Of a stretch of 58,128 nucleotides of DNA, positions 1 to 58,128 are shown piece by piece (the first letter of the stretch is position 1; every line of letters starts with the position of its first letter). The notes under the pieces were generated by a model. The model was not told the origin of the DNA, did not search any database, and saw only the letters and a list, made by a program, of their open reading frames with translations. The translations under genes and the position numbers were made by a program. Source of the stretch: a bacterium. GTDB taxonomy: Bacteria > Chloroflexota > Dormibacteria > Aeolococcales > Aeolococcaceae. Location of the stretch: the NCBI GenBank assembly GCA_021803465.1, contig JAJZLL010000041.1:66-58193 (forward strand). Reading direction: 5' to 3'.

Positions 1-1
1 A

Positions 2-1099
2 TATGTTGTTGTCTGGAACACCCTCGCAAGTGTTGGTGGCCCACTTGGCCGTGTTGGCAAAGGGGGAACACGAATCACACCGGACGTCTCACTGGATGAG
101 ATTCGCATGCTTGCACGAATCATGACCCTGAAAAATGCGGCTGCTGGACTTCCTCTAGGTGGTGCAAAGTCTGGACTTGTCGGCGATCCGGATGCGCCAG
201 GTTTTGAGGCGAAATATCGTCGCTTCGTTGAACTTGTCAAGCCGATCCTTCGTGAGAATGGAGGCATCTTCGGCGGGTTCGGTTTTGACCTTGGTGCACG
301 TCCTGAGCACGCTCTCTGGGCGTGCGATGTGCTGCACTCGCGGCAGTCGTTCACAGGAAAGCCACTTAGCATGGGTGGCACTGATTATGACAACGAAGGG
401 GTGGCAGGTCTCGGAGTGGAAACCGCTGCGGAAGTTCTCCTCCAGGAAGATGGCATCGATCTCAGCCAAGCCAGCTGTGCAGTTCAGGGTTTGGGTGCAA
501 TGGGAGCTGCAATCATTAGGTATGCGTCCGAGAATGGCATCAAGGTGGTCGCATTTTCCGATCCCCGGATTGGCGGTACTGTACTTGTCCCGGATGGACT
601 CACCAAGGATCTGCAAGATGCCATTGTGGCAAGAGACTTTGATCGGACAAACAGTTGTATCAAGACAGGGAACTATGCCATTCGTCCCCTCGAGGATGTC
701 ATGTATCTCGATACCACAGTCTTCTTCCCTGCTGCAAGGCAGGATGTCATAGATGGCACGAATGTTTCCAGGGTGGCAGCAAAATATGTTGTTGAAGGAG
801 CCAACAACCCAGTGTCAGAAGAAGCCCGCACGTACCTACATGAGCATGGCATCAAGCTGGTGCCGGACTTCATAGCGAATCCGGGAGGCATTGTTGCAGC
901 ATTCGTTGAGCTCACTTCCACTGCGGATCCTGAGGAGAATGTGAAAAGCCGTGTGAATGTCTCTGAAGCCAAGCGCATGACGGTCGACAATGTCTCAAAG
1001 AACGTCAGGGAGATGTGCAGACTGGTTCAGGAGCATGGTGTTGAACCATCTGATGCAGGAATGTATCTTGCATTGAGTGCAATCTTCAAGGACAGGTAG
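2..1099 (+). CDS. Glu/Leu/Phe/Val dehydrogenase family protein (5' end outside window)
   Basis: Frame is open from nt 2 (YVVVWNT...GKGGTR) into ORF 107..1099; motifs GKGG, MTLK, GGAKS, TGKP, GLGAMG (NAD(P) binding), EGAN, PDFIANPGG. Confidence 0.9.
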   Translation, partial: YVVVWNTLASVGGPLGRVGKGGTRITPDVSLDEIRMLARIMTLKNAAAGLPLGGAKSGLVGDPDAPGFEAKYRRFVELVKPILRENGGIFGGFGFDLGARPEHALWACDVLHSRQSFTGKPLSMGGTDYDNEGVAGLGVETAAEVLLQEDGIDLSQASCAVQGLGAMGAAIIRYASENGIKVVAFSDPRIGGTVLVPDGLTKDLQDAIVARDFDRTNSCIKTGNYAIRPLEDVMYLDTTVFFPAARQDVIDGTNVSRVAAKYVVEGANNPVSEEARTYLHEHGIKLVPDFIANPGGIVAAFVELTSTADPEENVKSRVNVSEAKRMTVDNVSKNVREMCRLVQEHGVEPSDAGMYLALSAIFKDR

Positions 1100-1218
1100 A
1101 CGGAGCGAAGCTGGAGAAATCCTGGCAGGGCATTCCTCATGCCACTCTGCATCACCTAATCGGGTCGTGAGACCTGCAGCTCAGGCAGTTCGTTGTGTGC
1201 ACTTCATGTAGCAGGGAT

Positions 1219-3129
1219 TCACTCTGTGATGAAGCCGCTCACCTGGTGTTCCCACAGCTGGGCATAGAGGCCACCGTGCGAAAGGAGCTCCTTGGGAGTT
1301 CCATCTTCGACGACATGCCCCTTGTCGAGCACGATGATCCTGTCCATGTTCTGGAGCGTGGAGAGCCGGTGTGCTATTGCGAGGACTGTCTGGCCACGGC
1401 TTCCTTCGATTTTCCAGAGATTCTCGAGCGCATGCTGAACGAGGAGCTCGCTTTCGGTGTCGAGTGCTGCAGTCGCCTCATCAAGAATGAGGATGGGTTC
1501 CGCCTGCAGAAATGCCCTCGCAATGGCAACTCTCGCACGCTGGCCAATGGAGAGTTTCACACCCCGCTCACCGACAAGCGCATGGTACCCCTCGGGAATC
1601 TCATTGATGAACTCGTCAGCATGTGCCATCTCTGCAGCCTCTCGAATGCGGGGATTCACTGCTCCGTCCAGGAAGGGAGGAATGCGTGCAGCATAGGCGA
1701 TATTCTCTGCAATGGAACGGTGAAACATCGAGGTGTCCTGGGGGACAAAGGCAATGAGTTGTGACAGTCCCTCCCGCTTCACATGCTGTCCATCGAGCAC
1801 GAATGCTCCTCCTGAAACGGGATAGTATCCAAGGAGCAGCTTCGTGAGAGTTGATTTCCCAGCACCGGACCTCCCAACAATGCCCACCTTCTCCCCACGC
1901 TGAAAGGTGAGGTTCACATGATCAAGGATGAGTGGAGCGTGATCCGGGTAATGGAAGCTGATGTCATGGAGCTCAAGGGTCTGTTCAAACGGGAGTGCTT
2001 GCACCTCCTCCAGTTCAGGATCCCGGGTAATGATCCTGTCTCCAAAGAGGTATCGATGCGCTTCATCCGTGCGGGCAACCTGGAGCTTGAACTGCGACAG
2101 CTGCCAGATGGACTCCCAGATGGTTGTAGTGAAGATGAGGACTGCGGACAGCAGGGTTGCGAGCTGGGTGATGTTGATTGTGTGGTCGAGATAGAAGTAC
2201 ACGTTTAGGACGATGCTCACAGGCCAGATAACTCCCCGCACAATGAAGCTCGAATTCCCCCAGTACTTGTATGAGGCCCAGAACGATGCACGCACAGAGT
2301 CCAGCACCTTCTCCTGCTCTTCCTGCAGTGCACGAATCTCTGTCTGCTCGGAATGGAACGACTTCACATTCTGGAAGTTCGCGATGACATCAAAAAGGAT
2401 GCCATTCCTGGTGGATTTCGCATCAGATGCGAGGCTTTCCGCAGCAGATGCGGGACCCTGGAATCTCCTCCCGACGAAGTAGAGAATGACGAGTCCACAT
2501 GCATAGACAACCGTTGTTTCCCAATTGACTGAGAGGAAAATGACCAGAATCGAGACAATGGAAACCACCTGGCCAACATAGTTGTAGGGCAGCTCCTGCG
2601 TGAGCATGTCGAGCTCCTGCCTCATGAGGGTGATGTAGGAAGCGATCTTTCCTGTGAGCTTGTCCACAAAATATGGGTACGGCTCGGAGATGACGTTGCT
2701 GAAGAGCACCTGCTCGTAACGGAATGCAAGCGGCTTCATGTAGCGCAGGTACAGGATTTCAGACCCCCGCCAGCTCGCCATGTGCGCAACGGAGAGACCG
2801 ACAAGAATCCACATGAGCAGGAGGACATGTCCACGGTTCACATGGGCAGCGGTTACCTCACCCGTGAGCTTGCCAATCACGAATGGCAGAACAGCAAGGA
2901 AACTTCCTGCGATGAGAAATGCGAGACAGACAAGAAATGACGCAAGCATTCCCTGGGAACGCAAGAACGCCCAGTAGGAGCGAAGCGAAATATGGTGCTT
3001 CACGTTTGAATTCCCAATTAGGCCTGTGCTCCGCACGTGGTGATGTGGGGGTTCCATGCTGGAGGATACGGCAGCTGCCAGTAAATCGTAGTCTATCTGA
3101 TCAGAATGAAGTGGAGAAGTCGACAGCAA
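1219..3129 (-). CDS. ABC exporter, fused permease + ATP-binding domain (MsbA/MdlB-like)
   Basis: About 6 hydrophobic segments, then Walker A GRSGAGKS, Q-loop VPQD, signature variant LSIGQ, Walker B ILILDEAT, H-switch IAHRLST. Start codon uncertain. Confidence 0.92.
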   Translation of the reverse strand: MLSTSPLHSDQIDYDLLAAAVSSSMEPPHHHVRSTGLIGNSNVKHHISLRSYWAFLRSQGMLASFLVCLAFLIAGSFLAVLPFVIGKLTGEVTAAHVNRGHVLLLMWILVGLSVAHMASWRGSEILYLRYMKPLAFRYEQVLFSNVISEPYPYFVDKLTGKIASYITLMRQELDMLTQELPYNYVGQVVSIVSILVIFLSVNWETTVVYACGLVILYFVGRRFQGPASAAESLASDAKSTRNGILFDVIANFQNVKSFHSEQTEIRALQEEQEKVLDSVRASFWASYKYWGNSSFIVRGVIWPVSIVLNVYFYLDHTINITQLATLLSAVLIFTTTIWESIWQLSQFKLQVARTDEAHRYLFGDRIITRDPELEEVQALPFEQTLELHDISFHYPDHAPLILDHVNLTFQRGEKVGIVGRSGAGKSTLTKLLLGYYPVSGGAFVLDGQHVKREGLSQLIAFVPQDTSMFHRSIAENIAYAARIPPFLDGAVNPRIREAAEMAHADEFINEIPEGYHALVGERGVKLSIGQRARVAIARAFLQAEPILILDEATAALDTESELLVQHALENLWKIEGSRGQTVLAIAHRLSTLQNMDRIIVLDKGHVVEDGTPKELLSHGGLYAQLWEHQVSGFITE

Positions 3130-3335
3130 GCAGTTTCATGGGAGATGCAAGCGTGGGGTGTTGCTGTCAGAAGGGGCGAAGTGCGTTGGAGCGTCATGAA
3201 CATGAAACCCTAAGCTATAGTCCCAATAGGCTGGACAGTCACAGAATGGATACGGTGTCATTCTGGGTGTCTCTGGACAGCTACTATCGTTTGTGCATAT
3301 GGATGAAGATTCTTCTGGGATGCAGGGAGCGTGTC

Positions 3336-3626
3336 ATGGAACGGAGATTTGATTTGGAACGGCCCATCACAGACGTTAGGCAGATTCCTCTAGCAGAGGC
3401 GCTCGCTGAATTTGCCAGAAAACAGGAGGAAGCAGAGCGGGGCGATGCGGGTTCTGCAGGTGACAGCCATGTCCCTGACCGTGCTGCCATATCAAAGCCG
3501 GCTTCTGTGAAATCTAAGAAACCCACAAAGGCGCAGTTGGCGAGGGAAGAAGAGCTCAAGAGGAATTTTGACAGAATCCGCATTCCCAGAGGGAGCGATC
3601 CCCTGCCAGAGAGAGAGCTCGGGTAG
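3336..3626 (+). CDS. hypothetical protein, 96 aa, charged
   Basis: 3' part of ORF 2919..3626; GGGAG at 3325-3329 precedes ATG 3336; protein-like composition (MERRFDLERPITDVRQIPLAEALAEFARKQEE); no family recognised. Confidence 0.55.
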   Translation: MERRFDLERPITDVRQIPLAEALAEFARKQEEAERGDAGSAGDSHVPDRAAISKPASVKSKKPTKAQLAREEELKRNFDRIRIPRGSDPLPERELG

Positions 3627-3798
3627 CGAGCATCATTGCGGTTAGACTGCAGGGTGCCCTAACTGTTACATGCACTGTGGCAGGCTGGTGCGGATTGCAG
3701 CTACTCAACGTGCGCCATCGCTCTGGTGGAACCCCTGCTGGAGCATGTGCAGTAGGGTATACTTGATCCTGCGACATCCTCTCCCAGGGAGGATTCAT

Positions 3799-3891
3799 AT
3801 GAGGCAGGTTGCACTTCCTGCTGCCGCAGATACTCATACATGCGATCACTTCGGATCGGGAATAGCGATCGGGACCGTGCACAGCTTGTGA
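3799..3891 (+). CDS. possible 30-aa small ORF upstream of the tRNA
   Basis: GGAGG (3788-3792) 6 nt before ATG 3799; TATACT at 3758-3763; peptide MRQVALPAAADTHTCDHFGSGIAIGTVHSL. Confidence 0.3.
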   Translation: MRQVALPAAADTHTCDHFGSGIAIGTVHSL

Positions 3892-3902
3892 ACATTGGGC
3901 AC

Positions 3903-3975
3903 GGCGGTATAGCTCAGATGGTAGAGCAGCCGGCTCATACCCGGTATGTCCCTGGTTCGATCCCAGGTACCGCCA
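3903..3975 (+). tRNA. tRNA with CAT anticodon, most likely elongator tRNA-Met; CCA not encoded
   Basis: Cloverleaf: acceptor GGCGGTA/TACCGCC, D arm GCTC/GAGC, anticodon arm GCCGG-CTCATAC-CCGGT, T arm CCTGG-TTCGATC-CCAGG, discriminator A3975. G1-C72 is paired and there is no GGG/CCC in the anticodon stem, so not initiator; G4/G5 and C38 resemble Firmicute elongator Met rather than Ile2. Confidence 0.95.
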
Positions 3976-3976
3976 C

Positions 3977-4747
3977 ATGGCTCTCCACGGTTCAACTCTT
4001 CCTCCAGCTGAACGGACACTTGCGATTACACGTCTCAGACGACGTGTAGCTCGTCTCGCTGCGACTCTAGAACCTCTTCAGCAGGATGCAACCCTCGTTG
4101 TTGCAGTGAGCGGTGGCCCTGACTCCATGGCACTTCTGGACATCCTTGCACGTCTTGCACCGCCAAGGAATTGGAGCCTTCATGTTGCCCATGTCAATCA
4201 TGGTCTGCGCGAGGATGCTGCACGGGATGGCAGTCATGTAGGTGAAGCTGCAGCAAAATACGGTTTTCCCTTCCACCTGCGGGAGGTGGAGGTGAAACGT
4301 CAGGGATCCATCCAGGCAAATGCCCGTGAAGCACGATATGCTGCGCTTCGGTCTGTTCTTGCAGAGACTTCAGCAGGAGCCATCGTGACAGGCCATACTG
4401 CCGATGATCAGGTTGAGACTGTGCTCATGCGGGCCCTGAGCAGTGGCAGTCCCAAGTCGATAGGGGCCATGCGATATGTCAACGGCGACCTGGTCAGACC
4501 GCTTCTTGCCACCTGGAAGGATGAAATCGTCGAGTATTGTTCAGAGCGTGAAATCTGGTATCTGACAGATCCATCGAACGCTTCCTCCCGGTACATGCGA
4601 AACCGTCTTCGGCATGAGGTCATTCCTGCAATTGAGCAGGTATATCCAGCTGCAAAGCGTCGTCTTTGGGCCCTTTCATTCCGGCAGCAGAAATGGATCG
4701 ATGCAGATCTCCTGGAGGGGAAGGGGAACCAGTCCCCAGAAGACTGA
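3977..4747 (+). CDS. tilS: tRNA(Ile)-lysidine synthetase, short form (256 aa)
   Basis: PP-loop VAVSGGPDS, HVNHGLR, AREARY, GHTADDQVET, RPLL, DPSN, RNRLR. Confidence 0.93.
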   Translation: MALHGSTLPPAERTLAITRLRRRVARLAATLEPLQQDATLVVAVSGGPDSMALLDILARLAPPRNWSLHVAHVNHGLREDAARDGSHVGEAAAKYGFPFHLREVEVKRQGSIQANAREARYAALRSVLAETSAGAIVTGHTADDQVETVLMRALSSGSPKSIGAMRYVNGDLVRPLLATWKDEIVEYCSEREIWYLTDPSNASSRYMRNRLRHEVIPAIEQVYPAAKRRLWALSFRQQKWIDADLLEGKGNQSPED

Positions 4748-4913
4748 GCGGGATGCTGCCTGTGCATGAATGGGCCAAGGCATGAAACACCAGCTCGCAT
4801 GGCTGGTTTGGTGTGAACGCTTGCGCAAGCTGCCGTCATGGCAAGAGAAGTGATGAACAATGCGCAACACCTGCACTCTTCACCTGTCTGGCAGCTTCCA
4901 GCACGGATCCCGT

Positions 4914-6374
4914 TCAGGCGGGTACTGGTGCAGACTGGTTCACGTGCTGTGTGGAATGGGGACAAAGCAACTGCACAACATCTGCAGCAGTGTATCCATC
5001 AGTGTGCGCGCACACAAGAGGACGTATTGATGCAAGCGCATCACCACTTGTCACAATGGGTGGTTCCTCTCCATCCTTCCGCCTCTGACCAAGTCCAATG
5101 GTTGCGAACAGGCCGTTGCAGAGGCACTTTCTGCCAGATGCTGCATCCACTGTACCTCCGTGATACAGGAATTCCTGCACGGGTTCAGCTGCGCAGCGGT
5201 ACGCAAGAGCACCTGTAGGAGACACATATGCTTCACGAAGGTAGCCCAGGTCACAGATGCGTTCACGCTTCTCGTAGGTTGACTGCTGAGAAATGGAGCC
5301 TTCCAGCTCCACAACCTTGAAGGGAAAACCCGTTGAGGAAGCACGGGAATCAGTAGTCACAACGGAAGTTCCGTCAAGTACCCTTCTGCAGACCTGTTCA
5401 CGGAGAGAAGCAGTCATTCCGGACTCCCTGCAAAAGGCAAAAAGTGTTCCCACCTGTACGCCTGAAGCACCACACTCCAGTGCATGCACGACGTGCTCCC
5501 GGGACGTGATGCCACCAGCAAGCCAAAATGGATGGCCAAGCTCACGGAATGCTTCGAGATCCACAGCATCCCGCTCACCATAGATGGGCTGTCCACGGTC
5601 ATCAAATTGTGGGACACCTCGTGGTGGAGCATTGTGACCGCCAGCGGATGGTGCCTCCAGAATGAAGCCCTCAACTGGTCCTGATGCCTTGCGCGCCATC
5701 ATTGTCGCAAGTGTGGCTGAGGACACAATCGGTAGAAAGGCTGGTCGATCCAGTGAAGAGGACACCTTGTAGCGGCCAGGCACGAAGGACCGCTCACATC
5801 GATCTGCTACTGCTCCCACGCAATCGATCCTGAGGGTCACAGCTTCCAGTGAGGAAAGGTCATCCAGCAGTTTCGGTATGGCTCGGGGTATTCCAGCTCC
5901 CATGAGGACAACATCAACCCCTGCAATCATTGCCCCAAAGAGGGTGGGCACTGTTGGGAATTGCACTTTTGTCAGAAGATTGATGCCCACCATTCCCGTA
6001 TGGCCGCGTTTCGCGAGTGCCACCTCGCTATATGCGGCAAGGACTGTCACATCATCGCGAGCAGCTGGACTGTGGTGGGAATACAGGGGAAGGAGGCGAT
6101 ATGGTGCATTCTCTGATGCTCGTGGACGGGCATATCGGTCAAGTACGCTCCCCACAATTTCCTGGTTGGGAAAGGCATTGAGACATTCTTGCAGAGCTGG
6201 AGAAACTCCTTCATCCTGGAGGCGCCGTATGAACACAGTATCGAGTGCAGTCCCTGAAACCACGCCAAGCTGTCCAGTTGCTGCCACTGCTGATGCAAGG
6301 CTCCAGCCTGAGACGCCGACACCCATACCACCCTGAATGAGCCACGGATGTGGCCGTGAGTTCCACAGTTTCAT
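4914..6374 (-). CDS. nitronate monooxygenase / 2-nitropropane dioxygenase family flavoprotein
   Basis: IQGGMGVGVS start, MGAGIP, AGGH, WLAGG, GVQVGTLFA; Cys-rich C-terminus (CDLGYL, CLCNGL). Confidence 0.85.
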   Translation of the reverse strand: MKLWNSRPHPWLIQGGMGVGVSGWSLASAVAATGQLGVVSGTALDTVFIRRLQDEGVSPALQECLNAFPNQEIVGSVLDRYARPRASENAPYRLLPLYSHHSPAARDDVTVLAAYSEVALAKRGHTGMVGINLLTKVQFPTVPTLFGAMIAGVDVVLMGAGIPRAIPKLLDDLSSLEAVTLRIDCVGAVADRCERSFVPGRYKVSSSLDRPAFLPIVSSATLATMMARKASGPVEGFILEAPSAGGHNAPPRGVPQFDDRGQPIYGERDAVDLEAFRELGHPFWLAGGITSREHVVHALECGASGVQVGTLFAFCRESGMTASLREQVCRRVLDGTSVVTTDSRASSTGFPFKVVELEGSISQQSTYEKRERICDLGYLREAYVSPTGALAYRCAAEPVQEFLYHGGTVDAASGRKCLCNGLFATIGLGQRRKDGEEPPIVTSGDALASIRPLVCAHTDGYTAADVVQLLCPHSTQHVNQSAPVPA

Positions 6375-6839
6375 ATGCGAATCTTCCGTACTCTGTCTCT
6401 TCGATCACACCAAGCGTACTGCGAAAGAACAGCTTTCCCATGGGCAAATGACATGCACGATTTTGGCCATGATGTCCAATGCTCATCAGTGCGTTGGGCA
6501 TGGATATTCCCTTCGAAGTGATCATGGTGGGATTCACGATCGAGGAATGCTGACCAGTAGTGCAGAATGTCCAGAGACAAGCAGTCGGTCATCTCTATGG
6601 GTGTGCAGCATGATGGTGATGCACGGTGACTGATCCCCGAATCCCGTTTTCCGGGAGAGCAGTGTCTACGCGTGTGCAATGGATGCGAGTCCATGTCGCT
6701 GGAAGATGGAGGGATGTGCATGGAAATTGCGCTGATGGATCGGGGGCCATAGACAGCTTTGTGGTGCGTGCACCAGAACACGCGCTTCTGTGCGAAGGAC
6801 TGGGGTGTTTCTCTTGACGCAGATCCAGAACGGAACGGT

Positions 6840-7439
6840 TTACTGGATCTTTTCCATGATGAAATAGTGCGAACTTCCTTCAAGTTCGACAGTCTCATCA
6901 GGTCTTACGGGAGGTGCAATGAGAACAAGAGCGTAATACGTGACGAGAGCGATTGCGATGTGCATTGCCATGAGCACGAGCACAGCAAGGAAGGGCGCAC
7001 CAAAGATGAGAATGTATGCATCAGGAAGGAAGAGTACGAGCGTTGTCACCACTGCGATCCGTGAGAAAAGCCAGCGGGCATCGATCGCAAAGTGGGGAAG
7101 TATCCACCAGCCAGCACAGGCGATGAGTACGCCAATGACAGTGAGCCTGGAGTAGTCCATGAACTGGAAGTGGGGATACTGTGCAATGGAGGGAAAGAGG
7201 TGTGATGCGAGTCCAACGATGATGGCGTCAACGACAAGGGAGCCCACGACTGCAATGGCAGTGGCTCGTGCGAGTGCACGGCTTTCCGGGCCACTCCGGA
7301 GAGCGATGAGATCAATCTTGAAGCGCTGGAGAAGTGGATCGAGTAGCATGACAATCCGCTCGATGAGTGGATGATGAAGTGCACGCACAACTCTGCCAGT
7401 GAGAGGATCAATGTCGGCCGGATTCGAACTCAAATTCAT
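6840..7439 (-). CDS. integral membrane protein (about 4 TM; DUF6069-like)
   Basis: ORF 6840..7481 with likely start ATG 7439 after AGGAA; four hydrophobic helices ending in LMAMH. Confidence 0.7.
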   Translation of the reverse strand: MNLSSNPADIDPLTGRVVRALHHPLIERIVMLLDPLLQRFKIDLIALRSGPESRALARATAIAVVGSLVVDAIIVGLASHLFPSIAQYPHFQFMDYSRLTVIGVLIACAGWWILPHFAIDARWLFSRIAVVTTLVLFLPDAYILIFGAPFLAVLVLMAMHIAIALVTYYALVLIAPPVRPDETVELEGSSHYFIMEKIQ

Positions 7440-7654
7440 GGTGTATTCCTGAAGGGATGTTCTTGGCAACTTGTGAAGCATATCGCACGGAATATTAGAT
7501 TCACATTTGAGCTGATCTTCGAGCGAAGATGCATTCCATGACGTGAATGTAACGAAGCCTTGGCAGCTGGCTCACAAAGGAAGTCCATGACGTCCCTAAC
7601 GCATTGATCCACCGTACAATTGCGACAGATGTTTGCCAGCGGGAAGAGAAGTGC

Positions 7655-9433
7655 ATGAGGGTGAGAACACGTCAGATGAGGGCACGAATCGTGGCCGTGC
7701 TCGCTGCCTGGGGTATGGCACAGGTGGTGTGCTTGTCCCTTCCCGTCCGTGCAGCAACAGTCACAATGGACATCGCGACAATCTCGGGCACGGGATCTCC
7801 AGGATATGCAGGAGATGGTGGGCCAGCAGCTGCAGCAACACTCGCAACGCCAAACTCCATCACATCCGATGTGCATGGCAATGTGATCTTCTCGGACAAT
7901 GGCAACAGCGTGGTACGGATGATCGCTGCCCAAAGCGGAACCTTCTACGGCATTGCGATGGCTGCTGGGGACATCTATACGGTCGCAGGGGATGGGACAG
8001 CTGGATATCTTGGAAATGGCGGGCCAGCTACAGCTGCAGAACTCAATTACCCAAAGGGAGTGGCTGTTGATCCGGCTGGAAACCTCATCATTGGCCAGAA
8101 TGATGTGGTGAGCGCAGTTGCGGCAGTATCTGGCACATACTACGGCATTGCAATGACAGCTGGGGACATCTACACGATTGCGGGAAACGGCACAAACGGT
8201 GTGTCGGGCAGCGGAGTTCTGGCCACAAGTTCTCCCCTGGAAGCGCCAGTGGGTGTTGCAGTGGATGCCCACGGAAATGTGGTGTTTTCCGACTACAACA
8301 ATCAGAAGATCCAGGTGGTAGCAGGTTCCACAGGTACGTATTACGGGACAGCGATGACCGAAGGGTATCTCTATACAATTGCGGGCACTGGCACAAACGC
8401 ATACGGTGGAGACGGTGGTCCTGCCCTGTCGGCTTCATTCAGCAATCCCATCGATGTCGCTGTGGACAGCTCGGGAAATATCATCGTCGCCGATGTTGGC
8501 AACAGTCGCATCCGAGCCATTGCAGCCAGCAGTGGAACGTTCTATGGGGTGTCCATGACTGCTGGGGACATCTACACCATCGCGGGAAATGGGACAAGCG
8601 GCGCTACTGGAATTGGCGGTCTTGCCACATCAGCAGAGCTGGATCTGCCCGTCGGAGTGTCGATGGATTCCTCAGGCAATGTGCTCATAGCTGACCCGTC
8701 AAGCGCTGTTGTCGATGTGCTGGCTGGTTCCACAGGGTCCTACTATGGGGTATCGATGACTGTTGGGCACCTGTATTCCCTCGCAGGGAATGGAACGAAT
8801 GCTGAAGCTGGCGATGGCGGTCCAGCAACTGCAGCCTCCCTCGACCAGCCTTCATCAACGGCAGCTGTTGGTGGTGTGGTGGACATCACTGACAGTGCTG
8901 GGGATGTCATTCGCCAGGTGTATGCGTCGGATGCAGTACAGGCGAGCTCAACAATCACCGCAGGAACACTTTCCTTCGCAGTCCAGCCTGCGCCAGTCAC
9001 GTTTTCGGCCATTACACTTTCTGGTCTCGATCAGAGTTCTTCCGCCACGGAGCTCCTTGACATTGGTGACAACACGGGGAGTGGGAACGGGTGGAATGTC
9101 ACCCTCTCGAACACGACATTTACGGATGGATCAGGTGCAACGCTGCAGAACAGCGACTTCTCGGCCGCCTCCCCTGCTGCACCATCCTGTGACAGTGGAG
9201 CAAGCTGCGCACCTGCAGTGTGGACATCGGGGTTCGTGCCTCTTGGAGGTTCAGGACTGCCAGGCGCAACTGCAACCAAGCTCCTTTCTGCAGCCGCCAG
9301 TGTCTCTGCTGGTTCGCCAAGTGGCATGGGGGACCAGACAGTAACGATTCTCTGGAGCGCAGCCCTTCCATCATCAAGTCGGGCTGGAACCTATGCGTCC
9401 ACCTGGACAGTTACCCTTGCAGCTGGTCCGTAG
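7655..9433 (+). CDS. secreted NHL-repeat (six-blade) protein with C-terminal WxL-like domain
   Basis: Signal-peptide-like N-terminus; six ~67-aa repeats (IYTIAGxGxxGxxGDGGxATxAxLxxPxxVxxDxxGNxxxxD); C-domain with DNTGSGNGWNVTL and GTYASTWTVTLAAGP. Start 7655 or 7676. Confidence 0.85.
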   Translation: MRVRTRQMRARIVAVLAAWGMAQVVCLSLPVRAATVTMDIATISGTGSPGYAGDGGPAAAATLATPNSITSDVHGNVIFSDNGNSVVRMIAAQSGTFYGIAMAAGDIYTVAGDGTAGYLGNGGPATAAELNYPKGVAVDPAGNLIIGQNDVVSAVAAVSGTYYGIAMTAGDIYTIAGNGTNGVSGSGVLATSSPLEAPVGVAVDAHGNVVFSDYNNQKIQVVAGSTGTYYGTAMTEGYLYTIAGTGTNAYGGDGGPALSASFSNPIDVAVDSSGNIIVADVGNSRIRAIAASSGTFYGVSMTAGDIYTIAGNGTSGATGIGGLATSAELDLPVGVSMDSSGNVLIADPSSAVVDVLAGSTGSYYGVSMTVGHLYSLAGNGTNAEAGDGGPATAASLDQPSSTAAVGGVVDITDSAGDVIRQVYASDAVQASSTITAGTLSFAVQPAPVTFSAITLSGLDQSSSATELLDIGDNTGSGNGWNVTLSNTTFTDGSGATLQNSDFSAASPAAPSCDSGASCAPAVWTSGFVPLGGSGLPGATATKLLSAAASVSAGSPSGMGDQTVTILWSAALPSSSRAGTYASTWTVTLAAGP

Positions 9434-9503
9434 CACTGATTGCTTAGCGAGAGCCAACTCCTGCAGCACCACTCTCCGCTCAAGATTGAAAGCGGGGGCA
9501 ACG

Positions 9504-9512
9504 TGATAGACT
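9504..9512 (+). promoter_or_regulatory. extended -10 element (TGaTAGACT); probable leaderless ftsH promoter
   Basis: TAGACT at 9507-9512 ends 7 nt before ATG 9520; no well-spaced SD. Confidence 0.55.
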
Positions 9513-9519
9513 TCGAGGT

Positions 9520-11373
9520 ATGAAAACGAACTCCCAGAGGAACCTGTTCCTCATTTTCATTGCTGTGGTTGCAATCATCGCGCTCTTCTTCTGGAAGTCG
9601 CTTCCTGCGCAGAATCCTCCAACAGCCAGTGCAGGCATGCTTACGCAGTACCTTCAGAAGAACGAGGTGTCTACCAGTTCAAAGCATCAGGCAGTGCTCT
9701 CCAGTGACGGTGAGACTGTCACGTGGTGGACTTCCAAGGGAAAGGAATACAAGACAACATCGACATCGACTGACACGATTGCGAAGCTTTTCAATGCGAA
9801 CAAGTTCTACAACTACCAGGTTCAAAGTCAAGGTGGCAATGTGCTGATCAACTTCGTACTCCCGTATCTCCTGCCGCTGCTCCTCATCGTCTTCATGATC
9901 TGGCTTTTCATGCGCCAGTCACAGAGCGGAGCAAATCAGGCACTCTCCTTCGGAAGAAGCCGTGCCCGCCTCATTGCCGGTGACCGTCCAACTGTCACAT
10001 TTGCGGACGTTGCAGGAGTTGATGAGGCAAAACAGGAACTCACGGAAGTCGTCGAGTTCCTCAAGAGTCCAGAGCGGTTCACCTCAGTTGGTGCACGCAT
10101 TCCAAAGGGTGTGCTTCTCATAGGACCTCCAGGTACAGGAAAGACGCTCCTCAGCAAGGCTGTCGCAGGTGAAGCCGGAGTACCATTCTTCAGCATCAGC
10201 GGTTCGGAATTCGTCGAGATGTTTGTAGGAGTCGGTGCAAGCCGTGTCCGGGATCTCTTCGACCAGGCGAAGAAGAACAGCCCATGCATTGTCTTTGTTG
10301 ATGAGATCGATGCTGTCGCACGGCAGCGGGGAGCAGGACTTGGTGGTGGGCATGATGAGCGCGAGCAGACGCTCAACCAGATGCTCGTCGAGATGGATGG
10401 CTTCGAAACGAACACCCATGTCATCGTCATCGCGGCTACAAACAGGCCGGATGTCCTCGATCCTGCAATCCTGCGACCTGGACGGTTTGACCGTCATGTC
10501 GTCCTGGATGCTCCTGACATCCGTGGCCGCCGTGCAATCCTCGAGGTGCACTCCCGACACAAGCCACTGGATCCCTCCATTGACCTTGATGTGCTTGCGC
10601 GCCAGACTCCTGGCTTCAGCGGAGCGGACCTTGCGAACCTCGTCAATGAGGCAGCAATCCTCACAGCCCGCCAGAACAAGCACACGATTGGCATGCACGA
10701 GCTTGAGGAGGCGATTGCCCGTATCATAGCTGGACCTGAAAGGAAGAGCAGGCGGATTGGCGATGAAGAGAAGAAGATCATCGCCTACCATGAGATGGGG
10801 CATGCGCTTGTCATGAAATCACTTGAGCACAGTGATCCAGTGCACAAGATCACCATCATCAGCCGCGGCATGGCGCTTGGCTGGACTATGAGCCTGCCTC
10901 AGACGGACCGCTATCTCACACGCAAGGTTGAGCTTCTGGACCAGATGGCGGGAATGTTGGGTGGACGATGCGCGGAGGAACTGCTCCTTGGTGAAGAGAA
11001 CATCACCACTGGTGCAGCTGATGACATAAAGAAGGCGACATCGCTTGCACGCAAGATGGTCACGGAGTGGGGCATGAGTGACAAGCTTGGCCCGATGACC
11101 TTTGGTGAGAAGAATGAGATGGTCTTTCTTGGCCGGGATCTTGGGGAGCAGCGGAACTACTCTGAAGAGCTGGCAGCGGAGATCGATGGTGAAGTGCATG
11201 ATCTTGTTGACAATGCGAAGCGCAGGGCACGGGAAATCCTGAGCCGGCGCGAGCCTGTGCTCCATGTCCTTGCACAGCGGCTCATAGAGGTCGAAACGAT
11301 GGAAGCTGCGGAAATGGATGCCATCATCGCTGAGACTGACAAGTCGGAAACTCCAAGCACCACATCTGCATAA
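9520..11373 (+). CDS. ftsH: ATP-dependent zinc metalloprotease FtsH
   Basis: Two TM segments, [18 protein letters not shown] pore motif, [32 protein letters not shown]. Confidence 0.98.
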
Positions 11374-11508
11374 CGAACTCGCAGTCCGCTCCGGAGACGG
11401 ACATCTGACGGACTAGCTGCAGAATTTTCAGGCAGCTGGTACAATTGGTCTTGTGCTGTTGTGCGAGGATTCCTCGCCGCGACGCACATGATGGAGGGGG
11501 ACACTGCA

Positions 11509-11865
11509 TTGGAGCGATGCATTCGGAAGTCGACAATTGGCAACGCCATTGTCACGCGGAGCGATCCGTACCAGCCGACTGGTTGCGCTCTGAGCCGTTC
11601 ACTCATGGTTGCTGCGGACCTTATCGAGGGAGAGCAGATCCATCTGCTCAACCAGCAGACGCGCGCATCAGTGGTGACCCATGTCATTGAGGGAGATCCT
11701 GGCGAGGTGGCTGTTCTCGGAGAGCTTGCTGGCTTTGCAGCAGTTGGTGACTCCCTTTCCATGGAATCGTACGCATGGGTGAGTGATGACGAGTGGGATG
11801 TGTTCCAGCCTCGGAACCTCCATCTCGACACGACAAATGGTGTTGTGGAGACACCGGTTTCATAA
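11509..11865 (+). CDS. aspartate 1-decarboxylase (PanD)-like protein lacking the Gly-Ser autocleavage site
   Basis: TTG start after GGAGGGG; colinear with PanD along its length (KS.I..A.VT, AADLIEGEQI, T.VIEG, GD....SYA), but positions 24-26 read TGC instead of GSC/GSI. Confidence 0.8.
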   Translation: MERCIRKSTIGNAIVTRSDPYQPTGCALSRSLMVAADLIEGEQIHLLNQQTRASVVTHVIEGDPGEVAVLGELAGFAAVGDSLSMESYAWVSDDEWDVFQPRNLHLDTTNGVVETPVS

Positions 11866-11935
11866 ATGCCAGTTCACGTTGGAAGCAATTGTTGGTAGGG
11901 TTTTTCGCGCAAGCGCGATTTGGGGAGGAGCGACA

Positions 11936-12814
11936 TTGTCCACTACAGCAGTATCCGCACTTGAGTCTTTGACAGAATCTTTGTCTCCTGAGGTGGTCGA
12001 TGCAGCCATCGACCGTGCCCTCAGTGAGGATGTTGGCCCGGGGGATGTGACAACCGATGCCATCGTCCCTGAGGACATGACCTGTCGGGGCAAGGTGGTC
12101 TGTCTGCAGGATGGTGTCGTTGCTGGCCTGCCTGTCATGGAGCGTGTGTTCTCCTACGTTGATGAGAAGCTCCAGTTTGATGGCAAGGTTGCTGATGGGG
12201 AGAAGGTTCAGGAGGAGCAGATCGTCGCAAGGATGTTCGGCCCAGCGCGCAGCATGCTCAAGGCGCAGCGGGTTGCAATGAACTTCTTCCAGCACCTGAG
12301 TGGCATTGCCACCATGACTGCCAAGTATGTGAAGGCTGTCGAGAACACGAGCGCATCCATCATCACGACCCGCAAGACGACACCTGGGCTCAGGAGCCTT
12401 GAGCTGTATGCTGCTCGCATGGGAGGAGCCTCCAGCATCAGGATGGGACTGTATGATGCCGTCGTAATCCGTGACAGTCACCTGGTCCTCTCAAGCGGAG
12501 TTGGATCTCCACTCCGCACGCTTAGGAAGATGTATCCAGAGCGGGAAATCACGGTTGAAGTGACAAACATGCAGGAACTGGAGCATGCACTGACTGAGAA
12601 GGCCACATGGATCATCCTCAGCAACTTCGCTCCAGGACAGGTCAGGCAGGCAATGCAGATCATCCGTGGACAGGCAACCGTTGAAGTCTCGGGGCCCATT
12701 CCACCAGCAGGTGCACGTGCATACGCGCTCGCAGGAGTGGATTACATCAATGTTGGGGCACTCGTCCATGGTGCAACTGCGCTTGAGATGACCATGAAGT
12801 TGAGCCGCTACTAG
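11936..12814 (+). CDS. quinolinate phosphoribosyltransferase (NadC/ModD)-like protein with altered active site
   Basis: TTG start after GGAGGAG; ALSED..GDVTT, LSGIAT, TRKTTPGLR, GVDYI.VGAL.H; but SIR for NHR, RDSH for KDNH, ILSN for MLDN. Confidence 0.85.
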   Translation: MSTTAVSALESLTESLSPEVVDAAIDRALSEDVGPGDVTTDAIVPEDMTCRGKVVCLQDGVVAGLPVMERVFSYVDEKLQFDGKVADGEKVQEEQIVARMFGPARSMLKAQRVAMNFFQHLSGIATMTAKYVKAVENTSASIITTRKTTPGLRSLELYAARMGGASSIRMGLYDAVVIRDSHLVLSSGVGSPLRTLRKMYPEREITVEVTNMQELEHALTEKATWIILSNFAPGQVRQAMQIIRGQATVEVSGPIPPAGARAYALAGVDYINVGALVHGATALEMTMKLSRY

Positions 12815-12843
12815 GCCTCCAGGCGTCGTCTTTGGGAAGTTGC

Positions 12844-13449
12844 ATGAAATCCAAAGTACCCACATTTAGGGGCTCTGCGTGGGCAGTACAGCAGTACGGA
12901 GCATATGTTCGCCACACCGCGAAGCTGGTGCGCCCGGGTGAGTGGTGTGTCGAGCGACTCCGTGCACGCGGCCTCTGCGCACTGGATGGCTGGATGCTTC
13001 CCATGAATCCACCAGCATGGAACCGTGCCGAGGAGCAATACAGGAACGCTCACGGATTCCGTGCAAGGACTCGGGCTGCAGCTCAGTGCGCAGTGTCATA
13101 CGCAGGTTATGGCATGTTTGGCGCACTGGCCTCTCTCGGTGCTGCAGCACTTGTGCTCCTGGGCATGGCTGCTTGGGCAACTGCTGCTGTCCTGCCTCTC
13201 CCGGTGCTCGCTGTGGCTGGTGCGGCTGAAGGCGTGCACCAGCTCCACGCCCATGCTCTTGGTGGGGCCGCACCGAAGGACAGCTCAGTGACGGAGACGC
13301 AGGGACGAAACCATGATCAGCTCCAGATTGCGCCCTTGGAACGAGAACACAGGATGGCGAACCTCAGTGGGAGGGGCAGCAAAGGCATGAGAGACCATCG
13401 CTCCCGTGTCATCCTCAGGGGTCGTGGAGATCAGTCCATAGATCTCTGA
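12844..13449 (+). CDS. hypothetical protein with central hydrophobic segment
   Basis: ORF 12832..13449 fills the gap between the nadC-like gene and phhA on the same strand; Ala/Leu-rich TM-like stretch; no family recognised. Confidence 0.45.
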   Translation: MKSKVPTFRGSAWAVQQYGAYVRHTAKLVRPGEWCVERLRARGLCALDGWMLPMNPPAWNRAEEQYRNAHGFRARTRAAAQCAVSYAGYGMFGALASLGAAALVLLGMAAWATAAVLPLPVLAVAGAAEGVHQLHAHALGGAAPKDSSVTETQGRNHDQLQIAPLEREHRMANLSGRGSKGMRDHRSRVILRGRGDQSIDL

Positions 13450-13556
13450 AGTTGCTCCCCGGGCAGGAGTTACGATACGGTGTCCTCATTGGAACTCCAG
13501 TGTGAGTTGCGCGATAATGAGTGCGTCCGGTTGGCCCTGGGGGAATGCGGCATATC

Positions 13557-14453
13557 ATGGCATCGAAGAGCGGGTATTCACCTGTTGTAGCATCAGCGGA
13601 TGGTTCAGTCGTCGTGCAGTTGTCCGACGATCATCCAGGTTTCGCTGATCCCGCATACCGTGCACGGCGCAATGAGATCGCATCACTCTCCATTGGACAT
13701 GCTCCAGGGGAACCCATTCCCCATGTCATGTACACCGATGTTGAGCATGGCGTTTGGAAGATCGTCTCGACAGAGCTTGTGCCGAAGCATGACAAGTACG
13801 CCTGTGCAGCATATCTCGAGGGAAAGGAGGCGCTCCAGCTTCCTTCGGACCACATTCCCCAGCTTGATGAAGTGACAAGCCATCTCACTCCCATAACGGG
13901 ATTCCAGTATCAGCCAGTGGCTGGGCTTGCTCCCCTCAGGGAGTTCTACAGTTCCTTCGCCAGCCACATGTTCTTCTCCACACAGTACATCAGGCACCAT
14001 TCCGTTCCGCTGTACACACCGGAACCTGACATCATCCACGAGGTGATTGGCCACGCCAACCAGCTCTCCAACGACAGGTTCGCAGCAATTTATGACGAAG
14101 TGGGGAAGGCAGTGCTGCGCACAAAGACGCGTGAGGCGCTCGAGTTTCTCTCCAGGGTATTCTGGTTCACAATGGAATTCGGCGTCATTTATGAAGATGG
14201 CCAACCGAAGGCCTACGGGGCTGGTATCCTCTCGTCTTTCGGGGAGCTCGACGTGTTCCAGAAGGCAAGGATACGTCCCCTGGACTTTCAGGAGATGGGG
14301 ATGATGGAGTATGACATTACCCACTATCAGCCACTTCTCTATTCAGTCGCATCCATGGATGAGCTGTACGACCGCCTGATGGCGTTCTACTCAACCTATG
14401 ACGACTCCACCTATGCAGCGCTGACCAAGGGCATACCATCGACCGAGGAGTAG
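13557..14453 (+). CDS. phhA: phenylalanine 4-monooxygenase (biopterin-dependent aromatic amino acid hydroxylase)
   Basis: DHPGFADPAYRARR, TQYIRH, YTPEPDIIHEVIGH (Fe-binding His pair), FWFTMEFG (Glu ligand), KAYGAGILSSFGE. Confidence 0.93.
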   Translation: MASKSGYSPVVASADGSVVVQLSDDHPGFADPAYRARRNEIASLSIGHAPGEPIPHVMYTDVEHGVWKIVSTELVPKHDKYACAAYLEGKEALQLPSDHIPQLDEVTSHLTPITGFQYQPVAGLAPLREFYSSFASHMFFSTQYIRHHSVPLYTPEPDIIHEVIGHANQLSNDRFAAIYDEVGKAVLRTKTREALEFLSRVFWFTMEFGVIYEDGQPKAYGAGILSSFGELDVFQKARIRPLDFQEMGMMEYDITHYQPLLYSVASMDELYDRLMAFYSTYDDSTYAALTKGIPSTEE

Positions 14454-14462
14454 CCCAAGCTG

Positions 14463-14915
14463 CTACCAGCTTTCGAGGGCATTGACGATTTCTTCCTCGA
14501 TCCAGCCAAGCACCATGAGCATCCGGTACTCCGACTCATGTTCCTTCTCAAGGGTTTCGTCTGCGCTCCAGGATTCGTCAGTAATACCCATCTCTGATGC
14601 AGCAACATGGCGGAGAATGTTGAGGACACGGATGAGCATGAGGGCATCTTCATCTGTGAGCTCTAGGGGAGGCGTGGACTGGGCGAAGATGGAAGCCACA
14701 CGCTCGATCTCAGTGGCCCGGGTTGCAGCGAGTGCAGGAGTGACCCACTTTTCATACTCCTCCTGTAGCTCAGGATCCGCATATGCTCCGCTTGGAGGCT
14801 CCCACGATTTGCCAAGCTTCCTTGCAAGATGCTGGATGATCGAGTAGATCGCCATCTGCTCATCATGGTCAATGGTGAGCCGGATGCGTCCCTCTCGTCG
14901 TTGAATGGATGCCAC
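14463..14915 (-). CDS. DUF2017-like protein (clpS-associated)
   Basis: Directly downstream of clpS; AY.D....EY, LN..R....GIT and LGW.EE patterns typical of this family. Confidence 0.7.
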   Translation of the reverse strand: MASIQRREGRIRLTIDHDEQMAIYSIIQHLARKLGKSWEPPSGAYADPELQEEYEKWVTPALAATRATEIERVASIFAQSTPPLELTDEDALMLIRVLNILRHVAASEMGITDESWSADETLEKEHESEYRMLMVLGWIEEEIVNALESW

Positions 14916-14924
14916 GATCGTCCG

Positions 14925-15218
14925 TTACGCGCGTGCCAGCGTTGCCTGGAGACCAAAGGCATGGAGCCGTGCCACTGACACCTCAGCCTGCTCCCGGGGC
15001 TGGGTGGCGACAACAGCCTTGCCCTCGTTGTGCACCTGAAGCATGAGGGTGGTGGCTGTGGCCTGGTCGAAGCCGAAGAGACGCCGAAAGACGAGCACGA
15101 CATAGCTCATGAGAGTGACGGGATCATTCCAGACAACGACATGCCAGCCATGTTCATGCTGTCTGGCATGTGCGGGGGAGTTCGTGGTTGCTGGTTTCTG
15201 CTCAATGACTGTTGCCAT
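14925..15218 (-). CDS. clpS: ATP-dependent Clp protease adaptor ClpS
   Basis: WHVVVWNDPVTLMSYV, MLQVHNEGKAVV, REQAE, LHAFGLQAT; GAGGA before ATG 15218. Confidence 0.95.
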   Translation of the reverse strand: MATVIEQKPATTNSPAHARQHEHGWHVVVWNDPVTLMSYVVLVFRRLFGFDQATATTLMLQVHNEGKAVVATQPREQAEVSVARLHAFGLQATLARA

Positions 15219-15302
15219 GTCCTCTGTCTCCTGCCGATATCGTATCATGCTGCAGAATGGGTCACCAGCAGATCCGGAAGGGCGTGGAGAGGCTGCGAGG
15301 AA

Positions 15303-15515
15303 TCACTGGGTCATGGGGGACGACTTCTGGGGGAAGTCAATGATGGCTCCCCACGCCTGCGATACTGCGGTCGGAACCGGATCGGGGAAGGAGAGGACAG
15401 CCTGGAGAGGCATTTCGCAACGATGGCAAACGATCCAGATCGGTCCAGGTTCGGAGATCGGACGTTCTAGGAGATGTTTAGCGCCGCATTCTTCACAGGT
15501 GATAGTGATTCTCAT
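15303..15515 (-). CDS. small zinc-ribbon-like protein (70 aa)
   Basis: CEEC-x19-CHRC; GGTGAG upstream; same strand as clpS. Confidence 0.6.
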   Translation of the reverse strand: MRITITCEECGAKHLLERPISEPGPIWIVCHRCEMPLQAVLSFPDPVPTAVSQAWGAIIDFPQKSSPMTQ

Positions 15516-15716
15516 AGCTCACCAAGCGTCTCATGCAACCCGTGACGTCGGACTGACGACATGTTATGGTCCTGTAACGATCCCTCCCCGGTTGTGTGAA
15601 TGGGCCGGAAATGCAGATCGCGGGCCAGTTGAGCGATGATAGATGAAAGCGCTTTCCGCCCTTGAATGCGCCACTTACCAACCAACATGGGCATGGACAA
15701 AAGGAGTCTCCGACTC

Positions 15717-16940
15717 GTGGTAGAAGAAGCAACAACAATGGAGCAGCTCCTTGAGCAGGAGGAGCAGTCATTCCGCATCCTTGCTCACGGAGATATCGTT
15801 GATGGAACTGTGGTTCGCGTTGACCCGGATGAGGTTCTCGTCGATATTGGAGCGAAGGCTGAGGGTCTTATCTCGAACAGGGAACTGGTCGTCGTGCGTG
15901 GCGAGGGCCCCATCATTCTCAACACGGGAGACACCATCAAGGTGTATGTTGTCGAGCCGGAGAACGAAGAGGGGAATGTCATCCTGAGCCTGAAGAAGGC
16001 ACGGACTGAGACCTTCTGGCAGATGATTGCTGAGAAGGAGTCGGATGGCGAAGTCGTCGATGCGGAGGTCCGCGAGCAGAACAAGGGTGGACTCATTGTC
16101 AATGTGCTTGGCATCCGTGGATTCCTTCCAAGCAGCCAGGTTTCACGCCAGTTCACGGGAAATCTTGCAGATCTCGTGAGCACGAAGATTCCCGTGAAGA
16201 TCCTTGAGGTCAACCGCAAGCGCAACCGGCTCATCGTTTCCCAGCGTGTTGCGGAGGAAGAGGACCGTGCACGGCAGCGGGTTGAGCTCTTCGAAAAGCT
16301 CCATCTTGGAGATGTTGTCACGGGCACAGTGAGCGGACTCACATCATATGGTGCATTCATCAACCTTGGCGGCGCAGACGGGCTCATCCACATCAGTGAG
16401 CTCTCCTGGGACCGTGTGACAAATGTGAGCGATGTCCTTGCTATCGGGGATGAAGTGACTGTCAAGGTCATCAAGCTCGATCCTGAGCTCAACCGCATCA
16501 GTCTCAGCCTTCGACAAATGAGTTCGGACCCATGGGCAGACATTGACGACTACTTCCCACCCGGAAAGATCGTTGATGGTGAAGTCACGAAGATCAAGAA
16601 GTATGGCGCATTCCTCCAGCTTTCCGATGGCGTCGAGGGGCTCCTGCACATCTCAGAGATGTCATGGGACCATGTCGAGCGTGCAGAGGACATCATCGAC
16701 ATTGGCGAGAAGCTTCAGGTCATGGTGCTCAATGCGGACAAGGAGCGCAGGCGGATCAGTCTGTCCCTGCGACAGCTGCAGAGCGGGCCGGATCTTGAGG
16801 AAGGTGCAACGTTTGAATTCGTATCGCCTGAACCTGAGGAAGTCGCATTGCCTGAACCTGAGGAAAAGGAAGAGGAATCTGCGCCTGAAGCGGAGCTCGA
16901 GACTGTCGGGGGGAACGACGAAACCGGTGAGGAAGAGTGA
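15717..16940 (+). CDS. rpsA: 30S ribosomal protein S1 (four S1 domains, acidic tail)
   Basis: Four S1 repeats (GDIVDGTV, GFLPSSQ, GLIHISELSW, GLLHISEMSW); AAGGAG at 15701-15706 before GTG 15717. Confidence 0.93.
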   Translation: MVEEATTMEQLLEQEEQSFRILAHGDIVDGTVVRVDPDEVLVDIGAKAEGLISNRELVVVRGEGPIILNTGDTIKVYVVEPENEEGNVILSLKKARTETFWQMIAEKESDGEVVDAEVREQNKGGLIVNVLGIRGFLPSSQVSRQFTGNLADLVSTKIPVKILEVNRKRNRLIVSQRVAEEEDRARQRVELFEKLHLGDVVTGTVSGLTSYGAFINLGGADGLIHISELSWDRVTNVSDVLAIGDEVTVKVIKLDPELNRISLSLRQMSSDPWADIDDYFPPGKIVDGEVTKIKKYGAFLQLSDGVEGLLHISEMSWDHVERAEDIIDIGEKLQVMVLNADKERRRISLSLRQLQSGPDLEEGATFEFVSPEPEEVALPEPEEKEEESAPEAELETVGGNDETGEEE

Positions 16941-17053
16941 CTTCTCTCACATCTCTATGCCAAGATGTCTGCGAGATGATTCACTTCGAGAAACGGTGGG
17001 CATAATTGCTGTAGGCGCATGAAGGTGCGTGTGGCAGCGTAGGAGGTTCCATA

Positions 17054-19582
17054 GTGTATCCATTCGAGCGGTTCACAGACCGAGCGAAGAAAGTTCTGAC
17101 ACTCGCCCAGGAAGAGGCCGAGCGTTCCCACCACTCGTACATTGGGACAGAGCATCTTCTCCTGGGTCTGCTTCGTGAAGGTGAAGGACTGGCAGCAAAG
17201 GCCCTGAACAATCTCGGTATCGAGATCAACAAGGTCCGGAGCACCATTGAGTCAGTGCTTGGTCGCAATGAGCGGATCATCATCCAGCAGATCATTCCGA
17301 CTTCGCGGGTGAAGAAAGTCATTGAAATCGCCTTCGAGGAAGCCCGCCGAATGGGAAACAACTACGTTGGCACGGAGCATCTCCTGCTGGGTCTCCTCAT
17401 TGAGGGAGAAGGCATTGCAGCTCACGTGCTGGAGGATCTTGGCGTCACCCTTGAGAAGGCTCGTGCTGAGATTGAGCGGCTCCTTCACGAGTCTGGCATC
17501 GAGGAAGAGTCCAGGGATACCCCCAAGAAGCCAACCAAGACACCGCTTCTTGACCAGTTCTGCAGAGACCTCACAGAGCTCGCGCAGAAGAGTACGCTCG
17601 ATCCTGTCATTGGCAGGGCTTCAGAGATTGAGCGGGTAATCCAGATCCTGAGCCGCAGGACAAAGAACAATCCAGCTCTCATTGGTGAGCCTGGTGTTGG
17701 AAAGACAGCCATTGCGGAAGGACTTGCCCAGCAGATCATCATGGGCAACATTCCTGAATCGCTCATGGGGAAGCGGGTGCTCACCCTTGACATGGGGGCG
17801 CTTGTTGCGGGCACGAAGTATCGTGGAGAATTCGAGGAACGGCTCAAGAAGATTCTTGATGAGATCCGGCAGTCCCGTGAAGTCATTCTCTTCATTGACG
17901 AGCTCCATACCCTGGTTGGGGCTGGTGCGGCCGAGGGTGCAATTGATGCTGCGAACATTCTCAAGCCAGCTCTTGCTCGAGGGGAAATCCAGTGCATCGG
18001 CGCAACGACACTCAACGAGTACAGAAAGTACATTGAGAAGGATGCTGCCCTTGAACGCAGGTTTCAGCCCGTCTTTGTTGACGAGCCGAGCCTGGAGGAG
18101 ACGATCCAGATCCTCAAGGGTGTCCGGCCGCTGTATGAAAAGCACCACAGGGTGCACATCACGGACGATGCTCTTGATGCTGCAGCGAATCTCAGTGTGC
18201 GGTATGTCAATGACAGGTCACTTCCTGACAAGGCGATTGACCTCATCGATGAGGCGAGTGCCCGTGTGCGCATGAAGCTCACAACCACTCCCGAGAATCT
18301 CCGTGAGATGCAGAAGGAGATCCGCGAGCTGCAGGTCGAGAAGGATGACGCTGTTGAACGGCATGAGTATGAGGAAGCATCAAAGCTTCGTGAGCGCGAG
18401 AAGACGCTCAAGGAGGAGTACGTCTCCCTCGAGATGCAGTGGCGGGATGAACTTGGCGCGACTGTGCCGGATGTCAACGAGGAGCATGTGGCAGAGATCG
18501 TCTCATCATGGACTGGTGTTCCTGTGTCACGGCTGGTGGAGGAGGAGTCTGCACGGCTCCTCAGCATGGAAGAGGAACTGCACAAGAGGATCATTGGCCA
18601 GGACGATGCCATCAAGGTCATCTCCCAGGCAGTGCGCCGTGCGCGTGCAGGTCTCAAGGATCCGAAGCGTCCCATTGGTTCTTTCATGTTCCTTGGGCCC
18701 ACTGGAGTGGGAAAGACGGAGCTTGCACGGGCACTTGCCTCGTTTCTCTTCGATGACGAGGACGCAATCATCCGTCTGGACATGAGCGAATTCATGGAGC
18801 GGCATTCAACTGCACGCCTTGTGGGTTCGCCTCCTGGATATGTTGGCTACGATGAGGGCGGCCAGCTGACTGAGGCTGTCCGGCGGAGACCATACAGTGT
18901 GTTGCTGTTCGATGAGATCGAGAAGGCGCATCCTGAAGTCTTCAACATGCTTCTCCAGATCCTTGAGGATGGACGTCTCAGCGATGCGAAAGGCAAGGCT
19001 GTCAACTTCTCGAACACGATCATCATCATGACGAGCAATGTTGGCGTGTCACAGCTCAAGCCTACGATTGGCCTTGGATTCCAGCCAGCAGTGCCTGATG
19101 ACAAGACGACCTCCACAGAGCATACAAAGATGCGGGACATGATCATGGACGAGCTGAAGAAGTCGTTCCGTCCCGAGTTTCTCAACAGAGTTGATGCTGT
19201 CGTCATCTTCCATCGCCTCGATATGGAGCAGATGCTTGAGATCGTGGATCTCATGCTCAGCAAGGTGGAGAAGAATCTCACAGCATCGCATGAGCTCGAG
19301 TTTTCAATTACGGCGGAAGCGAAGAAGCAACTTGTCGAGGAAGGCTTTGACAAGCTCTATGGAGCACGTCCCCTGCGTCGAGTCATCCAGCGCCGCATTG
19401 AGGATCCACTCAGTGAGCAGCTTCTCCGGATGAAGCATCATTCTGGTGACACGGTTGTCATCGACTACAAGGATGAGAACTTTTCCATCTCGATCGCTCC
19501 ACACGTTGTGGCGAAGAAGGAGAAGAAGGAGAAGCCTGACGTTCCTGCCTCCACGGCTGCCTCACCGACAACAAGCGAGTAG
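17054..19582 (+). CDS. clpC: ATP-dependent Clp protease ATP-binding subunit ClpC
   Basis: Two Clp-N repeats (TEHLLLGL), AAA1 [16 protein letters not shown] coiled coil, AAA2 [16 protein letters not shown] loop, GARPLRR. Confidence 0.97.
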
Positions 19583-19588
19583 TGCCCT

Positions 19589-20317
19589 GTGGAGAACCGT
19601 CCAACTCTAGCTCTACTGCTGCGCACTGCCGAGGATGGAAAAGAGCCTGAAGGCACATCCCAGCATGAGGTCGTGGAGCGGTACACTGGTGCACTTGAAC
19701 GTGCGGGTGCGGAAGTGAAGGCGATCCCTATGCAGGATGATGAGTCACGTGCATCGGAGACTATGAGAGAAGCTGCAGGCGTTGTGCTCATGGGGGGGGG
19801 AGATGTTCATCCCTTCTGGTACCATGAGCATCCCTCAGAACTGCTCCGCTCAGTCGATGTGAGCAGGGATGAGTGGGAGATTGCCTGTGTCCATGCAGCG
19901 ATTGCACGAGGTATTCCGTGTTTTGGCATCTGCAGGGGAATGCAGCTTCTCAATGTTGCCCTTGGCGGAAGCCTCATCCAGGATCTTGGCGATCAGAGGC
20001 GCCACGAGACGGCTGAGCGCGAGCCGAAAGAGGTTGCTATCACCTGTGATCCAGAGGGCATGCTCTTCCGTGGGGGATCGCATCCTGTGCTGCACTCAAC
20101 ATGCCAGCACCACCAGGCAATCAATGTGCTTGGAGAGGGACTGTCGGCTGTAGCCCATTCCGAGGATGGCGTCATTGAGGCAGTGGAACGTCGGAGCGGC
20201 AGCTGGATTGGTGGTGTCCAGTGGCATCCGGAGCGGACAGCAGCTGTGCAGCCGGAGCAGCAGGCACTCTTCAACCAGTTCGTGAGGCTCTGTTCATCGC
20301 GTCTTCTCCATCTGTGA
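19589..20317 (+). CDS. class I glutamine amidotransferase (peptidase C26 / PuuD-like)
   Basis: GGGDV.P..Y, GICRGMQ (Cys nucleophile), HHQA, GVQWHPE. Confidence 0.9.
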
Positions 20318-20361
20318 CAATGGATGGAGATGGTGGTACAAGAGTATTCCAGGGGTGAGAA

Positions 20362-23190
20362 GTGGCACACGATGTGATCGTTGTTCGCGGTGCTCGTGAA
20401 CACAATCTCAAGAATTTCGATCTCACCCTCCCTCGTGACCAGCTCATAGTGGTGACAGGGGTCAGTGGAAGCGGGAAGTCCACCCTCGCCTTCGACACGA
20501 TCTATGCGGAAGGCCAGCGCCGGTATGTCGAATCACTCAGCGCATACGCCAGACAGTTCCTCGGACTCATGGAGAAACCCGATGTCGACCACATTGAGGG
20601 GCTGAGTCCAGCCATCAGCATTGACCAGAAGGGCACAAGCAGGAATCCGAGGTCGACTGTGGGCACTGTCACGGAGATCTATGACTATCTCCGTCTTCTG
20701 TACGCGCGGATAGGGATTGTCCACTGTCCCAACTGTGGACGGGTCATTACGCGGCAGTCCATCGACCAGATTGTTGATCTAGTACTCGGCATGGGGGAAG
20801 GAGCACGACTCATGATTGCTGCTCCTGTCGTGCAGGGCAGGAAGGGAGAGCACAAGGACGTGCTGCAGTCTGCCCGTGTCTCCGGCTACGCGCGCGCACG
20901 GATCGACGGTTCCATGTACGATCTTGCGGAAACAATCGATCTCGACAAGAATCTCCGCCACACTGTCGACATCATCATTGACCGAATCGCTGTCGATCCG
21001 GAGGAGAGAGCACGCCTTGCAGATTCCCTTGAACAGGCTTCACAGCTCGGCCGTGGAGTTGTGCGCCTCATACCTGCGGAAGGCGGGGGGGAAGACCAGC
21101 TACTGAGCCTGTCGTATGGCTGCCCTGTGTGTGGCATCACAGTCGAAGAACCACAGCCACGCCACTTTTCCTTCAACAGTCCCTTTGGCGCATGTCCGGA
21201 CTGCACAGGCCTTGGGCTGTCCATGGAAATCGATCCAGAGGCACTCATTGCGGACCCCTCGCTCACCCTGGAGGAGGGTGTGCTCACGAAGTGGCTTCCT
21301 GGTGGTCCGATGTCGTTCTGGCTTGCTGACACTGTCAAGTATTGGGCAACCATTCTCGACATTCCACGGGATGTCCCGTGGGAGAAGCTTCCCCTCGAAC
21401 AGCAGCAGGCGCTGCTCCTGGGAGGCGATGCAGTGGTGAAGAAAAGGAGGCACGGATGGCATGCGTCCTCGACTGCGGAAGGGCTTATTCCCTACCTTGA
21501 GAACCGGTATCGCACCTCGGATTCGGACTGGGTCAAGGAGGAGATCACGAAGCTCATGATGCAGAAACCTTGCCCCACATGCAAGGGTGAGCGGCTGAAA
21601 CCCGAGTTTCGGGCAGTGACAGTTGGTTCGCTTGGCATCATTTCCCTGACACGGCTTTCCATTGCCGATGCTCTCCAGTGGGTTGATGAGCTTGTCCTTG
21701 ACGAGCGTGAGTCACTCATTGCCCACAACATCCGCAAGGAGCTCCTTGAACGGCTTGGTTTCCTCAATGCGGTTGGCCTCGACTACCTCACACTCGACCG
21801 GTCGGCAACGACGCTCAGTGGTGGGGAAGCACAGCGCATCAGGCTTGCGACCCAGATCGGGAGCAAGCTTATGGGTGTGCTCTATGTGCTTGATGAACCA
21901 AGCATCGGCCTCCACCAGAAGGACAACCACAAGCTCATTGAGACACTCCAGATGCTCCGTGATCTGGGAAACACGCTCATTGTTGTTGAGCATGATGAGG
22001 AGACGATGCGTGCCTCGGACTTTCTGGTCGACATGGGGCCAGGAGCTGGCCGGCATGGAGGGGAGATCGTCGTTGCAGGGACCATTGACGATGTGATGTG
22101 CCATCCGGCAAGTCTCACTGGCCAGTACCTGAGAGGGGACCTTGCCATACCAGTTCCTGCAATCCGCCGTTCCGGCAACGGGGACGCCCTCATCATCCGT
22201 GACGCATCGGCCCACAACCTGAAGCACATTGATGTGGAGATACCGCTCGGGTGCTTCGTTGGCGTTGCAGGTGTGAGCGGGAGTGGTAAGAGCACCCTCA
22301 TCAACGACATCCTCTATGCATCCCTTGCCAAAACTCTCCATCGGGCGAGAACCAAGCCTGGAGCCCACGGGGATATCGAGGGAGTGGGAGCAATTGACAA
22401 GGTCATCAACGTTGACCAGTCACCAATTGGCAGGACACCACGAAGCAATCCCGCAACATATGTCGGTGTCTTTACAGACATTCGCGAACTGTTCGCGAAG
22501 CTTCCTGAGGCGAAGATCCGGGGATACAAGCCAGGACGCTTCTCCTTCAATGTGAAGGGGGGCAGATGCGAAGCCTGCCAGGGGGATGGAGTCATAAAGA
22601 TCGAGATGCATTTTCTTCCGGATATCTACGTCCCCTGCGAAGTCTGCCAGGGGAAGAGGTACAACCACGAGGCGCTTCAGGTGCAGTTCCAGGGACATAC
22701 CATTGCCGATGTGCTGGGCATGACCATTGATGAGGCTCTCGCAATCTTTGCCCACCAGCCGAAGATCGTGCGCAAGCTGAAGACCATTTCGGAAGTCGGC
22801 CTTGGGTACATCACCCTTGGCCAGGCTGCAACCCAGCTGAGCGGTGGGGAAGCGCAGCGGGTTAAGCTGAGTTCGGAACTCAGCAGACGGGATACTGGCA
22901 GGACAGTGTACATCCTTGATGAGCCAACGACTGGACTGCACTTTGCCGATGTGGACAAGCTCCTTGCTGTATTGCACCGGCTCGTCGATGCGGGGAACAC
23001 TGTGATTGTCATCGAGCACAATCTCGATGTGCTCAAGACTGCAGACCATCTCATAGAGCTTGGGCCGGCTGGTGGTGACAAGGGAGGAGCCGTGATTGCA
23101 GCTGGAACTCCCGAGGAGATACTGGATAACCCTGCCAGTGTGACTGGCCCATACCTCCGTGATCTCGTGAGGCGAGCAGTTCACGCCTAG
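20362..23190 (+). CDS. uvrA: excinuclease ABC subunit A
   Basis: GAREHNLK, two Walker A motifs (GVSGSGKS), two LSGGEAQR, zinc fingers, [12 protein letters not shown]. Confidence 0.98.
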
Positions 23191-23272
23191 GCAGCTCGAC
23201 AGACCGGGATGCAGGAGCGATACACTGAGCGGGAAGGGGTTGGTAGCAACCGGGTGTGATGGAGGATCGGAA

Positions 23273-23434
23273 ATGACGATGACTGCTGAACAGCTGTGGA
23301 ATGGCGTGGAATTTGGTGAACTCTGCATGACATATGGAGGCTGCGCAGAGAACGACACGGTAGTTGCTGACGACATTGATGTCTTCGGATTCAATGTTCT
23401 TGTGACAGCTGCACACGAGGCATCGCAGAACTAG
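23273..23434 (+). CDS. small acidic hypothetical protein (53 aa)
   Basis: GGAGG at 23261-23265 before ATG 23273; TACACT at 23221-23226; MTMTAEQLWNGVEFGELCMTYGGC... Confidence 0.55.
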   Translation: MTMTAEQLWNGVEFGELCMTYGGCAENDTVVADDIDVFGFNVLVTAAHEASQN

Positions 23435-23485
23435 GACGCTGGTGAAGTATTCAACTCCTTTCATTTGCGTTACTCTATTCATGCG

Positions 23486-23788
23486 ATGATGTATCAATAC
23501 GGGTCCGACCAGGAAGAACGGCGCATACGCCTGCGTCGTCTGGATGACTGCCTCACAGTGCTTGAACAGGCGCATGAGAACAATCTCACCCATGTGTCAC
23601 AGCTCATGGCGGAACTCGTTAGTGAGCGCGTTCCCACCATCTATGAGGGAATGCTCATCTCAGAGGCAATCGAAGAGGTGCTGCATCAGCAGGAGCCGTA
23701 CATGACGCAGATCCGGCCCGAGACGAACAAGCGTGTTCGGAGGCGCCGGGATCCGTTTGACATCAGAATGCTGCTCTACAGGCGGTGA
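23486..23788 (+). CDS. hypothetical helical protein (about 100 aa)
   Basis: ORF 23465..23788 with ATG at 23486; amphipathic helix pattern (LRRLDDCLTVLEQAHE), Arg-rich C-terminus. Confidence 0.65.
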   Translation: MMYQYGSDQEERRIRLRRLDDCLTVLEQAHENNLTHVSQLMAELVSERVPTIYEGMLISEAIEEVLHQQEPYMTQIRPETNKRVRRRRDPFDIRMLLYRR

Positions 23789-23827
23789 TGCACATCGTTC
23801 CCACTGCGGGAGATGAGCGGAGACCGG

Positions 23828-23833
23828 TAGACT
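23828..23833 (+). promoter_or_regulatory. -10 element TAGACT; probable leaderless promoter of the UPF0182 gene
   Basis: TAGACT ends 7 nt before ATG 23841; same TAGACTtc context as at ftsH; no SD. Confidence 0.5.
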
Positions 23834-23840
23834 TCAGTGT

Positions 23841-26834
23841 ATGGGAAATGATGATCTCAACATTGACGATCTGTTCAATCGGCTTCGGAAGCGACCGCGC
23901 GTAGTGAAACGCAGCACGTGGAAAGGGAGACTATGGCTCTGGGGCATCATTGCCCTCGTTATTGTTCTCCTGTACAGCATCAGGTCGCTTTCCAGTCTCT
24001 ACATGTCGTACCTGTTCTATGCGAGCGTGCACCACACAAATGTGTTCTGGACACCGTTCTGGACACAGGTGGTGCTGTTTTTCATTGGCGCGATCCTTGG
24101 TGGGGGCATCATGCTCCTCTCCTCGCGGAACTGGGTGCGGTCTGCAGGCAGCCTCGATGTGCATGGTGAGAAGTGGGCATCGAGGCTGCGCTGGATCGTC
24201 ATTGCGCTTGTTGCAGTGATCATAGGAAGTGTCGCCTCAAGCATCTGGCAGGATGTCCTCCTGTGGCTCCACGGCCATCCATTCCCCACTTCGGATCCAT
24301 ATTTCCACCTCAATGATGGATTCTTTGTCTACGACCTTCCGTTCATTGATGACTGCGCAGGCATTGCATGGCTGCTCCTCGTTCTAGACAGCCTTGTCAC
24401 AGGTGCGCTCTGGATATTTCTCACTGCAGCGGACGCTAACCCCACAGAGTTTCCCATCCATTTCATCCGTCCTGAAAAGCCGACGCTTGAGTATGGAAGG
24501 CGCGTACTCGCCCGACACGCCCTCGTTCTCCTTGCTGTGTTCTTCCTCCTTGCTGCAGCAGGATCCTATACAGGGATGCTCCATCTCGCAACAAGCTCTA
24601 ACGGTGATTTCATTGGGCTCGATGCGACTGACCGCAATGTGCTCCAGCCAATGCTTGTCACCTGCATGGTGATTGCGGCAGCAGGAGCCATTGCGAGCAT
24701 TGTACTCAGGTTGCGGTCAAAGAGCAGCTCTTCGCGCAGAGTGCTCCTTCTGATTGGGGGAACAGTGGGGGGATGGCTGGTCGTGGCAGGACTTCTTCAG
24801 GTTGCCCCGGAAGCCATCTATGCCAATGTCGTGGTGAATCCGAATGCCCAGCAGATGCAGACACCTGCCATCAATGCGTACCTCACCTCGAGCCGGGAGG
24901 CATGGGGACTTGAACCTGGACGGGACGTGGCAGTCAAGCCATTCGGCAGTGTGCACGCGCCAACTCTTGCGGATCTCGCAGCAGATCCGGGCACGCTCAA
25001 CAATGTCCGCATTGTCGATGCGACCCAGCTTCCTGACGTCCTCCAGCAGACGGAGAGGAGCCGAAGCTATCAGACCTTCCCCACAATAACAGTGGACCGC
25101 TACACTCTGCCAGACGGCAGCAAGGAGGAGGTCATGATTGCTCCGCGTGAAATTGCGGAGCAGGATCTGCCCAGCCAGACTTTCATCAACCAGGCGCTCC
25201 ATTACACCAATGGCTATGGGATCGTGGCTCTCTCAGTGAACCAGACAGGCCAGGAGGGAAAGCCGTATGAGCTGGTCGGGGGACAGCCGCAGGCTGCCAT
25301 TGCACCTCAGTCCCAGGTTCCTCCAGACCTGCTCTTCAGGGGAAATCCCTCAGCGGATCCCCGCATTTACTGCGGTCTCTCTACGACACAGCCAGTAGTG
25401 GTCAACACGAAGGAACCTGAGTTCATCTATCCCTCAGGGAGCGGAGAGCTCACTGCGAGCGGTGCTGGAGCTGGCATGAACGGCATTCCGCTCACCAGTC
25501 CCCTCACGAAATTTGCTGCCTCAGTCTCGCAGTTTGGGGGATTGAACCTCTTCTTCACGGACCAGCTCACAGGAAAGAGTCTTCTGCTCATGCATCGCCA
25601 GATACAGAACCGGCTCAACACGATCGCACCGTTTGTCACGCTTGACAGTAGTCCGTACATCGTTGCGGATCCAGCAACAGGCCACCTCGTCTACATTGTC
25701 GATGGATACCTCACATCATCAAACTTCCCCGAGTCATACCAGCTTGGGAACGGCGTCTCCTACATGCGGAACGCAGTGAAGGCCGTCATCGATGCGAAGA
25801 CATGCCAGACCACTTTGTATGCTGTGGATCCCTCCGAGCCGCTGACTGCCACCTATGAGGCGATCTATCCTGGAATCTTCAAGCCCCTCAGCGCGCTTCC
25901 CACGTACCTCAGGGCGCATCTCCGCTATCCTAAGGATCTCTTCCGCGACCAGGCTCAGGTGTACACGACAGTCCATTCCCAGAATGCTGCCGTCTTCTTC
26001 AATCGTGCGGACTTCTACCAGCTTTCCCAGGAGATAGTGAACGGGGTCCAGCAGGCAACGCAGTCGTACTACGTCGAGATGACGATTCCTGGAGCGTCAA
26101 CCAACCAGTTCGTGCTGCTGCAGACGTTCACTCCTGCATCGAACGGCAGTGGGGGACAGGCGAACAACATGACAGCCATGCTTGTTGCGACATGCAACTA
26201 CATGAACACGAGCCATCCAAAGCTTGTATCCATACCGCTCAACAATGCGGACAACGTCCTTGGACCACTCCAGTTTGACAACAACATCAACACTGATCCA
26301 GCCATCAGTGAGCAGATCACCCTCCTCGGCCAGCATGGCTCCCAGGTCCTTCTTGGCAATGTCATTGTCCTTCCATTCAACACGGATTCCTTCCTCTATG
26401 TACGTCCGCTGTATGTCATTGCTCAGGGATCGAATGGTTCTTCAAGCTTTCCGCAATTGCGGGACGTCATTGTGGGTACACAGAACAACGTGGCAATGGG
26501 CTCGACATTCTCATCGGCACTGCAGCAGTTGTTCAACACCCAGTCGGCCATTCCGGGACTCAAGTCAGTAGTAGTGGGCACATCCCCATCACCAACCGTA
26601 CAGCCGTCAGGCAGTCCAACACCAATACCAACACCAACACCAACACCAGCTACACCTTCGGGAGGAACAGTGCTCACTCCCAAGGAGCAGGCACTCCTCA
26701 CGGATCTTCTGCAGAATGAAGCAGCAGCAGCAAACGCGTTCAAACAGGGTGATTTCGCTGCATACGGTCAGGCTGAGGCGAAGGTGCAGAGTGATGCGCA
26801 GCAGCTGCAGCAGTTATTGGGCCAAGCACCCTAG
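23841..26834 (+). CDS. UPF0182 family membrane protein
   Basis: N-terminal multi-TM region with DPYF..D.GFFVYDLPF; TLNNVRI.D, VDRY, YTNGYG, PRIY, YMRNAVKAVIDA, HLRYP.DLF; C-terminal PT linker and GDFAAYG. Confidence 0.92.
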   Translation: MGNDDLNIDDLFNRLRKRPRVVKRSTWKGRLWLWGIIALVIVLLYSIRSLSSLYMSYLFYASVHHTNVFWTPFWTQVVLFFIGAILGGGIMLLSSRNWVRSAGSLDVHGEKWASRLRWIVIALVAVIIGSVASSIWQDVLLWLHGHPFPTSDPYFHLNDGFFVYDLPFIDDCAGIAWLLLVLDSLVTGALWIFLTAADANPTEFPIHFIRPEKPTLEYGRRVLARHALVLLAVFFLLAAAGSYTGMLHLATSSNGDFIGLDATDRNVLQPMLVTCMVIAAAGAIASIVLRLRSKSSSSRRVLLLIGGTVGGWLVVAGLLQVAPEAIYANVVVNPNAQQMQTPAINAYLTSSREAWGLEPGRDVAVKPFGSVHAPTLADLAADPGTLNNVRIVDATQLPDVLQQTERSRSYQTFPTITVDRYTLPDGSKEEVMIAPREIAEQDLPSQTFINQALHYTNGYGIVALSVNQTGQEGKPYELVGGQPQAAIAPQSQVPPDLLFRGNPSADPRIYCGLSTTQPVVVNTKEPEFIYPSGSGELTASGAGAGMNGIPLTSPLTKFAASVSQFGGLNLFFTDQLTGKSLLLMHRQIQNRLNTIAPFVTLDSSPYIVADPATGHLVYIVDGYLTSSNFPESYQLGNGVSYMRNAVKAVIDAKTCQTTLYAVDPSEPLTATYEAIYPGIFKPLSALPTYLRAHLRYPKDLFRDQAQVYTTVHSQNAAVFFNRADFYQLSQEIVNGVQQATQSYYVEMTIPGASTNQFVLLQTFTPASNGSGGQANNMTAMLVATCNYMNTSHPKLVSIPLNNADNVLGPLQFDNNINTDPAISEQITLLGQHGSQVLLGNVIVLPFNTDSFLYVRPLYVIAQGSNGSSSFPQLRDVIVGTQNNVAMGSTFSSALQQLFNTQSAIPGLKSVVVGTSPSPTVQPSGSPTPIPTPTPTPATPSGGTVLTPKEQALLTDLLQNEAAAANAFKQGDFAAYGQAEAKVQSDAQQLQQLLGQAP

Positions 26835-26845
26835 AGGAGAACTTC

Positions 26846-27781
26846 GTGGAGTACATTGCACCTCACATCCGCCAGCTCGACACGCTTCTCGCTGGGAAGT
26901 CGCACATCTCGGCAAGTTTCCTCATTGAGGGAGACGAACCTGCACTTGTCGAAGCGGGAGCGCAGAGCAGTGCACGCACTGTAATCGATGCGCTGCAGGC
27001 TATTGGCATTGGTCCAGAAGATCTCCGCTGGGTCATTGTCACCCATGTTCATCTTGACCATGCTGGAGCAGCTGGAGACCTCCTAGCTGCCTTTCCGAAG
27101 GCGAAAGTCGTTGTGCATGAGGTTGGAGCACGTCATCTTGTGGATCCGACGAGGCTTGTTGACAGCGCCTCTCGGGTATACGGTCCACTACTCGACACGG
27201 TGTACGGGAGGATGACGCCGTCGGACAGGGACCGTGTCGTTCCTGCAGCCGATGGCATGGAAATAGCAGTGGGACCTGGACACAAAGTCCGCATCATCCA
27301 TTCTCCAGGCCACGCGAAGCACCATCTTGCTGTGCTGGACCTTCCAACTGGAACCTTGCTGGTGGGAGATGCTGTTGGTGTCCTTATTCCTGAAGTGGGC
27401 ATTCTTCGCCCTGCAACTCCTCCGCCCGACTTCAATCTGGAGCAGTCAATCAGGAGCCTTGGCATCTTCCGTTCCCTCAATCCCACAGATGTCGTGCTCA
27501 CACACTATGGTCCAGTTCCCGATCCGATGGAGACACTTCTCGCAGCCGAGGGACTCCTCGTACAATGGGTGGATGTTGCAAAGATGGAGTTGCAGCAAAA
27601 CCCTGATGCCACAGTGCAGGAACTGGCCCATGTGTTCGAAGTCGCCTTCCGTGATGTCTATAAGGAGATCGCTCCCGAGGACCTCTCCATGTTCGAGCTC
27701 CTCAATGGTCTCGAAAGCAATGCAGCGGGAATTTCCCGGTACCTCACCCTCCAGCAGGATGCTCACGTGGGGGGACGGTAG
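26846..27781 (+). CDS. MBL-fold metallo-hydrolase (metal motifs intact)
   Basis: THVHLDHAG, SPGHAKHH, VGDA, THYG. Confidence 0.92.
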   Translation: MEYIAPHIRQLDTLLAGKSHISASFLIEGDEPALVEAGAQSSARTVIDALQAIGIGPEDLRWVIVTHVHLDHAGAAGDLLAAFPKAKVVVHEVGARHLVDPTRLVDSASRVYGPLLDTVYGRMTPSDRDRVVPAADGMEIAVGPGHKVRIIHSPGHAKHHLAVLDLPTGTLLVGDAVGVLIPEVGILRPATPPPDFNLEQSIRSLGIFRSLNPTDVVLTHYGPVPDPMETLLAAEGLLVQWVDVAKMELQQNPDATVQELAHVFEVAFRDVYKEIAPEDLSMFELLNGLESNAAGISRYLTLQQDAHVGGR

Positions 27782-27787
27782 TCACGC

Positions 27788-28873
27788 ATGACTGAGGCAA
27801 CTGGGTGGATGCTGACACCAAAACGCCTTCTTGCGCTTGGGGTCCTTGTGGTGGTGCTGAGTCTCCTCGCAGGAGGAGGCAGCGCCTGGGTGATCGCAAA
27901 TGCCTCTTCGGGAAGCCCAGTGCAGTACTTCGGTGCGACAACCTCACAGAACTCTTCAAGCGCAGGCACACTTGTGCCGTCAAGTGTCACGCAGGCAGAG
28001 GCTTCCGTTGTCACCATTGAGACCCAGCCACAGACCCTCCAGATGTTCCTCAGCGGAAACACTTCGGGGATTGTGCATGGTTTCATTGCCACAGACAGCG
28101 GCATAGTCATCACCTCAAGTTCCGCAGTGTACGGGGCCACCATGCTTCGCGTCATCACCACAGCTGGCCAGTCATACGATGCAACGCTTCTCGCCACGGA
28201 TGCGAGTGCAGGCATCGTCGCACTCCAGCTGTCCACTACTCCCACTGCAGTGCCTCTTGGCATTGCTGGCCAGGCTGCCGCATCAGGCACTGCAGGGTAT
28301 GTGCTGTACCCATCCGAAGCGCAGTCGCAGGTGACAGCTGTTGGGGCAGTGCAGACAGTCGGGGAGCAGGAAAGCTTCCATGGCCAGTCAGTCAGCGGTG
28401 TGGGCGTGCTTGGTACGCAGACACTTGGAACTGCTGATGGTGTTCCTGTTCTGGACAGTGCAGGAAACGTGCTGGGTGTCGTGTTTGCCAATTTTGATGC
28501 ACCGACAATCGGTGCAGGGCTGCCCTTTGTCGGAAGTGGTGTGCTTGCACATTTCATCAATTCTCTCAATGGATCGGGAGCGCAGCAGAGCGCATCGTTC
28601 GGAACGACTTCCGTTCCCGTTACGCCCACCCTGGGTGCCCTTCTGGATCTCCCCTCCGGAGCGCTCATCACTTCAGTGGAAGCAAGCGGATGTGGAGCAG
28701 CTGCTGGACTCCATGTTGGCGATGTTGTCCAGTCAGTGAACGGCGTGGACATTGGCGGGCCAGTACTGTTCGATGCTGCGCGGCTCGGACTCGCACCTGG
28801 CTCGACAGCAAACATCAGATTTGTGCGGGAAGGCGCTTTGCAGCAGGCATCATGCGTGGTGAACACGCAATAG
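27788..28873 (+). CDS. membrane-anchored HtrA/DegP-like (trypsin-like + PDZ) protein lacking the catalytic triad
   Basis: N-terminal TM; SVVTI, GFI....G.VITSSSAV, ATLLATD...GIVALQL, ADGVPVLDSAGNVLGV; PDZ GALITSV...AAAGLHVGDVV.SVNG. Confidence 0.82.
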   Translation: MTEATGWMLTPKRLLALGVLVVVLSLLAGGGSAWVIANASSGSPVQYFGATTSQNSSSAGTLVPSSVTQAEASVVTIETQPQTLQMFLSGNTSGIVHGFIATDSGIVITSSSAVYGATMLRVITTAGQSYDATLLATDASAGIVALQLSTTPTAVPLGIAGQAAASGTAGYVLYPSEAQSQVTAVGAVQTVGEQESFHGQSVSGVGVLGTQTLGTADGVPVLDSAGNVLGVVFANFDAPTIGAGLPFVGSGVLAHFINSLNGSGAQQSASFGTTSVPVTPTLGALLDLPSGALITSVEASGCGAAAGLHVGDVVQSVNGVDIGGPVLFDAARLGLAPGSTANIRFVREGALQQASCVVNTQ

Positions 28874-28883
28874 GAGGTAAGAC

Positions 28884-29504
28884 ATGGAGATCGCGTATTA
28901 CGGCATGGGCTGTTTTCGCCTCAAGGGGAAGGAGCACAATGTTGTCCTCGATGTGACGGATGATCTCGTGCGAAAGCAGGTGACGAAGTCGGGTACCGTG
29001 TTCTTCGTCGATACAGATGGTCACTGCGATCCTGCAGCTCTGCGCAACCAGGAGGCTGGCACGCAGAGAGTGAGTGGAGCAGGAGAATTCGAAATAGGAG
29101 GAACTGAAGTCAAGGGCATCGCCTATGGTGGAACTACAGCAATGCTCGTGACGATCGATGATGTCCGATGCCTCACTCTTGGCGCTGCGGACAGCATTCC
29201 CGATGATGCAGTCATTGATGCCATTGGTCATGTGGATGTGCTCTTCATTCCCACAGGCGGCCATTCTGTCCTCGATGCGCCAGCTGCAGTGAGTGCCATC
29301 AGGGCAATCGAGCCAGCTGTCGTCATACCCATGCACTACCGGGCAGAGTCCGTTCCTGGGAGTGACGGCTACGATGAGCTTGATCATTTCTGCAAGGAGT
29401 TCGGACTTGAGGATGTGAATGCACTTGCGAAGGTGTCCATCTCTCCGAGTTCATCGCAGGAGGACGATGGTTCCACTGCAGTGATTCTCGAACCCCAGAG
29501 GTAG
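28884..29504 (+). CDS. MBL-fold (Lactamase_B_3-like) protein with degenerate metal motifs
   Basis: MEI.YYG..CFRLKGK, GAGEFEIGG, VDVLFIPTGG, IEP.VVIPMHY; HxHxDH replaced by DTDGH. GGAGG SD. Confidence 0.8.
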   Translation: MEIAYYGMGCFRLKGKEHNVVLDVTDDLVRKQVTKSGTVFFVDTDGHCDPAALRNQEAGTQRVSGAGEFEIGGTEVKGIAYGGTTAMLVTIDDVRCLTLGAADSIPDDAVIDAIGHVDVLFIPTGGHSVLDAPAAVSAIRAIEPAVVIPMHYRAESVPGSDGYDELDHFCKEFGLEDVNALAKVSISPSSSQEDDGSTAVILEPQR

Positions 29505-29569
29505 GGGAAGCGCCAGGAACGCATGGTACGATGATGGACGATGCAAACTGTACGGAGGGACTGTGAGCC

Positions 29570-31240
29570 ATGCCCAAGATCATCTTTGTGACAGGCGGCG
29601 TTGTCTCGTCCCTTGGCAAGGGCATCACTGCTGCGTCCATTGGAGCACTCCTCAAGGCGCGGGGACTCACTGTGAGCATGCAGAAGCTCGATCCCTACCT
29701 CAATGTTGACCCTGGGACGATGTCCCCCTACCAGCACGGCGAGGTGTTCGTGACTGATGATGGTGCTGAGACGGATCTCGATCTAGGACATTACGAGCGC
29801 TTTGTCGATGTGGCACTCACGAAACTCAGCAATGTCACTTCGGGAAAGATCTATGCTGCAGTGCTCGCGAAGGAGCGGAAGGGAGAGTATCTCGGTGGCA
29901 CAGTCCAGGTCATTCCCCACGTGACCAATGAGATCAAGGAGCGCATCCAGCTTGTTGCAAAGCAGGGCAATCCCGCACCGGATGTCGTCATCGTTGAAGT
30001 TGGAGGCACAGTGGGCGACATCGAGTCGCTTCCTTTTCTCGAGGCCATCCGCCAGCTGAAGAATGACATTGGCAGAGAGAACGTCTGCTATGTCCATCTC
30101 ACGCTTGTGCCATACATCAGCACAAGCGAGGAGTTCAAGAGCAAGCCTACGCAGCACAGTGTCAACGAACTCAGGAGCATTGGCATCCAGCCAGACATCA
30201 TTGTCGCGCGAAGCACGACTGCGATAGACGATTCCATCAGGGAGAAGATCGCACTCTTTGGCGATGTGGAAAAGCGTGCTGTCATCAATGTTCCCGATGC
30301 GCGTTCCATCTACCATGTTCCCCTCATGCTCAAGGAGGCTGGGCTCGATACGTTCCTTGTGGAGCATCTCCATCTTCCGGAGGGAACGACTGACATCACC
30401 AACTGGGTGCAGCTCTGCGAGCGGATTGACCACCACGACACCACAGTCCGCATTGGCATCGTGGGAAAGTATGTGGCGCTTCCCGATGCCTATGTGAGCG
30501 TGACGGAATCACTCAGGCATGCGTCTCTTGCAGCAGGAGTGGATCTCGACATCGTCTGGGTGAGTGCGGAAGATGTGGAGAAAGGAGCGTTCGATCTTGG
30601 AACGCTCGATGGCATCGTTGTTCCGGGAGGCTTTGATGGCCGAGGTGTGGAAGGGAAGATTGCAGCTTCCCGGTTCGCCCGGCATCATGGGCTTCCATAC
30701 CTTGGCCTGTGCCTTGGGATGCAGTGCGCAGTCATCGACATCGCGCGGGAAGCGCTGGAGGCACCGGACGCGAACTCCACTGAGTTTGACTCTGAGACAG
30801 GCAATCCTGTCATAGATCTCCTGCCAGAGCAGAAGACCATCTCGGACAAGGGAGGCACGATGCGCCTGGGAGCGTACCCTTGCCACCTCGTACCCGGGAG
30901 CCATGCGGCAGAAGCCTACAGCACTGATGTGGTGTATGAGCGCCATCGGCACCGGTACGAATTCAACAATGCGTACAGGAAGGCACTGGAAGAGGCGGGA
31001 GTCGTAATGAGTGGGCTTTCTCCAAATGGCAATCTTGTCGAGATCATTGAACTGCCTGCACATCCATTCTTCCTTGGCACGCAGTTCCATCCTGAGTTTC
31101 GTTCCCGGCCACATCGGCCCCATCCGCTCTTTCGCGCATTCATCGATGCAGCGAACGTTCGTGAGCATGAACGCACTGGGGATGCTGGTTCACAAACTGG
31201 ACACGGTAAACCTGAACGGACGGCAACTCGGAAGGCATGA
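29570..31240 (+). CDS. pyrG: CTP synthase
   Basis: [53 protein letters not shown]. Confidence 0.98.
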
Positions 31241-32241
31241 CCCAGACACACACATACGCGCGACGGCGACGCATCCAGCGGGAGATCCATCGGGGACTGG
31301 AACTTGTCAGAGCAACGGAGTCAGCTGCGCTCACAGTGGGAAGGTGGCTTGGCCGTGGTGACAAGGTGGGGACCCGCGAGGGCTCCCAGCAGGCAATGTC
31401 AGACGCGCTTGAGGCAATGACCTTTGATGGCAGGATCGTGATAGGTGTCGATGATCCTGCGAGCCTTCTCCAGGTGGGACGCCATGTGGGCACAGGGCGG
31501 GAGCAGCTGGATCTCGCACTCCTTCCAGTGGATGGGATAAGCCTTGTGACAAATGGCTTCAGCCAGGCGCTGAGCATCGCAGTGAGCACGGAGTCAGGAG
31601 GCATACCAGCACCTCTTCCTGTGGCGTACATGGAGAAGATCGCAGTTGGGCCACAGGCACGGGGTGCCATCGACATTCTCGACACGCCAGAGAACAATCT
31701 CCGACGCATAGCATTCGCAATGGACATGCCCCTCCAGGATGTGACGGTTGTCATGCTGGACAGGCCGCGGCATGAACCACTCCTCCAGCGTGTCAGGGAA
31801 GTTGGTGTCAGGGTGGCACTCATCAGTGATGGAGATGTTGGAGCTGCAATGATGGCTGCGTGGCCAGGGAGTGGTATCCATGTGCTCATGGGGAGTGGTG
31901 GAACGAAGGAGGCAATACTCGCTGCCTGTGCGCTCCGATGCCTTGGGGGAGAACTCCAGTGCAAGCCGTGGGTCCGGCATGAGGAGGAGGCAGCTGCACT
32001 GCGCCATGTGAATCTGGATCCTGAAGGTGTCATTACAATGCATGACCTTGTGCCAGCAGGGGACATCTCCGTTGCTGTGACAGGAGTGACAGGGGGAGGG
32101 ATTCTCAAGGGTGTCCAGTACCATGACTGGTGGGCGGAGTCACACAGCCTGGTCATGCGGCTCAAGAGTGGCACGATCCGGGAGATCCGCACCCGGCACC
32201 ACTACGCCTCAATGCCTGAGCACAAGCAGCGCATCAACTGA
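31237..32241 (+). CDS. class II fructose-1,6-bisphosphatase (GlpX)-like protein lacking several metal/catalytic residues
   Basis: [12 protein letters not shown]...[49 protein letters not shown]; but IGVDD for IGEGE and LLPVDGI for VDPxEGT. Confidence 0.88.
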
Positions 32242-32306
32242 GGCTGGGTGCACGCCCGAGAAAGCTGGTCCAGCGCGAAGACATCTCTCCCATCGCTGCA
32301 GAGATG

Positions 32307-32344
32307 AAAACAGCCGGACCACCATGAGGGGCGATCCGGCTGTT
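32307..32344. terminator. probable intrinsic terminator between convergent glpX-like and clpP
   Basis: 10-bp inverted repeat AACAGCCGGA (32309-32318) / TCCGGCTGTT (32335-32344), 16-nt loop, with AAAA at 32307-32310 (U tract on the minus strand). Confidence 0.55.
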
Positions 32345-32364
32345 ACATTTCTTGGGTGTCTGGG

Positions 32365-33192
32365 TTAGGAGAGACCCTCGCCACCAGTCACTGGAGCTGC
32401 AGGGCTTGCATCCTGCCAGCCATCAGTTCCCTTGGTAGCCGCGTTCGGTGACTTTGATGCCTTCTCGGCACTGCGCCTTGCAGCTTCGACTGAAGGGATG
32501 GGCCGTCCAGGATAGTATCCACGGTACCCATGGTCCTTCTCAGCAGCGCTTCGCGCATTGGAGATACCGAAATCGACAGTATCGATGAGTCCAAACTCCT
32601 TGGCTTCTTCCGCTGACATCCAGTTGTCACGGTCAATGGCCCTGCGGTACTCCTCGGGTGTCTTTCCAGTGTGGAAGGCCATGAGGTTGACCATCTCGTC
32701 TTCCGTATGCTCCATCTCCTTCACCTGGGTCCTGATGTCCGCGATGTTGCCACCAGCTCCAGCAGACAGGTTGTGGATCATGATCCGTGCATTTGGCTTT
32801 GCGGAGCGCTTGTCGCCAGCTGCAAGCAGGATTGCGGCCATAGAAGCTGCCTCTCCAGTGCACACGGTATGAATCTGCGACCTGCAGGATTTCATCACCT
32901 CATAGATCGTCATGCCAGCTGTGACACTGCCACCACCTGAGTTGATGATGAGGGTGATGGGCTCAGAACCCATCTGGTCAAGAACCATGAGCTCATGGCG
33001 GATCATGAAGGCACTACCAGCAGTGATGGGACCATCAAGGGTGATGATCCTCTTCTCGAAGAGGTAGGTGACAGGATCAATGCCAACTGCACGTCCTGTG
33101 TCGTCCTTGCGAATGACGGTTGGGAACATGTACGAGGACATGTTCGGCTCTTGCGTCTCTTCGACCTCTGCTTGGTTGACGTTCTTCGCCAT
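32365..33192 (-). CDS. clpP: ATP-dependent Clp protease proteolytic subunit with N- and C-terminal extensions
   Basis: RII.L.G.I, INSGGGSV.AG, AASMAA (Ser), RIMIH (His), DRDNWMSAEEAKEFGLID (Asp); GAGGGG before ATG 33192. Confidence 0.93.
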   Translation of the reverse strand: MAKNVNQAEVEETQEPNMSSYMFPTVIRKDDTGRAVGIDPVTYLFEKRIITLDGPITAGSAFMIRHELMVLDQMGSEPITLIINSGGGSVTAGMTIYEVMKSCRSQIHTVCTGEAASMAAILLAAGDKRSAKPNARIMIHNLSAGAGGNIADIRTQVKEMEHTEDEMVNLMAFHTGKTPEEYRRAIDRDNWMSAEEAKEFGLIDTVDFGISNARSAAEKDHGYRGYYPGRPIPSVEAARRSAEKASKSPNAATKGTDGWQDASPAAPVTGGEGLS

Positions 33193-33246
33193 CAAGACCC
33201 CCCTCGTATTCATCTGACTTCGTTAGACTATATGATCAACTCGGAC

Positions 33247-33274
33247 AATATACGGACAAATGGGGGTCCGTCAA
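33247..33274 (-). promoter_or_regulatory. sigma70-type promoter for clpP
   Basis: Minus strand TTGACG-N16-TATATT. Confidence 0.6.
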
Positions 33275-33315
33275 GCCCCTTGGCACATTCCGGGAGGTTT
33301 CGGCCAAGGGGAGTG

Positions 33316-33324
33316 TGGTATAAC
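33316..33324 (+). promoter_or_regulatory. extended -10 (TGgTATAAC); probable leaderless rpmE promoter
   Basis: TATAAC 33319-33324 ends 7 nt before ATG 33332. Confidence 0.55.
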
Positions 33325-33331
33325 GGACTGT

Positions 33332-33541
33332 ATGAAATCGAACATCCATCCCACGTATTATGCCGAAACAGTCGTGAAGTGCATGTGCGGCAACGAGTTC
33401 ACCACGGGGTCGACCGTACCGGAAATCAAGACTGAAGTGTGCAACGTGTGCCATCCGTTCTATACCGGCACCCAGCGCATTGTTGACACTGGTGGACAGG
33501 TTGAGCGGTTCCGTCGCCGTGCGGAGAAGGCTGCCCACTAA
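33332..33541 (+). CDS. rpmE: 50S ribosomal protein L31 (Cys-containing type)
   Basis: [32 protein letters not shown]. Confidence 0.97.
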
Positions 33542-33606
33542 CGTTCAGCTGGGGGGCTTCACAGCATCCGCATGGACTGGGGAGTTCTGTCCGGGAGTAC
33601 TCTGGA

Positions 33607-34686
33607 ATGTCCTCGTTTGATGACCGCCTTGCAGAACTCGAGGCACGATACGCTGCGATCGAGGAAGAGCTTGCGAGTCCTGACGTGTACACGGACCACG
33701 TGAAGGTCCAGCACCTTTCACAGGAGCGGACACAGCTTGACGAGGTGGTAAGCGCCATCCGGAACTGGAGGGCAACTGAGCATGATGTTGCGGAAGCTGA
33801 GGAGCTCCTCCACACGGAATCGGACCCTGAGCTGCTTGAGCTTGCGGAGGAGCAGATGCACTCCGCCAAGGAGGCAGGCGAGCAGGCACTCATGGCACTG
33901 AAGAAACTTCTCCTTCCCGAAGATCCGCGCGATGCGCGTGATGTCGTAGTGGAGATCCGTGCGGGCACTGGAGGAGAGGAGGCTGCACTGTTCGCAGGAG
34001 ACCTGTTCCGCATGTACAGCAGATACGCGGAACAGCATCGCTGGTCGATAGAGGTGATGTCCTCCAGTCCATCCGATTCCCATGGCTTCAAGGAACTCAT
34101 CTTTGAGGTGAAGGGGCGTGGTGTGTACTCCCACCTCAAATACGAGTCAGGAGTCCACCGTGTGCAGCGTGTTCCAGAGACGGAATCGCAGGGACGGGTG
34201 CACACCTCCGCAGCAACAGTTGCCGTGCTCCCTGAGGCAGAGGAGATCGAGGTGGAGATCAAGGAGGAGGAGCTCCGCATTGATGTCTTCCGGAGCACTG
34301 GACCTGGTGGGCAGAGTGTCAACACCACTGACTCCGCAGTGCGCATCACGCACCTGCCGACAGGCATGGTGGTCACCTGCCAGGATGAGAAGTCGCAGAT
34401 CAAGAACCGGGCAAAGGCGCTCAAGGTTCTCCGTGCCCGGCTGTACGACCGCATGCTTGAGGAACAGCAGAGCGAACTGAGCCAGGCGCGTCGGGCAATG
34501 GTGGGAACAGGTGACAGGAGTGAGAAGATCCGCACATACAACTTCCCCCAGGGACGGGTGACAGACCACCGCATCGACCTCACACTGTACCAGCTCCCTA
34601 AGGTACTGGAAGGCGATCTCGATTCCATTGTCGAGCCGCTCATGCAGGATGACCAGGCGAAGCGTCTCCTTGCGCAGGAAGCATGA
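33607..34686 (+). CDS. prfA: peptide chain release factor 1
   Basis: [20 protein letters not shown] (PxT), [19 protein letters not shown]. Confidence 0.98.
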
Positions 34687-35591
34687 CCCGATCGCCTTTT
34701 CTTGTGAAGGATGCCCTAGTCCGGGGCACAACGTATCTCCGGGAGCATGGCTGTGGGCAGGCACGGCTCGATGCGGAGCTCCTCATTGCCGAAGTTATTC
34801 AAACCGACAGGGTCCATGTGTACATGGAACTCGAAAGGCCCCTCACGGCATCTGAGCAGGATGAACTCAGGGAACTGCTCGTCCGTCGGGGCAGGGGAGA
34901 GCCCACTGCGTATCTTTGTGGTGAGCGGGAGTTCCATGGCAGAGAGTTTTTTGTGAGCAGTGCTGTCCTTATCCCACGGCCAGAAACGGAAACGGTTGTC
35001 GAGGTCGCACTCCATGAGGCAGCAGCTCTTGGGAAAGATGCGGGAACGACAGTGCGTCTCCTTGATGCGGGTACGGGGAGCGGGTGCATTGCACTCACTC
35101 TCGCCCTCGAATGTCCAGGGCTCGCAGTCACTGCTCTCGATGTGAGTGCTGACGCGCTTGCTGTTGCCCGTGCAAACGCAGAGCGGTACAGTCTTGGAAA
35201 TGTGGTGGACTTCCGCGAAGGGACATGGGAGACTGCTCTCCGCAGTGGCGAACAGTGGGACATCATTGTGAGCAACCCGCCATATGTCACTGCGGAGGAG
35301 TGGCAGGGCCTCGACAGGGATGTCCGAGAGTTTGAGCCGGAGCTTGCCCTCTTCGGTGGTGAGGATGGACTTGGACCGTATCGTGAGATCGTCGCAGGTG
35401 CGAAGAGTGGACTCAGTAGGCCAGGCATCCTCGTATTCGAGGTGGATCCGAGAAGGTACGATGATGTGGCCTCAATCGTTCTCGACGCGTTTCCCCATGC
35501 TATCATTGGCTCGGCAGTGGACCTGACAGACAGGAAGCGCGTGCTCACTGCCAGATGTGCGAGCCTGCATGAACCCGGTGTCACAACATGA
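34683..35591 (+). CDS. prmC: release factor glutamine methyltransferase
   Basis: [25 protein letters not shown]; overlaps the prfA stop. Confidence 0.96.
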
Positions 35592-36325
35592 AGCCAGACA
35601 GTTCGCTCGTGCGCTCCATAGGAGCGCTTGTTGATCAGCTGAACGCTGAGGGAGTCGATCCTGCACGCACGAAGTGGCTTGGCGAGCAGAAGAACCTCCT
35701 CATAGAGTCACATCAGGTTGGCAACATCGAGGCGGCGCTCAAGGTGCTTGAGGGGAGGCTTGGTGACCTGTACGAATCCGTGGTAGTGACTGATGGACGC
35801 CATGCACTCAGGGGTGGCTTTGCCTCACTCATTGCCGAAGTCACAACCCTTCAGGAACAGATTCGGGCAGGCAAGTTTGTTCCGGATACTCCACCTGCTC
35901 CTCCGCCATTGCAGGCAGCACACCGGGAGGAAAGTGCCACAACCGGCGAAGATGGAAGCGAGGCAGCTGTCCGCTTGATGCCTCGCGAGGATGCTTCCCG
36001 CATGGGTCTCATCGGACTTGTCACTGCTGCCATTGGCCTTGTCTTCATCTTTGTTGCCATAGCATCGCTCGCTGTCCTCCCAGCTGGAGCCTGCAGCCTT
36101 CCGTCAACCGCAACAAAGACGTGGCTTGGGCTTGTGGGGAGTCTCGTGTTCGGCGTGCTCACCATCATTAACCAGTCAATAGAGAACCAGCGCCAGCGAC
36201 GCATGCGCGGATCCAACGCACTTCCCCGTGGTGCACACACGCTCCAGCTCTTTGGGATCATCCAGATTGGGTTGTTTGGGCTGATTGTGCTGGTGCTGCA
36301 TGCTCACGGCTGCAGTGTCCTTTAA
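35588..36325 (+). CDS. hypothetical membrane protein (soluble N-domain, three C-terminal TMs)
   Basis: ATGA overlap with prmC; three hydrophobic helices; no family recognised. Confidence 0.7.
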   Translation: MKPDSSLVRSIGALVDQLNAEGVDPARTKWLGEQKNLLIESHQVGNIEAALKVLEGRLGDLYESVVVTDGRHALRGGFASLIAEVTTLQEQIRAGKFVPDTPPAPPPLQAAHREESATTGEDGSEAAVRLMPREDASRMGLIGLVTAAIGLVFIFVAIASLAVLPAGACSLPSTATKTWLGLVGSLVFGVLTIINQSIENQRQRRMRGSNALPRGAHTLQLFGIIQIGLFGLIVLVLHAHGCSVL

Positions 36326-36348
36326 GGGGGACAGGAGGAGCGACTGGC

Positions 36349-36915
36349 ATGCGAGGACTGCTGACCACGCTTCTCAACAGGTCGCCGAGACTCCTCAACT
36401 GGTATCCGCCATTCATTGGGGCAGGAATTCGGGTGAAGTCCATTGCGCCAGACTATCGCAGGTGCGAGGTGGTGATGCCATTACGGTGGTGGAACCGCAA
36501 TTATGTCGGAACTCAGTTCGGGGGCTCGCTGTACATGATGGCGGATCCGTTTTTCATGCTGATGATGATGCATCAGCTTGGATCCGGATACATTGTCTGG
36601 GACAAGGCAGCAACCATCCGCTTCCGGAACCCGGGCCGGGGTGCAGTCCACTGTGTATTCACCCTGACTGACGAGGATATCTCAGAAGCGCGGCAGGGTG
36701 CTGACACGCTTGGCAAGCATGACTACACGCTCACTGCTTCGATCGTGGACGATGCGGGAACGTGCATTGCTGAAGTGGAGAAGGTGCTCTACATAAGAAA
36801 GAGGAAGGAGGGAGAGTCGTACCACACGAAGTCAGTGTCATCTCCCCCTCGGGAAGCATCACAGGGAAGTCACAGGAGTGCAAAGCATTTGAAGGGGGGG
36901 ACAGATTCCCCGTAG
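36349..36915 (+). CDS. hotdog-fold DUF4442/PaaI-like thioesterase
   Basis: N.YPPF.GAGIRV, NRNYVGTQFGGSLY, DPFFMLM, VWDKAATIRF; AGGAGG SD. Confidence 0.88.
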   Translation: MRGLLTTLLNRSPRLLNWYPPFIGAGIRVKSIAPDYRRCEVVMPLRWWNRNYVGTQFGGSLYMMADPFFMLMMMHQLGSGYIVWDKAATIRFRNPGRGAVHCVFTLTDEDISEARQGADTLGKHDYTLTASIVDDAGTCIAEVEKVLYIRKRKEGESYHTKSVSSPPREASQGSHRSAKHLKGGTDSP

Positions 36916-36924
36916 CCTTGGCAT

Positions 36925-37740
36925 ATGGACCTTGATGCCCTCCACTCCTCTGCGCCAGCACCACTGGAACAGGCCGGAGAACTCCGGCGAAGCTCGTGCA
37001 CTGTACGCATCATCCATCCCGACGACTGCCGACCAAAGCCAGGGAGCTTTGATGCGGATCCAGCAGTTGCTCCACCGCCATGGAAAGCCTCGCAGGAGGA
37101 GCTTGCTCTCGCGACTGCGCTCGAGCCTGGAGCCATCCTTAGCATGGTGGATCCATTTCTCTGCACAGACGGGGTGTACTACGTTGCAACTGCATGGTCA
37201 GTGACTGCCGTGTTCAAGCCGGCTGCGGAGATCGACTCGTCACGGGAGCTTGTCCCTCTGCGCACAAACCATCTGAGAGAGGTTGCAGCATACCGGCTTT
37301 CCCGGCTTCTGGGGTTCCCAGATGTGCCGGCCACACTTGCTGTAGTCGAAGAGGGACGTGGGCCAGGGTCGCTTCGGACATATGTCTTGGGACGGGTGCT
37401 TGAGGATGATGCGGGGATGGATGCGAAGCTTGAGGCGCTCAACGTGTTCGATTTCCTCATTGGAAGCCAGGACAGGCACAGGGAGAATGTCATCATTTCA
37501 GCGGGAAATGTTCCTGTTCCGATTGACAATGGACTCTCATTTCCTATCAGTGATGAGCGGGAGAGCCTCCGGCTCCTCGGACCTCTTCCCTCGCTTCCCC
37601 TTCCCCAGACCTCTCCGCTGCGAAGGAAACTTGCAGGAGTGCACCCGGACACCATTGCAGCGCTTCTTCTGGACTGCGGCATAGAGAAGGAAGCAGTGGA
37701 TGGCGTTCACGCACGGAGGATCGCACTCCTCAGGGGATGA
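36925..37740 (+). CDS. atypical PI3/4-kinase-superfamily protein
   Basis: VFKP, REVAAY.LS.LLG..VP.T, FDFLIG.QDRH.EN, IDNGLSFP. Confidence 0.75.
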   Translation: MDLDALHSSAPAPLEQAGELRRSSCTVRIIHPDDCRPKPGSFDADPAVAPPPWKASQEELALATALEPGAILSMVDPFLCTDGVYYVATAWSVTAVFKPAAEIDSSRELVPLRTNHLREVAAYRLSRLLGFPDVPATLAVVEEGRGPGSLRTYVLGRVLEDDAGMDAKLEALNVFDFLIGSQDRHRENVIISAGNVPVPIDNGLSFPISDERESLRLLGPLPSLPLPQTSPLRRKLAGVHPDTIAALLLDCGIEKEAVDGVHARRIALLRG

Positions 37741-37759
37741 TGCATCCCGCAGGGATGCA
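37741..37759 (+). terminator. hairpin immediately after the kinase-like gene stop
   Basis: Perfect 8-bp stem TGCATCCC-GCA-GGGATGCA; no U tract, so its role is uncertain. Confidence 0.35.
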
Positions 37760-37790
37760 GAGGCGTGAACGGTTGTGACACAGTGCAGGT

Positions 37791-38396
37791 ATGGGTCAGG
37801 CACCCCTCTTTACAACGATTGATGCAGCGCATGCCCTTGCAGAGGGAGCTGTGCTTGCCATACCGACGGATACGGTATATGGACTGGCATGCGATCCCTC
37901 CAATGCGGCCGCTGTGGAAAGGATCTATGCCATCAAGGGGCGGCCAGCCTCGCTTGAGCTCACCATCATGGGCAGCAGCTGGAAAGACGTGCTGGCTGTG
38001 TGCTCTCCAACCCATGAGGCGGAGATCCTTGCAGCAGCATTCCTTCCTGGTCCCCTTGCGCTCGTGCTTCCTGTCCGGGTGCCACGCGCATACGTTGTCC
38101 CGCGTTCGGGTTCGACAGTCGCTGTGCGGGTGCCGGACCACGAAGTGATCCGCGATCTGTGCGGACATGCTGGCCTTCTTGCAACGACGAGCGCAAACCC
38201 CCATGGAGTGCCAGCTGCACAGTCGGTTGAGGAAGTGCATGAACATCTGGGAGACAGCATTGATGGGGTGCTTGCTGGAGCGTGCGCATTTGGCATGGCA
38301 TCAACTATCATTGATTGCACAGGCAACCCCGTGAACTTGCTGAGGACGGGACCGATTCCGTTTGAGGACATTCGCGCAGTGATTGCGGAGGCGTGA
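37791..38396 (+). CDS. tsaC: L-threonylcarbamoyladenylate synthase (TsaC/YrdC)
   Basis: [36 protein letters not shown]. Confidence 0.93.
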
Positions 38397-38436
38397 CTGT
38401 GGAAAATGGACTGCACGTCCCACGTGGAGGAGAATG

Positions 38437-39737
38437 ATGACACCGCGAGGAACTGCAGAAGAGGGGAGCACATCAGTGCTCGCCACAACACCATCCCTTG
38501 AGCGGGTATTCGCTGCCGATCCGGAAACTGCAGGGCTCATGGAACGGGAGCTTGTGCGTCAGGAGACCACCCTCGAGCTCATTCCTTCCGAGAACATCGC
38601 CTCGCCAGCAGTGCTGCAGGCACTGGGATCATGGCTCAACAACAAGTATGCCGAAGGCGTTCCCGGGAAGCGGTACTACGGTGGATGCGAGATTGTGGAT
38701 CAGGTGGAGGACCTTGCTCGCAAGCGGGCATGCGAACTCTTTGGCGCAGACCATGCGAATGTCCAGCCACATTCTGGATCCAATGCCAACATGGCTGTGT
38801 ACCAGGCGCTGCTTGAGCCGGGAGACCGTGTGCTGGGCATGGCTCTTGACCATGGAGGCCATCTCTCCCATGGATCGCCCGTGAATTTCTCTGGCAAGCA
38901 CTACGATTTCCATTCGTACACCGTGTCTGAGCGCACTGGAAGGATCGAGTACGATGAGGTCCGCGCAGTCGCGCTCGCGGTGCGACCGAAGCTCATCGTT
39001 GCTGGCTACAGCGCCTATCCACGCACACTCGACTGGGCTGCGTTCAAGGACATCGCCCAGGAGGTGGGGGCACGGCTCATGGTTGACATGGCGCATGTGG
39101 CTGGACTAGTCGCAGGTGGGGTGCATCCAAGTCCTGTGCCGCATGCGGATGTGGTGACGATGACCACGCACAAGACGCTCCGTGGTCCGTGGGGAGGACT
39201 CATCCTCTGCCGCGAGGAGCTTGCCAGGCGATTGACAAGGCCGTCTGTCCTGGAACCCAGGGTGGTCCACATCTCCATGCGATTGCTGCGAAGGCAGTCA
39301 TGCTCCACCAGTGCATGCAGCCATCATTCCGTGACTATGCGGCTGCCGTTGTCGCAAATGCGCAGGCACTCGCTGATGCGCTCACCTCATGTGGTGCGAC
39401 CCTCGTCACTGGTGGTACGGACAACCATCTCATGCTCATCGATCTCCGGCCGCTTGGCATCGGGGGACGCCGTGTGCAGCAGGTGTGCGATTCCGTAGGC
39501 ATCACACTCAATGCGAACACGTTCCCATATCACGGTGGGACACCCTTCAATCCCAATGGCATCCGCCTTGGCACTCCGTCAGTGACATCGAGGGGGATGG
39601 GCACAGGCGAGATGCGCACCATAGCAGAACTCCTCTGGAGCCTTCTCAGCAATCTCGAGGATCCTGGTGTGCACGAGACGGTGCAGCATGCGACAAGGGA
39701 ACTGTGCAGGGCATTCCCCCTTCCGTATCGGAGCTGA
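38437..39737 (+). pseudogene. glyA: serine hydroxymethyltransferase split by a 1-nt frameshift near 39225 (true lesion or sequence error)
   Basis: First frame: [35 protein letters not shown]; second frame (ORF 39189..39737): AIDKAV.PG.QGGP, GGTDNHL, GIRLGT. GAG CTT GCC AGG CG ATT GAC lacks one base. Confidence 0.9.
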
Positions 39738-39744
39738 AGGGAAC

Positions 39745-40920
39745 ATGATGCTGCTCGAAGTCTCCACTCCTTGGCTCCAGGCAGTTCCTGCATTCCTCAT
39801 CGCTGGCATTGTCACCCTTGCAGCAGTGCCGCTCTCAATGATGCTCGCACGGCATGTGGGCGCTGTCGCCCAGCCTGATGCGAGGAAGCTCCATGCCCGG
39901 CCCACGCCCCAGCTTGGGGGAGTCGCCATGGCAGCTGGGTTTCTCGTCGCGCTTGCTGTCTACCACGGTTCGATCACGATGGTTGGCATCATTGCAGCAG
40001 CGCTTGTGCTCATTGTGGTGGTCATGACGCTCGACGACATCTACGAGCTTCACTGGTGGATGAAGCTCGTACCAGAAATTCTCGTGGGCATCATGCTTGC
40101 TGCAGGAGGTGTCGCGATCACGTTTGTCGCACTGCCAGGTGGTGCGCATGGAGCCCATATCGTCGAACTTGGCGTGCTCGCTGTGCCTGTGACTGTCGTG
40201 TGGGTTGTGGGCATGCAGAATTCCATCAATCTTCTTGATGGATCGGATGGAGTCGCTGCGGGCGTTGTCGCCATCGTTGCGATCGTCTCGCTGCTTGCAG
40301 CTGTCACCAGAAGTGATGTTGCTCAGACGACGGAGAGCGGCGTCATCATCATGTCAGGCGCTCTCTGCGGAGTGTGCATCGCGTTTCTCGTGTTCAACCT
40401 TCCGCCCGCCCAGGTGTTCATGGGCGATTCAGGAAGCCATTTCCTGGGAACAGCGATTGCCATCATCACCATACTTGCTGTGGCGAAACTTGCTGTCGCG
40501 TTATCGCTCCTCGTGCCGCTCATCGCACTGGGACTCCCCATTGGAGACACTGCAGCAGCCATCATCCGGCGGAAGTGGAATGGAAAAGGCATCATGGAGG
40601 CGGATGCAGGACACCTCCATCACAGGCTCCGTGCGCTTGGACTCACTCCGATGGAAACTGCAGTCACCTTCTATGTGATCACTGCAGTCCTTGGGTGCAT
40701 ATCGCTATTCATCATCGGTCACCAGCGGGTGCTCGCAGTCATCGTGGCGCTCTTCATCATCGTTCTCGTGGGCATTGGCGCCCGCCTCTATGCGCGAAAC
40801 CGGACTGAGAGCACTGCAACCTCAGCAGGAGAACTCACCATTGAGGTGGAGGGACGGCGTGAGTTTGGTGGCAGAGGAGACCATGAGCCACATGTGCACC
40901 GTCATGGCGGAGATGAATGA
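39745..40920 (+). CDS. MraY/WecA/TagO-family polyprenyl-phosphate HexNAc-1-phosphate transferase
   Basis: RKLH..PTP.LGG, LDD, NLLDGSDG, FMGDSG, HLHH; multiple TMs. Confidence 0.93.
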   Translation: MMLLEVSTPWLQAVPAFLIAGIVTLAAVPLSMMLARHVGAVAQPDARKLHARPTPQLGGVAMAAGFLVALAVYHGSITMVGIIAAALVLIVVVMTLDDIYELHWWMKLVPEILVGIMLAAGGVAITFVALPGGAHGAHIVELGVLAVPVTVVWVVGMQNSINLLDGSDGVAAGVVAIVAIVSLLAAVTRSDVAQTTESGVIIMSGALCGVCIAFLVFNLPPAQVFMGDSGSHFLGTAIAIITILAVAKLAVALSLLVPLIALGLPIGDTAAAIIRRKWNGKGIMEADAGHLHHRLRALGLTPMETAVTFYVITAVLGCISLFIIGHQRVLAVIVALFIIVLVGIGARLYARNRTESTATSAGELTIEVEGRREFGGRGDHEPHVHRHGGDE

Positions 40921-41138
40921 GTCCGGACCGGACAGGGAAGCGCCCACCGTCCAGTCTTGATCTTGGCATAGCCATACGTCTTGCGCTTGGTTTCCTAGTT
41001 CCATTCCTCATTGGTGTGGGCCTTGCATCAGTACTCCATGGAGCCGCCTGGTGCATCCTCGCTGGAATAGGAACTGGTATTCTCGTGATGGGGGTGATTC
41101 TTGCTGGAGTTGTCCGCGACCTGCTTCACCACCCGTAG
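40917..41138 (+). CDS. AtpZ/AtpI-like small membrane protein
   Basis: Two TM helices; first gene of the atp cluster. Confidence 0.65.
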   Translation: MSPDRTGKRPPSSLDLGIAIRLALGFLVPFLIGVGLASVLHGAAWCILAGIGTGILVMGVILAGVVRDLLHHP

Positions 41139-41150
41139 GAGGAGTTTGGG

Positions 41151-41483
41151 GTGAAGACGATCGTCATGCGCGTTGGCATCGTGGCAGCTGTGCTTGCCAT
41201 TGCAGCGACAGCTGCAGGAATGGCAATGCACAGGCCGTATCTTGGCATCTTTGTTGTCGTTGGCTTCGCGCTTGCAGCATCAAACCTTGCGTATGTGCGA
41301 AAACTGCAGCGGAATGTCGGTGCCTTTGTCCTTGTCACCCTTGCGCGACTCGCACTGCTCACGGTTGTCGTGCTTGGGATCGGCTTCGTTTTTTCCATGT
41401 GGCCAGCTATCGTCACAGCATTTGCGATCGCGATCGCGGAACTCATTATTGGCTCGATGTATGCTGCCCGATACTTAGTATGA
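41151..41483 (+). CDS. ATP synthase protein I-like membrane protein
   Basis: Four TM helices with an Arg in helix 3; AGGAGG SD; directly upstream of atpB. Confidence 0.7.
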   Translation: MKTIVMRVGIVAAVLAIAATAAGMAMHRPYLGIFVVVGFALAASNLAYVRKLQRNVGAFVLVTLARLALLTVVVLGIGFVFSMWPAIVTAFAIAIAELIIGSMYAARYLV

Positions 41484-41493
41484 TGGTTCAGAC

Positions 41494-42363
41494 ATGCTAG
41501 CACTCGATCTTCCACTTACACAGACGCAGGCAAACGCCTGCAGCGGATCACCGTTCCTGTGCCAGTACGACTATGTGACGATCGGCTTTTCGATCTTCTG
41601 CGCATTGCTCACGTTTCTCATTGTATACCTCGTTGCACGACACTTGTCGCACCGCAAGCCAGGCAAGCTCCAGATGATCTTCGAGCTTGTGTATGGATAC
41701 ATCCGGGATCTCACCTACACCTCGGTTTCCGAAGATGCGGACTTTGTCATCACCATTGCGCTCACGATCGCGCTCTTCATCCTCATCTCGAACTGGATTG
41801 ACTTCCTGCCCCTTCCCGATCCGATCCGTCCCATCATGTCCGATGTGAATGTCCCGTTCGCCATGGGAATAGTCGTGTTTGTTGTCACCCAGTGGTACAG
41901 CTTCAAGGTGCTTGGCTTCAAGGGCTACTTCCGTCGGCTCAGCAGGCCGTTCGACATGCATCCTGCAGTGCGCACGCTTTTCATTCCGCTCAACATCCTT
42001 GAGGACCTGCTCAAGCCCATTACGCTTGCTCTCCGGCTGTTCGGCAACATCTTCGCAGGCACGATCATGGTCGCCCTCATAGCCGCCTTCACGCAGTTCC
42101 TCAGCAATCTCCATCCCTTTGGATCCGTTGCTGCGAACTACCCAGTGCGGGGAGTGCTCGGGTTTGTTGGTGTCCTCATCCTTGGGGCATGGAAGGCGTT
42201 CGACGTGTTTCTCATTGGAGCAATCCAGGCTTTCATCTTCATGTTGCTCACCATCATCTATTTCCAGATGGCGCGTGAGGGAGATGAAGAGGAAGGTCAT
42301 GGGACCACCCATGATGTACAGCAGGAACAACGGCAGGGGAAACAGTCCCTTGCAGCAACCTAA
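41494..42363 (+). CDS. atpB: F0F1 ATP synthase subunit a
   Basis: PGKLQ..FE, SNW, LALRLFGNIFAG, IQAFIF.LL. Confidence 0.97.
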   Translation: MLALDLPLTQTQANACSGSPFLCQYDYVTIGFSIFCALLTFLIVYLVARHLSHRKPGKLQMIFELVYGYIRDLTYTSVSEDADFVITIALTIALFILISNWIDFLPLPDPIRPIMSDVNVPFAMGIVVFVVTQWYSFKVLGFKGYFRRLSRPFDMHPAVRTLFIPLNILEDLLKPITLALRLFGNIFAGTIMVALIAAFTQFLSNLHPFGSVAANYPVRGVLGFVGVLILGAWKAFDVFLIGAIQAFIFMLLTIIYFQMAREGDEEEGHGTTHDVQQEQRQGKQSLAAT

Positions 42364-42378
42364 AAGGGGAGAACGAGC

Positions 42379-42630
42379 ATGAATCATGCCATCGCCTACG
42401 CCGCAGCACTGATCGCAGGCGGACTGGTTCTTGGACTTGGCGCAGTCGGTGCGTCGCTTGGAGACAGTCTTGCAGGGAGTGCAGCCATCAACGGCACAGC
42501 ACGTCAGCCAGAAGCTCAGGGTCGACTCATTGGCATCATGCTGCTGACAGTTGGACTCTGCGAAGCCATGTACTTCATCAACCTGGCATTCGTGTTCGTG
42601 CTCACTGGCATGGCAAGCTCAGTCCACTAG
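42379..42630 (+). CDS. atpE: F0F1 ATP synthase subunit c
   Basis: Gly-rich helix, ARQPEA loop, conserved Glu in LCEA. Confidence 0.96.
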
Positions 42631-42655
42631 CCCAATCCCGAAGGAGACTGCACAG

Positions 42656-43180
42656 ATGAATGTGGCAGCCAGCATCATCGTCATTCCGAACGCGACCTTC
42701 ATTGTCGAACTCATCACGTTCATCGTGATGCTGCTCGCACTGGCACGGTGGGCATATCCACCACTCATTGCTGCTGCGGAACGGCGCCAGAAGGAAATCG
42801 AGGAGCAGCTCGCTTCCGCAGAACGGCTGCGGAACGAAGCTGCACACTCGCTTGAGGATGCGAAAAAGTCGGTCGATGAGGCGAAGCAGAGTGCTCAGAC
42901 AATTCTTGATCGGGCACGTAAGGAAGCGGATCTTGAATCCCGCGAGGCGCATGAGCGCAGCCGCGCTGAGGCGGAAAGGCTGAAGAAGTCCGCAGCGGAA
43001 GAGATTTCCCGGGAGCGTCAGCGGGCCTACGATGATGCGAGTCGTGATGTCGCTGCACTTGTCGTGGATGTCTCGCGCAGGGTTCTTCCGCAATCCATCG
43101 ACATTGCCGGCCAGAAATCTCTCATTGACAGCACGATAGAGGTTGTCCGCGCAGAGCGGCCATCGCCCACGAAGGAGTAA
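42656..43180 (+). CDS. atpF: F0F1 ATP synthase subunit b
   Basis: N-terminal TM, YPPL...ERR..I, long coiled coil; AAGGAG before ATG 42656. Confidence 0.94.
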   Translation: MNVAASIIVIPNATFIVELITFIVMLLALARWAYPPLIAAAERRQKEIEEQLASAERLRNEAAHSLEDAKKSVDEAKQSAQTILDRARKEADLESREAHERSRAEAERLKKSAAEEISRERQRAYDDASRDVAALVVDVSRRVLPQSIDIAGQKSLIDSTIEVVRAERPSPTKE

Positions 43181-43197
43181 ATGAAGGAAACCGCACC

Positions 43198-43731
43198 ATG
43201 AATGATGCGATTGCCCGAAGGTATGCGGACGCACTGTACGAGGTGGCTGTGCAGGCCAATCGGCTCGACGCTGTGCATGCAGGACTGGAGCATGCACTGA
43301 AGCTTGTTGCCACGTACGAAGTGTCACGTCGGCTCACGCATCCTGCAGTGACTGCAGCAGATCGGAGCGAGCTCATCAGCGATGTCTGTGATGGCATTGA
43401 CCCCTTTGTCGTCAATGCCATCCGACTTATGGTCGAACATGGGAGGACGGAGGAAATCCAGCGGCTTCCGCATTGGCTGGCATCACGGATGGATGCGGCT
43501 TCCGGTATTGTCCGCGCAGCAGTGACTGTTCCCCAGGAACTCAACGAGGACGAGAAGGCGAAGCTCGACACTGCGCTTGCTGCCCGCTTTGGCCATGAAG
43601 TCCTCACGACCCTTGCAGTGGATCCAACACTCATCGGTGGACTCATCATCAAGGTCGGCGATCACATCATTGACAACAGCGTGCGGACAAAGCTGCAACT
43701 CCTGCAGCAGCAACTGACGACAGCCAACTAG
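43198..43731 (+). CDS. atpH: F0F1 ATP synthase subunit delta
   Basis: IARRYADAL, VDPTLIGG.IIKVGD.IID.SV. Confidence 0.95.
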   Translation: MNDAIARRYADALYEVAVQANRLDAVHAGLEHALKLVATYEVSRRLTHPAVTAADRSELISDVCDGIDPFVVNAIRLMVEHGRTEEIQRLPHWLASRMDAASGIVRAAVTVPQELNEDEKAKLDTALAARFGHEVLTTLAVDPTLIGGLIIKVGDHIIDNSVRTKLQLLQQQLTTAN

Positions 43732-43761
43732 CCACACTACACGAGAAAAGGACAGGATTCC

Positions 43762-45285
43762 ATGGCAGTGAGAAGCGACGAGATCAGCGAGATTCTCAAG
43801 AAGCGCATTGCGCAGTTTGAGGCACCCATTGTTGAGGCGGATGAAGGCATCATCACCTCTGTGAGTGATGGCATTGTGCGCATCTACGGTCTTCAGGGTG
43901 CAATGGCAGGGGAGCTTCTCCGGTTCCCGGAGACTCCATCTGGTGAAACGGTCATGGGACTTGCGCTCGACCTCCGGGAGGATGGTGTTGGTGCAGTCGT
44001 ACTCGGAGAGTACCAGCACCTGCAGGAAGGGGATACCGTGCGCACAACTGGCCGCATTGCGGAAGTTCCCGTTGGGGACGCACTTGTGGGACGGATTGTG
44101 GACTCACTTGGCCAGGTTCGAGATGGCAAGGGAGCCCTCAAGACGGACAAGACACTCCCAGTGGAGAGGGTCGCTCCAGGCGTCATGTTCCGACAGCGTG
44201 TGGACACTCCGCTCCAGACCGGCATCAAGGCCATTGATGCCATGATTCCCATTGGCCGTGGCCAGCGGGAGCTCATCATTGGAGACCGGCAGACAGGAAA
44301 GACTGCGATCGCACTGGATGCCATCATCAACCAGAAGGGAACCGGTGTCATCTGCATTTACGTTGCGATTGGGCAGCGCGCCTCGAACGTTGCACGCGTG
44401 GCAGCAACACTTGAGCAGCATGGCGCAATGGAACACACCATCATCGTTGCTGCGACAGCTGCTGAGCCAGCAGCCATGCAGTACCTTGCACCCTACACGG
44501 GATGCGCCATCGGAGAGTACTTCATGCAGCAGGGAAAGCATGCGCTAGTCGTGTATGACGATCTCAGCAAGCATGCGGACGCGTACCGCCAGATTTCGCT
44601 CCTCCTTCGGCGTCCACCCTCGCGCGAGGCATATCCGGGAGACGTCTTCTATCTCCATTCCCGCCTGCTTGAGAGGGCAGCACGCATGGCCGACAAGGAG
44701 GGCGGTGGCTCACTCACTGCGCTTCCCGTCATCGAGACGAAGGCGAATGACGTGGCCGCATTCATTCCCACGAATGTCATCAGCATCACGGATGGCCAGA
44801 TCTTCCTTGAGACGGATCTTTTCAATGCGGGTATGCGGCCAGCCATCAATGTGGGCATTTCCGTTTCCCGTGTTGGTGGTGATGCGCAGACAAAGGCCAT
44901 GAAGCAGGTTGCTGGCCAGCTGCGTCTCGACATGGCGCAGTACCGGGAGCTCGCTGCGTTTTCCCAGTTCGCAGCTGACCTCGACAAGCGGACACGGGAG
45001 AGCCTGGACCGGGGACAGCGGATGACGGAGATCCTCAAGCAGCCCCAGTACCGGCCAATGCCGTTCGCAAAGCAGGTCATGGTCATCTATGCAGGCACCC
45101 ATGGCTTTCTCGATGCTGTCGCCATAGACAAGGTGAAGGAGTGGGAACTCGGTTTCACCCGGTTCATGGACCATGAGCACAAGGATATCGAGGAAACCAT
45201 CACGAAGGACCGGAAGATCGAGGATGCGACAGCCACAGCGCTGGATGCTGCGATTGCGGAATTCAACAAGGGGTTTGCAGGATAG
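43762..45285 (+). CDS. atpA: F0F1 ATP synthase subunit alpha
   Basis: [38 protein letters not shown]. Confidence 0.98.
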
Positions 45286-47666
<2,381 letters not shown>

Positions 47667-47685
47667 CCCAGCACAAGGAGCAGTC

Positions 47686-48147
47686 ATGGCTGAACCGATC
47701 AGTGTCCGCATCATCACTCCCGAGGAGGTGCTCTACGAGGGACGTGCTGCATTTCTTCGCATGCCTGGCATTGAAGGGGAGTTTGGCGTGTTCCCAGGAC
47801 ACCAGCCAATGATGACAGTGGTGAAAACAGGGGAGCTCAAGATAATTGAGGACCACTCCGAGCACTATCTCTTCGTCTCGGGAGGCTTTGTCGAGGTGAC
47901 ACCTGACAGCGTTGTCGTTCTTGCTGATGTGGCTGAACGGGTTGAGAACATTGATCCGAAGAAGGTCGAGGAAGCGCGTGCACGTGCACAGGAAGCCCTT
48001 GAGCGGAATGCGGGTGACCAGGCAGCAGCAGCAGCCCTTGAGCGGGCACTCTTCCAGATGAAGCTCCATGAGGCGCAGCAGCACCGCAGACACTCGAGGG
48101 ATGATCTTGCAAGCCATATCCAGCAACCTCCAATGGAGCAGTCATGA
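47686..48147 (+). CDS. atpC: F0F1 ATP synthase subunit epsilon
   Basis: IITPE, GEFGV.PGH.P, VSGGFVEV, C-terminal helices. Confidence 0.96.
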   Translation: MAEPISVRIITPEEVLYEGRAAFLRMPGIEGEFGVFPGHQPMMTVVKTGELKIIEDHSEHYLFVSGGFVEVTPDSVVVLADVAERVENIDPKKVEEARARAQEALERNAGDQAAAAALERALFQMKLHEAQQHRRHSRDDLASHIQQPPMEQS

Positions 48148-49178
48148 TGGATGCAAAGAGCGCAGCAGTCGAAGATGTCACACCATCACGGCTCCGAGCA
48201 GCTGCGAGGACAGTGTACCGGCCCATTGAGGGGATCATCTTCAGGGAGCGCGCGTTCAGCAAGCGCAACCAGAACCGTTTCTATCCGTATCTCGAATGGC
48301 CAGGACCCATCGCGTACGCGCACCGGGGCGGCAGTGCCAACCACCCGGAGAACACGCTCGCTGCATTCGACAATGCGACTGCCCTGGGCTACACCTATAT
48401 TGAGCTCGATGTCCATCTCTCAAAGGATGGAGTGCTCGTTGTTTGCCATGATGGGAAGCTTGACCGCACGACCAATGTGCGGGGAGAGATCCGTAACCTC
48501 ACTTATGACGAAATCCGGAAGGCCGATGCAGGCTACCGGTTCACGCGGGATGGTGGAAAGACGTATCCCTACCGTGGAAAGGGAGTTGCAGTCCCACGGC
48601 TTGAGGATGTGCTGAAACGGTACCCGAATGCGCGGTTCAGCATTGATCCCAAGTGTGACGAGGCAGTTGGCCCCCTCATGGACCTGATCGCAAAGCTCAA
48701 CGTGTATGACCGTGTGGGGCTCACCTGTGTGCCAATCCGGCGGATCGAGGAGGCGAGACGCCGTGCTCCTGGAAAGATCTGCACAGGAATGAGCATGCCA
48801 GAAGTCGTCCGTGCATTCGCAGAATCCCAGGTGGGAGCAATTGCTCCACGGGGTGCCCAGTATGTCCAGGTGCCGCTGTACCGGAAGGGGATTGGCGTCG
48901 TCAATGCGAAGTTCGTGCGAGCAGCGCATCTTTCTGGACTCCGTGTGCATGTCTGGACAATCAATGACGAGTCGACCATGAACTACCTGCTCGACATTGG
49001 CTGCGACGGCATCTTCACGGACCGCCCGGAGCTTCTCAAGAAGGTGCTCATCGAGCGTGGCATGTGGATAGAGCCGAAGACGCAAGGCAGCAGGCATAGG
49101 CCGTTTGGAACCCTTGGCAGACTGTTTGGACACCGGAAGGGAAACATGCAACCCCCAGTAGGGAATGTGCTCAACTAG
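48144..49178 (+). CDS. glycerophosphodiester phosphodiesterase (GDPD) family protein
   Basis: AHRGG, PENT, IELDV, HD..LDRTT, VWTIND, DGIFTD.P. Confidence 0.93.
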   Translation: MMDAKSAAVEDVTPSRLRAAARTVYRPIEGIIFRERAFSKRNQNRFYPYLEWPGPIAYAHRGGSANHPENTLAAFDNATALGYTYIELDVHLSKDGVLVVCHDGKLDRTTNVRGEIRNLTYDEIRKADAGYRFTRDGGKTYPYRGKGVAVPRLEDVLKRYPNARFSIDPKCDEAVGPLMDLIAKLNVYDRVGLTCVPIRRIEEARRRAPGKICTGMSMPEVVRAFAESQVGAIAPRGAQYVQVPLYRKGIGVVNAKFVRAAHLSGLRVHVWTINDESTMNYLLDIGCDGIFTDRPELLKKVLIERGMWIEPKTQGSRHRPFGTLGRLFGHRKGNMQPPVGNVLN

Positions 49179-49186
49179 AGGGAGTA
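48869..49186 (+). repeat. copy 1 of a ~318-bp diverged direct repeat (3' end of the GDPD gene)
   Basis: Aligns by eye with 52579-52895 from ggtgccgctgtaccggaagg through the stop region tgtgctcaactagagggagta. Confidence 0.85.
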
Positions 49187-49401
49187 CCCCATATAGCTGA
49201 AGCGTACTGACAGACCTGTTCGAAGAGCATTCCTTCCTTCGTGCATTCTCCGTATCTTGCTACACATTTCTGGTCTGAAGCTTCCAGTGCAGATCCGTAG
49301 TCTTCATGCATGATCCAGTGGCCGATGTGCTCCGTGTATGTGGGTGCAAGAAGCTCCAATGGCTGTCATTCCTTCTGAAGGCTGACTGTCCCGAGGTGCT
49401 G

Positions 49402-49436
49402 GGTACAGAAATAGCTCATATGACATCTTCTGTACC
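49402..49436. promoter_or_regulatory. 35-bp imperfect palindrome upstream of the lectin gene
   Basis: GGTACAGAA-atagc-TCATATGA-catc-TTCTGTACC; TATACT follows at 49457-49462. Confidence 0.45.
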
Positions 49437-49509
49437 GAGGCAGCAAGGGATGTCTGTATACTTACATCCACTGCCGTTTGGATGGCAATCGCTGATAGGG
49501 GATTGAACT

Positions 49510-52503
49510 ATGCAAATCAAAAGACTGTGTCGGGTGCTGACTCCAGTTGCGGCAGGGGCTGTTGTCATTTTTGCAGTTGCACTATCTGGCGGGCTGGGAA
49601 GTCCAGTTCAAGCCAGTTCAAGCGGTTGGCAGACTCCTACAGCCCTGGGAGCGAACCCCACTTCGGTGTCGTGCGTAAGCAGCAGCTTCTGTGCAGCCGT
49701 GGATGGTTCGGGCAACGCGAGGACCTACAACGGCTCGTCGTGGTCGAGTCCAGTGAACATCGATGGCACCAACAGCCTCACCTCGGTGTCGTGCGTAACC
49801 AGCAGTTTCTGCGCTGCAGTGGACGGTTTGGGCAACGCGATGACCTACAACGGGACATCGTGGTCGAGCGCAGCAAGCATCGATGGCACGACCAGACTCA
49901 ACTCGGTCTCCTGCGTAAGCAACATAAGTGGCAACTTTTGTGAAGCGGTGGACAGTTTGGGTAATGTTGTTACATACAGTGGAACATGGTCGAGTCCATA
50001 TAACATTGACGGCTCCAACCCACTCACCTCGGTGTCGTGCGCAACCTTCTTCATGTGTGAAGCGGTGGACAGTTCAGGTAACGCTTTATCCTACCAGGGG
50101 GCGTGGTCGCCTGCAACGAGCATTGACAGTACGTCCTATATCACTTCCGTGTCGTGTGGAAGTCCCACTTTCTGCGTCGCAGTGGACTTCTACGGGAATG
50201 CGCTCATCTATAACGGGACGGTTTGGTCTCCCGAAGCCCCCGTTGACTTCAATGGCGATATCAGCTCGGTCTCGTGCGTGGTCAGCGGCTTCTGCGTTGC
50301 AGTTGACAACTTTGGATATGCGATGACCTACAATGGCACGTCGTGGACGTTCGCGACGAACATTCATGGGACCGTACCTATTAATGCCGTCTCGTGCATA
50401 AGCAGCAGTTTCTGCGTTGCAGTGGATAATTATGCGAATGTCCTTACCTACAATGGGACGTCCTGGTCGAGTCCTGCGAGTTTCGATGGGTCAACCTCCC
50501 TGTTCGCTGATTCCTGCCCAAGCAGCAGCTTTTGCGTAGCAGTTGATCAGTCTGGAAATGTGCTCACCTACAACGGAACGTCGTGGTCAAGTCCAGTGAA
50601 TATCGATGGTGTGGGCATGCTCAGCTCGGTATCGTGCACGAGCAGCACTTTCTGCGCTGCTGTAGACCAGAGTGGAAATGCGTTCATGTACAACGGGACA
50701 TCCTGGTCGGGTCCATTGATCATCGAAATCGGGAATGGTCTCGACTCTGTCTCGTGCGCAAGCAGCAGCTTCTGCGTTGCAGTTGACAACTATGGGAACG
50801 AGCTCACCTACAATGGGACATCGTGGTCGAGTCCAGCAATTATTGATGGCACGAACTCCCTCAGCTCGGTGTCGTGCGCGAGCAGCAGCTTCTGCGCTGC
50901 AGTTGACAGCTTGGGAAACGCATTCACCTATAACGGGACATCGTGGTCAAGTGCAACGAGCATTGACAGCGCCAACACTCCCACCTCAGTGTCGTGTGTG
51001 AGCAGCAGTTTCTGCGTTACTGTCGATCAAAATGGGAATGCCCTGACCTACAATGGGGCATCGTGGTCGAGTGCAACGAACATCGACAGCTCGAACAGCA
51101 TCAACTCTGTTTCCTGTGCGAGCAGCAGCTTCTGCGTCGCAGTGGACGGAGTGGGCAATGCGCTTACCTACAGCGGGACGTCGTGGTCGAGTCCAACGAG
51201 CATTGACAGCACAAATACCCTCACCGCGGTGTCGTGCGCGAGCAGCAGCTACTGCGTTGCATTGTCCAGCCAGGACGCGATTGCCTACGTGGTTGTCACG
51301 CCAACGCCAACGCCCACACCCACACCCACACCCACGCCAACGCCAACGCCCACACCGGTGTCCAGTGGAAGCTCAACCCTCGCTGCGAACGCACATCTCG
51401 CATCAGGAGCATCGCTCACATCTCCGAACGGCCAGTTCCGTCTTGTGATGCAGTCAGACGGCAACTTTGACGAGTACAACGCAGCAGGAAACCCCGTGTG
51501 GAGTGCGGACACGTACGGCACAGGAACATCCAATACGCTCGTGATGCAGAGTGATGGCAACCTTGTCATGTACAACGCGTCAGGGAAACCTGTGTGGAGC
51601 AGTGGCACCTACGGCACGGGATCATCGGATACGCTTGTGGTGCAGAACGATGGCAACATCGTCATCTATACCGCTTCAGGGAAAGCAGTCTGGAGCACGG
51701 GTACATACTGGTCTTCCAATGCAGGAGCAGTGCTCTATGCAGGACAGGTGCTCCACGTTGGGCAGATGCTCACCTTCTCCAACGGCGTTGGTGCTGGCAC
51801 GTACAGCCTTGTGATGCAGAGCGATGGAAACCTCGTGGAGTACGCGAACGGTTCCCACCTGGTCGGGAGCACGACCTACACACTCAGCGCACAGCCTGTG
51901 TGGGACTCAGGGACATACGGAACGGGGAACAACAACACTGCAGTGATGCAGAGCGATGGCAACTTCGTCATCTACACGGCAGCAGGAAAGGCAGTGTGGG
52001 CAACCAGTACGTCCGGAACGGGAGGATGGAATCATCTGTACCTTGCAGGAGATGGCAACATTGTCGTCGGAACAGTGACTGGGTCGAACGTCTGGCAGAG
52101 CGGCACCGGAAGTGTGGCGAGCTCCATGTTCACTGGGGAGATGCTGCATGCAGGACAGTCCATCACGTCAACAGGTGGTGCATACACGCTCACGATGCAG
52201 AGTGACGGAAACCTCGTGCTGTACACCTCATCGGGGAAGACAGTGTGGGACTCAGGGACATACGGAACGGGGAGCAACAACACGCTTGTGATGCAGAGTG
52301 ATGGCAACCTTGTCATCTACACGGCAGCAGGGAAGGCAGTGTGGAATGCTGGTACGTACGGCACTGGAGCAACGACGATGACTGTCGGTTCCAACGGCGT
52401 TGTTACTGTGCGGACAACTGCTGGCAGTATCGTGCCTTTTAGCAGTCTCATCCAGCTGCAGCTTACGCTCACTGGTGGTGGCGCTCCATCAGCTGCCGTT
52501 TAG
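49510..52503 (+). CDS. large secreted protein: 14 Cys-containing ~40-aa repeats, PT linker, three bulb-type (GNA-like) lectin domains
   Basis: Signal peptide; repeats SVSCxSSSFCxAVDxxGNxxTYNGTSWS; (TP)10; seven QxDxNxxxY motifs plus two degenerate ones. Confidence 0.9.
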   Translation: MQIKRLCRVLTPVAAGAVVIFAVALSGGLGSPVQASSSGWQTPTALGANPTSVSCVSSSFCAAVDGSGNARTYNGSSWSSPVNIDGTNSLTSVSCVTSSFCAAVDGLGNAMTYNGTSWSSAASIDGTTRLNSVSCVSNISGNFCEAVDSLGNVVTYSGTWSSPYNIDGSNPLTSVSCATFFMCEAVDSSGNALSYQGAWSPATSIDSTSYITSVSCGSPTFCVAVDFYGNALIYNGTVWSPEAPVDFNGDISSVSCVVSGFCVAVDNFGYAMTYNGTSWTFATNIHGTVPINAVSCISSSFCVAVDNYANVLTYNGTSWSSPASFDGSTSLFADSCPSSSFCVAVDQSGNVLTYNGTSWSSPVNIDGVGMLSSVSCTSSTFCAAVDQSGNAFMYNGTSWSGPLIIEIGNGLDSVSCASSSFCVAVDNYGNELTYNGTSWSSPAIIDGTNSLSSVSCASSSFCAAVDSLGNAFTYNGTSWSSATSIDSANTPTSVSCVSSSFCVTVDQNGNALTYNGASWSSATNIDSSNSINSVSCASSSFCVAVDGVGNALTYSGTSWSSPTSIDSTNTLTAVSCASSSYCVALSSQDAIAYVVVTPTPTPTPTPTPTPTPTPTPVSSGSSTLAANAHLASGASLTSPNGQFRLVMQSDGNFDEYNAAGNPVWSADTYGTGTSNTLVMQSDGNLVMYNASGKPVWSSGTYGTGSSDTLVVQNDGNIVIYTASGKAVWSTGTYWSSNAGAVLYAGQVLHVGQMLTFSNGVGAGTYSLVMQSDGNLVEYANGSHLVGSTTYTLSAQPVWDSGTYGTGNNNTAVMQSDGNFVIYTAAGKAVWATSTSGTGGWNHLYLAGDGNIVVGTVTGSNVWQSGTGSVASSMFTGEMLHAGQSITSTGGAYTLTMQSDGNLVLYTSSGKTVWDSGTYGTGSNNTLVMQSDGNLVIYTAAGKAVWNAGTYGTGATTMTVGSNGVVTVRTTAGSIVPFSSLIQLQLTLTGGGAPSAAV
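49660..51297 (+). repeat. coding tandem repeat, 14 units of about 120 bp
   Basis: Recurrent tcggtgtcgtgc...agcagcagcttctgcgttgcagttgac...acctacaacgggacatcgtggtcgagt, in frame. Confidence 0.9.
51298..51357 (+). repeat. hexamer tandem repeat encoding a (Thr-Pro)10 linker
   Basis: acgcca/acgccc/acaccc units. Confidence 0.9.
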
Positions 52504-52578
52504 ATGACGGATCACACCACCACTGCAAAGTGAGCACAGTGGCTGGTCAACAGTGTGCCATTTGACTCTGGCTGGAAT

Positions 52579-52895
52579 GGTGCTCTGTGCAGAAAGGTGA
52601 TTGCGGTCGTCAATGCGAAATTTGTGCGTGCTGCCCATCTTTCAGGAAATCGCGGGCATGTCTTGCCCAACTGTGACGAGGCGACCATAAGCTGCCTGCT
52701 CAACATCGGATGCGACGGCGTATTCACGTACTGCCTGAAGCTCCTCAGAGGGGTGCTGAATGCACGTGCCATGGGGATCGAACCGAAATACCTGGGATGG
52801 AAAGGCAGACTGATTGTGAACATCATGAACCTGTCGGACACTGGAAGAGACACATGAAACAGCAGACAAGGAGATGCGCTCACCTGGAGTGAGCA
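52579..52895 (+). pseudogene. degenerate fragment of the GDPD 3' end (copy 2 of the direct repeat)
   Basis: Translates RKVIAVVNAKFVRAAHLSGNRGHVLPNCDEATISCLLNIGCDGVFT...EPK versus RKGIGVVNAKFVRAAHLSGLRVHVWTINDESTMNYLLDIGCDGIFT...EPK; no N-terminal catalytic part. Confidence 0.88.
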
Positions 52896-52995
52896 CAACT
52901 AGTGCTGCAGAGTTCTAGGAGGGGGTGACTCTGATGTCACAACTGTGCAGTGCCACGTGTCAGGCACCAGTATCTGAAGGGATAATGCGATAGAG

Positions 52996-54759
52996 ATGAA
53001 ACTATTCCATCCCAAGTTCAGAATGGTGTGCTGCTTTCTCATCGCACTTGGCGCGATCCTGTGCGACGCTCTCCCTGCAGCCGCTCTGTCTCCCATTGGA
53101 ACGAGTGGCTTTGAGATTACGACAGCAGCGGGAAATGGCACTGCGGGATTTCTTGGCGACAGTTCAGCAGCCACTTCTGCTGAGCTGGACAATCCATATG
53201 GAGTGGCAATCGATGCGCATGGAAACATCATCATCGCCGATTACCTCAACAACCGGATCCGCGTTCTTGCTGAAGCTACGGGCACGTTCTATCAACAGCC
53301 GATGGTGGCAGGCGACATCTACACGATCGCGGGAAATGGAACTGCTGGCTTTCAGGGTGATGGAGCTGCAGCAACTGCTGCGGAGCTGAACAATCCCAGG
53401 GGAGTCTATGTGGATGCATCAGGAGACATCCTTGTAGGAGACTACTTGAACAATCGCGTACGGGTGATCGCGGAGTCAACTGGTTCACACTATGGCCAGG
53501 CAATGACAGCAGGAGACATCTACACGATAGCCGGGAACGGAACGGGGGGATTTTCTGGAGATGGTGGGGCAGCAACAGCAGCAGAGCTTGTGAATCCTGT
53601 TGGTCTCGCAATTGATCCAAATGGAAATGTCGTAATTGCAGATGTGGGCAACAACCGTATTCGGGTAATTGCCGAATCGTCAGGCACGTTTTACCAGCAG
53701 GCAATGACAGCAGGCGACATCTACACGGTTGCAGGAGATGCAACCCAGGGGTATACGGGCACAGGAGGTCCGGCCACATCAGCTGAACTGTACTGGCCCC
53801 ACGATGTCCATGTTGACAGCAGTGGAAATCTTGTGATTGCTGACACGTACAACAATGTCATCCGTGTTGTTGCTGAATCGACTGGCACATATTATGGGCA
53901 GTCCATGACTGTGGGAGACATCTACACCATTGCGGGAAACGGCACTGCAGGATTTCTCGGCGATGGTGGTGCAGCAACATCAGCAGAGTTTGACACAATC
54001 TACAGCATTGCGTTCGATGCAGAAGGCAACATTCTCCTCACAGATGCCACGAACAACAGGATACGTGTCCTTGCTGAGTCGACTGGGATGATGTACGGCA
54101 TGCCGATGACTGCTGGGGACGTTTACACCATAGCGGGAGACGGCACAGCGGGGTTTGCGGGGGACGGAGGTGCTCCAGTCTCTGCCGAGCTGAATCTGCC
54201 TACTGGTCTCGTGACCAATTCTGCAGGGGATGTATTCATAGCGGACATTTACAACAACAGGATCCGCGAACTTCTTCCAACAGAGTCGTTGCAGGCGAGT
54301 GCAGCCATTGGTGCAGGAACACTGAGTTTTGTTTCCGCACCAGGGAATGTCACGTTTACCACTGCAACACTCACAGGAACGGACCAGACTGCCACAGCAT
54401 CGGAGACGCTCGATATCGGCGACAATACAGGGTCTGGTTCAGGCTGGAATGTCACGCTCTCCAATTCGGCATTCACTAGCGGCACGCACACGCTTCCCAG
54501 TGCAGATTTCACGGCAGCCACACCTGGCGTGCCCTCGTGTGACTCGGGTGTCTCCTGCTCAGCAGCCACCTGGTCAGCAAACGTTGCATATCCCTATGCG
54601 CTGCCAGGTGCCACAGCAACGAAGCTCCTTTCCGCATCGGCCACCACGGGCCGTGGTGACCAGACAGTCATCATTGCATGGAGCGAGAAGATTCCTGCTG
54701 CTGCATACACTGGCACGTACAGTTCCACCTGGACATTGACACTCGTGTCCGGGCCGTAA
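52996..54759 (+). CDS. secreted NHL-repeat (six-blade) protein with C-terminal WxL-like domain; paralog of 7655..9433
   Basis: Signal peptide; six ~67-aa repeats; DIGDNTGSGSGWNVTLSN, ATATKLLSA, GTYSSTWTLTLVSGP. Confidence 0.88.
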   Translation: MKLFHPKFRMVCCFLIALGAILCDALPAAALSPIGTSGFEITTAAGNGTAGFLGDSSAATSAELDNPYGVAIDAHGNIIIADYLNNRIRVLAEATGTFYQQPMVAGDIYTIAGNGTAGFQGDGAAATAAELNNPRGVYVDASGDILVGDYLNNRVRVIAESTGSHYGQAMTAGDIYTIAGNGTGGFSGDGGAATAAELVNPVGLAIDPNGNVVIADVGNNRIRVIAESSGTFYQQAMTAGDIYTVAGDATQGYTGTGGPATSAELYWPHDVHVDSSGNLVIADTYNNVIRVVAESTGTYYGQSMTVGDIYTIAGNGTAGFLGDGGAATSAEFDTIYSIAFDAEGNILLTDATNNRIRVLAESTGMMYGMPMTAGDVYTIAGDGTAGFAGDGGAPVSAELNLPTGLVTNSAGDVFIADIYNNRIRELLPTESLQASAAIGAGTLSFVSAPGNVTFTTATLTGTDQTATASETLDIGDNTGSGSGWNVTLSNSAFTSGTHTLPSADFTAATPGVPSCDSGVSCSAATWSANVAYPYALPGATATKLLSASATTGRGDQTVIIAWSEKIPAAAYTGTYSSTWTLTLVSGP

Positions 54760-54795
54760 GTCCGGGAAGTCAGTTCTTCTGCATCTCCCTGCAGA

Positions 54796-55872
54796 TCAGG
54801 CGACTGTCACCTCGGGATTGAGGTAGACGTCCTGGATTGCATGGAGCAGCTCGATGCCTTCCGCCATTGGCCGTTGGAACGCCTTTCTTCCGCTGATGAG
54901 TCCCATGCCGCCTGCCCGCTTGTTGATGACAGCAGTGCGCACTGCCTCAGCGAGGTCACCACTTCCTGTCGAAGCACCGCCTGAGTTGATGAGGCCGGAA
55001 CGGCCCATGTAGCAGTTCACGACCTGGTACCGTGTGAGATCAATGGGATGAGGGGTAGTGAGCTCGGAATACACTTTCGGGGAGGTTTTACCGAACTTGA
55101 GCGCTGTGTAGCCGCCGTTCGTCTCTGGTAGCTTCTGCTTGATGATGTCCGCCTGGATCGTGACTCCAAGGTGGTTTGCCTGGCCTGTGAGGTCGGCAGC
55201 GAGATGGTAGTCGACTCCATCGTGGTTGAACGCGGGATTGCGCAGGTAGCACCAGAGAATGGTTGCCATTCCGAGATCGTGGGCCATGGCGAACGCCTGG
55301 GAGACTTCCTGAAGCTGTCGGGTCGACTCGTCGGAGCCGAAGTAGATCGTTGCTCCGACAGCGACTGCACCCATGTCGTACGCCTGTTCGACAGAGGCGA
55401 ACATCACCTGGTCGAACCTGTTCGGATATGTGAGGAGCTCATTGTGGTTGAGCTTGCAGATGAAGGGAATGCGGTGGGCATACTTCCGGGCGACTGATCC
55501 AAGCACACCAAGCGTTGAGGCAACAGCGTTGCAGCCCCCCTCGAGGGCGAGCTCGACGATCGCCTCACTGTCAAAGTAGCGGGGTTCAGGCGCGAACGAT
55601 GCGCCTGCACTGTGCTCAATGCCCTGGTCAACAGGGAGGATGGAGAGATAGCCCGTTCCCGCAAGCCTGCCTGTGCCAAAGAGGGTCTGGAGGCTGCGGA
55701 GCACACGGATCGAGCGGTCCGATGCGGACCAGATCCGGTCAACGAACTCCGGTCCAGGAAGATGGAGAAGTGCCTTGTCAACTGTCGTGCATGAGTGTGT
55801 GAGAAGATCCGATGCATCAGTGCCGAGAAGGGCCTCAATGTCGGATGTTGTGCGGCTTGCTGTGGCAGTCAT
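54796..55872 (-). CDS. fbaB: class I fructose-bisphosphate aldolase (FbaB/DhnA type)
   Basis: [30 protein letters not shown] (Schiff-base Lys), [17 protein letters not shown]; start ATG 55872. Confidence 0.95.
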
Positions 55873-55979
55873 GGTGGATTCCTTCCCTGTGGTCCACATG
55901 ACAGTGGACGTTCCGGAGTCATTATGCTCATGATATACACCAGGCGCCAGGTGGGGCAGGGAGACATGCGGAGGGCAGA

Positions 55980-57290
55980 ATGGGCGAGCTGACAATCGAG
56001 GGCGGTACTCCGCTGCACGGAGATGTCGCCATGTCCGGGAGCAAGAATGCTGCTCTTCCCATCATGGCAGCAGCACTTCTCACGGACGAGCCTGTTGCGC
56101 TCACCAATGTGCCCAACATACGGGACATTGAGATCCTGGCTGATATTCTCACCTCGCTTGGATGCGTTGTGGAAAGGACTGCACAGGATGCCTGGACTAT
56201 CGAAGCACGCAACCTCACATCCGCAACAGTTGGCCATGAGCTTGCTGAGCGGATACGTGGCTCCATTCTCCTCATGGGAGCACTTGTGGGGAGGCTCGGC
56301 GAGGCAGTTGTGGCAAAGCCTGGGGGAGACGATATTGGTGTCCGCAGAGTTGAGCAGCACATTGAGGGTCTCCGCATGATGGGAGCAGAGGTGCAGACTC
56401 ACGAGCGGGAATATGTCGTTCGCGCGAACAGGCTTCGTGGCGCCTGGATTGAGCTTGACATGCCCACAGTCACTGGCACAGAGAACCTCATGATGGCCGC
56501 AACATGCGCTGAGGGTGTCACCATCATCCAGAATGCTGCACGAGAGCCCCATGTGGTGGATCTTGCAAGGTGCCTTGCCGGCATGGGTGTGCGCATCCAG
56601 GGGGCTGGCACTGACCACATCATGATCGAGGGCGTGAAGGGTCGTCCTCACGGGACACGGCATGCTGTCGTTGCGGACTACATCGAGGCGGGTACATATC
56701 TCATCGCAGCTGCAGCAACCAGGGGCAATGTCACTGTCACAGCGACTGATCCTGCTGACCTCACCTGGCTCATCAAGAAGCTTCGGGAAGTGGGGTGCGA
56801 TGTTGTGCAGGGCGCTGACCACGTGCGGGTCAGTGCGGCTGGACATGTGCTCCGTGGTGTGGATGTCACAACCTGGCCCCATCCGGGCTTCGCCACGGAT
56901 CTTCAGGCCCAATACGTCTCACTCATGACACAGGCAGAGGGCACGAGCGCTGTGAGCGAGGCAGTCTATGAGCACCGGTTCCGCCATGTTCCCGAACTTG
57001 TGAAAATGGGAGCCAAGGTGAATGTCGAGGGCCGGAGCGCCATTGTTACTGGACCGACAGTACTCAAGGGTAGTCCCGTGGACATCACGGACATCCGGAG
57101 TGGTGCAGCGCTCACCATAGCAGCACTGTGTGCAGAAGGGACGAGCACCCTCTCGAATGTCTTCCACCTCCACCGGGGGTACGAGTCGTTCGAGGAGAAG
57201 CTCCAGTCCCTTGGGGCGCGCATCAGCTTGTCGGATGCTGGGGATACGACGGATGTTGCTGGACGGATGCGGTCAGTCATTGGCGACTGA
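55980..57290 (+). CDS. murA: UDP-N-acetylglucosamine 1-carboxyvinyltransferase, Asp-type active site
   Basis: [50 protein letters not shown]. Confidence 0.96.
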
Positions 57291-57316
57291 TTCCGGAAAG
57301 CCCAACGTGGGAATGC

Positions 57317-58128
57317 ATGGCCATGCTTGGTAGGAAGGTGGGAATTGCGATCGAGGGTGAGACCATCCGAACCTGCACAAGGCTTGGGGGAAGGGTTGTC
57401 AGCATACCCGCCTGCATTGCACGGAGTGCGCGTCTTGGGAGTGCACGTCACTATGTGGGAGAGGATGCGCTTGCCCGTCATGCGCAGGATCCGGAGACAT
57501 GGGAGATCCACTGGCCACTTCTTGGCACAGAACATCATGACAAGGATGGAGTGTACCAGCTTCTCCGGGAAGTGGTCATCCGCATGCTCGGCAGGGGACG
57601 GGTGTTCCGTCCAGAAGTCATCTGCGCAGTGGATCCAGAGCTCAGTGGCACTGCGAGAAGGCAGTTGCTGCAGGTGTTTTCCTCCTTTGGAACACGCACT
57701 GCATATCTTGTGGACCTTCCTGTCGCACACATGCTGGCCCTCCAGAAGTCGCACGCCCACCTGGGCCGATATGTCCTCCTTGACTGCAGCAAGCACCGCA
57801 TCGGCTGCTCTGTCATTGCTGACGGCTATGTCATCTCAGATGTCAGTCTGAGGGAGCGGATGGATTCACCTGCAGCTACTGAGCGGGAACCACTTCCAGA
57901 GGATACGCTGATTTCCCTGTTCGAAGAAGCGCAGGCCCGTGCGCCACGCGATGTGTGGGATGCGGCGTACACCCATGGTGTGGTGCTGACTGGAGCCTTG
58001 GCATCGAATCCCTCGGTGCAGCAGCGTGCATCTGCCCTTATGGGCACAGCCCTCCATGTCACAGCAGATCCGGAATTTCATGCAGTGCGGGGTGTCACGC
58101 AGGCGATAGACGACTGGAATGCGATCAA
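57317..58128 (+). CDS. MreB/Mbl-like actin-fold protein with degenerate ATP motifs and an internal deletion (runs off the window end)
   Basis: Manually translated, open to the end (270 codons): MAMLGRKVGIAIEG..., VGEDA, WPL, FRPEVICAV, AYLVDLPVA, VLLDCSKH, GVVLTGALA, LHVTADP..AVRG; colinear with MreB landmarks; follows murA. Confidence 0.8.
   Translation, partial: MAMLGRKVGIAIEGETIRTCTRLGGRVVSIPACIARSARLGSARHYVGEDALARHAQDPETWEIHWPLLGTEHHDKDGVYQLLREVVIRMLGRGRVFRPEVICAVDPELSGTARRQLLQVFSSFGTRTAYLVDLPVAHMLALQKSHAHLGRYVLLDCSKHRIGCSVIADGYVISDVSLRERMDSPAATEREPLPEDTLISLFEEAQARAPRDVWDAAYTHGVVLTGALASNPSVQQRASALMGTALHVTADPEFHAVRGVTQAIDDWNAI

Follow-up and report, generated by a model that had tools for sequence, protein, structure and literature searches.

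Six enzyme-like genes with lost or altered active-site residues persist in a small Dormibacterota genome

Can homologs of housekeeping enzymes that seem to have lost their catalytic residues be genuine genes, and how did they arise? The question is raised by a window of 58,128 nucleotides, the whole stretch of DNA analysed here, from the small (2.03-Mb) genome of a Candidatus Dormibacterota soil bacterium. The assembly is a metagenome bin of 73 contigs, and genomes of the genus measure 1.9-2.0 Mb. An earlier note on the window described six uninterrupted ORFs resembling PanD, NadC, HtrA, an MBL-fold protein, GlpX and MreB. All six are indeed open, the MreB-like ORF running past the window edge. 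The proposed loss of catalytic residues is clear in five of them, whereas the NadC-like protein is only partly changed. The neighbouring FtsH, ClpC, GATase, second MBL, PyrG and ClpP have intact motifs, as had been claimed, while GDPD from the same list is a Pfam identification only. UvrA, another neighbouring enzyme, also keeps its motifs. The glyA gene of the window is frameshifted.

The six ORFs had been read as a single lineage-wide repertoire. They are instead of three kinds: two are order-wide, one is family-wide and three are genus-specific. We consider it probable that all six are real protein-coding genes under purifying selection, that their ancestral chemistry has been lost (or altered, for the NadC-like protein), and that they have three separate origins. 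A search of the genome found intact paralogs of only two of the six, GlpX (on contig C54) and HtrA (on contig C31, triad intact), and none for PanD, NadC or MreB; this result, like the other absences below, rests on genomes that are 84-92% complete. A search for expression found no RNA run that holds the stretch.

An order-wide pair upstream of pyrG

Degeneration of the HtrA-like and MBL-like genes extends to both families of the order. The two genes lie upstream of pyrG in 17/20 family loci and 6/6 sister-family loci. The pyrG gene (29570..31240, + strand) encodes an intact CTP synthase, and its proximity to the HtrA-like, MBL-like and GlpX-like genes is conserved.

The HtrA-like protein (361 aa, 27788..28873, + strand) shares a membrane anchor, a trypsin-like domain and a PDZ domain with the HtrA/DegP family. 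The anchor is an N-terminal hydrophobic segment and the C-terminal PDZ domain is recognized (PDZ_2 30.3, cut-off 27), while the trypsin-like domain is degenerate and scores below threshold (Trypsin_2 25.2, cut-off 27.6). The triad is replaced throughout: His by Ser, Asp by Gly, and Ser by Ala/Asp, where an ADG stretch stands opposite GNSGG. Unlike in HtrA/DegP, no examined HtrA-like member of the order has a full triad. The Ser occurs in 0/18 family and 3/6 sister-family sequences, all 24 sequences have Gly in place of the Asp, and the His is kept in 13/16 sister genera and lost here.

The MBL-like protein (206 aa, 28884..29504, + strand) matches PF13483 (61.4, cut-off 24), the fold family of the Lactamase_B_3 proteins TM0207 and UPF0173 (PDB: 1vjn). 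It is single-copy across the order and present in 59 of 61 order genomes. Its metal-binding motif set is incomplete: HxHxDH has become DxHxDP, the third-motif His is absent, GD has become GA, and the last His is kept. The DxHxD motif and late His of the genus form are missing from its orthologs, so metal binding may be possible in this genus. In eukaryotes, CPSF100 and IntS9 are inactive MBL-fold partners that likewise lack metal ligands. The MBL-like protein differs from them in being bacterial, about 200 aa long, single-copy, order-wide and encoded beside the HtrA-like gene; no active partner was identified for it.

A family-wide second GlpX

The GlpX-like gene (334 aa, 31237..32241, + strand) overlaps the pyrG stop with its start and is an extra copy in a genome that also holds a canonical GlpX. 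It matches PF03320 with 329 bits, like class II fructose-1,6-bisphosphatase GlpX, and falls under the cut-off of TIGR00330 (235.8 against 259.3). We aligned it at the published catalytic and ligand residues (PMC5892879). The window protein lacks Asp27, Glu51, Asp79 and Thr84 and keeps Asp82, Tyr114, Arg159, Arg161, Asp181, Asp183 and Glu208. Among 21 GlpX-like sequences, Asp27, Glu51 and Thr84 occur in none and Asp79 in two, whereas the seven retained residues occur in all 21; canonical GlpX copies have every one of these residues (30/30). As aligned, the metal ligands and catalytic Thr are lost and all residues contacting fructose-6-phosphate are kept. A T84A variant of Mycobacterium tuberculosis GlpX is reported to be without activity and to have unchanged binding affinity (PMC5485559). 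The GlpX-like protein likewise lacks this Thr; in contrast to the variant, it occurs naturally as a conserved second copy and is further missing Asp27 and Glu51 and, in 19/21 sequences, Asp79.

The gene occurs in 22/25 family genomes and 0/16 sister-family genomes. Its identity across genera is 55-70%, against 66-73% for PyrG. The GlpX-like clade is monophyletic (support 0.99), and the protein belongs to a cross-phylum clade that sources call FBPase II. We also considered an origin by decay of a duplicate of the genome's own glpX and rejected it: the protein groups with other degenerate GlpX-like proteins, apart from the canonical clade.

Three genus-specific changes

The PanD-like, NadC-like and MreB-like genes are true orthologs of sister-genus genes. 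Their counterparts are canonical enzymes for PanD and NadC and near-canonical homologs for MreB.

The PanD-like ORF (118 aa, TTG start, 11509..11865, + strand) sits at the panD position downstream of an intact ftsH (9520..11373, + strand). It matches PF02261 (50.2 bits, cut-off 25) and stays below the TIGR00223 cut-off (41.2 against 106). Of 13 strictly conserved ADC residues (PMC3314653), it has three, namely Thr57, Gly73 and Asn112. In alignments to PDB 2c45 and 14 orthologs, Lys9, His11, Tyr22, Gly24-Ser25, Arg54, Tyr58, Ala74, Ala75 and Ile86 are missing, which removes the self-cleavage site at Gly24-Ser25 and the majority of the catalytic residues. The fold is kept: the model (pLDDT 93.3) has a TM of 0.91 to unprocessed PanD mutants and is the same double-psi beta-barrel as the zymogen mutants (PDB: 1pqe S25A, 1pqf G24S, 4azd T57V; TM 0.89-0.92). 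These mutant zymogens differ from the PanD-like protein, which naturally lacks the Gly-Ser site and 10/13 of the conserved residues.

The NadC-like protein (292 aa, TTG start, 11936..12814, + strand) is an ortholog of canonical quinolinate phosphoribosyltransferase NadC, a type II PRTase related to ModD. It matches the NCBI equivalog TIGR00078 over its full two-domain length (259.5 bits, cut-off 198.4), and reaches only 90.6 with the ModD model (cut-off 178.85). Five quinolinate-binding residues have inactive Ala mutants (Arg105, Arg139, Arg162, Lys172 and His175; PMC4065032), and four are retained here, Lys172 being replaced by Arg. Lys140 and Glu201 are also shared with NadC. Further changes are His161 to Ile (Ile/Leu among the NadC-like sequences), Asp222 to Ser, the Glu preceding Arg105 to Gln, and SGG to SGP; substitutions are fixed also in a relative at 80% identity. 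Being only partly changed, this protein is not established as dead. It may remain an enzyme, possibly a working phosphoribosyltransferase.

Both genes have lost their pathway partners. Sister-genus loci have the order ftsH-panD-nadC with canonical residues in 14/14, and carry about 2.7 kb of extra DNA before panD and 1.6 kb after it, read in one locus (L059) as panB-panC and nadB. These three genes are deleted in the genus. In the three genus genomes, searches found no PanC, no NadA (against 13/13 other family genomes), no NadB over the cut-off (against 2/2 comparison genomes) and no 3-HAO, the last three concerning quinolinate supply. Nicotinate phosphoribosyltransferase, a salvage enzyme, is present. 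The PanD-like and NadC-like forms are known from three species and two database clusters, a small and related sample.

The MreB-like gene (about 278 aa, 57317..58128, + strand) is cut off at the window edge, its last ~8 codons falling in a run of N outside it. It lies directly downstream of murA (55980..57290, + strand; TIGR01072 512.6 bits, cut-off 392.7), the position of MreB/Mbl bacterial actin. PF06723 is matched below the cut-off (24.6 against 27), and the homology follows from orthology with syntenic MreB genes of sister genera and from the fold (model pLDDT 72.8, TM 0.80 to MreB); kept folds are thus shown for two of the six. It differs from MreB/Mbl in a deletion of ~50 residues and in the degeneration of all three nucleotide-binding motifs. 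MreC was not found in 5/5 genomes searched.

Selection and alternative explanations

All catalytic-position substitutions are fixed among the three genus species. Between these species dN/dS is 0.01-0.11 for all six genes (0.012-0.114), with pN far below pS, values that are rough because dS is saturated (pS 0.54-0.70). The ratio is 1.5 and 7.6 in two control ORFs read out of frame, which upholds the proposed selection for retained proteins. The individual dN/dS values are 0.010-0.019 for PanD-like (dN 0.011-0.027), 0.012-0.021 for GlpX-like (dN 0.022-0.024), 0.028 for NadC-like (dN 0.026), 0.046 for HtrA-like, 0.080 for MBL-like and 0.10-0.11 for MreB-like. Three unsaturated congeneric pairs give GlpX-like pN/pS of 0.15, 0.025 and 0.03; constraint on HtrA-like is loose, one pair reaching a pN/pS of 0.50. 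Ranked by lowest dN among 41 ORFs, GlpX-like is 5th, NadC-like 7th and PanD-like 8th. Amino-acid identity inside the genus is 95-97% for PanD-like and 94-96% for NadC-like, against 93% for PyrG. Synonymous sites of these two genes are free (pS 0.54-0.63), so overlapping constraint cannot account for their conservation.

This constraint appears to have followed extensive change. Of the columns invariant in sister genera, 16/35 in PanD and 23/132 in NadC are changed in all genus members, against 14/278 in PyrG. Divided by the median of the pairwise distances between other genera, the length of the genus stem is 2.14 for PanD, 1.10 for NadC and 0.61 for PyrG. Scaled to the pN of PyrG, PanD-like has a pN of 0.6, whereas canonical PanD of three other genera gives 5.4, 3.2 and 1.8; the relative constraint is tighter than on the real enzyme.

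Tight constraint concentrated where the active sites used to be is as compatible with a remodelled pocket as with a dead one, and some or all of the six could still be enzymes with changed substrate or chemistry. We regard this as rather unlikely. NadC-like could be one such case, a phosphoribosyltransferase that acts on a different pyridine or aromatic acid: its substrate-binding residues are largely kept, changes such as Lys172 to Arg and Asp222 to Ser are conservative, and its equivalog score exceeds the cut-off; against this, no known quinolinate source was found. The genus MBL-like protein, with DxHxD and PMHY unlike its orthologs, could be a mono-metal hydrolase, and GlpX-like a metal-independent or differently liganded phosphatase, although the latter lacks three metal ligands and the very Thr whose Ala mutant is described as inactive. 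HtrA-like has none of its triad, and PanD-like lacks the Ser that is the pyruvoyl cofactor precursor.

Genes heading for loss that have not yet acquired stops or frameshifts, the alternative named in the earlier note, are a very improbable explanation. The genus genomes are small, panB, panC, nadA and nadB are gone, and MreB-like and HtrA-like evolve fairly fast. We reject this reading on the low dN/dS of all six, on the rank of three of them within the eight slowest ORFs, and on the intact ORFs of every ortholog examined (20 GlpX-like, 17 HtrA-like, 17 MBL-like, 2 + 14 PanD/NadC and 2 MreB-like). Pathway loss elsewhere, moreover, took panD or nadC outright: PanC and PanD are both absent from two genomes (G008 and G014), and in genus g25 NadA occurs in 0/4 and NadC in 0/6.

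Mis-assembly, wrong frames or alignment error can practically be dismissed despite the 73-contig bin and the frameshifted glyA, since the same sequences with their substitutions are seen again in the genomes of two other species, in independent database clusters and in contigs from four metagenome runs belonging to three studies (PanD-like/NadC-like stretch without indels, one contig spanning the whole and the others part), and the motif losses fall in ungapped, well-aligned blocks.

Possible roles of the retained proteins

We infer new functions for all six genes. The HtrA-like and MBL-like proteins would be an old, order-wide, single-copy pair encoded together just upstream of pyrG. Protease-dead DegP retains chaperone activity, and the HtrA-like protein, membrane-anchored and with its PDZ domain kept, most likely serves as a chaperone, adaptor or sensor that binds but does not cut proteins or peptides outside the membrane. 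For the MBL-like protein, a non-metal scaffold is the likeliest role. GlpX-like would be a second, family-wide GlpX-fold protein alongside a normal FBPase II, most likely a sensor or regulator of metabolism that binds a sugar (bis)phosphate without hydrolysing it, perhaps as part of a GlpX-type tetramer.

In one genome-reduced genus, PanD and NadC would have been orphaned by the loss of panB, panC, nadB and nadA, undergone a burst of active-site substitutions and then been frozen, constrained as tightly as FtsH or AtpD. They were most likely co-opted for a new role. PanD-like would now be an uncleaved small beta-barrel module binding a ligand or protein, and NadC-like a binder or an enzyme of changed specificity. 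In the MreB homolog of this genus the nucleotide-binding motifs are lost and evolution is faster, though constraint persists. Active-site residues are missing, yet the genes are nearly unchanged by evolution, and new jobs for these proteins are therefore probable.

Sampling and genome context

The window represents bases 66-58193 of a contig (C37) in a 2.03 Mb genome of 73 contigs that is 91% complete. Its genus comprises three species (G000, G001 and G002) within a family whose order also includes a sister family. The nearest relatives of the GlpX-like protein all come from Candidatus Dormibacterota / Dormibacteria (21/21 loci), and DNA nearly identical to the window is present in mine-drainage, tailings and sediment metagenomes from three studies. 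No RNA run was found for the stretch; the sequencing runs that contain it gave DNA contigs only. Copy tallies for GlpX, PanD, NadC, MreB, NadA, PanC and the MBL-like protein count the unpublished genomes G004, G027, G032, G036, G041 and G050, which the alignments leave out.

Six open frames under purifying selection

An earlier note described six uninterrupted homologs of housekeeping enzymes that appeared to be catalytically dead. All six are indeed open frames at their window coordinates. Their proposed homologies hold above cut-offs for the GlpX-like, NadC-like, PanD-like (Pfam) and MBL-like proteins; the HtrA-like protein is recognized by its PDZ domain only, and the MreB-like protein falls below threshold. 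Catalytic residues are missing from five of the proteins (PanD-like, GlpX-like, HtrA-like, MBL-like and MreB-like), and NadC-like is only partly changed. The motifs of the neighboring enzymes are intact as described, with GDPD judged by Pfam match only. Intact paralogs, which the note had suggested seeking elsewhere in the genome, occur for GlpX (contig C54) and HtrA (contig C31); PanD and NadC are single copy, and none was found for MreB.

We compared 41 ORFs between the window and G001 by Nei-Gojobori counting. The dN/dS ratios within the genus are rough because dS is saturated (pS 0.54-0.70), and they are 0.012 for GlpX-like (dN 0.024, 5th lowest dN), 0.028 for NadC-like (dN 0.026, 7th), 0.019 for PanD-like (dN 0.027, 8th), 0.046 for HtrA-like (dN 0.076, 23rd), 0.080 for MBL-like (dN 0.106, 26th) and 0.114 for MreB-like (dN 0.186, 37th), compared with 0.012 for FtsH (dN 0.020) and 0.028 for PyrG (dN 0.043). 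The gap between pN and pS is beyond doubt. Two probable non-gene ORFs give ratios of 1.45 and 7.55, so the method separates coding from non-coding frames. Three unsaturated congeneric pairs from other genera (pS 0.07-0.47) have pN/pS of 0.03-0.15 for GlpX-like, 0.10-0.50 for HtrA-like and 0.06-0.20 for MBL-like. Relaxed selection en route to loss, which the note had offered as the alternative, does not survive the comparison of 0.012-0.114 in the six frames with the values of the probable non-genes, and the data reject both decay and artefact.

PanD-like and NadC-like proteins

The PanD-like protein (11509) reaches 50.2 bits with Pfam (cut-off 25) and 41.2 bits with the equivalog model TIGR00223 (cut-off 106). 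Self-cleavage between Gly24 and Ser25 gives the pyruvoyl cofactor of ADC, whose strictly conserved residues we took from the available part of PMC3314653. This site is Gly-Ser in 14/14 sister-genus orthologs and Thr-Gly in all three PanD-like proteins of the genus. Aligned to structure and orthologs, the window protein retains 3/13 of the strictly conserved residues named in that part of the source (Thr57, Gly73 and Asn112); the set tested included Lys9, His11, Tyr22, Arg54, Thr57, Tyr58, Gly73, Ala74, Ala75, Ile86 and Asn112. The predicted structure (pLDDT 93.3) is best matched by uncleaved PanD mutants (TM 0.91). The three genomes carry one copy each at 47-50 bits, compared with 121-144 bits in other genera of the family. 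Only two clusters of this form turned up in database searches, and a protein-cluster search with it returned ordinary Asp_decarbox clusters only.

The NadC-like protein (11936) exceeds the equivalog cut-off of TIGR00078 (259.5 bits, cut-off 198.4), and its C-terminal domain scores 135-145 bits in the three genomes (single copy each) versus 168-198 bits in other genera of the family. The available part of PMC4065032 reports that Ala mutants of Arg105, Arg139, Arg162, Lys172 and His175 are inactive in M. tuberculosis NadC. Four of these five quinolinate-binding residues are unchanged, and Lys172 is replaced by Arg. His161 has become Ile, or Leu in an 80%-identical relative that shares the other substitutions. 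Among the ribose and phosphate contacts, which include Asp222 as a ribose contact in the available part of PMC3633916, Glu201 is unchanged, Asp222 is Ser, and the SGG loop, whose probable position was mapped by motif, is SGP; the ancestral contact set is therefore incomplete. Database searches recovered two clusters of this form, at 94% and 80% identity, with the next match at 66%. The chance that NadC-like no longer performs the ancestral reaction is at best even, and it may still be catalytic on another substrate. A takeover of nicotinate salvage is rejected because the genome encodes a separate nicotinate phosphoribosyltransferase for that role (484.7 bits, cut-off 330). Complex prediction for NadC-like with PanD-like gave a score of 0.00, which is uninformative either way.

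The order ftsH, panD, nadC is common to 14/14 sister-genus loci, where the PanD and NadC residues are canonical. These loci carry additional DNA of ~2.7 kb before panD and ~1.6 kb after it, identified in one locus (L059) as panB-panC and nadB; NadB scores above cut-off at the post-panD site in two genomes (G009 and G018). In 3/3 genomes of the window's genus, the PanD-like gene comes immediately after ftsH, with NadC-like next, and panB, panC and nadB have therefore been deleted at the site. PanB and PanC have no tblastn match in the window's own genome (91% complete), and PanC was found in 0/3 genomes of the genus. NadA was found in 0/3 genomes of the genus versus 13/13 others of the family, NadB above cut-off in 0/3 versus 2/2 comparison genomes, and 3-HAO in 0/3 (0/5 in all, with a weak control). 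Neither nadA plus nadB nor 3-HAO was thus found as a quinolinate source in the genus, whose genomes are 84-92% complete, a figure that bears on every pathway gene scored as absent. Unlike this genus, other lineages that lost the pathways also dropped panD or nadC: both PanC and PanD are gone from G008 and G014, and another genus (g25) has NadA in 0/4 and NadC in 0/6 genomes.

Columns invariant in the sister genera are changed in all members of the genus at 16/35 positions in PanD, 23/132 in NadC and 14/278 in PyrG. Divided by the median distance between other genera, the length of the genus stem is 2.14 for PanD, 1.10 for NadC and 0.61 for PyrG. Within the genus, amino-acid identity is 95-97% for PanD-like and 94-96% for NadC-like versus 93% for PyrG, and pN relative to PyrG is 0.6 for PanD-like, compared with 1.8-5.4 for canonical PanD in other genera. 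On these alignments, both proteins first changed in a burst and have since been tightly conserved.

A metagenome contig (run X3 record 5) matches NadC-like at window 12290-12591 only in short conserved parts, and its flanks resemble canonical NadC; a relative with a working NadC may live in the same community. Directly 3' of the NadC-like gene is a 205-aa ORF without a Pfam family (12832-13449), which evolves faster than any other real-looking gene in the window (57-58% identity in the genus, dN/dS 0.15-0.19). Beyond it, a phenylalanine 4-monooxygenase (13521-14453; NF008877, 291 bits, cut-off 247) is unusual for an ftsH-clpC region.

GlpX-like protein

The GlpX-like protein (31237) scores 329 bits with Pfam (cut-off 27) and 235.8 bits with the equivalog model TIGR00330 (cut-off 259.3); the canonical GlpX of the same genome, on contig C54, scores 435 bits. 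A second, lower-scoring copy (319-356 bits) occurs in 22/25 genomes of the family and 0/16 of the sister family. Sampled from 20 published genomes, these copies have open frames in 20/20 cases, are 322-337 aa long and share 55-70% identity with the window protein, compared with 66-73% for PyrG in other genera.

Residue roles (metal ligands, catalytic Thr and F6P binding) follow the available part of PMC5892879, and motif states were scored by alignment columns. Of the residues so assigned, Asp27, Glu51 and Thr84 are each present in 0/21 GlpX-like copies and Asp79 in 2/21, the window copy being without all four. Asp82, Tyr114, Arg159, Arg161, Asp181, Asp183 and Glu208 are each retained in 21/21. 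All 30 canonical copies (30/30) have every metal, catalytic and substrate residue. According to the abstract highlights of PMC5485559, the T84A variant of the M. tuberculosis enzyme is inactive, with its binding affinity unchanged. The GlpX-like protein probably binds sugar phosphates or acts as a regulator.

Among 1.84 billion representatives searched, one full-length GlpX-like cluster was recovered, with the next matches at <=45% identity. The GlpX-like clade is monophyletic (support 0.99) and nested in a group that consists only of degenerate GlpX-like representatives, most of which have Arg159, Arg161, Asp181 and Asp183. That the GlpX-like gene arose by recent duplication of the resident glpX is rejected because the clade is not sister to the canonical one. 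Those members of the degenerate group that carry a name derive from Dormibacteraceae, Deltaproteobacteria and Krumholzibacteria bins, and their sources label every one of them class II fructose-bisphosphatase or fructose-1,6-bisphosphatase II. The proteins P0140, P0142, P0149, P0155, P0159, P0161, P0168, P0174, P0178, P0234 and P0242 form a deep GlpX-like clade without metal ligands or catalytic Thr.

Gene neighborhood gives no functional lead, as only pyrG is conserved beside the GlpX-like gene across genera. When loci L041 and L045 are compared with L042, L036 and the window, a lipoprotein-like ORF of ~1.3 kb separates pyrG from the GlpX-like gene in some genera; in the window's genus the two overlap by 4 bases. 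Some genera have a downstream ORF that we named DegV-like by eye from its sequence. The window also encodes a class I fructose-bisphosphate aldolase (54796-55995, minus strand, 660.7 bits) that adjoins murA and the MreB-like gene.

HtrA-like and MBL-like proteins

In the HtrA-like protein (27788), PDZ_2 is the only domain above threshold (30.3 bits, cut-off 27), and it follows the protease region. The His-Asp-Ser triad positions are Ser, Gly and Ala/Asp, and contig C31 encodes a canonical HtrA with a complete triad. Read by eye, 18/18 sequences of the family have Asp, Glu or Val in place of the Ser, 3/6 of the sister family have Ser there, and the Asp position is Gly in 24/24; His is present in 13/16 other genera of the family, 0/2 sequences of the window's genus and 0/6 of the sister family, also by eye.

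The adjacent MBL-like protein (28884; 61 bits in the family search) has DxHxDP in place of HxHxDH, lacks the third-motif His and has GA in place of GD; of the later ligands, only the last His remains. Outside the genus, every ortholog examined (16 sister genera and 6 genomes of the sister family) lacks a motif His. The protein of the window's genus has DxHxD and PMHY at sites that are His-free in the orthologs (L032-L051 and L101-L106), a state that may reflect either regain or retention. The gene is single copy in 59/61 genomes of the order, and the order HtrA-like, MBL-like, pyrG is found at 17/20 loci of the family and 6/6 of the sister family, the remaining 3/20 being contig ends or uncovered regions. 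The HtrA-like protein is probably a non-cutting membrane protein with a PDZ domain, paired with an MBL-fold scaffold.

MreB-like protein

The MreB-like protein (57317) scores below the family models (PF06723, 24.6 bits, cut-off 27; NCBIfam, 21.5 bits, cut-off 293). Its sequences GIAIEGE, LDCSKHRIG and LTGALA take the place of the DLGT-like, DxGGGTTD and LTGGGA motifs of sister genera, sites that we take to be the phosphate-1, phosphate-2 and adenosine motifs of nucleotide binding. All three are degenerate, and ~50 residues are deleted. The predicted structure (pLDDT 72.8, from a six-row alignment) best matches MreB structures (TM 0.76-0.80), and the protein has both the actin/MreB fold and the orthologous position: in three sister genera it matches the syntenic MreB genes best, at 29-34% identity. 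Its identity within the genus is 71-73%, and its length there is 278-279 aa. Genera of the family have a syntenic MreB homolog of 143-260 bits, and copies near 300 bits occur in members of the sister family and three genera of the family; the window's genus has neither type. MreC was found in 0/5 family genomes searched. A run of N right beyond the window end (58129 onward in window numbering) removes the last ~8 codons of the ORF, whose orthologs in G001 and G002 end KRAYVYIK.

Other features of the window

The gene for serine hydroxymethyltransferase (glyA, 38383-39737) has a frameshift near 39,240 that breaks it in two, its first frame covering Pfam profile positions 3-247 of 399. In G001 the gene is open throughout in one frame, and the frameshift in the window may be genuine or may stem from assembly. 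A 282-aa ClpP homolog (32365-33213, minus strand) scores under all NCBIfam ClpP cut-offs (best 184.6 vs 228). Its C-terminal tail is long, Ser, His and Asp are apparently in place, and it may likewise be a housekeeping homolog that has diverged. NHL-repeat proteins at 7604-9433 and 52996-54759 are seemingly related, the latter matching the G002 ortholog of the former at ~51% identity.

Implications

Catalytically dead enzyme homologs have been much studied in eukaryotes and little in bacteria. We found no literature on GlpX as a pseudoenzyme and, among the matches listed, nothing on these six families in the wider pseudoenzyme literature and nothing relevant on Dormibacterota or auxotrophy. 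We conclude with high confidence that PanD-like, GlpX-like and HtrA-like are functional proteins without the ancestral reaction, and with good confidence that MBL-like and MreB-like are too.

PanD-like and NadC-like are probably orphan enzymes recruited to a new role. Our fuller reading is tentative, possible rather than probable: that PanD and NadC, orphaned from their pathways, had their active sites rebuilt and are held at housekeeping-level constraint, possibly for a joint new function, and that, separately, the GlpX-like proteins are a cross-phylum family of sugar-phosphate-binding, non-hydrolytic proteins filed as enzymes. The multi-phylum GlpX-like clade poses an annotation problem, as it has the substrate site without the catalytic machinery yet is named as an enzyme. 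Metabolic reconstructions from metagenome bins would be wrong if they counted this clade, or panD and nadC of the window's genus, as enzymes. If the reading is true, PanD and NadC of this genus would be a natural case of orphaned enzymes reused. The setting is a natural experiment in which sister genera have working enzymes and a genus without the pathways retained two rewritten members under strong constraint, and comparing them makes the reuse of an orphaned enzyme directly testable.

Follow-up and report, generated by a model that had tools for sequence, protein, structure and literature searches.

A murA-linked MreB paralogue of Dormibacteria that lacks subdomain IIB and carries degenerate nucleotide-binding motifs

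The window analysed here, a 58,128-nucleotide stretch of contig JAJZLL010000041.1 from a member of the Aeolococcaceae, ends within a short MreB-like gene that we call mini-MreB. Upstream lies murA (55980..57290, plus strand, 436 aa), whose name, UDP-N-acetylglucosamine 1-carboxyvinyltransferase, comes from reading of the sequence and from alignment with orthologues. The observation of a mini-MreB at 57317..58128, made in an earlier note on this DNA, is confirmed. An open frame does run from ATG 57317 to the window end, with 270 stop-free residues between 57317 and 58126; the list of open reading frames shows it only as a 3'-open frame, 57128..58126. The ATG at 57323 is the more likely start, judged by its agreement with the MLGKK beginning of family members (here MLGRK) and by a GGGAA stretch 9 nt upstream, and ATG 57317 is a possible alternative. 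Read from 57323, the gene (57323..58128, plus strand) encodes 276 residues, and the window end cuts it after residue 268; residues are numbered throughout from the MLGRK start (protein P0002). Beyond the window the contig contains 10 N, after which the frame resumes with ...AYVYIK and a stop codon. A protein of 276 aa on record is 100% identical to mini-MreB and has the C-terminal end KRAYVYIK, and a 24,958-base contig from run X1 covers 57200–58128 and extends past the window end. The window thus lacks all or part of only eight residues. Contigs from four runs in three studies are identical to the locus over the stretches that they cover, and the eight listed sequencing runs that contain the locus are all DNA runs, on metagenomes of mine drainage, mine tailings and sediment. 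This G+C-rich DNA has many long shadow ORFs, for example 56966..57796 on the minus strand.

Mini-MreB follows murA on the same strand at a distance of 26–32 nt, with no terminator-like site between them, and the co-expression with murA proposed in the earlier note is probable from this arrangement. Downstream come a gene for the diadenylate cyclase CdaA (DAC and CdaA_N domains) and then one for a YbbR-like protein, cdaR. Signal counts in the 3812 bases from murA to cdaR do not discriminate: terminator-like sites number 0, compared with a shuffle mean of 1.6, and the single promoter-like site, upstream of murA, compares with a shuffle mean of 1.5.

The likeness of mini-MreB to MreB is real; it is faint in sequence comparison but pronounced in profile and fold. 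A search with the Pfam model MreB_Mbl (PF06723), suggested earlier as a check, gives an E-value of 5.7e-6 and 25.8 bits, slightly below the curated cut-off of 27. None of the NCBIfam MreB models is reached (22.4 versus 293, 22.3 versus 515 and 13.8 versus 365.75 bits), and phmmer finds a sole match in the PDB, 1jce, at E 0.019. A profile of the three orthologues from the genus, by comparison, retrieves MreB-like proteins of full length with E-values of 1.3e-26 or less; this search returned 191 matches at E ≤ 1e-3 among 1.84 billion representatives. An AF2 model of mini-MreB has a pLDDT of 91.3 and a pTM of 0.89, values to be read with the caution that most of the input alignment consists of full-length MreBs, a bias toward an MreB-like model. 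The top Foldseek matches to this model are all MreB (TMq 0.83), and superposition on Thermotoga maritima MreB, 2wus_A (VIA), gives Z 27.6 with an rmsd of 2.7 Å over 272 residues, actins scoring about 24. The prediction that the IA-IB-IIA actin core is retained can be made with high confidence, and profile search, model and structure matches together bear out the claim that mini-MreB is an MreB-derived actin-fold protein.

Mini-MreB is the own-genus orthologue of an MreB paralogue that lies directly downstream of murA across the class Dormibacteria, an unnamed family delimited in this analysis. In 34 of 36 loci from the order and in all eight loci from three other families (42 of 44 in total), murA immediately precedes the MreB-like gene; the murA orthologues at these loci share 50–91% identity, and the family profile matches 67 of the 71 genomes of the class. 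Members are usually about 325–340 aa long, have intact motifs and score 160–260 bits on MreB_Mbl. Their hallmarks are an MLGKK start and a ...KRNFMYIR tail, to which the MLG(K/R)K start and (K/R)R..Y(I/L)(R/K) tail of mini-MreB correspond; in the alignment both the start and the tail are missing from canonical MreB. In mini-MreB the tail begins with WNAIKRAYVYIK at 58115..58128 (plus strand), where the window end cuts it; in the family its consensus is LDVLKRNFMYIR. An amphipathic membrane-targeting helix in the tail is possible but not supported: about 20% of shuffles reach the hydrophobic moment (0.42) computed for the final 14 residues, and 22–40% reach those of five other family members. 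Compared with the paralogues of other Dormibacteria (P0005, P0007, P0009), mini-MreB shares the locus, the start and tail motifs and the clade; it differs from them in that they are 313–340 aa long and have a DLG(T/S) phosphate-1, a D-x-G-x-G phosphate-2 and an L(T/C)GGG adenosine motif.

The motif strings quoted in the earlier note (VGIAIEG, VDLPVAHML, DCSKHR, LTGAL and SLRERMDSPAATEREPLPEDT) are all present in the translation, and the family alignment upholds its claim that IIB is lost and that four nucleotide-binding motifs are degenerate. Phosphate-1 (57338..57358, plus strand, residues 6–12), which has the family consensus (V/L)GIDLGT, reads VGIAIEG, with D replaced by A9, L by I10, G by E11 and T by G12. 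The connect-1 region, VDLPVAHMLALQ (57710..57745, plus strand, residues 130–141, with VDLPVAHML at 130–138), retains D131 and P133, while A is replaced by M137 and G by A139. The phosphate-2/catalytic stretch DCSKHRIG (57782..57805, plus strand, residues 154–161, with DCSKHR at 154–159) corresponds to D(I/V)G(A/G)G(K)T(D/E) in the family; D154 is retained, and both the glycines and the T-X-[D/E] of the catalytic motif E...T-X-[D/E], as defined in PMC9597168, are absent. The adenosine motif, LTGGG or LCGGG in the family, is LTGAL (57986..58000, plus strand, residues 222–226), with G224 retained. In place of the IIB of full-length relatives stands a variable linker, SLRERMDSPAATEREPLPEDT (57845..57907, plus strand, residues 175–195), modelled as coil at 178–192 and with a pLDDT of 62 in the block 181–190. 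The deletion of the IIB region and its replacement by a short linker are as the earlier note described, but its figure of about 80 residues reduced to about 20 is too large, since the net loss relative to full-length members of 325–340 aa is about 50–60 residues (alignment columns ~189–262).

Besides IIB, the protein has in this genus lost most of its glycine-rich and acidic nucleotide-binding signature. Mini-MreB retains 17 of 28 columns that are conserved (at least 88% identity) among 24 full-length homologues, a reference set from which G014 and G008, both themselves aberrant, were excluded. Six of the 11 lost columns belong to the phosphate-1, connect-1 and phosphate-2 motifs, two lie just past the adenosine motif, and one is a column deleted where IIB begins. 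In the alignment of 129 sequences, four of 11 nearly invariant columns are lost (D9, G11, G139 and G156). All three orthologues of the genus share the replacements E11, E13 and R159.

In the tree the murA-linked clade is split from canonical MreB with support of 100/100, and the stem branch of mini-MreB is very long, at 2.39 changes per column. The free tree groups the genus with the mini forms of a sister family and with the long-branch row G014, at a support of only 83/59. Constraining a sister-family clade of 13 rows together with P0017 and P0022, which includes the full-length G025 and excludes this genus, gives a log-likelihood higher by 6.25 (p-AU 0.695); the groups for this AU test were named after the tree was seen. 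Independent loss of IIB in this genus is thus compatible with the test and slightly favoured, but not proven. Four relatives (P0006, P0008, P0015 and P0042) lack IIB in the alignment and have intact motifs, so loss of IIB does not of itself imply loss of ATP use; the family also includes one apparently IB-less form. The alignment and tree omit G016, a 188-aa fragment that lies at the end of a contig; the sequences gathered do not include those of the unpublished genomes G004, G027, G032 and G036, and G006 gave no match.

Mini-MreB is under purifying selection and is selectively maintained. Its frame is intact in all three genomes of the genus, with 72–77% protein identity, conserved ends and a linker that alone is variable (pN 0.43–0.60 versus 0.10–0.12 for the N-terminal part). 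Among the three orthologues dN/dS is 0.11–0.15 overall and 0.06–0.08 for residues 1–172, compared with 0.05 for murA, and these values are rough, since dS is saturated (1.4–2.0). The earlier note had set against its own reading the case in which relatives carry an intact gene here and the present copy decays neutrally. Gene order bears out half of this: a murA-linked MreB-like gene does occupy the position in relatives, where it is full-length and has intact motifs. Neutral decay, the other half, fails at the dN/dS observed. It is therefore scarcely credible that the frame is in decay, as a remnant or pseudogene of the murA-linked mreB, or that it is open by chance in G+C-rich DNA. The very long stem branch and the Pfam score below threshold would suit a pseudogene, and the abundance of shadow ORFs a chance frame; against these stand the confident AF2 model and the identity of contigs across runs and studies, and the reading is already contradicted by the dN/dS, the intact frames and the conserved ends.

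MreB is understood as an ATP-dependent filament that steers the RodA–PBP2 wall synthase. Of the relatives, 12 have a canonical MreB (at least 283 bits), and in every one of them the same contig also bears a gene for a RodA-like SEDS. Searches of the three genomes of the genus (mini-MreB's own 91% complete, the others 92% and 84%) found no canonical MreB, the best MreB_Mbl matches there being FtsA and DnaK; nor was a full-length murA-linked copy or a RodA-type second SEDS found in these three, each of which has one SEDS gene. MreC was found in none of 41 genomes, including the three of the genus, with a Pfam model that detects it in only seven of 14 control genomes, and MreD was not found in mini-MreB's own genome, the one searched, with a model that detects it in only five of the 14. 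The suggestion of the earlier note, that a nucleotide-free MreB derivative might cap, nucleate or inhibit the canonical MreB filaments of the same cell, is not supported here: with canonical MreB found in none of the three genomes, it has no target, and we regard it as very improbable. Retention of the IA, IB and IIA surfaces of MreB in the predicted structure speaks for it. So does genus g25 of the sister family, in which all six genomes pair a mini form of 269–274 aa with canonical MreB and RodA, so that the idea could apply there. In genus g24, against it, mini forms occur without canonical MreB in seven of nine genomes, the exceptions being the unpublished genomes G032 and G036.

A different possibility is that mini-MreB is still a nucleotide-dependent polymer, with a rebuilt ATP pocket and assembly without IIB. 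The protein is closest in kind to AlfA, likened here by its description as a plasmid-segregating bacterial actin without subdomain IIb (10.1101/186080). According to that source, AlfA has an actin fold and about 275 aa, with a short loop in place of IIB; its filaments form without IIB, and it contacts the adenosine in a novel manner. The survival of D131, D154, T223 and G224 makes a non-canonical nucleotide site possible in mini-MreB, and the four short relatives that keep full motifs also lend the idea some weight. AlfA itself, in contrast, is described as keeping all five actin motifs, binding ATP, polymerising and belonging to a plasmid/phage partition family (10.1101/186080). Mini-MreB is chromosomal, between murA and cdaA, is of the MreB lineage and has degenerate motifs, with the Asp and Gly of phosphate-1, the glycines of phosphate-2 and T-X-[D/E] all replaced, a Glu at the phosphate-1 glycine position, and E11, E13 and R159 fixed in the genus. 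AlfA is not among the 50 matches listed for the model (Foldseek; VIA). Spiroplasma MreB3 offers a milder parallel, an MreB paralogue described as lacking the catalytic motif and releasing Pi slowly, but it is full length, binds nucleotide and polymerises (PMC9597168); the losses in mini-MreB reach much further into the pocket and include IIB. A rebuilt-pocket polymer seems unlikely, if not negligibly so. Recruitment to a non-cytoskeletal task, such as partnering and regulating the neighbouring CdaA or the turnover of MurA, is in our estimate improbable. Fast evolution followed by constraint would fit a change of function, cdaA and cdaR follow directly in this genus, and cdaA lies within the examined flanks at eight of 36 loci; tight adjacency of cdaA, however, is confined to this genus. 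A complex prediction for MurA (34-row alignment) with mini-MreB (129 rows) scored 0.00, against a mark of 0.32, and is evidence neither way on binding.

We lean, by a little, toward a static role for mini-MreB, as scaffold or adaptor in envelope synthesis and independent of canonical nucleotide binding, rather than toward a dynamic filament. Loss of the lobe and of most of the ATP signature, in genomes where no ordinary MreB was found, makes a passive scaffold probable. Canonical ATP binding and hydrolysis would have been lost, and nucleotide independence is plausible. Gene order suggests the scaffold role: the protein would be expressed from a murA–mini-MreB–cdaA–cdaR operon, would act in cell-envelope synthesis through its conserved core surfaces and conserved C-terminal tail, and would be neither a dynamic filament nor a regulator of canonical MreB. 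More speculatively, and with less conviction than we attach to the static scaffold itself, mini-MreB might be a pseudo-actin, derived from a class-wide, Rod-independent paralogue coupled to MurA, with IIB and the nucleotide site lost independently in at least two lineages of Dormibacteria under continued selection. In this genus the conserved acidic E11 and E13 of the former phosphate-1 loop and the basic K157, H158 and R159 of the former phosphate-2 loop may take over from ATP in keeping the cleft closed, giving a scaffold, permanently "on", that would serve the opening steps of peptidoglycan synthesis or c-di-AMP signalling.

Relative to MreB/Mbl (PF06723; 1jcf, 2wus, 4czl), mini-MreB has common descent and the same core; it differs in the missing IIB, the degenerate nucleotide and catalytic motifs, scores below the curated cut-offs, the extra conserved tail and a genome in which no Rod-system genes were found. 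Its murA neighbourhood parallels an Mbl-SpoIID-SpoIIID-MurA clustering inferred to be ancestral in Firmicutes in one account (PMC8136486). That murA and mreB stand together throughout the class suggests that peptidoglycan synthesis is connected, at its first committed step, with an MreB paralogue. Here a protein of the MreB lineage, most of its ATP signature gone, is conserved in genomes where the searches above found no RodA, MreC, MreD or canonical MreB. If mini-MreB is nucleotide-free and yet functional, bacterial actin-fold proteins would be reducible to static adaptors, a state known from some eukaryotic actin-related proteins. Full-length forms, IIB-less forms with intact or degenerate motifs and the apparently IB-less form make up a natural deletion series from which the contribution of each actin subdomain could be read.

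The organism is uncultured, the function proposed is a reading of its sequence, and short MreB-like proteins exist in other phyla too. To the known IIB-less or short MreB-like actins mini-MreB adds a murA-linked, motif-degenerate variant. SCO6166, in work attributed to Heichlinger and colleagues in 2011, reportedly lacks subdomains IB and IIB; proteins of this type are likened to mini-MreB by description alone. SCO6166 (mbl2) is the third MreB homologue of Streptomyces coelicolor and is described as expressed in vegetative mycelium only (PMC6629963). Atlas clusters of MreB/Mbl proteins of 238–271 aa from Actinomycetota and Thermodesulfobacteriota, with scores of 0.90–0.93, are further leads, and leads only.

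The mini-MreB gene occupies the window end (57323..58128, + strand), directly 3′ of murA (55980..57290), and encodes a protein of 276 residues. The earlier note had described an open frame running from ATG 57317 to the window end and absent from the ORF track. Translation of 57317–58126 indeed yields 270 residues without a stop, and since the gene enters the ORF list solely with open ends permitted, as a 3′-open frame (57128..58126), an ORF track would miss it. Counted from the MLGRK start, all of the quoted strings occur in the translated frame: VGIAIEG (residues 6–12), VDLPVAHML (130–138), DCSKHR (154–159), SLRERMDSPAATEREPLPEDT (175–195), and LTGAL (222–226). ATG 57323 appears the more likely start, because proteins of the murA-linked family begin MLGKK and 57323 is preceded, at a distance of 9 nt, by a GGGAA stretch.

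Judged by plain sequence, mini-MreB is barely MreB-like. The NCBIfam MreB models give 13.8–22.4 bits against cut-offs of 293–515, and phmmer against PDB sequences returned a sole match, T. maritima MreB, at E 0.019. The proposed HMM check against Pfam MreB_Mbl fell short of the cut-off (E 5.7e-6, 25.8 bits versus 27), but a search of 1.84 billion representatives with a profile built from the three orthologues of the source genus gave 191 proteins with E ≤ 1e-3, of which 30 reached E ≤ 1e-10; outside the genus, the strongest matches were MreB-like proteins of 313–334 aa (E 1e-26 to 1e-17). The AlphaFold2 model, which is based on a 129-row alignment dominated by full-length MreBs, has pLDDT 91.3 and pTM 0.89 and predicts an intact core. 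Its top Foldseek matches are all MreB (TMq 0.83 for 2wus and 1jcf), and VIA-align superposes 272 residues on 2wus_A with Z 27.6 and rmsd 2.7 Å, against 24.9 for MamK and ~24 for actins. The expected actin fold is thus borne out by the model; by profile and predicted fold, mini-MreB is clearly MreB-like.

Most of the murA-linked MreBs, the Dormibacteria paralogues found directly downstream of murA, have 313–340 aa, carry the motifs DLG(T/S), D-x-G-x-G-(K)T-(D/E), and L(T/C)GGG, and score 160–260 bits on MreB_Mbl. The three genus orthologues have only 276–279 aa. A variable linker replaces alignment columns ~189–262, which, by assignment from the MreB structure, we take to be subdomain IIB of the full-length proteins; in the model it is a coil (residues 178–192) with a block pLDDT of 62 at residues 181–190. 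In a set of 24 full-length homologues, 19 of them murA-linked and 5 canonical, 28 alignment columns reach an identity of 88% or more; mini-MreB keeps 17 of these and has lost 11. The losses are D to A9, L to I10, and G to E11 in phosphate-1; E to I28, beyond the second strand; G to T69; A to M137 and G to A139 in connect-1; G to S156 in phosphate-2; one column deleted at the start of IIB; and, beyond the adenosine motif, L to N229 and G to S231. D131, D154, T223, and G224 are retained. The genus stem branch is long, at 2.39 changes per column versus a median end branch of 0.31. Alignment, column losses, and model together uphold the structural reading of an MreB-derived protein with IIB gone and degenerate motifs. 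A catalytic-centre motif with a T-X-[D/E] part is described for MreBs (PMC9597168); the corresponding position in mini-MreB reads R-I-G.

A decaying copy beside intact relatives was the outcome that the earlier note had set against its own reading. Relatives do carry an intact MreB-like gene, but mini-MreB is under purifying selection, with a whole-gene dN/dS of 0.11–0.15 among the three orthologues; these ratios are rough because dS is saturated (1.4–2.0). The corresponding values are 0.06–0.08 for residues 1–172, 0.12–0.21 for residues 206–268, and 0.05 for the adjacent murA. The linker evolves fast (pN 0.43–0.60 versus 0.10–0.12 in the N-terminal part). The frame is intact in all three orthologues and the protein ends are invariant, which together with the rough dN/dS values contradicts neutral decay.

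The lineage is widespread. The two closest orthologues (72–74% identical) are encoded by MAGs that carry the label Candidatus Dormibacteria or Dormiibacterota; matches occur in 40 of the 41 genomes of the order, the exception (G006) being 79% complete; and, of 71 genomes in the class, 67 match a profile of full-length murA-linked members. murA lies directly upstream of the MreB-like gene at 34 of 36 loci of the order, the exceptions being L020 in genome G009, where murA is absent from the flank, and L027 in G016, a fragment at a contig end. The same arrangement holds at all eight loci retrieved for three other families of the class. In a tree, the murA-linked proteins fall into a single clade, set apart at 100/100 support from the canonical MreBs encoded in those genomes. 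Its members begin MLG(K/R)K and end in a C-terminal tail with consensus LDVLKRNFMYIR (WNAIKRAYVYIK in mini-MreB), and canonical MreB has neither. The linkage may be old, since clustering of Mbl, SpoIID, SpoIIID, and MurA genes is inferred to be ancestral in Firmicutes (PMC8136486).

Reduction is not confined to this genus. Two genera of the sister family, g24 and g25, have forms of 269–281 aa at the same locus, with motifs that have degenerated differently (D/E-L-S/A-P-D; LLPQ; LAGRG), and g25 has canonical MreB in addition to the short form. Four metagenomic proteins (P0006, P0008, P0015, and P0042) are short, at 254–272 aa, with motifs kept. In the free tree the label "short" needs four changes, of which the starred branches force only one. 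A constrained tree, with the sister-family forms, including the full-length G025, as one clade apart from the genus, is slightly better and not rejected by the AU test (lnL +6.25, p-AU 0.695). Independent loss of IIB in the genus is therefore compatible with the tree data, short of proof. The orthologue in G014 (genus g13; L025, G014:C97, from ~3002, +) has 300 aa, a partly shortened IIB, degenerate motifs (AIDLTPG, VAVVEPHG), and a branch of 2.55, and may be a third, independent degeneration. That of G008 (genus g7; L019, G008:C6, ~3056–3950, −), with 297 aa, keeps IIB and, from the alignment, appears to lack the IB segment (columns ~31–70), a different natural truncation of the family. As leads only, the ESM Atlas holds clusters of 238–271-aa MreB/Mbl proteins in Dormibacterota, Thermodesulfobacteriota, and Actinomycetota (scores 0.90–0.95), so that reduced forms may recur across phyla; the clusters in the latter two phyla have 50–160 members.

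The suggestion that mini-MreB acts on canonical MreB fails for this genome, as the proposed target was not found by PF06723 in the three genus genomes (91%, 92%, and 84% complete). That model recovers from the source genome (91%) only FtsA, adjoining FtsZ, DnaK, a PilM/FtsA-like protein, and mini-MreB, and the other two give the same picture. Each has a single SEDS gene, in the source genome on contig C29 with the sole strong class-B transpeptidase match. Searches of the source genome found neither MreD nor DivIVA, and none of the 41 genomes gave an MreC match, with the control positive in only 7 of 14. Canonical MreB, at 283 bits or more, occurs in 12 of the 41 genomes (G021, G022, G023, G025, G028–G032, G035, G036, and G038), and its contig always carries a RodA-like SEDS too; the count of two of nine g24 genomes with this module rests solely on the unpublished G032 and G036. 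Such a patchy distribution suggests repeated loss or patchy gain of the Rod system in Dormibacteria, and the murA-linked paralogue occurs both with and without the module. The RodA-like SEDS lie 2–3 kb from canonical MreB (e.g., G021:C19, G022:C5, G023:C58, G025:C40, G029:C2), inside open frames of 1000–1235 aa that may be fused SEDS–PBP genes. Genome G020 has two FtsW-like SEDS genes of near-equal score (339 and 321 bits) and no canonical MreB.

For a genome in which searches found no Rod-system genes, a conserved MreB derivative that is apparently free of ATP signatures is unusual, and it lends itself to testing in vitro. Gene order is the sole basis for its proposed function. The next genes encode CdaA (DAC plus CdaA_N) and a YbbR-like protein, and no terminator-like site separates them from mini-MreB; mini-MreB would be co-expressed with murA and, in the genus, with cdaA-cdaR. 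Having presumably lost canonical ATP binding and hydrolysis, it probably acts in envelope synthesis as a static scaffold or adaptor, by way of its conserved core surfaces and tail. It is tempting to speculate that the cleft is closed by acidic E11 and E13 and basic K157–R159, which now face the former phosphate site; all three genus orthologues have E11, E13, and R159. The S. coelicolor protein SCO6166 (mbl2) reportedly lacks both IB and IIB. It is described as a third MreB homologue (PMC6629963). AlfA, a known actin without IIb, differs from mini-MreB in keeping all five motifs, binding ATP, and polymerising (10.1101/186080), and Spiroplasma MreB3, without the catalytic motif, is nevertheless full length and polymerises (PMC9597168). 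Literature searches, covering main texts, turned up no account of an MreB-lineage protein without both IIB and nucleotide motifs, or of Dormibacteria MreBs.

The contig extends past the window (G000:C37:66-58193). A run of 10 N (L001 2313–2322) directly follows window base 58128 and breaks the last codons of mini-MreB; beyond it the frame reads ...AYVYIK and then a stop, and a database protein 100% identical to mini-MreB has 276 aa and ends KRAYVYIK. Only ~3 bases thus seem really missing, so the length of the run is arbitrary or the stretch was masked. From run X1, a contig of 24,958 bases covers 57200–58128 and extends further, and contigs from four runs in three studies show zero differences across the parts each covers. 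An antisense "shadow" frame of 276 aa (56966–57796, −) over the murA end and the first half of mini-MreB is typical of G+C-rich DNA, and nothing marks it as a gene. Upstream of murA lies a DeoC/LacD-family aldolase (54796–55995, −; 213 bits), whose longest frame (TTG at 55995) would run 16 nt into the start of murA, so that the true start is probably further in. Beyond it, 52996–54759 (+) encodes a secreted-looking protein of 587 aa in which Pfam marks NHL repeats and, at the C-terminus, a WxL cell-wall-binding domain.
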